A DNA stretch of 64,000 nucleotides from Hypanus sabinus (lineage: Eukaryota). Position numbers and translations under genes: made by a program. Shown one piece after another: positions 1 to 64,000 of this stretch. Location of the stretch: positions 48,546,001-48,610,000 of the forward strand of contig NC_082714.1 in assembly GCF_030144855.1 (NCBI RefSeq). Direction: 5' to 3'. The notes beneath the pieces are model-generated. The model ran no database searches. It was not told where the DNA came from and saw nothing but the letters and a program-made list of their open reading frames with translations. How positions within the stretch are numbered: the stretch's first letter is position 1; every line of letters begins with the position of its first letter.

Positions 1-469
1 TGGGTTCTGAGGCTCCTGTACCACCTTCATGATGACAGGAGTGAGAAGAGAGCATAGACTATGTCAATAAGTCTCTGTTCGACAAACAACATTAAAAGTA
101 CCAGCTGCTTTCTATAGTCACAGAAATAGCAATAATTTTTTGCTCATCCCTAGTTTGCTCATCTGGGCAAAACTCATTCACTTTTACAATTTCAGTTCCT
201 GTTTTAATGCAATTTACCTCATACTGGTGTCAATGAGTTTATTTCTGATGGAGTTTGTCTCCACCATGTGGTGATAAAATAGAATTACAATAACTGCTGT
301 TCCCTTAACTTCTGGGAAAGAAATAATTGGATTGGTAAATGAATTTTTTTGACCTGTTACAATACTTAGAGAAGATTAAAACTATAGGGAAGTGTGTTAT
401 CTGCTGCTTTGACCTTGTACAGACCAGCATCAAACTGCCCCTGGTGTAATAAGCTAATTTTTAAAAATT

Positions 470-1405
470 ATTTATTCCTTTACGGGATGTGGGTGTCACC
501 AGCTAAGCCAGTATTTATTGCCCATCCCTAGCTGCCCTTGAGAAGGTGGTGATGAGCTGCCTTCTTGAACCGCTGCAGTCCCTGAGGTGCAGGTACACCC
601 ACAGTACTGCTAGGGAGGGAATTCCATGATTTTATCCCTCAATGAAGGAATGGCGATATGTTTCCAAGTCAGGATGGTGAGTGACTTGGAGGGGGATTTC
701 CAAGTGGTGGTGTTCCCAGGTATCTGCTGTTCTTGTCCTTCTAGAATCTAGATGGTAATGGTTATGGGTCTGGACAGTGCTGCCTTAAGGACTTTGGTGT
801 GTTGTCGCAGTGCATCTTGTAGTTAGTATACAATGCTGCAACTGTTCGTTGGTGGTGTGATTGGATGCTTGTGAACAGGGTACCAATCATGGGCAGCCTT
901 GTACTGGGTGGTGTCAAGCTTCTTCAGTGTTGATGGAGCTACACTCATCCAGGTGAGTGGAGAGTATTCTGTTACACTCCTGACCTGAGCCTTGTAGATG
1001 GTGAACAGGCTTTGGGGAGTCAGGAGGTGAGTTACACACCACAGGATTCCTAGCCTTTGACCTGCCCTGGTAGTCACAGTGTATATATGGCTGGACCAGT
1101 TCAGTTTCCTGTCGATGGTAACCCCCAGATGGTGATAGTAGGGGATTCAGTGATGGTGATGCCACTGAATTTCAAGGGATGATGGTTATAGCCTCTCTTG
1201 TTGGAGATGGTCATTGCCTGGCACTTTTGTGGCCACTTGTCAGCCCAAGCCTGGATATTGTCCAGGGCCTGCTACATTTGGGTATGAACTGGTTCACTAT
1301 CTGAGGAGTCACGAATGATGCAGAACATTGTGCAGTCATCTGCGAACATCCCCACTTCTGACCTTATGAAGGAAGGAATGTCTTTGATGAAGCAGCTGAA
1401 GATGA
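470..1405 (-). mobile_element. Degenerate 3' fragment of a CR1/L2-group LINE
   Basis: Minus-strand translations contain the RT motif MFADDCT and the post-RT motif TIYKAQVRSVTEY; frameshifted. Confidence 0.8.
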
Positions 1406-3090
1406 GCCGTGTGAGAATAGGACCAATCAGGAGTGAGAGTGGAAACATGTGCATAGGGCCGGAGGAGGTAGCGCAGGTACTTAATGAATACTTTGCTTCA
1501 GTATTCACCACTGAGAAGGACCTCCGAAATTGTGGGAATGACTTAAAGCAGACTGAAATGCTTATGTGTATAGACATTAAGCAAGGGGGTGTGCTGGCGC
1601 TTTTGAAAGGTATTAAGTTAGATAAGTCATTGGGAGTGGACGAGATATACCCCAGGCTACAGTGGGAAGCAAGGGAGGAGACTGCTAAGCTTCTGGTGAT
1701 GATCATCAACAGGAACAGGAGAAATACCTGAGGACTGGAAGGTTGCAAACTTTGTTCTAATGTTCAAGAAAGGGAGTAGAGATAACCCAGAAAATTATAG
1801 ACCAGTGAGTCTGACATCAGAGGTGGGCAAGTTGTTGGAGACATCCTTGATTGTATTACAGTCTAAATATCTACCAATCCCAGTGTTGAGTACAATCAAC
1901 ATATACTCGACCCCCACAAAGAGAAGAAATCTCCCATCATCTCACTGTTCGAGTGGCAAACCCTGTTCTGTGAAACTAAACCTCAGACCTCTCTCAGAGT
2001 GGAGGAGCACCAACTCATATTCCATAAAGGTAGCCTCCAGCAGGGAGAAAATTCAAACATCAGAGGTGCAAAATAATTTGGGAGTCATTGTGTAGCTTTT
2101 CCTGAAGGTTAGCTTGCGGGTTGATTTGGTGGTAAGGAAGGAAAATGTACTGTTAGCATTCACTTTGGGAGGACTAGAATATAAGAGGAAGGACGTAATG
2201 CTGAGGCTTCAGGCATTGGTGAGAATGCACCTGGAGTATTGTGAGCAGTTTTGAGCCCCGTATCTCAGGAAAGATGTGCTGACATTGGAGAAGGTCCAGA
2301 GGAGCTTCACCCCGTATCTCAGGAAAGATGTGCTGCCATTGGAGACGGTCCAGAGGAGCTTCACCCCGTATCTCAGGAAAGATGTGCTGCCATTGGAGAC
2401 GGTCCAGAGGAGCTTCACCCCGTATCTCAGGAAAGATGTGCTGCCATTGGAGACGGTCCAGAGGAGCTTCACCCCGTATCTCAGGAAAGATGTGCTGCCA
2501 TTGGAGACGGTCCAGAGGAGCTTCACCCCGTATCTCAGGAAAGATGTGCTGCCATTGGAGACGGTCCAGAGGAGCTTCACCCCGTATCTCAGGAAAGATG
2601 TGCTGCCATTGGAGAAGGTCCAGAGGAGCTTCATGAGTGCGATTCCAGGAATGAAAGAGTTAACTTATGTGAAGAGTGTGATGGTCCTGGGCTTGAGTTT
2701 AGAAGAATGAGCGGGACCTTACTGAAACCTATTGAATATCTAGATAGAGTGGATGTGGAAAGGATGTTTCCAATAGTGGGTGACTCTTCGACCAGAGAAC
2801 ACAGCCCTCAGCATATATGGGTGTCCATTTAGAACTGAGATGAAGAAGAATTTTGTTATGCAGAGGGCGGGCGGTGAATCTGTGGAATTCCCTTCCAGAA
2901 AAGGCTGTGCAGCCCAAGTCATTGAGTACATTTAAAACAGAGGTTGATGGACTCATCATTAGTCATGGTGTCAAAGGTTATGGGGAGAGGTCAGGATAAT
3001 GGAGTTGAGCAAGATAATAAATCAGCCATGGGGGAATGACAGAACAGTCTCTTTGGTCCGAATGGACTAATTCTGCTCCTAGGCCTTATG
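1405..3090 (+). mobile_element. Fragmented CR1 LINE ORF2 and 3' end
   Basis: Translates to LNEYFASVFT and FKKGSRDNPENYRPVSLTS.VGKLLE, with LV(R/M)HLEYC.QF- and RVDVERMFP-like segments; large internal deletions. Confidence 0.85.
2256..2633 (+). repeat. Tandem array, 7 x 54 bp, inside CR1 ORF2
   Basis: Unit CCCCGTATCTCAGGAAAGATGTGCTGCCATTGGAGACGGTCCAGAGGAGCTTCA; copies 2-6 are identical; no spacers. Confidence 0.97.
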
Positions 3091-3450
3091 GATCAGGGCC
3101 ACAGATGTTGTGGGGCAAGACTACAGACAGGACAGAATCAGAATCAGATTTATCATCACTGACATACACAACGTGAAAATTGCTGTTCTGCAGCAGCAGT
3201 AGAGTGCAAAGATATAAAATTACAAAATAAATAAATGGTAGAAAAGGAGGGAATAATGAGGTAGTGATCATGAATTTCATGGACCATTCAGAAATCTGAT
3301 GGTGAAGGACAGGAAGCTATTTTTGAGTCATTGAGTGTGGGTCTTCAGGCTCCTGTATAGCCTCCCTGGTGATATTAACTATATTAATGGATGTCCCAGA
3401 TGGTGAGGGTCCTCAATGATGGATGGTGTCTTCCTGAGGCATCGCCTCTT

Positions 3451-6400
3451 TAAAAAATTTTTTTTTTATTGAATTTTCAAATGGGTTACAAAATAGAAGG
3501 AAAAAAATATATATATATCAACCCTCCCCCCTCCCCTTAACCCCTCTCCCTAACATATACCTATATATAAGAAAAAGAGAAAAAAAAAGAAAGAAAGAAT
3601 GCCTGGATATTGGAAGATCCCCACATGCTCCATGGAGTTCAAATTAGCTTTAATGTATATATATGTTTCTTTCCCCAGATGACCAATAATTTTATCTTCA
3701 GAGCACCTATATATTTAATCCTATCTTTTGTAAATAAAGGCACCAAATTTTCAGAAATATATCATATTTATTTCTTAAATTATAAGTAATTCTTTCAAGT
3801 GGAATGCAGCTGAAAATTTCATTCTTCCAACGATCTATACTTAAGTATAAATCCAATTTCCAAGTAACTGCAATAGCCTTTTTGGCTACTGCCAATGCAA
3901 TTTTTTATGAACTCTTTCTGATATTTGTTCAATTTTGGGTTTCGGTTTTATCCCTTCAATATCACCTAGTAAGAATAATATTGGATTGTGTGGAAGCTGT
4001 GTGCCAATAATTTGTTCCAGTAAAACTCTTAAATTTGTCCAAAAAGGTTGAATTTTAAAACAAGACCAAGTAGAGTGTAAAAAAGTACCAATTTCTTGAT
4101 TACATCGAAAACATTGATCAGATAAATTTGAGTTTAATCTATTTATTTTTTGTGGTGTAATATATAATTGATGTAAAAAGTTATATTGTACTAATCTTAG
4201 TTGAACATTTATTGTATTTGTCATACTGTCAAGACATAATCTTGACCAACTTGTTTCATCAATTTTAATATTCAAATCAGTTTCCCATTTTTGTCTTGAC
4301 TTATGAATCCCTTGTTTAATTGCCTGTTTTTGAATCAAATTATACATACCAGAAATAATTTTTTAATTTTTCCTTTATGAATTAAAGTTTCTATTTCGTT
4401 AGGTTTCGGCAATAACCTTGTTTGACCCAGTTTATCTCTTAAATAAGCTCTTAATTGGAAGTAACAGAAAATAATGTTGTTTGATATTTTATATTTATTC
4501 TTTAATTGGTCAAATGACATTAATATACCTCCTTCAAAACAGTCTCCTATATATCTAATCCCTTTGTGAAACTGGTTATATAAAAGTTGATTATCCATTG
4601 TAAAAGAAATAAGTTTATTTTGAATGAAAGGTCTCTTAGCTAATAAAGATTTCTTTATCTCATCATCAACATTTATCTTATTCCATAAATCAATCAAATG
4701 TTTTAGTATAGGAGATTCTTTCTTTTCCCGCATCCATTTAGATTTCCATTTATATATAAAAACTTCTGGTATATTTTCTCCTATTTTATCTAATTCTATT
4801 CTAAACCATGCCGGTTTATCTTCATCAAAAACAGATACAATCTAAGTTGATTTGCTTTGTAATAATTCTTAAAATTTGATAATTGTAACCCTCCTAGGTC
4901 AAATTTCCATGTCAATTTTTCCAACGATATTCTTGATATCTTACCTTTCCAAAGGAATTTCCTCACACATTTATTTAACTCTTGAAAAAACTTCTGAGGT
5001 AATTGTATTGGTAATGTTTGGAATAAATATTGTAATCGAGGGAATATATTCATTTTTACAGCATTGACTCTACCTATTAATGTTATTGGTAACATCATCC
5101 ATTTATCAAGATCCTCTTGAATTTTTTTCAATAATGGCAAATAATTTAGTTTATATGAATTCTTTATATCATTATTAACTCTTATACCTAAATACTTTAT
5201 ACCATTTATCAGCCATCTAAATTGAGTTATTAATTGACATTGACTATAATCTCCTTTAGTAAGGGAATTTCACTTGTATCCCGATTTATTTTGTACCCTG
5301 ATGTTTTCCCATATTCTTCCAATCTAGAAGATAATTTACTCAATGAATGCAATGGGTTAGTTAGATAAATCAGAACATCATCAGCAAATAAGTTAATCTT
5401 ATATTCCTTCTGATTAACTCGGAAACCCATAATATCTGAGTCAGTTCGAATTAATTCAGCTAATGGTTCTATCGCCAACACAAATAAAGCAGGTGATAAT
5501 GGACAACCTTGTCTAGTTGACCTTGTTAACTGAAATGATGTTGAAATTTGGCCATTTGTCACCACTTTGGCTTTAGGATTAGTATTTAAGGTTTTAATCC
5601 ATTTTATAAAAGATACTCCTAATCCATATTTTTCCAATACCTTAAATAAAAAATCCCATTCCAATCTATGAAATGCTTTTTCTGCATCCAAAGCAATTGC
5701 CACACTCATTTGTTCCCTCTTTTGTGCCAAATGAATTATGCTAAGTAACTGACTTACATTATCTGCCGATTGTCTATTTTTAATAAATCCTGTTTGGTCC
5801 ATGTGTATTAATTTTGGTAAGTATTTAGATAATCTATTAGATAAAGTCTTTGCTATTATTTTATAGTCCGTGTTCAACAAAGAAATAGGTCTATATGATG
5901 TTGGCTTTAAAAGATCTCTGTCTTTTTTTGGCAATACTATTAAAATAGCTGTCGAAAAAGATTCTGGAAGTTTATGCGTTCTTTCGGCTTGGTGTATTAG
6001 CTCCAAAAAAGGAGGAATTAATAAATCTTTAAACTTCTTGTAAAATTCAGGCAGAAAAGCATCTTCTCCTGGAGATTTATTACTCTGAAGTGATCCTAGA
6101 GCTTCTTCGACCTCTTTTAATGTAAAAGGCACATCTAATCTCTTCTGTTCTTCCAAATTCAATTTTGGGAGAGTTACTTGTGATAAAAAACCTTTCTATC
6201 TCAACAATATCATTTTGTGATTCTGATTGATACAGTTCAGAATAAATTTTTTTAAAAGTTTCATTGATTTCTAAAGGTTTATAAGTAATTTTATTTACAC
6301 TTGTTCTAATTGCATTTATCGTTTTGGAAGCCTGGTCTGTTTTTAACTGCCAAGCAAGAATCTTGTATGATCTTTCACCTAGTTCATAATATCTCTGTTT

Positions 6401-9220
6401 AGTTCTCATAATTGATTTTTCTGTTCGGTATGTCTGAAGTGTATTATATTGTAGCTTCTTATTAATAAGTTGTCTTTGTTTTTCTTCTGTCATATATCTT
6501 TGAGATTCTTTTTCTAATTTTGTAATCTCTTTTTCCAATTGATCTATTTCTACCATATATTCCTTCTTAATTTTAGAAGTATAACTTATTATCTGACCTC
6601 TCAAATATATCTTCATCACTTCCCATAATATAAATTTATCATCAAATGAATGTGAGTTTGTATCTAAAAAAAACTGAATCTGTTTTTTCATAAAATCACA
6701 GAAATCTTGATGTTTTAATAATATTGAATTAAATCTCCATCTGTAAATCGATTCCTCCTTATCCATCATTATCATTGTCATTATCAAGAGGGAATGATCT
6801 GACAATATTCTTGCTTTATATTCTGTATTTTTCACTCTGTCTTGAATATTCGCTGATAGTAGGAAAAAATCTATCCTTGAATAAGTTTGATGTCTATTTG
6901 AATGAAATGAATAATCTCTTTCTCTTGGGTTAATTCTTCTCCATATATCAATCAAATTTAAATCTTTCATCAAAGATGAAGTTAATTTCGCTACTTTTGA
7001 TTTTGTAACAACCTTTGTTGACCTATCTAAAACTGGGTCTAGACAAAAGTTAAAGTCTCCACCTATTAATATTTTATCATGTGCGTCAGCCAAATTCAAA
7101 AAAGCCTCTTGTATAAATTTTACATCGTTGTCATTTGGTGCATAGATATTCATAAGAGTCCATAGTTCTGAAAAGATTTGACAATGTATAATTACATATC
7201 TTCCCGCAGAATCAATTAATACATTTTGTATTTCAATTGGTAAAGTTTTGTTAACCAAAATTGCAACTCCCCTCGCTTTTGAATTAAATGAAGCTGCAAT
7301 AACATTTCTGACCCAATCTGTCTTTAATTTCTGATGTTCTATCTCTGTTAAATGTGTTTCTTGTATAAAAGCTATAACCATTTTCATTTTCTTAATGTAT
7401 GTTAAAATTATTTTTCTTTTCACCAGTCCATTAAGCCCATTAACATTAAAACTTAGAAAATTCAGTAAATTAGTCATTATTTTTAACGGGGTTACTCCAG
7501 TCTATAATAATACATAAAATTTCAACTCTCATAGTACCTTGGGGAATTATTTTAAAGTTCTCCATGTTGCTATGTGTCTCCCCTCTGATCATCCAGGTAA
7601 AGAAAGAAAGATAAAAGAAAAATAGATTATAAAGAAAAAAAGAACAATGCTAATGTTGTGAATGAAAAAAAACACAGCATTCCCCCCCTCCGTTGTGCGG
7701 GTCATGGCAAATGCCATGATTACACACGTGAATCCCATAGCGATCGATCTGAAGTTCCCCCAGCTCCCCCATAGCATGAAAAATGTATATGTAAGAGAAG
7801 AAAAAATAATATCACTACTCTCAATTAATATTTCTCAAATTTTTATCTTTCTCCCCTGTATCATATAATTAAAAGTATGTTTAAATATTCTTCTGTCCTT
7901 AATGTCCATCAAATCATGTCACAGTCCCCATCTTTATCTTTAATCTGTTTCACTTTTAAATCTTTACTGTATCTAGCAAATATTTGGGAGTTCTTGTGCA
8001 AACTCCTCTGCATCCCAATGATCAGTAAAAAATCTTCTTTTTCCATCATCCCAAAAAATTATCAGCGTTGCTGGGTGGCACAATATAAATTTATAACCCT
8101 TTTCCCATAAAACTTTTTTCGCTGGATTAAATTCCTTCTTTCTCTTCAAAAGGTCATAACTTATATCAGGATAGAAAAGAACTGCTTTCCCTTCTATCAT
8201 CAATGGCTCATTTCTCTTTCTGGCACATTGGGCAGCCGCCTTCAGGATCTTTTCTTTATCTTGATATCTTAAGCATTTTATCAAGGTTGGTCGTGGATTT
8301 TGATCAGCTTGAGGTTTTGGTCTTAAAGCTCTGTGGACCCTTTCGATTTCAATCAGCTGGGTTCCCTCTTCCATTTCCAAATTTTCCAGGATCCATTTTT
8401 GAAAAACTTTTATTGGATCCTCTCCCTCTATCCCTTCTTTAAGACCAACAATTTTAATATTATTTCATCTACTAAAATTTTCAAGCACGTCTATTTTTTC
8501 CAACAGTCGTTTTCTTTCTGATGTCCAGGCAAGAATATTATTTTCCATTTTATTCACTCTATCAACAGTGTCTCCCGTTATTTCTTCCAACTTTTTAACT
8601 TTCTTGTCCATTTTCTCCTTTTTTTTCACCATTTTATCAAACATAGTCTTCATATTTTTAATATCTTCTTTTATTATTTTTAATGTTTTTAATTCTTTTA
8701 GTTCATGCATTATTTGTGTCAAAGCTTCTCTTATGTCTCCAGAATATCTTCCACCTCCAACCTCTTCCTGTTGTTCTTCTTTTACCTCCTCATCTTCATA
8801 TGTATGTTCCAGAGAATCCGAATCCACCTCGGGTTCATTTCCACTTCCAATCGTAGCTGGGATTTGTAGTTGAAATTGCTCATGTTTGTGCATGTCCCTT
8901 CCTTGGCGCACGTGCAGTTCCTGTTGTTCCTTCTTGGAGACTGTTGATGTTGCCGCCGATTCCTGTTCTGTATCACCGGAGGTAAGATGCACTTGAGTCC
9001 GATGCTTCTTCATGGTGGCCGGCCCAGCTTGTACTGTCTTCAAAGTAGTAGTTTCTTCTGCGTCTGTTTAGGAGGCATATCTAAGGAAAATCCTGAGTAG
9101 TTTAGACGTAGCTTTTAGAAAATATTTACTAACTTTTCTTCACTTAAAGATTAATTTATTAGTTTTTTATGGGAGAGCTGGATTTCCACATCACGATCCT
9201 ATGTCATCACATGACGTCCT
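3451..9220 (-). mobile_element. Full-length, inactivated L1 retrotransposon with 17-bp TSD
   Basis: ORF1 about 9078-7973 (coiled coil, ENFSR*NNIKIVG, IEIERVHR, FYPDIS). ORF2 about 7477-3707 with APE (SFNVNGL, IQETHL, GGDFN, SDH), RT (TRQGCPLSP, LFADD) and a Cys-rich end (CFRC..HSTWSC), several frameshifts. A-rich tail at 3451-3480. TSD CTGAGGCATC(G/A)CCTCTT at 3434-3450 and 9221-9237. Confidence 0.96.
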
Positions 9221-9393
9221 CTGAGGCATCACCTCTTGATGATGTCCTAGGCAGTGAGGAGGGTTGTGGCAGCAGTGGGACTGGCTGAGTCTATAACCCT
9301 CCGCAGCCTTTTGCATTCCATCATACCAGGTCATGATGCATGTCCTCCTTTCCCTCCCCTCACATTTTATTCTAGCATCTTCTGCCTTCCTCT

Positions 9394-10265
9394 TGTTACA
9401 TGTGATGAGAAAACCATGGGGAGATGGGGTCCAGAGTTGACCCCCATGAGCTATGCTGCTAACGAGAGAGAGAGAGATAAAGAGGGGGAGAGGTGCCATG
9501 CTACACATGCTGATAATGAGAGAGACACAAGGATGTAAAATTATGGCTTCTTTGCTGATTGTTGACTTTACGTTCAAGGACTCTGCCTGCTTGTGTGAAT
9601 CCTTGCTGACCCAACAGAGTGATGCCAGGTGCCTGTTGAGATGGGGGCGAGTGGCCAGTTTGATGGACATGGAGTTGATGGATGGCTGGTACCCCAGCAG
9701 GGGAGATAAAAGACGAGTCTGCTGAGACACAGGCAGACACGCCACTGGACACTGATCGAGTGATGTGCATCCACAGGAAGGTGGGGACTTGGAGGATCGA
9801 TTCGGGGGAATCAGTCCAAAGCTCACAGTGTGTGAAACCAGGCCGGTGGGGGCTTGTGTGTGTGTCCACCCACGCCTGGGTGACGAGGTCACCACTGAAG
9901 AACGGAGGGGTCATAGTTGATGACCACAACAGTACAACAGAACAAGAAGACTACGGAAGGTTTGCCTGCTGCAGCTGCTCATCTTTCTCTCTCTCTCTCT
10001 CTCCAACATCACAACAGCAACTACCTCAACCTAAACTGAACTGAACTCTGCATTATCTTAAGACTATTCATTTACCCCTAGACTACGATAGAGCTTGGTT
10101 TTGATTCTTATTCCTACACTTCTGTATTTATCATTGCTATTCTGTTTTATATGTATATTTGCATTTTTGATACTGTATTACTGAGTTTACTAATAAACAC
10201 CTTTTGTTACAGTATCACCAGACTCCAACGTATCATTTGGTAACCTGGTCACGGGGTACGTGACA
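9394..10265 (+). mobile_element. Solo LTR (probably Gypsy-type)
   Basis: Termini TGTTAC...GTGACA form an imperfect inverted repeat; 4-bp TSD CTCT (9390-9393, 10266-10269); AATAAA at 10192-10197; no recognisable coding domains. Confidence 0.75.
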
Positions 10266-10400
10266 CTCTCCAGTTTTGCTGAAGGGTCTCATCCCAAAAC
10301 GTTGACTCTTTATTCTCTGATGCAGCCTGGCCTGCTGAGTTCCTCCAGCATTTTGAGTGTGTTACTCTGGATTTCCAATATCTGCTGCATCTCTCATGTT

Positions 10401-10542
10401 NNNNNNNNNNNNNNNNNNNNNNNNNNNNNNNNNNNNNNNNNNNNNNNNNNNNNNNNNNNNNNNNNNNNNNNNNNNNNNNNNNNNNNNNNNNNNNNNNNNN
10501 NNNNNNNNNNNNNNNNNNNNNNNNNNNNNNNNNNNNNNNNNN
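10401..10542. other. Assembly gap (142 N)
   Basis: Run of n characters. Confidence 1.
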
Positions 10543-13500
10543 TCAATCATTAGATTAAGCTATTTGTTGTTTTAATACTTTGTCTTCTATTGCACATTGG
10601 TTGTTCGTCAGTCTCTGTTTGTAGTTTTTCATTGATATATTGTATTTCTTTGCTTTGCTGAGAATGCCTGCAAGAAATCAAATCTGAATGTAGTTCACAG
10701 TGACATTTACATATCTTAATAATACACTCACTTTGAACTTTCCTTTCTCTGGAGCATTGGAAGCTGAGGGGGCAACCTGATACAAGGGTATAACATTATG
10801 AAAGGCAATCGGTCTACCTAAAACTCTACCATAAGATAGATAGTCAGAGTCCTTTTCCCAAAGTGGAGATGACAAATTCTGGAGGTTGTAGCTTTAATGC
10901 GAGAGGGGAAATGTTTTTGTTTTACACAGTGTGGTAGCTGCTTGGAACCTGCTGTCAGGGTTGGTGGTACTTTATAACAGTAAGGTAGATGCTGTCCTTG
11001 AGTCTGGTGGTGTGAACTTCCAGGCTTTTGTATCTTCCCCAATGGAAAGGGGGAGATGAGAGAAGGTCTGGAATGGGGGGTGCGTTGATCTTTGATGGCT
11101 TATTTACTGTGGCATTGGTAAGTGTAGATAGAGTCTATGTCCTGTCCTCTTCACATGCCTTGCATGAATTGACAGGCAGATGAATTCCATCCCCAATTAC
11201 TACACTGACAAAGATGTTCCAAGTTGACTTTCTTTAATGTAGCTACTGGTAGTAGGGTAAAACTGACAGAAAGAAAAACATACAGTCAAAAAGCGTCCAA
11301 ATTCCCATTGTGGTAAGTATTAAGTATACCAAAAATGATACAAAATAACACAAGATACTGTATACAAATAAGTTCCAAATGTATCATAAAGACAGGCTAC
11401 TGGTAAGCAAGATGTTGCTACATACAATGTATCTTATGCACATTCTCTTACTACAAGCGAGCCAGAACATATGGCCCACAGGAATACTCCATCTGTATTT
11501 TTATCTCACACAAGTCATTCAAGTATCTCTGATTTGTGGAAATATGTATATACATCAGTAAATGATAAACCCAAAGGTTACTTTTACATACTGACGATGG
11601 TTTCAAATACCTGAACGTCAGGCTGATGTCAGATGAAAAGGCATGAGTTTTCACTAGCCCTGACATGGAGAACTGCTTAGATGCCTACTGATGATATCGT
11701 CAACTAGAGACACAGATCACATGTCCTAAATGACTGCTATACAAAACCACCAACAGAGGGTGTTAAATGACAAATAAAATTAACTGACTGCTAAGACAGC
11801 ACAGTCCATGAGGAGAAATTTTTTTTTATGACATGCTGAGCTCTGTCCACAACTCTCTGCAGTGTTTTCCAGTCATTTGCAGAGAACTTGTCATGCCAAC
11901 TGATGATGCACCCAGACAAGGATGCTTTCTATGATGCATTGAAAAAAAAATTGATAAAGGACAAGACAACTACTTAGTGGTGAGCTTTCCTAGCCATGGC
12001 AGCTACATGGTTGGTCCCGGACAAGTTATTGGTTCAACTAAAAGAAGATGTAGGAAGAGCAGGAAGATGTTTTGCAGCATTTACTTTATCAGTCTGATGC
12101 ATCACAGCTTGGCTTGCAAGTGGTCTGACCTAAATCACTTTAAGTTGCTGAGATTGCAGCCAAGTCTTTCAAGAAAACCAGCCTCCACTCTGTTCATGGT
12201 GCTTCCAATGTCTTAGGAAAGTAGTCAACATCATCAAAAACCCCACTCCACCTCAGTCATTCACGGCCCCTCATGGCCCATCAAACAGAAGATTTGCATC
12301 ATAAGAGTCAGGGACAAATTTTGTCCCACTGTTATAAGACTTTTGAACACATCTCTACTATGACAAAGATGAACTATTGATCCCACAGTCTACCTCTTTA
12401 TGTATCTTCCACTATATTTGCATATCTTTAACACTATATTCTGCATTCTTTTTTCAGTTTTTTTTCCATTTAGACATGGAACAGTACTGTTTGGAATGGT
12501 CTGTCTGCATGGCATGCAAAATAAACTTTTAATTAGTTATTTCAAATTTATAGAAGTTCAAAATTTTAATTACATTTATTATCAAACTACACATATATTA
12601 TACATACAGGCAGCCACAAAACAAAGAAACTCAAAAGAACCCATTTAAAAAAAAGTTATACACCCAATATTCAGAGGACAAAAAACAGACCATACAAACA
12701 ATAAGCACGAGCAAATAACATTCTGAACTGAATTCTGCAAAGGTAGTCCATTCAGCGCAGAGCTGAGTGAACATCATGGAGCAACAAGCTGAACCAATCC
12801 ATCCTTGCCTCGGATTCTGACACCCTGAACTTTCCAATTCAGCTCGGCGCTTAAATCATTGTCCAAACATCGGGTTCCGTTGCTTCGATACGCTCTGTGG
12901 CCTGGACCCCACCACCTTGATTCAATCCATCTCAGATGTTTCCAACTTGGTCTGATGCTTAAACTGATTGAACCACGGATCTTCCTCACTCTTGGCATGG
13001 GCCTACTGCTGCGCCTCTCCTTTGTTCTGCCACGTTGAGTTGCCTCCAAATCCAAAGGGAAGTTCCAGGCTATTGTTCACGATGATCACTTACCAGAAAA
13101 AAGAGTGACTAACAAATTATTTACTGTAGTTGTTTTCTTTGTTTCATTAACTACTAGCCAGAAGTCACTGAGGTTCACCAACTCCATCTTAAATTGTCTC
13201 AGTACATTTGACAATAATAAACCAATTACAGATATCCAATTAAATGCTGAAACAAAAAAAAAAAACATGTGGGTGGGTTAATTGGGCACTGTAAATTGTC
13301 CTCAGGTCAGCTGGGTTGTAGACTTGATGGAAATATGGCTAGAATAGGGTTAATCATAAAATTAAACTAGATGGGAATACATTGATGGGAAAATTAATCT
13401 AGATGGGAACTAGCATGCATTTGAAGGGAAAGCTGTTGATTTTCTATACACAGGAAATGTGGAATATATTTAGCATTCTCTAAAGGATTGTTGTTTCCAG

Positions 13501-14182
13501 ACAATAATGTAAAGATGGCTATAAATGAGGAGGTTACAATGAAGTTTCTTTAAAGAAACACAGCAAAACCTGAGGTGAAAAATAGTTATTGAGAAAAGCT
13601 TCAAATAAATGAATTCTAGTGGAAATCCAAAAGGGCAGGAGAAGACCCAAAGGTGATGGAAAGTGGTCATCAGACTATGAATGTTATTGTTAATTTATGA
13701 TCACTTACAGTTATTTAGAATTCAGTTTGTTAAAATATTTGAAAGAGCTTATCTTGATCATCAGAAATTCAGAGATTGGGAGTGTAGAATATCTAAAGAC
13801 CTCAGCTTTTTGGTGTGCCTGTATATCTGCAAGTTTGAGAAGTGTGGAGCAAAGGATAATTACACTTATTTTTCTAAAACCACGCTTTTTCAAGATAAAG
13901 AACTTGGCTTAAGATCACAAGTTATACCATTCTTTCCGTATAGGGCTACCTTCTCCGTATAGGGCTACTGTATTTGGTACAATGATTCAGCAAGTTGTAG
14001 CTGAAGATTTGTTGATGAGTCATTGAAACTTTATCGGCTTTGAAGTGATGAATATACACAATAGACCATTTCCAGAACACACAACTGCACGAGTATTTCA
14101 AGTCCATGATTGGGTACATCTCAGTTATCAACCATATTCACATTGGTCCAGCCTTGAGTCAGTTGAGCTCCATGTTGCAATA

Positions 14183-17100
14183 TTTTTTTAAAACTTTTTT
14201 ATTTTTATTGAACACAAACAAAAACAGAAACACTGAACATATGCTTACAAAGCCAGGAAATCACACATAAGCAGCAACAAATATATAACTATTAACTTTA
14301 AATATACAAATAAACAAGAAAATCCACTCTAAGTACTGTTGGACAGAAGGAACTATATCTAAAAGGAGTCACAAAACAGAAACGTTTACAGGAATAACCT
14401 GAAACATTGACAGATTTGTACAGTCTTTACAGCTTTCTGGTTATGGGAAGTTTTCAGGGTATTAATGTATAGTTTGAAGTCTGACTTAAAAAATATAAAT
14501 GAATGTTTCTTATTGCAGTGTTTGCATTTATGGATATAAAATTTGCTGTAAATTATCAAAAGATTTATGATAAAGAAATGATCCCTATGACATTTGGTAT
14601 TATTAGTAAACCCAAATAAGACATTTTCAAAAGAAAAAGTAAAATCCGCATTAATATATTGATCTATAAATTGCCAAACATCAACCCAAAATGTTTTAAC
14701 ATATTCACAATCCCAAAACAGATGAAATAAATCCTCTGGATATAAACCGCAAAAAGAACAGTTAGTTTCAATATCAGAATTAAACCTTGTCAAATAGACA
14801 TTGGTTGGATAATATCTATGTATAATTTTAAATGACATTTCTTTAATTTTATTCCTCAATATTTATTAAATAAGCCTCAAATACCCTTCCACCTCAGATT
14901 CCCCAAGCGACTATTCCAAAAACTAATAGCCGTAGGAATAGAAGTAATATCTTTTTGAAACAAACTTCTGATACCTTTATTATTTTCTTTAAAAGATGGA
15001 GCAGAACAAATTTTTCCTACAGCTGTACTGGATGGATCCAAGATGGGTAATTCAACTAGTAAATATGATGTATTTCTAAACAACATAATTACACCAGAGG
15101 GAATTGCATCCATGACAACAGCAAATTCTTTTGGAGTCACAAGAAATTGAAGGGTGGATAAAAATTCAGTATAACTCAATAAGTACCGCTTGAATTAAAT
15201 AACTGTTTAACTAACAAAATATTACTATCAAACCAATTTTTATATAAAATGAAGATTTATTCTTATAAGTTATGTTGTGGTTATTTCAGATAAAGTAACT
15301 ATGTGGAGAAAAATTGTGTTTGTAAATCAAAGACTAAGATAAAAGCATCTGTTTATGAAACTGAGATAAATGGAGAGGAACTTTGTCTATTTTGTAATTA
15401 CTTAAAAGAAAAAAATTTCAATCCACCAACCTGGGAAAAGACAAAAGAAGGAACACAATTCCATATAGAAATAGGATTACATAAAAATTGTTTAATCCAA
15501 TTAATTTAAAAGGTATTATTAACACTGTCAAAATCAAGAAAATTTAGACCCCCCCCCATCATAACTATTCATGACAGCAGATTTTTTTATATAATGAACT
15601 TTGTTTTTCCATAAAAAGTTAAACAACATGGTGTCTATCAATTTATGGATTTTTTAAAAATCGATGTACAAGAGGAGAGCTATATATACAATCCTGGAAA
15701 GACCTTCTGCTTTACAAAGCAAAACCCAGCCTTTCAAAGATAAGTCCCTTTGAAGCCGCTGGTTTAATCTTCCTTTGGCTTTGTCTATAAGAGGTTGAAA
15801 ATTATCCACACACCTTAAGTATTCGTTTTTAACAATAGTTATCCCCAAATATGTAACTTTGTCTTTTACTATTAATTATAGATTGAGTGCAACCTTTAAG
15901 AGGAAACAATTCACATTTATGAATATTTAGACAGAGGCCTGAGGCTTTGAAAAAAACAGAAATACAGTTTAAAGCCAATGAGATTTCCGAAACATCATTT
16001 AAGAAAAGAGTCGTATCATCTGCAACCTGACTAATCAGATAATTGGAATTTGCACAGGAAATGCCTTTTGGAGAACTAGACTTGATGGAATAGGTGAGCA
16101 GCTGAGCACATAAAGGGATAAATAAGGAGAGATAGGACAACCTTGTCTCACCCCCCCCATTCACATCAAACCTTGGTGCAGTCCCCAACTTCAACTTTGT
16201 GGAACTATTAGCGTTTGTGTACAAAGCCTTAACAGCCATACAAAATTTACCAAGAGCAGAGATGATAAACTGATGCTCAATAGTATCAAAAGCTTTGTAG
16301 AAATCTAAAAATAGTATAAGACTATCTTTTTGAACAAGATGAGGATAATCAATAAGATCTAAAACTAATCTGACATTATTAGAGATATGATGACTGTGTT
16401 GCCTTTATGGCAGTTATTTAGTTTATAATATTTTCACTTAGTAATTCATTTGTTAGCATTTTCTAGTTAAAGTTAGGATTGTTTAAAGTAAATTCGTTGT
16501 CTGTGATATATCGCGGCATGCGATGACGTCACATCCGATTTCGCCGCGTCCTGTGGGAAAATACCGGTTTGGAGAAATGGGAAGGTGGGGCTGATATGTG
16601 CGAGTCCAGAGCAAGAAAAGTTGTCTTTCTACGCACTAGAAACATAGTGGAAGCAACGCCGTAAGTCATGAGATAATAAATATGTTGAATTAAAATGTTA
16701 ACGCTGACTCTTTTAAAAGTAACAACGGTCGATAAGGTTTATGTTTTTGTTAGTTAAAGAGTTGCGGATAGTTTGTGTTGAAGTGTATTTAAAGCAGTCA
16801 ATGGCGTAGGTAGATTCTGACTGTATGCTGCACTTTAATGTGATGTAGTTGTAGTTTTACTTTTGCAAGTATTTACGATGTAAATGTAATATCAAGAAGG
16901 AAACAAATGCTGTACAAATCTTGTATTGTTTTATCAACAGTTTTCACCATACGTTAATGAGGAAGAGCGAACAGTAAATGGTTAATCTTACTGTGACCCT
17001 GTTTTCATTGACCACGGTTTATCTCGGTGTTTAGTTCGGCGTTCCATTACACCTGAGCGAGAACACTACAGTGAAAAGGCGGCATTATCAGGTGTTTCAA

Positions 17101-20100
17101 TTGCTACAATGACAACTCAATCCAACATCAAGTCGTTGCCATCCAGCGACAGGGGTAGTAGGGCATCATCAAGTAAGGCCGCCCACGCAAGAGCTAAAGC
17201 AGAATTCGCCAAGGTGCGAGTGCGCTACGCCAAACGAGAAGCAAAATTGAAAATGGAAGTGGCCGCCAGACAAGCCGAAAACCAGAAAGAAGCGGCTGCC
17301 AGAGAAGCCGAAAACCAGTTGGAAAGGGCAAGGATAGCGGCAGAGTTAGAAGTGCTGATGCTGGAACGAGAACAAGAAGCTGCCAGGGTGGAAGCAGAGT
17401 TAATAGAAGATGCTGAAGAAATGCACGATCTGGTTGACGTAAAATCTACTTCAGAAAAGACCAGACTGGAATGCACAAGTGACTATGTCCAATCTCAAAT
17501 AGATCTGAAGATTCGTTCTTCCTCTCCATACTTATTCGATAACGCCCCACTTCATGAGGAGTCTCAGAGAGGCCCAATTGCATCACATCCATCCGAGGAA
17601 GACAATTTACCCTTGCAACTCCGTGATGAATTCAAGAATGAAAGGGCTGATGACAAAGACTTCTCGACACCAAACTTACCAGATTTGGCGAGAAGAGAGG
17701 CAAAGGCTGAATTCAGAACTGCAAAGTCCATAACAGAGGTACGCCCTTGGTCATATACCCGCCGACATATTTCCCCAGCCCGCATGCCACTTGCAGTTGA
17801 ACCCATGGCACAGTATTTAGCATGATGAGATCTCGTCACTTCAGGACTGTACCAGTTCGACGATAAACCTGAAAATTACCGTGCATGGTACTCCACATTC
17901 ACCAACGCTATCAATGGAATCCAGCTCAAAGCAACCCAAGAGTTGGATCTTATGGTGAAATGGCTGGGAAAAGAATCATGTGAACAGCTGAGATGCATAC
18001 GTTCAGTGTACATCAACAAACCCGAGTTAGCCTTAAGCAAAGCATGGGAGAGACTTCGGGAGAGCTATGCGCCCCCCGAAATTATTGAAGTGGCGCTATA
18101 CTGACGTCTGAAAAATTTTCCTAACGTGTTAGCCAAGGACCACATTATGTTAAGGGAGCTCGGAGATTTACTCATGGAGATTCAAGGCGCCAAAGAAGAT
18201 GGCTACTCAACTGGTCTAGTATACCTAGATACTCCATCCGGGATTAGACAAATCGTGGACAAACTTCCATTTGGGCTGCAGGACAGGTGGGTGTCTGTTG
18301 CCTCAGAGTACAAAGAAAACCACAATGGTTGATTTCCTTGCTTTGAGTATTTCACTAGGTTTGTGTGCAAGGAAGCGAAGAAGTGAAACGACCCTAGCCT
18401 CATGAGTCCAGGAAGCAGTACAATTTACACCAAGCCAGATAAATCCTCTTCAAATAATTTCAACATTAATAAACCCGTCTCAGTGCTTAAGACTGAAGTC
18501 TTTACACCTAACCACGACCCTAGCAAGAATTGTCCATTGCAGAACAAACCCCACCCCCTCAGAAAATGTAGAATGTTTAGGGAAAAACCCCTTGAAGAGA
18601 GGATGGCCCTTCTCAAGGAGAAAAGAATATGTTTTAAATGCTGTTCCTCGACCTCTCACCTTGCTAGAGAGTGTACGATCGCCGCGAAGTGTCCGGAATG
18701 TGATAGCACTAATCACGATGGGGCCATGTATCCCGGCCCATTACCACAAACCGACAAAGCTCCTTCACCCCCACAACAGGATGGCGGGGAGGGAGAGGGT
18801 CATTCCAGGACAACTGTTGTCCGCTCAAGCTGTACAGAAGTTTGCGGTCAAGCTCAGTCAAGCCATTCTTGTTCAAAGATCTGCCTCACTAAAGTGTACC
18901 CTAAGGGAGCCAAAGATAAGGCCATCAAAGCCTATGTGATTCTGGATGATCAGAGCAATCGCTCACTAGTCAGTCCAGAGTTCTTTAACTTGTTCAACAC
19001 CGAGAGTGAGCAGCTCCCATACTACCTTAGAACTTGCTCAGGCAACGTGGAAACTCATGGAAGGAAGGCAGAAGGCTTCCAGCTCGAGTCCCTGGATGGT
19101 AAAGTCGTCATCTGTCTCCCCCAACTCTTAGAGTGCAATGAGATTTTGAATAACCGCAAGTGCAAGTGCAGAGCTACACCAGCCACATCTCCACCACATC
19201 GCCAAACACATCCCAGAACTGGATCCAACAGCAGAAATACTCCTGCTATTAGGAAGAGATGTTCTTCAGGTGCACAAGGTTAGGCAGCAGGTCAATGGAC
19301 CACACGACGCCCCCTTTGTGCAACGCCTGGATCTGGGCTGGGTGGTGATAGGAGAGGTGTGCCTTGGCAACGCACACAAACCGACGGTTAGCACACTGAA
19401 GACCAATGTGCTAGAGAGTGGCCGCCATTCAATTTTTCAACCCTGTCAAGAACACTACAATGACCCTTCATGAAACCTGACTGTTTCATCAATAATAAAT
19501 GGTAAAACTACTTCCATTCTGTTAGCAAACATTTGGACCAGAATTTTATAATCACTATTGAGAAGGCAAATAGGACACCAATTATTAATAAATAATTCAT
19601 CTTTTTTTGGTTTAGGAATTAAAGTAATAAGGCCCTGTTTTAAAGTGGGAAGAAATTCTTTATCAATACATTCTAAAAACAACTTTAGTAAAAAGGGAGC
19701 TAGGATGTCAGAAAACATCTTATAAAATTCTGCAGTCAGACTGTCCACACCCGGCAAGTTATTATTTTTAAAATTTGAAATGGCAGCCTTAACCTCTCCC
19801 AAGGTAATAGGAGCAACACACAGGTCTTTCTGATCATTGGACAGGCTCCTAAGAATATTATTAACATTCATGAAATGTAGTGCAGATGCTTCACAATATA
19901 TTGAGCTATACAGTTTACTATAAAAAGCAGAACAATATTTTGTTATTTTTTTGGAGTCCTCTGTAATCACACCATCAATATTAAGCTGATGAATGGAACT
20001 GAATTGGGCATGTTGCTTTTCTAAACAAAAGAAATAAGCTGCACTCTGTTCACCCTCTTCCAACCACTGTTTTCTAGATCTCACATATGCAGCTTCTGCC

Positions 20101-20778
20101 TTTATAAGATAAAGATGGTTTAACTTATCCTTTAACGAAGCCAGCTCCTCTTTATCTTTCCCTGAAAGGTTATCTGGAAACAATTCACATAAACTTGCAA
20201 TTTTTGAGATCGGTGATTGTTCTTCCAATTTTCTTTTCTTTACTAAATCACTACTGTATTTCTTAAAGAATTTGGCAGATACAAATTTTAGAAGTTCCCA
20301 ATTTGTAGAGAAATTATTGTCTATCATCACTTTACATAAAAAAGTAGGTTGCCAGCTTTTTAATGCGCAAAGAGACAACTTCATGCCCCAAAATGGAATT
20401 ATTTAATTTCCAATAAGATTTAAAATTGAATTCAGCTGAAGATAATGCAACTTGTATATGGATAGCTTTATGATCTGTTAAAGGTGAGGGAAAAAAATTA
20501 AAAGTGACATTATTATTTCTTAAGGTATCGGATAGTAACCAGTATTCTAGCCTAGACATGCATGTAATAGATTCATTAGTCCAGGTATAATTTCTAACTC
20601 CAGGAAAGTGCTCTCTCCAAATATCTATGATATTAAACTTCAGAATAAAGCTAGTAAAATTATTATAAGTAGAGTGTTGCCTTGGTGGCCATCGATCAAT
20701 ATTTTCATCTAATACCATATTAAAGTCTCCTCCCATAACAATAACTAGATCAGGAAATTTAGAGAGCCAATAATCAAA
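14183..20778 (-). mobile_element. 5'-truncated L1/Tx1-type LINE, split by a BEL/Pao insertion
   Basis: ORF2 pieces: GGDFN...TDH (APE), PGVDSLTAEFYK and PICLLNSDYKIL (RT start), QVADDTTLFL, and CSFC..HLFWDC; T-rich tail at 14183-14210. Absent at the paralogous site near 53315. Confidence 0.92.
16395..19459 (+). mobile_element. Internally deleted BEL/Pao LTR retrotransposon
   Basis: 5' LTR TG...CA at 16395-17070. Gag from 17109 has stops and three Cys/His knuckles (CPL..KPH...C, CFKCC....H...C, CPEC...H), followed by the protease motif YVILDDQSNRSL. Ends with the last 11 bp of the LTR (AGAACACTACA). 5-bp TSD ATGAC at 16390-16394 and 19460-19464. Confidence 0.9.
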
Positions 20779-23161
20779 ACTGAATTTCACAGCAGATTCT
20801 AATGAGAGAACTCAGGAAATGTTATTTTGCAAGTTTGTTACCAATATATGTTTAGTTTTAAGTGAGGCCCTCCATGAAGAATAAAGCAAATATAATTGAA
20901 TTTGAGGCTTGATGATTTCTTAATGGTGTAGGTGATGGAGTAATCTTCAGTCTCTACATGGACTGGTGAGAGATCCAAAGCAGAGAAGAGCAATGGTATA
21001 GTTAGGGTTGGGGGTAGGCAAGAAGATGTTAATGGTGGGGAAGAATCAAGTATTGAGCATGATTGAGCAGAATGGACAGTGGAGGGCTAGAAGGCATACA
21101 TCAGCTCTATGGGTAAACACGACACAGAAGATGAAATCAGCAGCTGATTGATTGAGGCAGAGATGGTGTTGTTTGGAAATGAGCATCTAATGGTCACAGG
21201 ATGGATGGGAAGGTGATCTCAAAACTAAATCAGACACCAAGGATGTTGAGTTTTAGACAGTTGCCAGCAGGAGGGGTGGAGTGAGATACTGGAGAATACT
21301 GTGACAAAGGTCAGAGAAATATCTTCCATCTTCTCAATGTTTCAACTTGTTAGGATGTGCCTTTTTTTATTTTAGTCAACTAAGGAGGGTTTCACCCAGA
21401 CTCACACAGTGAGCAAAAAAATTGTTCCATCATTGGTAATTAGATCCAGTAACAAATTGATCCTCTGATAATTTAGTAGTCTTAAATTTAGTGATAATTT
21501 AGGGGAAACAATGTTGCTCTTGCCTTGAATATATAATCCAATTGATTAATTTTGCTGCCCCAGCAAGGTTAACTTTATGTACACCTGATAGTAAAATTAA
21601 TAAAAAATCAAAACAAATGCCTAATATTGAATGACAAAATATTAAAAACAATGAAATTGTACCAAACTACCAATAAATATTTGAAGGAAATTTCTACTAA
21701 TTTGATTGTAGAAATTCAACAAGACATCTCACAACTGACAGGCAATGGAGGATTCCTGAGAAATGGCAGTGAGCTGCAGGGTTAGTGTTGCTGGGGAAAC
21801 TGACAGTGTGTTCCAGAAAAGGCTGAATGTTGGATTATCCAGTTAATGCGTTTTGCAGGAGTTCTGTCTACCAGCTGATAGGGGGTAGTAAAGTATAAAC
21901 TGGATTCAGAGAAAGTTGCAATTATGTTAATTAGCTTTAAATAGGTACATTTCACGTCAGAGAATATACATCCTGAAATTCTTTTTCTTCACAAACATCC
22001 ATGATAACAGAGGAGTGCCCCAAAGAATGAATGACAGTTAAGTGATAGAACTGCATAGCCCTCCCCAACTCCCCCTCCCTCACATAAGCAGCAGCAAAGC
22101 AACAACCAACTCTCCCCCACCAGCAAAAAAGCATCGGTACCCCCCAGCAAGCTTCCAAGCCTGCAGCAAAGCATCAGTAAAGACACAGACTTGCAGTACC
22201 CCAAAGACTACTCATTCACCCCATATTGGACTTACCACAGGCTCTCTCTCCCTAATAAAGGGAAAAGTGGCATCCTCATTTCACAGCGAGAGAGGAGACA
22301 TAACAAAACAACTCGTTGACTTATGGTGTTAAAAGTCACTTTGAGTCACTTTTTCTGAGCTCTGTGCCCAAAGAACTTGCTTCCCTTGGCAGAGAGCCAG
22401 CAGCCAGCTCTTTGCTTTTGATCTTCCATGTACTCCCATAGCATATCAGGTGGCAGCGCTGGCCCCGAATCAGCCCATCTCCAGAACCATGAAAACCCAT
22501 CACCCTGAAGTCATGCTAGTCTTCCAGGCTGTGTCTTTGGCATATCGAAAATCCAGGTTGTGAGGCCCTGAGAGCGGGTTCCACTTCTGCAAAGAACCGA
22601 AGCCAGCATGCAACTCCAGGTAAGGGTCTTCAAAAGAACCTTAAAAGGGAAAAAGAAGGTATCGAGGATAGAAATTTAGCTTTTTCCAAAGATGCAAGCA
22701 AAGGAGTCAGTTTTAGATGCAATCATCCTCCTAAGCTCTACCTACTTCTTTGTTTTTATATCTTAACGTTGACCTAACTCTCTGTTACCTGTTGGAGGAC
22801 AGGTGGAGGTAATTTGAAGAAAACATTTCCATGAATTACCATTCCTACTGACCTTCCCATCTCAGTGGCAGTTCTGTCCTCAGCAATTGCCTTAACTTTG
22901 TCCACCGTCGACCACACCTCAGTCAATTTTGCACTGACCACAACACCGAAGACTGGTTAATTGGTTCATTAATTATGTTTGAGCCGAGTGTTAGTCTCAT
23001 ACAAAATTCAATTATCAAAGTACATTTATTATCAACGTACGTATACTCTCAGTGGGCACTTTATAAGGTACTTCCTGTATTTTTTAAAGCGGCCATGAAA
23101 TATGGTTGTGATCTTCTGCTGCCGTTGTCCATTTACTTCAAGGTTTGATGAATTGTGCGTG

Positions 23162-23680
23162 AATAGACCTCTCTATGTTCAGGAGGCAGTAATAGACTTC
23201 TGTACTGTAGCTAGTCAGTAATAGACCCCTCTAAATGCCACTAGGCAGTAGTAGACCTCTCTACTGTCACTAGTCAGTAATAGACCTCTCTAGTATACCT
23301 AGGCAGTAATAAATCCACCAACTGTAGCTAGACAGTAATAGATCCTTCTACTGTAGCAAGGCAGAAATAGACCTCTCTATGGTAGCTAGGCAGTAAAAGA
23401 GATCTCTACTGTCGCTATGTCATAATAGAGCTCTTTACTGTACCTAGGCAGTAATAGACTTCTCTATTGTAGTTAGACCTCTCTACTGTAGCTAGGCAGT
23501 AAAAGAGATGTCTATTGTTGCTAGATCATAATAGATCTCTTTACTGTACCTAGGCAGGAAAAGACCTCTCAGCTGTAACTAGGCAGTAGTAGAGATCTTT
23601 GCTGTATGTAGGCAGTAATAGACCTTTCTACTGTAAGTGTACTGTTATACACCTCTATTATAGCTAAGCACTAATAGACA
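23162..23680 (+). repeat. Degenerate 29-bp minisatellite (about 17 copies)
   Basis: Consensus close to AGGCAGTAATAGACCTCTCTACTGTAGCT, followed by a (GAAA)n run. Confidence 0.9.
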
Positions 23681-23999
23681 AAGAAAGAAAGAAAGAAAGT
23701 GACCAAAATCTCACCTTAGCATTTGTCTCTTCTTACCGAAGCCTCTAGAGCCAAAGCCCCAAGCTCCCTATACTATCACTGGCCCACTCACAGAACAGTT
23801 TCTCCAACAATGACTGCTCCACTAAACCTCACACCTTGTTATAGTGCTCTGTCAAGAAACTAATACACAGCCTCATCATAAGTGTGCCAAAATGTTTCAA
23901 AGGTCCCACTCTCATTTTAATTCTCACACTCAGTTCACTCACTTCAAAACAAGAGTCTGCTTGTGATATGTACCATGAACTAGTATAAATATGATGATT

Positions 24000-25285
24000 C
24001 AAATAGACAATAGACAATTGACAGTAGGTGTAGGAGTAGGCCATTTAGCCCTTCTAGCCAGCACTGCCATTCACTATGATCATGGCTGATCAGTACCCGG
24101 TTCCTGCCCTCTCCCCATATCCCTTGACCCCACTATCTATAAGAGCTCTATCTAACTCTCTCTTGAATGCATCCAGAGACTTGGCCTCCACTGCCTTCTG
24201 GGGCAGAGCATTCCACATATCCACCACTCTTTGGGTGAAAACGTTTTTCCGCATCTCTGTTCTAAATGGCCTACCCCTTATTCTTAAACTGTGGCCTCTA
24301 GTTCTGGACTCACCCATCAGCGGGAACATGCTTCCTGCCTCCAGCATGTCCAATCCCTTAATAATCTTATATGTTTCAATCAGATCCCTTCTCATCCTTC
24401 TAAATTCCAGTGTATACAAGCCCAGTCGCTCCAATCTTTCAACATATGACAGTCCCGCCATTCTGGGAATTAACCTTGTGAAACTACGCTGCACTCCCTC
24501 ATTAGCAAGAACGTCCTTCCTCAAATTTGGAGACCAAAACTGCACACAATACTCCAGGTGGGGTCTCACCAGGGCCCTGTACAGCTGCAGAAGGACCTCT
24601 TTACTCCTATACTCAATTCCTATACTCAATTCCTCTTGTTATAAAGGGCAGCATGCCATTAGCTTTCTTCACTGCCTGCTGTACCTGAATGCTTGCTTTC
24701 ATTGACTGATGAACAAGGACACCTAGATCTCATTGTACTTCCCCTTTTCCTAACTTGACTCCATTTAGATAGTAATCTGCCTTCCTGTTCTTGCCACCAA
24801 AGTGGATAACCTCACATTTACCCACATTAAACTGCATCTGCCATACATTTGCCCACTCACCTAACCTGTCCAAGTCACCCTGCATTCTCATAACATCCTC
24901 CTGACATTTCACACTGCCACCCAGCTTTGTGTCATCAGCAAATTTGCTAATGTTACTTTTAATCCCTTCATCTAAATCATTAATGTATATTGTAAACAGC
25001 TGCGGTCCCAGCACCGAACCTTGCGTACCCCACTGGTCACAGCCTGCCATTCCGAAAGGGACCTGTTAATCGCTACTGTTTGTTTCCTGTCAGCCAGCCA
25101 ATCTTCAATCCATGTCAGTACTCTGCCCCTAATACCATGTGCCCGAATTTTGCCCACTAATCTCCTATGTGGGACTTCATCAAAAGCTTTCTGGAAGCCC
25201 AGGTACACTACATCCACTGGCTCTCCCTTGTCCATTTTCATAGTTACATCCTCAAAAAGCTCCAGAAGATTAGTCAAGCATGATT
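24000..25285 (-). mobile_element. Well-preserved 5'-truncated CR1 LINE
   Basis: TNLLELFE, QKAFD.VPH, QGSVLGP, KFADDTK, LVRPHLEYCVQFWSP and FTQRVV..WNALP; short tandem-repeat tail near 24000-24025. Confidence 0.95.
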
Positions 25286-26534
25286 AAAATGGCCTCCTCT
25301 TATGTTGGATTGATATTTGAAAAAAATGGTATATAAGAGGAGCATGATCTTTGTGCTTACCTGCAGAAAATACAGAGAAAGTCAATGGTTCTTATGGGAC
25401 CCTGATTTACAACCAGCTTGATTGTACATTGGACCAGCTGGATCCAAATATTGTTTTTGCCCTGTCGTTTTCATGAGGGAGAACGGCCACCAAACCACAC
25501 TCCCTGATTTACTGCCTCACCACCTTTGCCATCTCCTGTGAAGGTTAACTAAATGGTTTGCAGGTTAGTGAGGTTTGATTATAAGATGGGTAATACTTCA
25601 GTATTGATGAATGGTCTCAGCTCAAAATGTCGACTGTTTACTCTTTTCCATAGATGCTGCCTGGCCTGCAGAGTGTTGTGTGTTGCTTTGGAATTCCAGC
25701 ATCTGGAGATTTTCTTGTGTTTTTGTGATTCTTCTGGAAACATACTTGCTAAAATCTCACAAACATATACTCTAAGTGCATCACATTTAAACAGCTGGGT
25801 GGGTATGTACAATAAGCTGTGACATATGGCTTCAGAATTAGAGTGTATATAAGGGTGTGGCGATACATAAGTTACATAATAGGTTACTGGCAAAGTGTAA
25901 TGGCAGATGCATAATGCAGAGCAGAGTGTAAGGGTAGTGGTGAGGCAGCCGAAAAATAACTTAAAACATTTTCTTAGCATTGCTCCAGTGCCTTTTGGTG
26001 TTGCTTTTGAGTTAAAATTTACCCACCAGAGCTCCACAATGAACTTTACAATTTCCTGGACCTTTTTCCTCTCTCTACACCAAGCATTGTTATCTGCAGC
26101 TCTGCCCCTGTTATGTTACACCATGGGCCCTACCAACCTTCCTACAAGTTTAAAATGACTACTGATAATGGTTAGAGGCCATGACCACTTCCCCATCAAG
26201 ATGAATCGTTGTGACCTTAATCTGAGCCAATGATGCCCACCCAGTGGTATTGCACCCTATGGATATGATCCAATGCAATGCACAGTAGAGTCATTGAGTA
26301 GACACTTCGTTCACAATGATGAGGTGGGTTACAAATCTGAGACACAAGAGATTACAGATGCTAGAATCTGCACCAAAGGATCGAGCTGGAGGTAGAGCTC
26401 AGTGGGTTAAGCAGTGTTTGAAGAGGGAAATGAACAGTCAACATTTTTGTCAAGACCCTTATGAAGAGGTTTTTGGCCAGGGGTTTTGGGCTCAGAAAGG
26501 TTTGGTTTATGAGAGACAGGGTGTCAGCTGCATC

Positions 26535-28085
26535 AGAGTGTTAAGATAAATGATGTATGATGTATGAGTATTACAGTGGAGTAAAGGGAATTACTGAGAC
26601 ATGAGAGAGGAGCTGGCCAGAGTAGATTGGAAGGGGACACTAGCAGGGATGATGGCAGAACAGCAGTGACTGGAGATTGGTGGGGACAATTCCAAAGGCA
26701 CAGGATAGATACATCCCAAGATGAAGAGTATCCTAAAGGGAGGATGATGCAGCCGTGGCTGACAACAGAAGTCAAACTCAGCTGAAGAGGAATAGAGAGT
26801 ACGAATAATATTTCAAAAATTAATGAGAAGTAAGAGTACTGGGAAGCTTTAAAAACCAACGGAAGGCAGCTAAAAAAGTCATAAGTAGAGAAAAGATGAA
26901 ATATGAAGGTAAGCTAACCAATAATATAAAAGGGGTTACCAAAAGGTTTTCTCAAATATATAAAGAGTAAAAGAGAGGTGAGAGCAGATATCAGATTGCT
27001 GGAAAATGGTTCTGGAAAGGTAGTAATAGGGAGCAGAAGAACTGAGTAAGAATTTAATGTCAGGTTTAACTGGAAGATACTAGTAGTATGCCAGAAATGC
27101 ATGTGTCAGGGGGACAAGTGAGTGTAGAAGGTGCTTGGGAATCTGAAATTCCTGAAGGTAAATAGTCACTTAGACCAAATGGACTACCCCATGTTCTCAG
27201 TGAGGTAGCTGAAGAGATTGTGGAGACATTAGTAATGATCATTCATGAATCAAAAGATTTTGGAAGGGTTCTGGAGGACAGGAAAATTGCCAGTGTCACT
27301 GCACTCTTTTAGAAGGGAGGAGGGGGCAAAAGAAAGCAAATTTACAGCCCTGTTATCCTGACCTCAGTGGTGGTGATGATTTTGGAGTCCATTATTAAGG
27401 TTGAGGTTTTGTGGTACTTGGAGGCACATTGTAAAATAAGCCAAAGTCAGCATGGTTTTCTTAAGGGGAAATCTTGCCTGGCAAAGTTGTTGGAATTCTT
27501 TGAGGAAATAATGGGCAATATGGATAAAGGAGAGTCAGTGGATGTTGGTTAATTGGATTTTCAGAAAGGCCTTTGACAAGGTGTCACACATGAGGCTGCT
27601 TTATATCATAAGAGCCCATGGTACTACAGATAAAAATACTACCATTCATAGAAGATTGACTGACTAGCAGGAGGCAAAGAGTAGGAATAAAGGAGGCCTT
27701 TTCTGGGTTGGCTGCTGGTGACTACAGGAAAGATACTGCTATTGATAGAGGATTGATTGACTAACAGGAAGGAAAGAGTGGGAATAAAGAAGGCCTCTTT
27801 TGATTGGTTGCTGGTTACTAATGGTGTTGTGCAGGGGTCGGTGGGGGACAGCTTCTTTTCACATTGTGGATGATATGAATCTAGATGAAGGGGCACGTGG
27901 TGTTGGAGAAGCAATGTGTCTGTAGTTGGACTTATACGTATTGGGAGAATGATCAAAGAAGTGGCAGATGGAATATTGTAGAGTATAGGGAGGTGATTGG
28001 CCATGCACCTTGGTAGAAGGAATAAAAATGTAGACTATTTTCCGTTCAGGGCGAAAATCCAGAATTGCAGAGTGTGCAGAGGGAT
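26535..28085 (+). mobile_element. Old, decayed CR1 LINE fragment
   Basis: SQHGFLKGKSCL..LLEFFE motif; many stops; internal tandem duplication of about 98 bp at 27620-27820. Confidence 0.8.
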
Positions 28086-28239
28086 ATGATAGTGCAAGGG
28101 AAGACAATATCAGAATTCACAGCAGTGTTGCAGTTATAAAAAAATACTCTGCAGATGCACAATAAGCTGCAAGTCGATCATGAGGTAATTTGTGAGGTTG
28201 ACTGTCGATGGCATCATACAAGTGGACTATTTCATAGTT

Positions 28240-28775
28240 CAAAGCTCAAAGTTCAAAGTAAAATTATTATGAAATTAAAAATATATCACTAGAAATAACC
28301 CTGAGATTCAGTTTCTTGCGCACACACTCAGCAAATCCAAGAACCATAACAGAATCAACGAATCACCACACTCAATAGGGTGGACAAACAACACATGAGT
28401 AAAAGACAGCAACACATGCAAATACAAGGGAGAAAAATATTGATAGGTATTGAGAACATGAGATGAAGAATCCTTGAAACTGAGTCCAAAAATTGTGGAA
28501 ACAATTTAGTAATGGGGCAAGTGAAGTTGAATGAAATTATTTCCATTGATTCAGGAGCCTGATGGGTGACATAATAACTGTTCCTGAACCTGGTGGTGTG
28601 AGTCCTGAGACTCTGAACCTTCTTCCTGATGGCAGCAGTGAGATGAGAGCATGATTTGGGTGGAGTGGCGTCTCTGATGATGGATGTGGCTTTCCTGCAA
28701 CAATGTAGATGTGCCAAGAGAAGGGGAAGGCTTTACCTGTGATGGACTGGGCTGCATCCACTTCTGTTCTGATCA
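28240..28775 (-). mobile_element. Rex1/Babar-type LINE 3' fragment
   Basis: AAQSITG..., HP.H.L..LLPSGRR.R and TTRFRNSY..motifs typical of this clade's ORF C-terminus. Confidence 0.7.
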
Positions 28776-30922
28776 TCTTTTATGGTCGTATAACAAATGG
28801 AATAGAAACTATCCTTGATCCTAAAGATACCCACTTTCAGGCTTTTGATTCTCCTGTTTGACAACAGAGGAGATAAGAGAGAAGGTTAAGGCAATAGCAG
28901 TTGAAGTTTGTTTTTTATATCACACTTAGTGTAAACCTGGACTTTTCATTCTATGTTGAAACACTTAATTCTATCAATTCCTGGCTATGGCTGGTACATT
29001 TATTTACAAAGCACGAATGTCATCGCCAGCTCCCACAAAACACATCACATCCATCCTTTACATTCAACTCTAAGTTCTGGGAATAGAGAGGTTGTAATTG
29101 TGGCTCTTTCTCCATGGGTCACCCTTTCCTGATTTACTCACAATCCTGAGACAGTGCAGGATCTTATGCTGGCTACTGTCTGATTTACATCGTACTCATA
29201 GGCAGGGTGTCCAGATGACCACTGTCAGTACTTGCCCTCTGTTCTACACCAGCAGTCATTTCTGGCACCGAAGAACAACCAGGTGTATTCATTCCATGGT
29301 ACTTCCTGCCTCTGAAATCAATTTTTATAAGCTTAGCTTTACTTGTCACATGCACATTGAAACATTCAGTGAAAGGTCTCATTCACGACAAATCAAACCA
29401 GCAAGGATTATACTGGACAGCCCACAAGGATCACCAAGGTTCTGGTACCAATATGGCATGCCCACAATTGACTGACCCTGAAGCAAAGGTCTGGAATGAG
29501 AGAGGAAGTCAGAACACCTGGAGGAAATGCACTCAGTCTCGAGGAGTATGTGCAAACATCTTGCAGACAGGGGGTGGGGGGGGGGGAATCAAACCCAAAT
29601 CTTACAGCCCGGGATGTAAAGTGATGGCATTGAATACTAAGCTACTGTGCCAGCACATTTTTATAGTATATTAAAAATAGTCTTTAAACCAAAGCACATC
29701 CTCGAGCAGATGAACCACATGGAACTCTGAGATCAGGAGCTTGTGAATTGTGACAATGTGTAGTGATGACCATTAATGTAGATGTTGGTGCTTTCTGTGG
29801 CAGAGAGCACCTTTACGCAGCTACAGCTGGTGATCTGGAAATAAACACTCAATTTGTTTTCACTTTATATCTGATGGGGGGGGCGGCCACAGTGAATGGC
29901 AGTGCTCACGAGATAGGGTTTAGCTCTCTGTAGGTGAGAAGATCAGATTGTGAAGGGTGACAAGTGGAAGAAAGAACCACAAATGCATCTCCTCCATTCC
30001 TGGAACCTAGAGCTGAATATAATGGATGGATGTGTTAAATGGAAGCGAGAGTTGAACTCCCACATTTTGAACATAAATGTACCAGCTTTGCTCCACCTCC
30101 GCTTCACATCCTGTTGCAGCAACAGATGAGCATTTCTAATTTTAATGAAATATTTCTGATAATTTAGACAGGCCTCTGTTTACTTTTGACATAAGTGATG
30201 TTTTCAGCAATGAAATGTGACAGTGTCTCACAGTGATCTGCCCATGTTGGTCTGAGTGTGAAAAACAACAACCAAAGCTATTGTGGACATTTTCCTCATT
30301 TTAAAGTAGACAGTTGTTAAAGTAGCAGAGAATTTTCATTCTCTGCCCCTGTTGTTTTAAACTAAAAATTGTATTACTTTATTCTATTTTGTATACTATA
30401 ATACATTTTCTAAGCAGAAGTGTGGATGTTATCCCAGTCATCAAATCTCTTTTAAAAAGGCCCACTGATGAATAATTAAATCATTGCTCTGTATGGACAA
30501 CCCTTTTATAATTCATCTAAACTATGTGCTACTGTTGTACAAAAATGGTCTAAGGTGTGATGGTGATGGGAGAATGGGGAGGTGTTAATGGATTATGTGG
30601 GTACAGAAAATCTAAGAGCTTTGGAATTACTCTGAGAACAGACAGTGTGTCACTGGGCTGAAACCTTGTTATGAAATGTGAATAAAAGTGAGAATTTGGC
30701 TGCTGCTTTACCCTAAATTACATCAGTTAGTTTATTTCTAATTACTTCAGCTGATGAAATATGCTTTGACCTGTGCTGGGACAGCGAAAGGTCCTACTTG
30801 TGCTCAATGTCTGCTTTTTAACACCAAATCGTTGTTCATCTCAACATTGACCAAGTCAAAGATCTTTTAATATTCATTCTCTAGAGATGAAGAATTTACC
30901 TCTGTGAGAGAAATGTTGTTTC

Positions 30923-30928
30923 TTTATT
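30923..30928 (-). terminator. Poly(A) signal of beta copy 1
   Basis: First AATAAA on the minus strand after the stop codon, about 195 nt downstream. Confidence 0.6.
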
Positions 30929-31122
30929 GTAGCAAAAAGAATGCTTACAAATATTTTCCAACTTTTGAAGAAAATTCCCATCCAAAGAGGAATATTGTGC
31001 CACCTTTACATTAGCATGACTTGAACTTACACAAATTCTTTAAAGAAACAACACATTGTAGATATTGATAATACATGTTTTCATTGCATTTCTGAAGGTG
31101 GTGAAGGATGCAGGTTATAGAT

Positions 31123-32380
31123 TTAATGGTAGTTGTTGGAGAGAGCTTCTGTCACCAGTTTAAAAAACTTGTAGGCAGCTTCATGTTCCTCTGGTCCGAA
31201 TGCCGTTTTATCACGAAGAGCGAGTTCAACAATGAAGGCTTGGCTGAGAAGCTGTGAAGAAAAACAATAAGTATACAACATTGAAACAAAACCTGAAAGC
31301 AAAACTCAAACCTCCAATGACTTCATACAGAACAGCCCAGAAGGAGTCCATTTTGTCCTCTGGGTCGATGTCCATTCCCAGTGTTGTAAATACATTGGGC
31401 CCCACCTTTTTTCCTGTACCCTGACAACATATCCCAGTCTCATGTGCCCATCAAAGCCTTTTTGACTCTTTTTGATGCATAGTAGCTAATTAACCTGAAG
31501 CACTGCAAACTGGAGCGAACTCTCTACAGACAACAGCCAATGTGAGGATAATTTCAGTGTCCCTAGAGCAGTGAAGTCAAAAATGGTTCTGCATTTGTTA
31601 GATGTTGAATAAAGGGAAATTGAAATCAACTTCTCAGGAAAATTTGAAAAGGACTGCCCTTTGCACAGTAAGCAGATGTGCTCCTTTTCCCTGCAGTTCA
31701 GTTCATGATGCTTGGTTGTCATGTTTGTTATAAATTCTGTAATTGAGAAATATCTAAAACACCCCTTTAACTAAACTGTGCACATCCTAAAAAGATGAGT
31801 TTTTACCTTGAAATTCTGAGTGTCCACTCCGATTTTTTGATGTTTACTGCTCAGTTCATAGAAATTAGTTTCAATATTCTTCAAATCCTCAATTGCAGTG
31901 TTCAGAGCCTTCAGCACTTTGCCTGCATGAGTCTGAACACCAGGGTCAGAGGCTGCAAAACGGCCATTGAAATTTTTAAACAGTCTGGTCGTCCAGGGAT
32001 ACACAGAGAATACCCTAGAAAGAGAAAAAAACAAGTTGCCCAGTTTCTGTTATGATAACTTAGAATTAATTAATTTCTCAAAGTTCATGATTGAGGAAAT
32101 TTTTATCAAATAAAGAGTTGAGTTTCTGTGGGTTGATCTGGAATCTCAGTGCAGTGCTGAATACTAGTTCCTTCACCCAATGACAGCATCTAGGCAAGCA
32201 TAGCAAATTAAAGAACCTTCACTAGAACCATAGTTGAAAATACAGTGCATGATTTAAACATAAAACAGAAAACACACTTCCATCATACCTTGCCAAGGCT
32301 TGGGCAGTTATTGCTTTCTTATCCATCTGGTCCCATTTGTTCCTGATGTATTGTTCCTGAGCCTGTGTTAATTTCACCAT
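31123..32380 (-). CDS. hbb: Haemoglobin beta-like chain, copy 1 (exons 32380-32289, 32014-31807, 31251-31123; 142 aa)
   Basis: Spliced translation [142 protein letters not shown]. Has the beta hallmark YPWT, distal His (THAGKV), proximal His (SKHQ) and C-terminal YH. Coding exons are 92/208/129 nt with GT-AG introns in phases 2 and 0; no stops or frameshifts. Confidence 0.97.
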
Positions 32381-32450
32381 TTTGGTTGTTAAGCTCTCAC
32401 TGTCACTGCTTGCACAAGAAAGCTGTGTGGATCTGGAGTTTTGACTTCAC

Positions 32451-32458
32451 TTTTATAG
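32451..32458 (-). promoter_or_regulatory. TATA box of beta copy 1
   Basis: CTATAAAA on the minus strand about 70 nt upstream of the ATG; conserved at the same offset in beta copy 2. Confidence 0.75.
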
Positions 32459-33123
32459 GCGGCGAACTGGCTCATGGTTCAACACCTGACTGTAATAGGC
32501 TGACTACTAGATGGGCTGGGCACACTTTCCAAATGAGGGCTGCAACCCTTCTGTGTTAACACTTGCTGAACCATTGCTTGTCTGAGCCCCACTTCTGCCC
32601 ATTCAACACCAAGTGTAATTCTCCAATTTTGTTGACGATTAATTCAATACACTCGTTTTCAAACTGTAGAACTCTCTGGTTGTTGGTTGAAGTTCAGCTT
32701 TTACACTTCATTTTGCCGATTGCACTTTTTCATTAAATAATACTATTTTTCAGAAATTAATATGTTTCTGTTGTTGAAATCAGATCCATGACTATTATAA
32801 TATAACCTGAATAATGTTCTCTTCTGTATAGATATGGGATTGTACCAATGGAAAACCGATGACAAACTTACATCATCAAATTCAGACAAAATTATTTTAA
32901 AATACTGGGCTATAGCAGTAAAGTGCACTTCATGGTCCTGGGGTCTTTCCGACTGATGACTCTGCTATGAACATTCATTGGGTAACTAATATCATCTTGC
33001 ATCGTCAGTGGGTAGATTTATGAAGTTTGTAAATGGACACATATGGACAAAACTCTATTTCTGATTTGTGTGTCCATTCAATAGCGAACCAGCAATGAGC
33101 ATTCACAAACTTACTGTGGATAG

Positions 33124-36100
33124 AATTCAACACTAAATTCCAAAAGTCACCAGTAGCCATTGTGAAAACCACCATTTTATCCCCAATCTCAGACTTCTGA
33201 CAATCAACCACATTTCTATCTATACTCGTACTTTATCTCTTATCCAGAGTAGCAGCAATGTGTACCAGACCTTGTTAAAAGCTTCTTGACAATCCATGCA
33301 AATGATATTCACTCAATGTGTCACGTTTCTGTAAGAGATATAATATCACAATCCCACATGTCAAAGATGCCCTGAGATCATCAGCCCATTCGGCTTCTTG
33401 CAGTTTAGGTGATCAAACCTTCCTTGCTCCTTGTCCTGCTCCTGCTGGCTGGATTTTTTCACTTTAACTTCTATATTTACTCCAGTTTTCTCACTGATTG
33501 CATAACTATTTTGGGATCCATGTCCTGCTCAACTTGTTCAAACACATCCAAATAACTCTAGCAATTGCCTCGGCTATTTTGAGAGGCTTCGATAGAGTAG
33601 ACAGCCAGTGTCTTTTTGCCCAAGGATGAAATGTCCACTACTGGAGGGCTGCATTTATCACAAGAAGGGGAAGTTCAAAGGAAATATATGGGATAGGTTT
33701 TTTATAACAGAGTGGTGGGTGTCAGTGCTGTGTTACCATGGTTGGTAGTAGAGGTAGATATGATAGAGATGTTGAAGACGGTCTTAGAAGGACACATGAA
33801 TGTGCAGAGAATGAGGAATATGGACAATCTGCTGGCAGAATAGATTAGATATCACTAGCTTAATTAGTTTGGGTGAAGGGCCTTTTCCTGTCCTATACTG
33901 TTCTATGCTGGTGAAATAGCAGCTATGTTATTGTACACATTTTTGGTCTTTGCTTTCTAAAAAGACACACTAAGCTGCTAAGGTGAGTGCAAAATTTCAA
34001 AGGACTCATCAGAATATCAGTTATGGGATACAAACACACAGCCATAATAAACCAAATAGCTAATTTGCCTATTTAATTTACAGAATGTTGGAAACACTTG
34101 GGAGGTCACGTCTATGTGATTTCTTCTTTCCCAGCCACAGGTACAGCTTGACCTTTTGAGTAATTTCAACATTTGCAAGTGTTTTTGATTGTCAGATATG
34201 AAAGTTCTCACCACTGGTAGTACACTGTTCAAACACATTTTCCACTCAGTAAATGAAGTAGCCCATGCCTTGCTACAACAAGCTCCGCAAAACATTCTGC
34301 CATAAACAGCTGGTAACATTCACATTACCGAAGTGCCACATAACAGGGACCTCCAACAAGATGCCATGCAGACACTTGTCCCTGTGTTCAAGACCATTAT
34401 CATTGAGTTCTACCATCAACATCCTGTGAATCATTACTGACCAAGTACCAAAATGGACCAGCTACAGATCTACTTTAGATATATGAGCTGGTCAGATGCT
34501 GGCTTTGCTAAGGCAAGAGACTCATGTATACCACAGTCAGAACTTTCCAACTTTCACCAAAGGTACAATTCTGCAGTGTGATGGAATACTCCCCACTTGC
34601 CTGAATGAGGGCATCTCCAACAGCATTAAGGAAGGTTACCGCCATCCACACTTGCACACCAGCTTTCTGCATCAGCCATTCATGCACTCTGTCCTCTCCA
34701 ACCACTGCAGCAGTCGTTGCACAAAGACATCCACACTCCCAGCTGCAGCTGCTCTGCTTCTGTGTTGTCCCTTTACGAGACAAAACACAAGGGATCTGTT
34801 GTGCTTATTATTGTCACATGTACTATGATTGAAAAAAATATGTCTTGTATGGCATTCATAAAGATAATTTTGTTTTAACAATGCATTGAGGTAGTACTTA
34901 GTGAACCAATAACTGAATGAAGAATAAAATGTTACTTTTACTGAGAAAGTACAATACAAGCAGACATAAGGTGCATGGCCACAGTGAGATAGATCGTGAG
35001 GAGAAAAGTTCAATGCCATTGTAACTATGGGACAGAAACTGTCCTTGAGCCTACTAGTATGTGCTTTCAAACATTTGTATCCTGCCCTATGGGAGGGTGG
35101 GGAAGAGCCAAGTTCTGGGGTGAGTGGGGTCTTTGATTATCTTGTCTTCTTTATCAAGGCAAGCAAATGCTATCTTATCCTTACTGAGTGTGATCTGTTG
35201 GTTAGGAACTCATGTTGTGTGCTGAAGACAAGGTAGCCCTGTGACATTGTGACCTCTATTCATGTGTTCATCCTGAAGCTGAAACAGCATTCTACAAGTA
35301 GAGAATCACTAGCACGATTTACAGTGGGACACAATAGATACTGAGCCTATGTCTACTTAATCTAAGAGGCACTAGAGAGCCATAGATTATGAGTTTTGCA
35401 CATGAAAATGCACAAGGAATTTTTCAGACTTGTTTCATTGGAAGTGTGAGGCTCATTAAAGAAGCTGAGCGTTGGTAAGGTAAGATGAGGTAAGATCTTT
35501 TCTTTCCGTTCATAGTCTTGATGGCTTAGAGATAGTAGTCAAGATAGTTGTGTGTTCATCCTGCAGAACATGGGGAAAGTCAGGGAAGCTCCCATGGTTC
35601 CTTGTGATTCAACCTGTGGGAGGTGTGTTCAGTTGCAGCTCCTGACTGACTGCATAGAGTGACTGGGGCTGTAGATGAACCAAAAGGATGAAATAATGCA
35701 GAAGCAATTGAGAGAATTGGGTAGTTGGTTAAAAAGCAGGAGCACTAGGGTTATGGGAATAGCAGGATAGGGCTGATGAATGTGTGGCTAATGAACTGGT
35801 GCAGGTCTGACAGACACCTCAGGATGGTGGGACATCTCCAGGACAGAGGTCACTTGCACAAGAGAGATATGTTTTAATAGGCTTCCTGGCCGAGGCAATT
35901 GCTAGACTTACTTGGATGTGTTTGAACAAGTTGAGCGGGATATGGATCCCAAAGTGGTTATGCAATCAATGAAAAAACTGGAGTAAGTACAGAAGTTAAA
36001 GTGAAAAAATCCAGCCAGCAGGAGCAGGACAAGGAGTGAGGCAGGTCTGACCACCTAAACTGCAAGAAGCCTGACAGGCTGATGATCTCAGAGTATATTT

Positions 36101-36321
36101 GACATGTGGGATTGTGATATCATATCTCTTACAGAAACGTGATACATTGAGTGGATACCATTTGTTTGGATTATCAGGAAGCTTTTAACAAGGTCTGGCA
36201 CACAGTGCTGCTACACTGGATAAGAGATAAAGTATGAGTATAGATAGAAAAGTGGTTGATTGTCAGAAGTCAGAGTTTTTCGTGATGGCTGCTGGTGACT
36301 TTTGGAATTTAGAGCTGAATT
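33124..36321. repeat. Inverted repeat pair (33124-33574 and 35889-36321) upstream of beta copy 1
   Basis: The reverse complement of the left arm aligns continuously with the right arm, e.g. GCAATTGCCTCGGC/GCCGAGGCAATTGC and CCTGCTGGCTGGATTTTTTCACTTTAACTTCT/AGAAGTTAAAGTGAAAAAATCCAGCCAGCAGG. Confidence 0.9.
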
Positions 36322-38039
36322 TGCAGCTTTTTGCTTTATGCAATAATGATTTAGATGAAGAAACTGATGATACTGTGGCTATGTTTGATAAGTGGACGAA
36401 TAGGCAATATCCCAGAGACAGGATGTCTGCAGAATGACCTGGACAGGTTGGAAGAGTGGGCAAAGAATAAGCAGATGGAATGTAGAATAGGGATTGTGGG
36501 GTTATACATGTTGGTAGGAAGAACAAAGGTCTATTTCCTAAATGAGGAGAAAATTCAGAAATCAGAGGTGTAAAGTTACTTGGGATTCCTAAATCAGAAT
36601 TCCCTCAAGGTTAATTTACAGGTTGAGTCAATAGTGAACAAGACAAATGCAATATTAACATTCATTTTGGGAGGATTAAAATATACAAGCAAATATATAA
36701 TGCTGAGGTTTTATTGTCATGTAAGACTTAGCTAGCATTCCAAAGACTTCTGCACAGGACTTTATTTCTCGACAAGGAGCGAAGAGTAAGTTTGTAGATC
36801 TCAATGGAGCAATATTATGAGAAATTTTGGGTCCTTTCTCCAAGGAAGGGTGTACTAGATTGGAGGGGATCCAGATCCAGAGAAGTGTTTGATGTCTCTG
36901 GGCCTGTACTCCATTGTGTTCAGAAGGATGAGGGGCCATCTCGGTGAAAACTATCGGATACTGAAAGGCTTGGACAGAGTGGATGTGGAGAGGATGTTTC
37001 CATTAGGAGGAGATACTAAGGGTATGCCCTCAGAATTTAGGCTTGCCCTTTAAAAGAGCAGAGAAGAAATTTCTTCAGCCAAAGGGTGAAAAGAGGACAT
37101 GGGATATCTTTGGCAGATAAGGTGGAGGTGAGCCTTCACAGTTTTAATGCATGTTAAGAGACAAAGAGGAAGAGGTAGAGAGTATTTCCCCTTTAGGATC
37201 CGTGTAGTAAGGTCTGTGTGGAGTTACAAGTAAAAGGTCAATTTTTAAATGTGTATTCTCCTCTGTATTTACTGTGGCAAAGGATGTGAAACTGGGTGAG
37301 TTTAAGGAAATTTTCAATGATATCCTGAAGCATATTGACATACAAAAGTGGAGGCAATTGTAGATGAAACTCAAAATAGTCTATATATCCTCAAGATACT
37401 GATATCACAAAAGGATAATCTGCATCTTAGAGTAGACTTCCAGCAATCGTATTGCAGGAAATTTTGAAGTTACTTAAACCAATTGAATGGTCCATTTTGG
37501 TGTTCCAGTTAGGAAAAATGAATTCCTCTATTCATAATGATATTGAAAAAGACAATAAAGATGATTTTATCCCATTTAAAATTGGATGTTGAATTTTTAT
37601 AACTATGTGATTGACTAGATAAATATAAAAACATAACAAAATACTTTATCAGGATAAAATTTTAAGGACAGCCTGAATTACTTTTCACATTTTCCCTGGA
37701 CTGTAGGAGACTGAGGGGTGAGCTGACAGGGTTGTATATGATCACGAGGACATAAATGGATTTTTATCTGAGTGTAGTGGAGTCTAAAACTGAACAACAT
37801 GGTTTTCTGGTGAAAGGGAAATGATTTACAAGACAACGGGGGGGGGGGGTACTTTTTCTCACAGAGTGGTGGGTATATGAAATGAGGTGGGAGAGCAGGC
37901 TTTAGAAACAGGAACAACGTGAGGAAATGGGACTAGGTCAGATAGCCATTGGTAGACTTGGATGAGCTGGGCTGATTGGCCTGTTTCCATATTGTACAAC
38001 ACTACAACTCTGTTTATCTATATTTTAAGTTTAAATCTT

Positions 38040-41000
38040 GCATCTGAAATTTCATCCCAGATTGTCTGGGATGCTATGAAAGCATATTTGAGGGGTCAAA
38101 TAATTTCATATACAGCGAATCTTAACAGAAAGTCCCGTATAGAGCGATTAGACTTAATTAATCAGATTAAAGAATTAGTTCAATTATATGCTCAGACTAA
38201 AAACCCCGAATTATATAAGAAGCGTGTAGAACTTCGAACTAAATTTGACCTTCTCTCTACTCAACCTGTTGAACGTCAACTTCTTGAAAGTAAGAGTCGC
38301 TTTTATATTCACGGTGACAAATCTGGTAAATTTCTAGTTAATCAGTTGAGATGTTCTAGAAGATCCAGAAGCAGAATGGGGATATTACATCGAATCACTC
38401 AGAAATTAATGATGTATTTAAAAATTTTTATTCTCGGCCTTATTTCTCTGAATCTCTGAATGAGAATATTTCTGTTGATCTTTTTTTAAATAGCTTGAAT
38501 ATCCCTTTGCTTTCATCTGATTCTAAAGCAAAACTTAATGAGCCTATATCATTAGAAGAAATATCTTTTGCAATGTCTGCACTGTCTTCAGGCAAATCTC
38601 CTGGACCTGATGGGTTCCCCGTGGAATTTTATAAATCATTCTCTTCACTTCTTTCACCTCAGTTACTCTCAGTACTATCTGACTTGTTTAACTATGGTAA
38701 ATTGCCACCCTCATTTAATGAGGCATGTATTATTCTTTTATTAAGAAAGGGCAAAGATCCAACAGAGTGTTCCTCGTACAGGCTGATTTCTTTGCTTAAT
38801 GTTGATGTTAAAATTTTGGCCAAAGTTTTGGCTCATAGATTAGAAACTGTTATACCCTCTATTATTTCTGATGATCAAACTGGTTTTATTAAAAATCATC
38901 TTCCTTTTTTTAATATACAGCATTTATTCAATATTTTATATTCACCTTCAACTGGGACTCCTGAATGCGTTATCTCTCTCGATGCAGAGAAAGGATTTGA
39001 TCGTATAGAGTGGAACTACCTCTTTGTGGTTTTAGAAAAATTTGACCTCGGTCAAAGTTTTATCTTTTGGATCAAATTGCTATATTTATGTCCTACCACC
39101 TCTGTTTTGACTAATTCTCAGCAATCCCAGTTATTTAACCTTAAACATGGCACCCGTCAAGGGTGTCCCTTAAGTCCCTTTCTTTTTGACTGGGCTGTAG
39201 GGCCTCTGGCGATTGCACTTCGAAGCTGTCCTGAATTGATGGGGATCTGGAGTGGGGGTGTTGAGCATAAAATTTCTCTTTATGCTGACCTATTACTTTT
39301 TCTTTCAAATCCGTACACATCCTTACCTCCAATGTTTTCACTTCTTGATCAATTTAGCCAGTTTTCTGGCTATAAACTTAATTTACATAAGAGTGAACTT
39401 TTCCCAATTAATAAAGAAGCACAAGTATTAGCATTTCGTGATGTCCCCCTTTAAAGTAGTTGATAATCAATTTACCTACCTTGGTATTAAAGTTTAAAGA
39501 TCTTTTTCGTGAAAATTTTGCCAATCTTTTGTACTCTACAAAACAGAGTTTGTCACAATGGTCACCTCTATCTATGTCTTTGGTAGGTCATAGTAATGTT
39601 ATTAAAATGCTTATTCTCCCTAAAATTTTATATTTATTTCAATCTATTCCAATTTTCATTTCTAAAACCTTTTTTGATTCCTTAGACTCTATTATTTTGT
39701 CCTATCTGTGGAAGAGTAAGCATTCTAGAATTAATAAAGTTTATCTTCAAAAATCTAAAAAAGAGGGTGGCATGGCCTTACCTAATTTTTGTCTGTACTA
39801 CTGGGCAGCTAACATTCTTTGTCTTATCTTCTGGTCTTTTTTTCATAGCCAGTCTGATCGCCCTAATTGGGTAGCAATGGAGCTGAATTCCACTAAAGAT
39901 CTATCAATTTCTGCACTTCTTGGTTCTGCACTCACTAGTGGTTTGTCTAGACTAATTGTTAATCCTCTTGTTAGACATACTTTGCAAATATGGGCCCAGT
40001 TTAGGAAATTTTATGGTTTTTATGGTTTTTCCCTTTCTAGTCCTATTTTACATAATCATCTTTTTCTTCCTACTATGTATGATTCAATATTTTATGATTG
40101 GTATAGAAAGGGCATTAGGTATTTAGAAGATCTTTTTATCGATAATTGTTTTGCATCTTTTCAACAGCTCTCTGCTAAGTTCAATTTACCTAATGCCCAT
40201 TTCTTTAGATATCTCCAAATTAGACATTTTATCAATCCTTTATTTCCCAACTTCCCTGAAATGCCCGAGAAAAATGCTATGCACTTATTTCTTTCTATTA
40301 ATCTATTGGGTAAAGGCTTAATATCTTTTATTCGTAATAAATTAGTATCCTTACGGTGTGCCCCTGTGGATAAATTCAGAATGGCTTGGGAGTATGACTT
40401 AAATATCACTTTATCTGATGAGGTTTGGGACTCGATTCTCAAATCAGTTAATTCAACTTCTCTTTGTACTCATAGGGCCCATATGTGCAAATCTAAACTA
40501 TCTCGATTTTATCCCAATATTAGTTCTCTTTGTGATAAATGCAAAAGTGGCGAGGTTTCTCTTATTCATATGTATTGGACCTGTCCTAGTCTAGAGAAAT
40601 TTTGGAGAGATGTTTTTATAATCTTAACCTGTATTCTGAATCACCACTTAGAACCTAACCCTTTAATTGCTCTGTTTGGTTTCTTGGGTGAGACAGATAT
40701 ACGCTTGAGTTCGACTAAATGTTGAATATTATCTTTTGCTTCTCTCCTGGCTAGACATCTAATTCTTCTTAGATGGAGAGATGTTGCCCCACCCACGCAT
40801 GCTCAATGGCTTAACGATATCATGTCCTGCTTAGACCTTAAAAAAATTCATTATTCAATTCTTAATTCAGATATAAAGTTTCATAAGGTCTGGGGACCTT
40901 TTATTGAGTATTTTCATAACTTTCCTTTTAATTAAGTTTTTTTTTCAGTCCTTTGCTTTCAGTTTTTTTTGGTAGTAGGCATTATTATCTTCTGTTTTCA

Positions 41001-41258
41001 ATTGTATTTACAGTTTTGGGGGTTTGAATGTTCTGATTTATATTTTCTACATATTGTTTTGGTTGGTCTGGAGTTTTTTTTGTGGGGTTGGGGGTGGACC
41101 TAACTTTCCACGACTTCAACTTGGGTGCTTTTTCAATTATTTTATTTTGTACTATATTACTATTGTATGTTTATTTTGCACTGTACTAATTTCCTATTTT
41201 GTTTTTGGGTTTTTTTTTGTAGTGTTGTAGAAAATGCATTAAAAATCAATTAAAAAAC
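38040..41258 (+). mobile_element. 5'-truncated L1 LINE (ORF2 RT to 3' end)
   Basis: WDAMKAYLRGQIISY, KSPGPDGFPVEFYK, TRQGCPLSP, LYAD and CDKC..HMYWTC; frameshifts; A-rich end near 41240-41257. Confidence 0.95.
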
Positions 41259-41606
41259 AGCTTGCTTTGAGTAGTGAGTCATGAATATGTTGTTGAATGT
41301 ATAAACTTCATATGGAGAGATTTTGATTTCCTATTTCAAATATTTGTTTTTCAGAAATCTCTGCTGTGAGCTTGACTCATTTACAATGGGGCAAAAAATA
41401 ATTGCCGGGCAAACAGACATTTGTTGGCGCAACCCTTTTATGTCTAAGAACTTTCTCCTCGTTGTTATCTAGTGATATAGGTAAACAGACCCTGCAGTAT
41501 TGTTTGTGTTTTTCCTAATAGACAAATCTCACAGTTACTTTTCTGAAATTGAAAATATTTAATAAATCAGCCACAGCAAATTATAAAGCATTGATTGAAG
41601 TAAAAG

Positions 41607-41612
41607 TTTATT
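41607..41612 (-). terminator. Poly(A) signal of the alpha gene
   Basis: AATAAA on the minus strand about 65 nt after the TAA stop. Confidence 0.75.
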
Positions 41613-41676
41613 TAGCTTAGTTTATCAATTATGACAATAATCTTGCTGTCATCACTGTAGTTTGTTACTTGTGTCT

Positions 41677-42519
41677 TTAACGGTACTTGGAGCTCAATTC
41701 ATGAGCAAGCAACTCAAGGAATTTATCGACCGCACATTGAGTTGCAGGGGAGAATGCTGGCAAGTGAATGGCCAGGGTGACTGCGATACAATCAGCCAAC
41801 AGCTGTAAAAGTGAAAAACAAATAACATAAGACAGTGTTAATATGTGAATGAATTATTTTTCCCATTAAACAAGTGCTGCTTTCTTGTACTTTCACTGCT
41901 TTCCTATGTATCATGTATAATGTAGCAGGAAAAAGTATTCTCAGAGGAAGAAACTGTAAAATTGCTACATACCTGAAAGTTGTGAGGATCCACAAGAAGT
42001 TCTTCACCATGTTTCTTGGCAAGACTTTCCAGGTGTTTACTCAGGTTGTCCACGTTCTGGGCTGCATCCGCCACAGCCTTCATTACTAGGCAACCATGTT
42101 TTCTGACGGCTGGGTCAGAGGCTTTGTAGCCATTGAATTTCGGGAAGTACGTCTTAGCTTGGGGGTGGATCTCAAACAATCTTCACAAACATGGAAAATG
42201 AAGGCAGAAATTATTTGCAGACCCAATGTACACTACATCTCACAGGATTAAATCATGTTATTCTTCAGACCAACAATCACATTATTTTGGAAAAACTTCA
42301 ATTCTATGCAGCAAATGTCTTTGCATATTTATTAGTGGTCTCATTGTGCAAGGGAAGTGCAGAGAAATGTTAACGATTACAAATAATAGCTGAAAATGCA
42401 ATAGTTATACTACAGGAAAATTACCTGGCTAAAGCATCTGCTCCCCAAGCTTCAGCATTTGCCTTTATCTGGATGCCAAGTTCTTCTATGACCTGTTTGT
42501 TGGGGCCAGAGAGCACCAT
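41677..42519 (-). CDS. hba: Haemoglobin alpha-like chain (exons 42519-42425, 42180-41973, 41802-41677; 142 aa)
   Basis: Spliced translation MVLSGPNKQVIEELGIQIKANAEAWGADALAR-LFEIHPQAKTYFPKFNGYKASDPAVRKHGCLVMKAVADAAQNVDNLSKHLESLAKKHGEELLVDPHNFQ-LLADCIAVTLAIHLPAFSPATQCAVDKFLELLAHELSSKYR*. Has alpha hallmarks MVLS, P..KTYF, VDP.NF, DKFL and C-terminal KYR. Coding exons are 95/208/126 nt with GT-AG introns. Confidence 0.97.
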
Positions 42520-42586
42520 TGTTGCTGAGTTTTCACTTCTTCAGATCTCTCAATAACCAGGAGATGCCTCTGGCTTGACGTGTCTG

Positions 42587-42681
42587 TATTTATTGCCATT
42601 CACACAGAGCCACACCCACTCCACCCCACTTTTCCCATTGGTTGTGGGTCCTGATTCACGGTCTATGCAATCTAATGATAA
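42587..42681 (-). promoter_or_regulatory. Erythroid-type alpha-globin promoter
   Basis: Upstream of the ATG at 42519: AT-rich box AATAAATA (42587-42594, minus), CACCC-type boxes CACACCC (42611-42617) and CCACCCC (42621-42627), CCAAT (42637-42641, minus) and TGATAA (42676-42681). This is the usual globin promoter motif set. Confidence 0.75.
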
Positions 42682-43469
42682 GAGACAATAGGGAATAGAG
42701 AACCAGTTGTCTGTTTCACATACAACCGTTAGCAAAGATATCCTGTTCGAGAAGAGTTAAACTCTACCTGCATACATTTCATTTGATGCACACTTATAAA
42801 GGTTTAGTTTATTGTCGTATAAGTTATCAGTAAATGCACATTAATACTCATTAATCAATAAGCATTTCCAAACTAACCCTGATATAATAAGTTTAATTCA
42901 TTTTAATGTTATTTTGGGCTGGATCTTACATTGAATTCCCCCATTCAAGCTCATCCTCCTCCCCCTCAGTCTTTTTATTTCACAACTGTTTACCCCCAGT
43001 GTGCAGGAGACATGGTTTTCGAATACTCACTAAACACCTGCTGTGTACACTGCAGAGATACTGACTGGGCAAAACGAATTATAATGTACCCATATTGGAC
43101 CAGGAGATGTGTAGGTCCAGAATCATGTAACTAATGTGGCTGAAGGATTTGGTTACGCACAAGAATTTTGAAGGCGTAAGATGTGAGGATGGCTAGAGCA
43201 ACTTTGGAAAATTGGTCTGGAATTACATAGACATGGGAGAACTGAGCTGATGTTACAGGCACACTTAGAAAAGAAAGCTCAGCCACAATCTCAGCTGTGT
43301 TTAAGGTTACAGGCATAATCAAACAGTGCAAGGGAAGCAGATGAAGTCAGTGGTCTGATATTAGGCAAAGACAATGATTTTTTTCTTCACACAGTTCAGT
43401 TGGAGCAAAATCCCATTCAATCATTGCCAGACATCAACTAACCAGCATGACTGAGCAGAAGCGTTAGAG

Positions 43470-46400
43470 GAGTCAATGGAGTTGCAAAGAATCAGCATTA
43501 CGGAGTTGGAGCTGGAACTGCATGACCTTCAGATCATTCTGGATGCTGAAGGGATGATAGATAGGACATGAAGAGAAATAGTTACATCCCAAGCTGCAGG
43601 ACACAGGAAACTGGGTAACAGCCAGGAAGGGGAATGAGGTTTCAGAGCCAACACAGAGTAGCCTGTGGCCATCCCCCTCAACAACATGTTGGATGCTGTT
43701 TTGGACTATTTTTGGATGGTCTTTTGGATTTTTGCACTTTTGGATGCTGTTGGGGGTGGGGTTGACCGAACAGAGGAAAGTCATAGTGGTCGGGTCTCTG
43801 GCACTGAGGAATGGACAGGAAGTTCTGTGAGTGAGAACAAGATTTTTGGATGGTATGTTGCCCCCCAGCTGCCAGGGCCCAGGACATCTCAGATCAAGTC
43901 CTCAGCACACTTAAGTAAGAGGGTGAACTGCTAGAGGTTGTGGTCCATGTAGCTACGAATGACATGGGTAGGGTGTGTGATGAGGTTCTGCATATGGAGT
44001 ACAGGGAGTTTGATGCTAAATTAAAGGACAGGACCTCTAGGATTGTGATCTCAGGATTGCTACCCATGCCACATACTGGTGAGGCCGGAACTGGGAAGAT
44101 TATACAGTTTAATACACAGCTATAGAGTTGGTGTAGGAGGGAGGGCTTAAGATTTTTGGAATATTGGACTCTCTTTCAGAGAAGGTGGGACCTGAACAGA
44201 GGGGATGATTTGCATCTGAACTGGAGGGGGACTAATATCCTAGTGGGAAAGTGGTGTTTAAACTTGAGTTACAGGGTGTTTGGAACCAGAGTGCCAGAAC
44301 AGTTAATGGAAAGATCGTGGAGGCAGATGCTGGAAAGACCTCAGACAAGTTAGGAATCAAAAGGTCAGCATGGTGAAACTTGTGTCTTGAGCTGTGTATA
44401 TTTCAATGCAAGAAGTATCATAGGAAAGGTGGATGCTAGTGCTGAAGATGAGGTAGATGGTTTACAAAGAGAGGCAATGTGTAGTGAGGAGAGGCAAAAT
44501 TGGAGTGAACAACATGAGTTGCAATGTAAAAGGTGGACAAAATCAAAAGGGTGGAATACAGGACTGAAGGTGTTATAACTGAACATGCATTGTATACAGA
44601 ATAAGGTAGATCAGTGTTTCCCACTCTTTTTTAGCCAAATGCTCCCCTAAAGCACCTGCACACTTGTTAACATCCCTCTGAAGCAAAATATACTTTCTGA
44701 AGCCCCGTAGTGTAAAAAAATGTTCACCATATGCTAACATAAGAAAAATTATTCCACTTTAAATTTTTATTTAGCTTTATACCTAGCTTACAAATTACCT
44801 GAGCACTGTACAGTAACTTCAATATTAATGTGATCCTTGAGCTTGATGGTTTTTAGTAAGAGTTGAAATGACTGGTTCACGTTGTGACAGTAAATGCCTT
44901 AAGTCCCCATGTGTAACAATGTCCAAATGGTTTCTGTTTTTTTGTGAGTATGTGGTTCACTGCACTGAAGCCTCTTTCAACAAGGCAGGAGGATGGAAAT
45001 GTGATTAAGAGCAGTTTGGTTTTTCTCCAAAGACCAGGAAACTTCATATGACAGTTTAGCCACGTACCACAAAAGCTGACATTTTTGAAAAGCATTTTTG
45101 CCTCTTCATCATTTGAATTTCAGTAATTTCTTCTTGCAAGCTCTCTTCCTGTTCTTCCACCTCGCAAAGCTATCAGTTAATTACTCAGTCTGGAATTTGC
45201 AGATTGTTCAAATCCTTGAATCCATTCTGAAAATCCTTCTTCAGTGACTAAAGGTATAGGGAATACACTTATAAATCACCATCTAGGAAAAGAGAGAGCC
45301 GCACTTCCCCTTCAGGGAAATTGTGAGAACATTCTTCTCCCAATGTTTTGCTTATATCTTTCCAATTTTCCAGAAAAGTGGACACTGCACTTTTTGTCTG
45401 GATTAAATTGAAATTCTCACCCTGCAGTTTCATATTTAGAATGTTCATTTTGTCATACAGATCGGCTAGGTATGCCACATCTCCGTGTAGAAGATCAATC
45501 TTGTTTCCTAAGCTCTTGTCGACTTTGAGCAAAAATTCAACCATAGTGCCAAAAAGATCAAAGAAGTGCCTTATCAGCAGCCTTCTGACAAGCAGTGCAC
45601 TTCAGCGTGATGAAGCAAGCATTCAAATTATTCATCGTTATCTTAGCCTAACTGTCAAAATATTCTGCTATTTAATGGATGAGCTTTAATTTTGTTGGTA
45701 GCAGACATTGCAAGGCCCATGCTTGAAAAATGTCACTGGCTGGGGTTTTTGGCTGTGAGGTGTTGATGATGAATTACACAATGGATTACAAACAGACTTG
45801 GAATTTCTTTATTCATAAATGCCACACCACCCAGCATGGTGACCTGTCATAGATGGTGCTCTGTTTGTTGCACAAGAGATCGTGGTCCCTATTGGAATAC
45901 TTCCATCCTCAATATACATTTTAGCTTGTCATAGGTTGATCCTCTGTTATTTGTTTTTAACTTTTTACAAAGGAGAATCTCTTCTTTGCATTTTTGGTAA
46001 ACTGTACATATGCCATTAGCAATGCCTCATCGTCTCACACAGTTGACTCATCCAGTTGCATCCCAAATTCTGTTTTCTGTAGTTCTGTGCACAGTTGATA
46101 TACTCAATGACTTCTTCAATACGATGAACTACTGTGTTACTTCTCAGAGGAATTGATTTTAAAATGCTGGTATCCGTCGTGAGAACAGTGGTGCGCATTT
46201 CTGATACAGCAGGCATTATTAATCTCTCACCAACTGTATGAGATTTTCTACACTTTGCTATCATTTTGGAAATGCTATAAGAAGCAATGAGACCACAATC
46301 AAAGTAATTGAATCTGAATGTTAGTTGGGATAGAGCTGGTGTTCAGCAAGTTACCTACACAGTCAGCACAATTGACCAATCACATAAGGTCTCATAATTG

Positions 46401-48180
46401 CTAAAGATGGTTCTTGACCACACATATGAAAACAAGGTCACTTTGAATATCTCAGGAGGAATCCTTTGGGTCAGTATTTTCATTGATTGGCTCTATTACA
46501 TCATTTGCTTCTGGCCAGCACTGAATTGTTGCGTGACCTGTACTTGGCTTACTAATTGTTAAAGTGCATGAACTCATTCCGTGCTAAGAGTCTAGAGGAA
46601 CTGGTGGGCAAAATGGTTGTTAATTTATGCATTCCCAATAACATCTGTTTGGTTGGTAAGGTCAGATGAGATTGTGTTACGATGACGTGTGCTCACTGCC
46701 TGCAGAGCTATGATTCTACCCGTGTTCCAGTGCCTCATCCTTTATTTTTGCAAGTGCCTGCTCTACAAATGGTTGATCAGGTCTTGTGTTTCAAGTAAGA
46801 GTACCGCTTACCACCTCCCCAAGAAACTTGAATGCCTCCCAGCGATTTCTATTTCCCCTAACACCCCCTTAGAACTGTCTCCTTAGGGGCGGTATCACTC
46901 CTGTTGGGAATCACTGAGGTAGATGAATTTGTAGCATTGTTACAGACTGGCATGAATGAAAGTACAGGCAGGAAGGCAGAGGGGTGGACTTTGTTCTGTT
47001 GGTAAAAAATGGAATCAAACCATTAGAAAGAAGAGGCATTGGGTTAGAAGGGGTTAAATCATCATGGATAGAGCTAAGGAACTGCAACTTTAAAAAGACC
47101 CTGATGGGAGTTGTATACAGACGCCAAACATTAGCAAGAATGTGGTCTACAAATTACTACAGGAGATAGATAAATGCATGGCAAAAGGGCAATGTTACAA
47201 TAGTCATGGGGGATTTCAATATGCAGGTAAATCGGGAAAATCAGGTTGGTGCAGGATTTCAAGAGGGGGAATTTCTTGAATGCCTATGAGATGGCTTTTT
47301 AGAGCGGATCATGGCTCAGTCCACAAGGGGATCAGTTATTCCAAATTGGGTGCTGTGCAATGAACCAGAATTGATTAGAGAGCTCAAGGTAAAAGATCTT
47401 TTAGGGACAAGTGATTATATTATGATCGAATTCACCCTGAAGTTTGAGAAGGAGATGCTAATGTCTTATGTATCAATACTACAGTGGAGTGAAGTGAATT
47501 ACAGAGACATGAGGGAGGAGTTAGCCAGTACTGATTGGAAGAGAACACTGGCAGGGATGATAATAGAGCAGTAATAACTGGAATTTCTGGAAGCAATTTG
47601 GAAGGCACAGGATATGTACATCCCAAAAAGGAACAAGTATTCTAAAGGAAAGATGACACAACCATGGCTAATAAGAGCAATCAAAACCAATATAAAAGCC
47701 AAAGAGAGGGAATATAATAGAGCAAAGATTATTGTGAAGCTAGAGGATTGGGAAGCTTTTAAAAACCAACAGAAGGTAACTAAAAGTTATTAAGAAGATC
47801 GTAATGGATTACGAGAGTAAGCTTATAATTTTAAAGAAGATACCAAAAGTTTCTTCAAATACATAAAATGTAAAAGAGAGGTGAGAATGGATATCCTCAT
47901 CCTTTTAGAATGGAGGTGAGGAAAAATTTCCTAGGCCTGAGAATGGTGAATCAGTGGAATTCTTTGTCACGGACAGCTGTGGAAGCCAATTCTTTATATA
48001 TATTTAAGGCAGAGGATGATAAATGCTTGATTGGTCAGGGCATGAAGGGATATGGGGAGAAGGCAGGTGATTGGGGCTGAGAGGAAAATTGGATCAGCCA
48101 TGATGAAATTGCAGAACAGACTTGTTGGGCCAAATGGCCTAATTTTGCTCCTATATCTTATGGTGTTATGGTCTTATGAT
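43470..48180 (+). mobile_element. Rearranged CR1 LINE (ORF1 esterase, APE, 3' end), interrupted by a hAT element
   Basis: ORF1 SGNH-esterase-like motifs VHVATND and D.LHLNWRG; ORF2 start YFNARSI and MGDFN; RT deleted near 47895; TTATGG-type tail at 48158-48180. Confidence 0.85.
44612..46916 (-). mobile_element. hAT (Buster/Charlie-type) DNA transposon relic
   Basis: TIRs CAGTGTTTCCCA / TGGGAATCACTG; perfect 8-bp TSD AGGTAGAT (44604-44611, 46917-46924). Transposase fragments IAKCRKSHTVGERLIMPA, IPL.SNTV..RI, AYLADL...N.LN.KLQG and FPSSCLVERGFSAV. Confidence 0.93.
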
Positions 48181-50329
48181 CACCTCACTACTCTGTACAC
48201 CCCATCAAACAGAAGATACAAAAACTTAAAAACTTGTATCACCAGATCCAAGGACAGATTCTGTCCCACTGTTATAAGATTCTTGAATACACCTCTAGTA
48301 TGATAAAGATGAACCTTCGATCTCACAATCTACCTCATTATATATCTTCAACCTTATTTGCATACCTGTAACATTATATTCTCTATTCTTTTGTTGTTTT
48401 TTTTCCTTTTAGAACAAAGAACAGTAACAGAACCTTTGCCACATTATGTCTTTGCCAAATCAAATTCATCTCTACAGCCTGCACATGGTCATTTTCCTGC
48501 ACAGGCATGTCATGTTCTATCTAAAAGCATCTTGTATGCCACTACAGTAACTGCTACTATCCCCAGCAGTGTGTTCCAGACAAAAACCACTCTATGTGCA
48601 AAAACATGCCTTGAACATCCAGTTTATATTTTCCCTCTCTGACTTGAAAGCTATGCACTCTAGTTTCCAATATTTCTAAGCTGGGAGAAAGGTTCTGGCT
48701 CACTACCATATCTATGCTTTTCATGAGCTGATTAAACTCTAAAGTTCTCCCCTCAGCCTCCTTCGCCTGGAGGAAACAATCCAGGTGATTTCACCTCTCC
48801 TTATAGCTAATGCCGCTAATCCAGGCAGTGTCATTGCAAATCATTTCACCTACTCTCTGCAATACCTCAGTATCCTTCCTGTAATGATGACAACCAGTAT
48901 TCCACACAACCTTCCAAATATAATCCAACCAGGGTTTGACACCTTGATGGACTAACATTTTGAACGATCTGTCTGGATGGCATGCAAATGAATGCTTTAC
49001 ACAATTATCTCAAATTTCAAAAGTTCCAAGTTCCAAGTACATTTATTATCAAAGTATGTGTTCATTTTATGTCCTTGGGATTGATCTCCTTACAGGCAGC
49101 CACAAAAGAAATAACCCCAAAAGAACCCATTAAAAAGAATTCTGTCAAACACCCAAAGTGGAGAGAGAAACACAAGTCATGCAAACAATAAGCATAAGCA
49201 AATAGTATTCTGAACTGAATTCCATAAAGAGAGCCCATTTGATGACCCTTCATTCAGTGTAGAGCCGAGTAAACATCATGAGCAATGAGCTAAACTGGTC
49301 TGTCCCTCACTTTGGGTCCCAACACCCTGAATTTTTTAAATCTTGTCTGGTGCCTAAGTCGTTGTCCAGTCAATGATTTCAGTCACTTCAATATGCTATG
49401 GGGCCTGGACCCTACCACCTTGATTTGGCCTATACTCGAACTTCCCATTTGGGCCCGGCACTTAAATCGTCATTGGGTTCCATCACTTTGATACACTCTT
49501 GGGCCTGGACTCTGCCACCTTCATTCAGCCTGCACCCGATATTTCCAATTCGGCCCTGCGCTTAAAGTGATTGAACTTGGGTCTTCCTTGCTGTTGACAA
49601 GGGGCCAGCTGCCTCGCCTCACCTCGGTTCTGTCATATTGAATTGCCTCCAAGTCCAAAGTGAAGTTACATGCTATTGTTTGCAATAATCGTTGACTACA
49701 AAAAGAGTGATTAGCAAAGTATTTAGCTGTTTCATTGTCCACCAGCAAGAAGTCGTTGAGGTTCACCAGCACCATCTTAAATTGTCTCAGCACGTGACAA
49801 TAATAAACCCTTTATAATTATCCAACTAAATGCTGAAACAAAAAATGGTCAGTTGCATTCCACAATGTAACAACATCAGAAATAATGCCATAAAGTGAGA
49901 AATATTACAAATGGAAAATAATCTTAAATACAATAACTCAGCTGATAAGAGTTGCAGCACAACAGCTTCCATGATCCAGGTTGAATCCTGACCTCTAGTC
50001 CTGTCTCTGTGGAGTACGGACATTATCCATCTTCGGGGTGCTGTGGTTTCCACACACATCCCAACAACATGTGGGTAGCTTAATTGGCCACTGTAAATTG
50101 CCCTTAGTTCAGCTGGATGGTAGACTTGATGGAAATGTAAAACTAAACTATTTGAGAATGCATTGATGGGAAAATTAATCTAGATGGGAATTGACATGGA
50201 TTTGAAGGGGAAGCTGCTGTTTTTCTATGTCAGAAAAGAATGTAGAATAAATTTAGCAGTCTTTAAAGGACTGCTGTTTCTAAACATTTTTATAAAGATG
50301 GCTAGAAATAAGAAAGCTATAATAAAGTA

Positions 50330-50845
50330 CGAGGGGTGATTGCTAAGTTTGTAGCCTAAGGTAGAAGGAGTCAATTTTAGAAAACCTAGCACATTTATTT
50401 TTTAACATAGTCCCCTCCTACATTTACACACTTAGTCCTGCAGTTGTGGAGTATACCGATCCCCTCTTTGTAGAAGTCGGTGTCCTGGACTTCCAGAAGT
50501 GGTCAACAGCAGGGGTGATTGGTAAGTTTATGGCCTAAGGAGATGAGTTATACAGCTCTCGTTACATGCACATGCAGTTCAACTCTTTGAATGATTATAC
50601 AGATGGTTTGAAGTTAATAACTCATCTCTTTCTATCTTAAGCCACAAACTTATCAATCACCCCTGCTGTGGACCACTTCTGGAGGTCCAAAATGCCAACT
50701 TCTACAAAGAAGGGATCCTTATACTCCACGACCGCTGGACAAAGTGTGTAAATATAGGAGGGGACTATGTTGAAAAATAAATGTGCTAGGTTTTCTCAAA
50801 TTGACTCCTTCTACTGTAGGCCACAAACTTATCAATCACCCCTTG
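50330..50845. mobile_element. Palindromic mariner-derived MITE
   Basis: TA TSD (50328-29, 50846-47); inverted arms of about 220 bp starting CGAGGGGTGATTG; 50700-50780 encodes FYKEGILILHDRWTKCVNIGGDYVEK*, a mariner transposase C-terminus; absent at the paralogous site near 13545. Confidence 0.92.
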
Positions 50846-53800
50846 TATTTTTAATGAAACACAGCAAAAGCTTGGGTGAAAAGTAGCCATTAAAATTTCA
50901 ATTAAATTAATTCTAGTGGAATTCCAAAATTGCAGGAAAAGATGCAAAGGTGAGGGAAAGTGGACATCAAACTGTGGATGTAATGGCTATTTAACAATTA
51001 TGTCTTACGTCTGGATACCTGTCAGGAAGATCGTGATTATTATTAGACTTACTATGGATCAAGACTGAAGGTGAATTTTGAAAGGATCACCTGCTATTGA
51101 GTATTACATGGGATGACACAGAGGGACAGAGATATTCCGGAATATATCACGAATAGATTTACAAGATTGTATCATCAAATTAGTTCTTTTTTTCTAATTT
51201 CAAACATAAAAAGGTATTAAACCAGGGCATCAAAGTAAAGAAGGCAAGTGTGTCCTCTAGAGTAATGCTTTAAACATTTGGAAGTTCTCAATGTATAATC
51301 CACCATTTATAACTTTTCATCCTCTTACTGTTCTCCTTACCTGAGCATAAAATTGCATTGCAAAGACTAATAGGTAAACAACTGTGCAATGATCATTATC
51401 AGGGAAATTTAGTACAGAGTAATGCAAATTTGGAAGATGCAATTTAGAACATAGAACAGTACAGCACTGGAACAGGCCTCTGGTTTATAATGTGCTGAGT
51501 TAATTAAAATAATGATGCTTATAATGATAACAAATCCCTTCTGCTTTCACATTGTCCATATTTCTCCTACTTAGCAGTTTATTCCAAAATAACTCTATCA
51601 AAGGAAAGTAAAATATTGTGGATGTTGAAAGGCTGTAATAGAAAAAAGAGTTTTTGAGGTACTCAATAGGCCAGGCAGCCCAGGCAGGGAGAAACATATC
51701 AGTATCCTCTCATTAAAACTGGAAAAGTGTGAAAACAAGCTTCAGGTTTCAGTCTGAGGAGAGAACAGAGGGAGCATCTGAGCTAGAGTAACAAACATTT
51801 CTCTCCAGTATTCACAAATACTTAGATTCTTGGAGGAATATAGACAGAAAGATGAATGAAGATAATAGACAAATAAAATGGTGGAACTCTGAGATGTAAG
51901 AACTGCAGTTGTTGGAAAATTGAAGTTAAAGAGGATTTTGGAAATACTGGGAAGATCAGGGAGATCCAAAGAGAGAGAAAATCTGAGTGAATGCTATCAA
52001 ACTGACCAATTCTAGCATAAACAATGAAGACCAATTATCAGAATCTGTTGTATCTTGGAGGCTACAATTTGTCCGCGGGGAAGATGAGGGATTGTTCCTT
52101 GAGTTTATTTTGGGTTTGCTGAAACAGTATTCGTGGCCCCAGAATGAGAAATTATTCATTCAGTAGAAGTGAGGTGAAGAATTAAAATGAAAGGTAATTC
52201 AAAGGTTAGGTTCACCCATTCGATTGAATAGTGATAGTCTGCAAAGTCATCATCAATCTGCAGTTGGTTTCTCCAGTGTAGAAGAGACCACGTTGTAAAC
52301 ACTGGATTGGAAGATTGGAAAGAGAAATTGAAGTTCAAACTCACACAGGGTAATGAAGCCTTGAAAATTACTTTTATGTAGCAGAAGAGCAGTACATAGG
52401 AGGACAAAGACAAACTGCTGTCAGTATAAACTTGTGTTAACATAAATTATATGTTTGCACATGTGAAAATTATCCAACAAAGTAAACAATCCTAGTGCAA
52501 GATGGAGAGAGAAAAACAGTATTTCTTTCCTAATCTCAAATATATAATTATAACAGTCCTTCTGACTTTCCTTTCAAATATATATTGTACCATTGTATCA
52601 TTTGCTGTAACTTACTTTATTCTGCTGCAGAAATACACAGTTACGCACACCCACTTCTTTGTGCAATTTATTTAATATTGAAGCAATGTCTATTATCTCA
52701 CTTAGTGAAGGGTGTAATTATATAATATGTAACTTCAAATATTTTGTGAAATTACTTAAAGTTAATTAATGTATTGAGAAAACTGGTTTTATGATGAAAA
52801 CCTAATGTGATGTGAAAGCTGATTTAAATGCCTGATGTTATGAAAGCTTACAGTTATTTAGGATTCAGCTTGTTAAAACATTTGAGAAACTTGTTTGGGA
52901 TCATCAGAAGTACGGAGGTAGGGAGTGTAGACTATCTCGGTATCTCAGCTTTTTAGTGTGCATGTACATCTGCAGGTTTGAAAAGTGTGGGACAAAGGAT
53001 AAATACACTCAGTTTTCTAAGAACAACCTTCTTCAAGATAAAGAACTTGGCTTAAGATCGCAGGCAACAACATTCTCTCCATATAGGGCTACCTTCCAAT
53101 ATTTGGTACAATGATACAGCGAATTGCCACTGAACATTTGTTGATGAGTCATTGGAGCATTATCAGCTTTGAAGTGATGAAAAAGCACAATAGACCATTT
53201 CCAGAACACCCAAGTGCATGAGTCTTGCAGATGCATGATTGGGTACATCTCAGTTATCAACCACGTTCACATTAGTCCAGCCTTGAGCCAGTTGTGCACC
53301 ATCTGTCTATATTTGCAAACCAATTTTATCAGCACACCTTCATGATAGAGCTGAGGAAATTTTATTGTGCATGTTTGTTACCAATATATATTTAGTTTAA
53401 AGTGAGGCCCTCTATGGAAAATGAAGCAAATATAATTGAATTGAATTGATTATTTCTTTAAGTTATAGGTGATGGAGTAATCTTCAGTCTCTACATGGAC
53501 TGGTGAGAGATCCAAAGCAGAGAAGAACAATGGTGTAATTATGGTTGGGGTTGGGCAGGAAGATGTTAATGATGGGAAAGAGTTAAGTAATGAGCATGAC
53601 TGAGCAGAAATGGTTTGGATATTCACATGTTTATTAAGCATGGATGGTGGAGGTCTAGAAGACATAGATCTGATCTACGGACAAAAACGACACAGAAGAT
53701 GGACTCAGCAGCTGCCTGACTGGGGCTAAGATGGGGTTGGCTGGAAATGAAGACCTAATGGTCACAGGATGGATGAGGAAGCGATCTGACACCAAGGATG

Positions 53801-56212
53801 TTGAATTTTAGACAGTTGCCAGCAGAAAGGGTAGAGTGAGATTCTGGAGAATACTGTGACAAAGGCCAAAGAAATATCTCCAATCTTCTCAACATGTCAG
53901 GATGTGTTTTTTAATTTCAGTAACTGTCCAAAAATATGGATTTCACCCAGACTCACACAGTGGGCAAGAAAAAAATTCCATCATTTCCAATTGGGTCAAC
54001 TAACAAATTGTTCTTCTGATAATTATGTTGCCTTCAAATTTTGTGACAAATCAGGGGAGAAAGGATTGATCTGCCTTGAATATATAATCCAATTGAATAA
54101 TCTCATGCCCCAATATAGCTAATTTTATGTACTCCTGATATTAATATCAATAAAAAATCAAAACAAATGTCGAAGAGAGAATGACAAAGTCATCTGTCAG
54201 AAATATGAAAAACAATAAAAATCACAATGTACCAAACCTACCAATAAATGTTTGAAGTAAATTTCTACTGATTTCATAGTAGAAATTAGACAAGACATCT
54301 CACAACTGAGAGTCAATGGAGGATTCCTGAGAAATAGCGGTGAAGTGTGGGGTCAGTGTTGCTGGGGAAGCTAACAGTGTGTTCTAGTAAAGACTAAATG
54401 TTGTCTTATCCAGTGAGTGTGTTTGGCAGGAGTTCTGTCCACTAGCTGATAGGAGGCAGTAGAATATATAAAGGCTTCAGACAAAGTTAAAGTTTCTTAG
54501 TATATGATCTTTAACCTAATTCTCTGTCCCCTGTTGTATAGGTAGTATAGGTAGTATTTATCTGACAAAGATATTTCCATGAGTTGCCATTCCTTCTAAC
54601 CTTCCCTGTTCTGATGAGGTGGAGCGTTCTGTCCTTGGCAAGGCCTTAACTTTGTCCCCCTCCACCCGCACTTCAGTCAGTTCCATAATGGCCTCAATGC
54701 TGAGCTCTTCTTCTATTGCCCTTGTCTCCAAGCGCACTTCTTTGAGAAGAATTCCACAGGCTACTGCAAAAGATCGAAATAAGCTCCAGAGAGTTGTAAT
54801 CATAGTCATCTCAACATTCCTAAAAGTTTGAAATGATTGCTGCTAGTGATTAGAGGCTGTGACCACTATCCTTATGAGGTGAATTATCATGAATTTAACC
54901 TGAAGCTCTGGTGCCCAACCAGTGGTACTGCACCTTGTGAATATACAGTACTTCAATGCAACACACAACACAGACATTGACTAGGCACTTCCATCACCAT
55001 CATGGAGAGGGTCACAAATCTATGACACAAGGGATTACTGCTAGAATCTGCAGCAAAGAATCAAGTTGGAGGTAGAACTGCATCAAACAGCATTTGAAGA
55101 GGGAAATGGACAGTCAACGTTTCTATCAAGACCTTTATAAAAAAAGGTTTTTGGCCAAGTGTCTTGGATTTGGAAATGTTTGGTTCATGAGAGGCAGGGT
55201 GTCTGCTCCATCGATGGGTTAAGATAAAGTCAGATGTATGAGTATTACTGTGGAGTAAAGGGAACTACAGAGGCACATGAGGGGAGCTAGCCAAAGTAGA
55301 CTGAAAGGGGATAATAGCAGCATAGCAATGACCGTGGGAAATTCAGAAGGCACAGGACAGACACACCTCAAAGATGAAGAGTGTTCTAAAGGGAGGATGA
55401 AGCAACTGTGGCCAACAAAGGAAGTCAAAGTTAGAATAAAAGGAATAGAGAGAGCATATTATCAAGAAAAAAGTAATGGGAAATTAGAGAATTGGAAAGC
55501 TTTTAAAAACCAACAGAAGGCAACTAAAAAGCCATTGAGAAAAGATAAAAATCTGAAGGTAAGTTGGCCAATAATATAAAAGAGGATACCAAAAGTTTTT
55601 TCAGATATATAAAAAGTAAAAGAGAAGCAAGAATAGATATTGGACTGTTGAAAATGATGATGGAGAGGTAGTTCTTGGGGCTAATAAATGACAGGAGAAC
55701 TTAATAAGAGTTTCATGTCACTCTTAACCATGGAAAACATTAGGCAGAAATTTGAAATCAATGGAAAAAAGTTTAGCTGTATTTGTCAATGTACATCAAA
55801 ACATACAGTGAAATATGTCATTCACAACAAATCAAATCAGTGAAGATTATCCTGGTCAGCTGAGAAACGTTGCCACACTTCTGGCAGCAATATCACATGC
55901 CCATAATTGAGTAACTCCTAAAACTTGGGTTTTGAATGTTAGAGGTAGTCAGAAGACCTGGAGAAAATGCACACAGTGATGGGGAGAAAAAACAATCTTC
56001 TTGCAGGCAGTGCTGGGCAATCAGACCCTCATCTTACAGTTGCGGTTGTGAAGCAATTGCATTAATGTCTAAACTACCATGCCAACATATTTTATAGCAT
56101 ATTAAAAGCAGTCTTAAAACCAAAGCACTTCTTTGCACATATGAAGCACTGGCTTAATCACATATAACTCTGAAATGAGGAGCTTGTGATCTGTGACAAT
56201 GTGAGGTGATAT

Positions 56213-57070
56213 ATAGGCCAGTTAGAAGGGTAGGCTGAACGATGGCAGATGGAGTTTAATGCTTATAAGTGTGAGGTGCTACATTTTGTTAGGACTAATC
56301 AAAATAGGACATACATGGTAAATGGTAGGGCATTGAGGAATGCAGTAGAACAGAGTGATCTAGGAATAATGGTGCATATTTCCCTGAAGGTGGAATCTCA
56401 TGTGGATAGGGTGGTGAAGAAAGCTTTTGGTATGCTGGCCTTTATAAATCAGAGCATTGAGTATAGGAGTTGGGATGTAATGTTAAAATTGTACAAGGCA
56501 TTGGTAAGGCCAAATTTGGAGTATTGTGTACAGTTCTGGTCACCAAATTATAGGAAAGATGTCAACAAAATAGAGAGTGTACAGGAGGATTTACTAGAAT
56601 GTTACCTGGGTTTCAGCACCTAAGTTACAGAGAAAAGATGAACAAGTTAGGTCTTTATTCTTTGGAGCGTAGAAGGTTGAGGGGGGACTTGATAGAGGTA
56701 CCTAAAATTATGAGTGGGATAGATAGAGTTGACATTGATAGGCTTTTTCCATTGAGAGTAGGGGAGAGTCAAACAAGAGGACATGAGTTGAGAGTTAAGG
56801 GGCAAAAGTTTAGGGTTAACATGAGGGGGAATTTCTTTACTCAGAGAGTGGTAGCTGTGTGGAACAAGCTTCCAGTAGAAGTGGTAGACAAAAGTTCGAT
56901 ATTGTCATTTAAAGTAAAATTGGATAGGTATATGGACAGGAAAGGACTGGAGGGTTATGGGCTGAGTTCAGGCCACTGGGACTAGGTGAGTGTAAGCGTC
57001 GGCATGGACTAGAAGGGCCGAGATGGCCTGTTTCCATGCTGTAATTGTTATATGGTTATATAGTTATATG
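56213..57070 (+). mobile_element. 5'-truncated CR1 LINE
   Basis: MEFN..KCEVLH, LVRPNLEYCVQFWSP and FFTQRVV.VWN.LP; TTATA(T/G)G-type tail; candidate TSD TGATAT (56207-56212, 57069-57074); absent at the paralogous site near 29765. Confidence 0.93.
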
Positions 57071-59107
57071 ATATCTATTAATATACGAACGTTTGTAGAT
57101 ATCAGTGGTTTCTGCAGCAGAGAGCACCTTCCCTCTGCTACAGCTTGTGAGGAAACACTGTACAACGGTGATCACAAGATAGGATTTATCTTCCTATAGA
57201 TTAGGGGACCAGCTTATGAAGAGTGATCCCGGAGAAAGAACCACAATTGCAACTCCTCCATTCTCAGAACTTAGAGCTGAATATAAGGGATGGATGTGTG
57301 ATGTAGAGTCTAGAGTTGAACTCCCACACTTTGGAAATAAATGTACCAACTTTGCTCCATCTCTATATCACACCTGTTACACATATCTAATATAATTGAA
57401 CTTCACAATAACCCGTATCTCCTTAATAATGATTGGGTGTATTTATAGGTCCAGTGTTGGAGTAGAAACTGAATATGTTTAAGGTTGATGTTTAGGAAGA
57501 AGCACAAGATCCAAATCCAATGGTGCATGTTGGAATTATTGTTACGTGTAGTCAGATACAGGAAGACATGCTCAGAGCTGTAGATTGCCATGGTTGTGGT
57601 CAATATAAACATGGGATGACTGGAGCATTCTGTAAATGTGTGTTTGATGGTTGGTGTGAGCTAAGTACCAATTTTCATGACATTAATAAACTTAACTAGA
57701 GAAAACAGGTAATAAATATTGCAACAGCAGATCAGAGAGTGTGAAGTTAGGGTAGCTGGATGCAAATCTAATAAACAATTGTTTTACTTACTCAAAATTC
57801 CAATGAAATTGTTCTGAGGGTGTGGGGGATGGTTTAGGGGTGCTCACAACTCACTCTGGTAATAGATGTAAGGATCTGTAAGAATTTTCTCAATTGTTCA
57901 AGCTGGTCTCCAGTCACTGTGCATTCCAGCGGTCTTTAACTCTCAGACCATTTCACATTTCAACTCAAGGTATATTCACCCACCTGCTCCTTCACATGTC
58001 CAGCTGCACAGGTCTGGGAGAATGGAGCCCTCTGACAGAGACTTCCCACAAGAAGAATCTGTGTTGCCATTCTCTGCTTGTGCCTTTTTGCTGAATCATC
58101 AGTCTAAAAGGTCTTTCCAAGACTCTTAAATCCTCCCCTTCATTGCTTTTGAGAGAGTTTGAAGAAGTGACTCTTTGCAGATAGTGAGAAGCACTGAGCC
58201 AATGGGGTAATCAACTCTGACTAAGGTGACTTTGTCTCATCGGAGATATTACCTCTGAGTCACATGTCATCTTCTCTTCTGAGGATAATATCCTGTTCGT
58301 CTCCAAGCCTTCTTTGCCCACTGGGAAGAGGTGAGACTTCTCCAGGTGTCCTCCACCAATCCTCACTCTTCTCCACTCAATGGATATTGTTTCACTCAGG
58401 CAGAGCCATCAGCAGTGGAATTGCCAGGCATTCATGCAACATGCAGGTCATTCTGTTTACAATTGTGTGATGAAGAATGGGTGAAACTATGACAGAACGT
58501 CGAATGCAGTGAGAAGTGGGCTGTGGCCAGTGATGTCTTGGAAATGAGAAAGAGGGTGTGGGGGGAACTGATTATGAAAGGATGAATGTGTAATCAGATC
58601 ATGAACGCTGTTCACACTGATGTGAAGTCCTTAGGTCACACTTGGAATATTATAAGCAGTTCTGGTCACTGCACTGGAAGCTATAGAAGCTTTGAAGAGG
58701 ATGCAGAAGAGGTTCACAATACTGTTGGCAGGAAGTAGATAAAGAGAGAAGTTGGAAGAACTTGTTGGAGCCAGAGTGTGACCTGAGAAGTAGATAAAAC
58801 TGAGATTTGCAGACAGAGTGCAAAACCCAGGATGGCAATGTCAAATACTAGGGAGCTTAGCTTTCACAGAGGAAGTGAGAGCTTAGAGCAGATTTACAAG
58901 GTAGGGTGTTTTTATAGTGAATGGTAGATGTCTAGTGTGCGCTAACAGGGGTAGTAGTGGAAGAAGATGTAGTAACAAAGTCGAAGAGGCACTTAGACAG
59001 GTATTTGAACAGAGTGGGAATGAGGAGAAAATGTACATAGTGAGATGGGTTTAGTATAAATCAGCATCATGGTGAGCATCAACATTGTGGGACAAAAGTC
59101 CGGCTCT

Positions 59108-60065
59108 TGTGCTGTAGAAGGTACATAATAGAGAGTGATGGGTGCCTAGTGTAGGGGGTGCTGTAGAGGGTACAAGAGAGGGAGTGATGGGTGCCTAATG
59201 TAGAGGGTGCATAAGAGAGAGTGATGGGTGCCTAGTGTAGGGGGTGCTGTAGAGGGTATCAGAGAGGGAGTGATGGGTGCCTAATGTAGAGGGTGCATAA
59301 GAGAGAGTGATGGGTGCCTAGTGTAGAGGGTGCTGTAGAGGGTACAAGAGAGGGAGTGATGGGTGCCTAGTGTAGAGGGTGCTGTAGAGGGTACAAGAGA
59401 GAGAGAGAGTGATGGGTGCCTAGCGTAGAGGGTGCCTGTAGAGGGTACAAGAGAGAGAGTGATGGGTGCCTAGTGTAGAGGGTGCCTGTAGAGGGTACAA
59501 GAGAGAGAGTGATGGGTGCCTAGTGTAGAGGGTGCCTGTAGAGGGTATCAGAGAGGGAGTGATGGGTGCCTAATGTAGAGGGTGCATAAGAGAGAGTGAT
59601 GGGTGCCTAGTGTAGAGGGTGCTGTAGAGGGTACAAGAGAGGGAGTGATGGGTGCCTAGTGTAGAGGGTGCTGTAGAGGGTACAAGAGAGAGAGAGAGTG
59701 ATGGGTGCCTAGCATAGAGGGTGCCTGTAGAGGGTACAACAGAGAGAGTGATGGGTACCTAGTGTAGAGGGTGCCTGTAGAGGGTATCAGAGAGGGAGTG
59801 ATGGGTGCCTAATGTAGAGGGTGCCTGTAGGGGGTACAAGAGAGGGAGTGATGGGTGCCTAGTGTAGAGGGTGCCTGTAGAGGGTATCAAAGAGGGAGTG
59901 ATGGGTGCCTAGTGTAGTGCGTGCTGTGGAGGGTACAAGAGAGGGAGTGATGGGTGCCTAATGTAGAGGGTGCCTGTAGAGGGTATCAAAGAGGGAGTGA
60001 TGGGTGCCTAGTGTAGTGCGTGCTGTGGAGGGTACAACAGAGAGAGTGATGGGTGCCTAGTGTGT
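59108..60065 (+). repeat. G-rich minisatellite with a variable unit of about 36-52 bp
   Basis: Repeats of GTGATGGGTGCCTAGTGTAGAGGGTGC(C)TGTAGAGGGTACAAGAGAG(A/G)GA with variant shorter units. Confidence 0.95.
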
Positions 60066-60911
60066 GTTGTCAGAGGGAGCAGTAGAAGCAGATATGACAG
60101 CAAAGTCAAAAGGGCATTTAGACACGTATTCGAACGGGCAGAGAATGGAAAGACATAAAGCATGTGCAGGTAGATGGGATAAGTTAAAATCAGCATCATG
60201 GTGAGCATCGACATTGTGGGCCAATTATTTAAGAGAAGCGTAGGTGTTACCCCCGTCATCAAATTTCTTTTAAAGATGGCTCACTGATAAATGTCATTGC
60301 TTCTTCTGGGCAATCACTTACAATCAATCCAAACTATATGGTACAAAAATGGACGAATATTAGATGGTGGCGGGAGAATCAGAGAACTGTTAATGGACGT
60401 GTGGGAGGATGGGTACAGAAAATGTAATGGTTTGGTAATTGTTCTGAATGGCCTGGTACCTTTTTATGAAATACAAGAAATATGTGAGAAATTAGTTCCT
60501 TCTTTTCCCCAAAGTACCGCAGTTGTTATTTCTAAACTACTCAGCAGATGAAAAATTCTTTGACCTGTTCTGTCCTGAGACACTGAAAGTTCCTACCGCA
60601 CAATGTCTGTTTTTAACACCAAACCGTTGTTTAAGTCATAGATCTTTTAATTTTCATTCTCTGGAAATGAACAATTTAGCCCTTATTATGAGTGAAATGT
60701 TGTTTCTCTATTGAAGTAAGAGGAATGCTTACAGACATTTTCCAAGTGTTGAACAAAATTACCATACAAAGAGGAATATTGTGCCACTTTATGTTAGCAT
60801 GACTTGAAACTGATGTTACACAAGTCCTTTAAGCAAACAACACATTGTAGTTACTGATAATACATGTTTTCATTGCATTTCTGAAGGTGGTGGAGGTTGC
60901 AGGTTATAGAT

Positions 60912-62266
60912 TTAATGGTAGTTGTTGGAGAGAGCTTCTGTCACCAGTTTAAAAAACTTGTAGGCAGCTTCATGTTCCTCTGGTCCGAATGCCGTTTTAT
61001 CACGAAGAGCGAGTTCAACAATGAAGGCCTGGCTGAGAAGCTGTGAAGAAAAACAATAATTATACAACATTGAAACAAAACTGGAAAGCAAAACTCAAAC
61101 CTCCAATGACTTCATACAGAACAGCCCAGTAGGAGGCCATTGTGTCCTCTGGGTCAGGGTCAATTCCCAGTGGTGCAAATACATTAAGCCCCACCTTTTT
61201 CCCTGTACACCGACGACATATTCCAGTCTCATGTCCCCATCAAAGCCCTTCTGACTCTTTTTGCCAAACAGTAGCTAATTAACCTGGAGCACAGCAAACT
61301 TGAGCGAACTCTCTGCAGACAGCAGCCAATATGAAGATTGTATCTGTCTCTGGAGCAGGGAAGTAGAAAAAAATCTGCATCTGTCGGATGATGAATAAAA
61401 GGAACTTGAAATCAACTTGTGGTCCTGTGCAATTCTGTCTAACCTAGTGCATGGGTCGTTGAGTGAGCATCCAGTGTAAATAGCTCTCATTAAAGTGATT
61501 AAATTTTCTAACCTGTTCCCAGATCTAATTCATGAGGAAAACTAGGGGGCAAATTTTTCCACGGAAACCAGGTCTCCTCCTTTTTCTTGCAGTTAAGTCC
61601 ATGATGTTGGTTGCCGTGCTTTTTATGGCTCTGTAATTAGGAAATACTTATAGCACCCCTTTAGTGAAAGTGAGCACATCATAAAAAGATTAGTTTGTAC
61701 CTTGAAGTTTTGAGTGTCCACTCCGATTTTTTGATGTTTACTGCTAAGTTCATAGAAATTGGTTTCAATACTGTTCAAATCTTTAATTGCAGTGTTTAGA
61801 GCCTTTAGCACTTTGCCTGCATGACTCTGAACACCAGGGTCACAGGCTGCAAAATGGCCATTGAAATTTTTAAACAGCCTGGTTGTCCAAGGATAGACTG
61901 CAAATACCCTAGAAAGAAAAAAGACAAAGTGTCCAGTTTATTTTGTGATATTCTTGAGCTTAAGTATTTCTCAAAGCTCATCATTGAGGAAATTTTTCTC
62001 AAATAGACTTACAGTGGGTTTGACTAGAACCTCAGCACAGTGTTGAATACTAGTTCCCTCACCCTGTAGCAACATCTAGGCAAGCATAGAAAATTAAATA
62101 ACTTGCACTGGAACCATAGTCAAAAATACAGGGCGTGACTTAAATGTAAAACAAAAAATACATTTTCATCATACCTTGCCAAGGCTTGGGCAGTTATCAT
62201 TTGCTTATCCAATTGGTCCCATTTGTTCCTGATGTATTGTTCCTGAGCCTCTGTTAATTTCACCAT
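60912..62266 (-). CDS. hbb: Haemoglobin beta-like chain, copy 2 (exons 62266-62175, 61908-61701, 61040-60912; 142 aa)
   Basis: Spliced translation [142 protein letters not shown]. Same exon sizes and splice sites as copy 1; 11 amino-acid differences by manual count, all in exons 1-2. Confidence 0.97.
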
Positions 62267-62336
62267 TTTGGTTGCTAAGCTCTCACAGTCACTGCTTGCA
62301 CAAGAAAGCTGTGTTGATCTGGAGCTTTGACTTAAC

Positions 62337-62461
62337 TTTTATAGGCTGCAAAATGACTCATCTCAGACTTACACTCAACTGTAATAGGCAGAGTACTTGG
62401 TGGGCTGGACACACTTTCCAAAGTTGGGCAGCAATCCTTCTGTGTTTGAATGTTAAGATAA
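62337..62461 (-). promoter_or_regulatory. Proximal promoter of beta copy 2
   Basis: CTATAAAA (62337-62344, minus), AP-1/NF-E2-type core TGACTCA (62354-62360) and AGATAA (62456-62461). Confidence 0.65.
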
Positions 62462-62624
62462 ACACTTGCTGAGAAATTCCTTGTCTGAACTTCGCTCTGC
62501 CTGTCCAATGCACAGAATCATTCTCCAATTTCATTGAATATTAAATTTAATACATTCATAATCAAATTTTGGAGCTCTCTCCTTGTTAATTGAACACAAC
62601 TCTGACACTTCACTTTGCCGATTA

Positions 62625-63145
62625 TTGCTGGAGTATGATATTCAATTCTGGTCGCTCATCATTGGAAGGATGTGGAGGCCATGGGGAGGGTTCAGAAGAA
62701 CTTTACCGGTGTGCTGGCTGGATTGGAGAGAACGTGCTATAAGGACAGTGGGCAGATGAGAGTTGTTTTCACTGGAGTGGGAGAGGGATGACATGACAGA
62801 AATTTATAAAATTATGAGATGCATCGATAGAGTTGACAGCCAGTGTCTTTTTTCCTAGGGTTGAAATGTCCACTACAGGAGGGCTGCATTAATGGTAAGA
62901 GGGGGACATTCAAAGGAAATATATGGGATAAGTTTTTTTTTAATAGGGAGGTTGGTGTTGGTGCTGTATTACCATGGTTGGTAGTGGAGGTAGATACAAT
63001 AGAGATGTTGAAGAGGCTTCCAAAAAGACACATAAAATGTACAGAGAATGAGGGACATGGATCACATGCAGACAGAATAGATGAGATATCGCTACTTAGT
63101 TTGGCTGAAGGGCTTTTTCTGGTCCTACATTGTTCTAGGTTCTAA
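62625..63145 (+). mobile_element. Old CR1 3' fragment upstream of beta copy 2 (paralogue at 33575-33910)
   Basis: Decayed LEY..QFWS, YKIMR..DRVD and FF..RV..motifs. Confidence 0.7.
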
Positions 63146-64000
63146 AGCCTTAGTGAAATAACAGCTATGTTATTCACACAATTTTGATCTTTGCTCTGTG
63201 TGTGTATGCAAAGTTTCAAAGGACTGGTCAGAATATCAGATGTGGATAAAATCATACAGCAATAATAAATCAATATGCTAATTTACCAATTTAGTTTAGA
63301 GAATGTTGGAAATTCTCAGGAAGTCAGGTCACGTCTGTGAGATTTCTTCTTTCTCACCCACAGGTCCAACCTGACCTGTTGAGAAATTCCAGCATTTTGT
63401 TTGTGACGTTTCCAGCATTTGCAAGTGTTTTTGATTGTCAGATATGAGGGTGCTTACCACTGATAGTACAATATTCAAATACATTTTCTACTCAGTAAGT
63501 GAAGTAGCCCATGTCTTGACACAAGCCTTACACTTCATTCTGCCATAAGCAGCCGGTAACATTCACATTACCGAAGTGCCAGGTACAACATCTCCAACAA
63601 GATGTCATGTAGGATTTTGTCCTTGTGTTCAAAATCATTAGTAATACAAAGACTCTGACCATTAACATCCCGGGAGTCGCAACTGACCAAATAGTGAACT
63701 GGATCAGGAAGAGAACTACTTTAGAATCATGAGCTGGTCAGACCCTCACTGTGCAATGGCAAGGCACTTACCTATGCCACAGCAGAAACTTCCCAACTTC
63801 CAATGGTACTATCCTTCAATCTAATGGATTACTCACCCAGTTGCCTGAATAAGGGCATCTCCGTCAGCACTCAAGAAACTCAGCGTCATCCACTTTGCGC
63901 AGCAGGTTGCTATCAGTTGTCCAACCTTGTCCTCTTCAACCACTGCAGCCAATTTTGCACAAAGAAGTCCACACACCTGCTCTGCTTCTTTTTTGTTCTT

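What the first reader, a model, noticed from the sequence alone, without database searches (positions are those of the whole stretch)
12250..64000. Beta-alpha-beta head-to-tail haemoglobin cluster built by tandem duplication of a roughly 36-kb cassette
Seen: all three globins are on one strand, and non-coding sequence from about 12.25 kb recurs colinearly from about 48.18 kb to the window edge, so the first unit (12.25-48.18 kb) holds one alpha and one beta. Known: teleost alpha/beta pairs are typically divergently transcribed and amniote alpha and beta clusters are unlinked. Inference: an alpha-beta cassette was duplicated as a unit, which predicts a second alpha gene or its relic beyond position 64000.
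Basis: partly seen in the sequence, partly recalled or inferred. Interest (0 to 1): 0.7.

Follow-up and report, generated by a model that had tools for sequence, protein, structure and literature searches.

The report
Stingray alpha-beta haemoglobin tandem gene array
The window holds three intact haemoglobin genes (beta, alpha, beta) of the Atlantic stingray, part of a head-to-tail repeated alpha-beta gene unit that is real and old but is already annotated and published.

Summary
Three intact three-exon globin genes lie on the minus strand: beta 32380-31123, alpha 42519-41677 and beta 62266-60912. Fourteen colinear direct blocks (8.2 kb, 77% identity) link 12294-34768 to 48234-63996, and the homology starts sharply at 12289/48229.

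The three proteins are exact matches to Hypanus sabinus RefSeq proteins XP_059834648, XP_059834649 and XP_059834650. A gene look-up places the next gene, an alpha-globin (XP_059834651), 7,773 bp upstream of the second beta on the same strand.

The two copies are far too diverged to be haplotypes. The second beta has a one-to-one orthologue in the red stingray with the same upstream alpha, so the duplication predates that split. Exon 3 of the two betas is almost identical (1 difference in 126 nt), which points to gene conversion.

Gene-ID order (B A B A B A B A B A A) suggests about five direct units. No DNA beyond the window could be read, so this is inferred.

The finding is not new. The genes are in RefSeq, and Walt et al. 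2026 (PMC13023373) describe this species' cluster and name the co-linear alpha-beta pair as the basic chondrichthyan unit. Only the direct orientation, against their "anti-parallel" wording, is a small nuance.

The parts
31123..32380 (-). beta-globin gene 1 (H. sabinus gene 132398824, XP_059834648). Exons 32380-32289, 32014-31807 and 31251-31123 including the stop. TATAAAA lies 77 bp before the ATG.
   Evidence: spliced ORF of 142 aa. Exact match to P0021. Gene span of 1258 bp agrees with the annotation.
41677..42519 (-). alpha-globin gene (gene 132398825, XP_059834649). Exons 42519-42425, 42180-41973 and 41802-41677 including the stop. CCAAT and GGGTG boxes lie upstream.
   Evidence: Exact match to P0014. 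Gene span of 843 bp agrees with the annotation.
60912..62266 (-). beta-globin gene 2 (gene 132398826, XP_059834650). Exons 62266-62175, 61908-61701 and 61040-60912 including the stop. TATAAAA lies 77 bp before the ATG.
   Evidence: Exact match to P0023. Both introns appear spliced out at these boundaries in contigs of a probable RNA run.
12294..34768 (.). Copy A of the duplicated segment, the part of unit 1 whose partner is visible in the window.
48234..63996 (.). Copy B of the duplicated segment, the start of unit 2. It runs off the window edge.
12294..48233 (-). Full first repeat unit of 35,940 bp. In the direction of transcription it reads 5.7 kb, alpha, 9.3 kb, beta, 18.8 kb.
   Evidence: The left edges of homology are at 12289/48229. 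A second alpha at the colinear place beyond the window is inferred.
31130..31380 (-). Probable gene-conversion tract shared with 60920-61170. It covers the end of intron 2, exon 3 and the first bases of the 3' flank at 96-100% identity, against about 80% in the introns.
   Evidence: 1 difference in 126 nt of exon 3; dS 0.29 in codons 1-100.
14185..20783 (.). Copy-A-only 6.6-kb insertion with a LINE remnant (zf-RVT ORF at 14386-14859, minus strand). It accounts for part of the changing offset between the copies.
59109..60063 (.). Copy-B-only minisatellite (about 50-bp unit, about 20 copies) just downstream of beta2.
37962..40725 (+). LINE fragment (reverse transcriptase ORF at 38495-39454) in the alpha-to-beta1 spacer.

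Best explanation
The window is the 3'-most end (in the direction of transcription) of a haemoglobin gene array on a 169.7-Mb chromosome of the Atlantic stingray, Hypanus sabinus. The repeat unit is a co-linear alpha-then-beta gene pair with its spacers, about 30-36 kb long, copied head to tail on one strand.

The window shows unit 1 in full (alpha 825 and beta 824) and the beta half of unit 2 (beta 826). The alpha of unit 2 (827) lies about 6 kb past the window edge.

The likely mechanism is unequal crossing-over or replication-based tandem duplication of the whole cassette. That step is inferred. Shown here are the later events: independent LINE and minisatellite insertions, purifying selection on both genes (dN/dS 0.18 between the betas), and a short gene conversion that homogenised exon 3 of the two betas.

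The split between the two visible units predates the Hypanus/Hemitrygon divergence. Near-identity of beta 824 and beta 832 shows later rounds of duplication or conversion within the array.

All three genes look functional: intact ORFs, canonical splice sites, TATA or CCAAT boxes, and distal and proximal histidines. They belong to a paralogue group different from the crystallised adult red-stingray haemoglobin.
For: - Gene models and splice sites.
- Alpha and beta assignment by best PDB hits 1cg5_A and 1cg5_B.
- Exact identity to XP_059834648, XP_059834649 and XP_059834650 of H. sabinus.
- Colinear direct homology, 14 blocks, 77% identity, Jukes-Cantor distance 0.27, running to the window edge.
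- Sharp left boundary of homology.
- Second alpha 7,773 bp upstream of beta2 on the same strand. The method was validated on the window's own alpha-beta1 spacing, predicted at locus position 20140 and observed at 20140.
- Red stingray orthologue of beta2 (93/93 support, same 1355-bp gene span) also has a 946-bp globin 5.97 kb upstream on the same strand.
- dN/dS 0.18, with dS 0.29 close to the non-coding distance.
- Conversion tract.
- Alternating gene-ID order B A B A B A B A B A A in Table S1 of PMC13023373.
- Spliced beta2-type contigs in a probable RNA run, and full coverage at 95-99% identity in an independent DNA run.
Against: - No DNA beyond position 64000 could be read, because the look-ups returned gene positions only. 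Continuity of non-coding homology between 34.8-48.2 kb and the stretch after 64 kb is therefore inferred from gene order, strand and spacing, not seen.
- The orientation of units 3-5 rests only on gene-ID order. Look-ups of beta 828, beta 830, beta 832 and alpha 833 showed no neighbour within 10 kb.
- Walt et al. 2026 describe cluster expansions, including this species, as duplications 'in an anti-parallel orientation'. That does not match the direct orientation seen here, at least for these two units.
- The RNA run is only guessed to be RNA, comes from a coded organism, and shows 2-5 mismatches per contig. It may be a relative or a paralogue.
Confidence: 0.85

Rival explanations
1. Only the beta-bearing segment (about 12.3-35 kb) was duplicated. 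The alpha genes next to each beta arose or moved there independently.
For: Inside the window only the beta-bearing part of the unit has a visible partner. The alpha part (34.8-48.2 kb) has no partner within the window.
Against: - An alpha sits upstream of beta2 on the same strand at a spacing of 7.8 kb, like that of unit 1 at 9.3 kb, which includes a LINE insert.
- Homology still runs at the window edge.
- The same alpha-beta pair exists in Hemitrygon.
- The alphas 825 and 827 fall in one supported clade.
Confidence: 0.06
2. The repeat is an assembly artefact: two haplotypes or a collapsed or expanded repeat wrongly joined in tandem.
For: None found.
Against: - The copies differ at 23% of aligned sites and by kilobase-scale insertions, far beyond allelic variation.
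- The two betas differ at 11 of 142 residues and each matches a separate RefSeq protein.
- beta2 has its own orthologue in another genus.
- An independent DNA run of a close relative covers the beta2 region contiguously in pieces.
Confidence: 0.01
3. The colinear similarity is due to shared transposable elements lying in the same order by chance, not to a segmental duplication.
For: The region is rich in LINE fragments and other repeats. One element occurs three times, at 26.55, 47.46 and 55.2 kb.
Against: Fourteen blocks lie in strict order and orientation. They include the whole beta gene with its introns and promoter. Most blocks have only one partner in the window.
Confidence: 0.01

Closest known systems
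Haemoglobin clusters of cartilaginous fishes as described by Walt et al. 2026 (Genome Biol Evol, PMC13023373), including the Atlantic stingray
   Same: It is the same species and the same genes (gene IDs 132398824 to 132398827 are in their Table S1). The co-linear alpha-beta pair is the basic unit, and batoids show lineage-specific expansions.
   Different: Their text describes expansions as duplications of the unit in anti-parallel orientation. The two units read here are in direct, head-to-tail orientation. Their figure could not be viewed, so it is unknown whether it already shows this.
[quoted passage not shown] 2007, cited in PMC3525417)
   Same: Alpha and beta are linked in a batoid, the ancestral gnathostome state.
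   Different: That case is a single pair. Here the pair is repeated in tandem.
Human alpha-globin (HBA2/HBA1) and gamma-globin (HBG2/HBG1) tandem duplication units (from general knowledge)
   Same: Direct tandem units made of homology blocks interrupted by unit-specific insertions. Short gene-conversion tracts keep parts of the paralogues near-identical.
   Different: The human units are 4-5 kb and carry one gene type. The stingray unit is about 30-36 kb and carries both subunit genes.
Teleost MN and LA globin clusters (Opazo et al. 2013, PMC3525417)
   Same: Alpha and beta genes are interleaved on one chromosome and expanded by tandem duplication.
   Different: Teleost pairs are commonly head to head. 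Here all four genes placed so far are on one strand.

Membership tests
Vertebrate alpha/beta haemoglobin genes (Pfam PF00042 globin) | Globin-fold sequence with best matches to haemoglobin alpha or beta chains | tested here: met
   best PDB hits are 1cg5_A (alpha) and 1cg5_B (beta), with E 2.6e-55 for the full beta. Database relatives carry PF00042.
Vertebrate alpha/beta haemoglobin genes (Pfam PF00042 globin) | Three exons with two introns at the conserved positions (after codon-position 2 of the Arg near residue 31, and after residue 100/101), with GT..AG ends | tested here: met
   For beta2 both junctions are also seen as spliced contigs.
Vertebrate alpha/beta haemoglobin genes (Pfam PF00042 globin) | Distal (E7) and proximal (F8) histidines present, with an intact reading frame | tested here: met
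   By eye on the alignments and the translations. The betas carry ..VQ(T/S)HAGKV.. and ..SSKHQK..; the alpha carries ..VRKHG.. and ..AKKHGE... No stops interrupt the frames.
Tandem (direct) segmental duplication of an alpha-beta cassette | Colinear same-strand homology of non-coding as well as coding sequence | tested here: met
   14 blocks, 8.2 kb, 77% identity.
Tandem (direct) segmental duplication of an alpha-beta cassette | The copies abut: the start of copy 2 follows the end of unit 1 without foreign genes between them | tested here: met
   One search shows the sharp edge at 12289/48229. No other genes were found between them apart from transposon ORFs.
Tandem (direct) segmental duplication of an alpha-beta cassette | Both genes of the cassette are present in both units, in the same order and strand | tested here: met
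   alpha 827 lies 7,773 bp upstream of beta2 on the same strand. Control. The DNA itself was not seen.
Tandem (direct) segmental duplication of an alpha-beta cassette | Non-coding homology continues through the alpha half of unit 2 | not testable with these tools
Assembly artefact (retained haplotig) | Near-identical copies at allelic divergence | tested here: not met
   77% identity with kilobase-scale indels.

The most novel reading that the evidence does not exclude
The direct alpha-beta array (genes 824-834) may be a stingray-lineage (Myliobatiformes) battery of developmentally regulated, perhaps embryonic, haemoglobins. On this reading it grew by head-to-tail cassette duplication. It is separate from the adult-type genes near GbY and contrary to the published 'anti-parallel' rule.

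That would parallel the mammalian beta-cluster and might be linked to live-bearing reproduction.

Support so far:
- The window's alpha is 70% identical to the crystallised adult red-stingray chain, and the beta is similarly divergent.
- The alphas form their own clade shared with Hemitrygon and Mobula.
- Walt et al. report more paralogues expressed in red-stingray embryos.
Probability: 0.3. Interest if true: 0.4.

Novelty: already known. Interest (0 to 1): 0.2.

Why it matters
The window is a clean, well-dated example of how haemoglobin gene families grow. A whole alpha-beta cassette was copied head to tail, the copies then drifted apart by transposon insertion, selection kept both genes working, and conversion patched one exon.

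For cartilaginous fishes it adds one detail to a 2026 survey: at least part of the Atlantic stingray expansion is in direct, not anti-parallel, orientation. It does not open a new question, because the genes, their order and the cluster are already in RefSeq and in print.

Tried and rejected
- I tried to read DNA beyond 64000 through exact-protein look-ups. Gene positions came back but no DNA, because the sample file was too large.
- I tried to map units 3-5. Beta 828, beta 830, beta 832 and alpha 833 have no globin neighbour within 10 kb, so their orientation stays inferred from gene-ID order.
- I looked for globin relics left of 12.3 kb or elsewhere in the window. There are none at E<1.
- I looked for a partner of 34.8-48.2 kb inside the window. 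There is none beyond scattered repeats.
- Pfam scans of 20 long ORFs found only LINE domains (RVT_1, endonuclease, zf-RVT) and no flanking host gene such as Luc7l, Aanat2 or Rhbdf1. No dedicated exon search for those genes was made.
- RNA runs: no run on record as RNA holds the stretch. Two of three guessed RNA runs gave nothing, and one gave two short spliced contigs. Expression level cannot be judged from contigs.
- The supplementary tables of Walt et al. hold no coordinates, strands or per-gene expression values.
- The scan's own notes on this genome added nothing on neighbouring globins.
- The N run at 10401-10542 was left alone.
Full report
**What is in the window.** A motif scan and six-frame reading found three globin genes, all on the minus strand. 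Exact peptide mapping with the flanking bases and reassembly of the coding sequences give three-exon genes with GT..AG introns.

| Gene | Exon 1 | Exon 2 | Exon 3 |
|---|---|---|---|
| beta1 | 32380-32289 | 32014-31807 | 31251-31123 |
| alpha | 42519-42425 | 42180-41973 | 41802-41677 |
| beta2 | 62266-62175 | 61908-61701 | 61040-60912 |

Each gene encodes 142 residues. Both betas have TATAAAA 77 bp before the ATG. The alpha has CCAAT and GGGTG boxes. tblastn with six stingray globins finds no further globin exon or relic in the 64 kb.

The exon-2 peptides hit chains B and A of PDB 1cg5 (red stingray haemoglobin) best. This fixes the order beta-alpha-beta and points to a batoid.

**The repeat.** Self-blastn and a chained comparison show 14 colinear, same-strand blocks joining 12294-34768 to 48234-63996. 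They hold 8,215 aligned columns at 77% mean identity (Jukes-Cantor distance 0.27). The last block ends at the window edge.

A more sensitive search shows the homology starts abruptly at 12289/48229. The sequence to the left of each point is unrelated apart from scattered repeats.

The offset falls from 35,940 bp at the left edge to 29,886 bp at the beta genes, because of copy-specific insertions:
- a 6.6-kb block with a LINE remnant in copy A (14185-20783; zf-RVT ORF);
- other copy-A-only blocks;
- a minisatellite of about 50-bp units in copy B (59109-60063).

**Whose genome, and what lies beyond the edge.** Searching with the open frames around exon 2, listing cluster members and reading them shows exact matches to Hypanus sabinus proteins:

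| Window gene | RefSeq protein | Gene ID |
|---|---|---|
| beta1 | XP_059834648 | 132398824 |
| alpha | XP_059834649 | 132398825 |
| beta2 | XP_059834650 | 132398826 |

The next gene ID, 132398827, is an alpha-globin (XP_059834651). Exact-protein look-ups returned no DNA but did return gene positions. Seen from the alpha and from beta2, a 945-bp, 142-residue globin gene lies 7,773 bp upstream of beta2 on the same strand. That is about 70040-70984 in window-equivalent coordinates, roughly 6 kb past the window edge.

As a control, the same look-up for the window's own alpha and beta1 reproduces their known spacing to the base. Beta1 was predicted and observed at locus position 20140.

The alpha-to-alpha period (about 28.5 kb) matches the beta-to-beta period (29.9 kb).

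**Age and history.**
- The two betas differ at 11 residues.
- In codons 1-100, dN is 0.053 and dS is 0.29 (ratio 0.18). The synonymous distance equals the non-coding one, and both genes are under purifying selection.
- Exon 3 has 1 difference in 126 nt. A 96-100% identity tract runs from the end of intron 2 into the 3' flank, while the introns are about 80% identical. This is a short gene-conversion tract, as another note of this scan had guessed.
- In a protein tree, beta2 pairs with a red stingray (Hemitrygon akajei) beta (support 93/93). Beta1 groups with H. sabinus beta 832 (99% identical) and beta 828.
- The Hemitrygon orthologue of beta2 has the same 1355-bp gene span, and a 946-bp globin lies 5.97 kb upstream on the same strand.

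So the split between the two units in this window predates the Hypanus/Hemitrygon divergence. Later duplication or conversion has acted elsewhere in the array.

The alphas 825, 827, 829 and 833 form a supported clade (96/96) with two Hemitrygon alphas and a Mobula group. This clade is distinct from the clade holding the crystallised adult chain 1CG8_A, to which the window's alpha is 70% identical. The beta is likewise diverged from 1cg5_B.

**Size of the array.** Table S1 of Walt et al. 2026 lists the H. sabinus genes in the ID order B824 A825 B826 A827 B828 A829 B830 A831 B832 A833 A834. A second group follows: B A A B B GbY.

The strict alternation fits about five direct alpha-beta units. 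I could not confirm the strands of units 3-5, because their genes have no neighbour within the 10 kb that a look-up shows.

**Reads.** One DNA run of a coded organism covers 60300-63000 throughout at 95-99% identity. A probable RNA run yields two contigs that skip exactly 61041-61700 and 61908/9-62174/5. These are the two beta2 introns with GT..AG ends on the minus strand. This supports the gene model and suggests that a beta2-type mRNA is made. Contigs cannot give expression levels, and neither the run's organism nor its RNA status is certain.

**Comparison with what is known.** Linkage of alpha and beta in cartilaginous fish has been known since Marino et al. 2007 (cited in PMC3525417). Walt et al. 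2026 (PMC13023373) surveyed 22 cartilaginous fish genomes, including this assembly. They report the following:
- The basic unit is a co-linear alpha-beta pair.
- The cluster is flanked by Aanat2/Rhbdf1 and Luc7l, with GbY at one end.
- Nprl3 is on another chromosome.
- Batoids show lineage-specific expansions, naming the Atlantic stingray among the complex clusters.
- Only a limited number of paralogues supply adult haemoglobin in this species.

They describe expansions as duplications "in an anti-parallel orientation". The two units read here are in direct orientation. Their figure could not be viewed, so I cannot say whether it already shows this.

**Verdict.** It is an old head-to-tail duplication of an alpha-beta cassette, probably one step in a five-unit array, with later transposon insertions and an exon-3 conversion.

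It is not an assembly artefact and not a beta-only duplication. It is ordinary gene-family biology and already public, so interest is low. The direct orientation and a possible developmental role for this array are the only open points.

Noticed in passing
window 31130-31380 and 60920-61170: Exon 3 of the two beta genes, with the end of intron 2 and the first bases of the 3' flank, is 96-100% identical while the rest of the genes is 80-92% identical. This is a short gene-conversion tract. It agrees with another first-stage note (s1-219692).
   Followed up: yes
window 3886-9895 (minus strand): A near-full LINE lies outside the duplicated unit. Its ORFs carry an endonuclease domain (6080-7477) and a reverse transcriptase (5230-6162), and a coiled-coil ORF1-like frame lies at 8465-9043. 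An assembly gap (N run 10401-10542) lies just beside it.
   Followed up: partly
window 2256-2633: A 54-bp unit is repeated 7 times at 99% identity, inside overlapping open frames on both strands. It looks like a young minisatellite, possibly derived from a transposon tail.
   Followed up: no
window 26553-26992, 47461-47943, 55225-55687: One element of about 450 bp occurs three times in direct orientation at 69-74% identity. Two copies are positional partners in the two units. The third sits just before the unit junction at 48.2 kb. It may be a dispersed repeat or a trace of the breakpoint history.
   Followed up: no
window 33124-33574 and 35889-36321: An inverted pair of 450-bp arms at 86% identity lies 2.3 kb apart. 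The first arm is absent from copy B, so it was inserted after the duplication. It is likely two copies of one transposon, or one element with long terminal inverted repeats.
   Followed up: no
H. sabinus genes 132398824 and 132398832 (P0021, P0022): Beta1 of this window and the beta of the presumed fifth unit differ by one residue, and their gene spans are 1258 and 1257 bp. This suggests a much younger duplication or a long conversion between distant units of the array.
   Followed up: partly
window 17109-20790: Three long ORFs (238, 293 and 309 aa) inside the copy-A-only insertion have no Pfam match. They are probably decayed transposon frames.
   Followed up: partly
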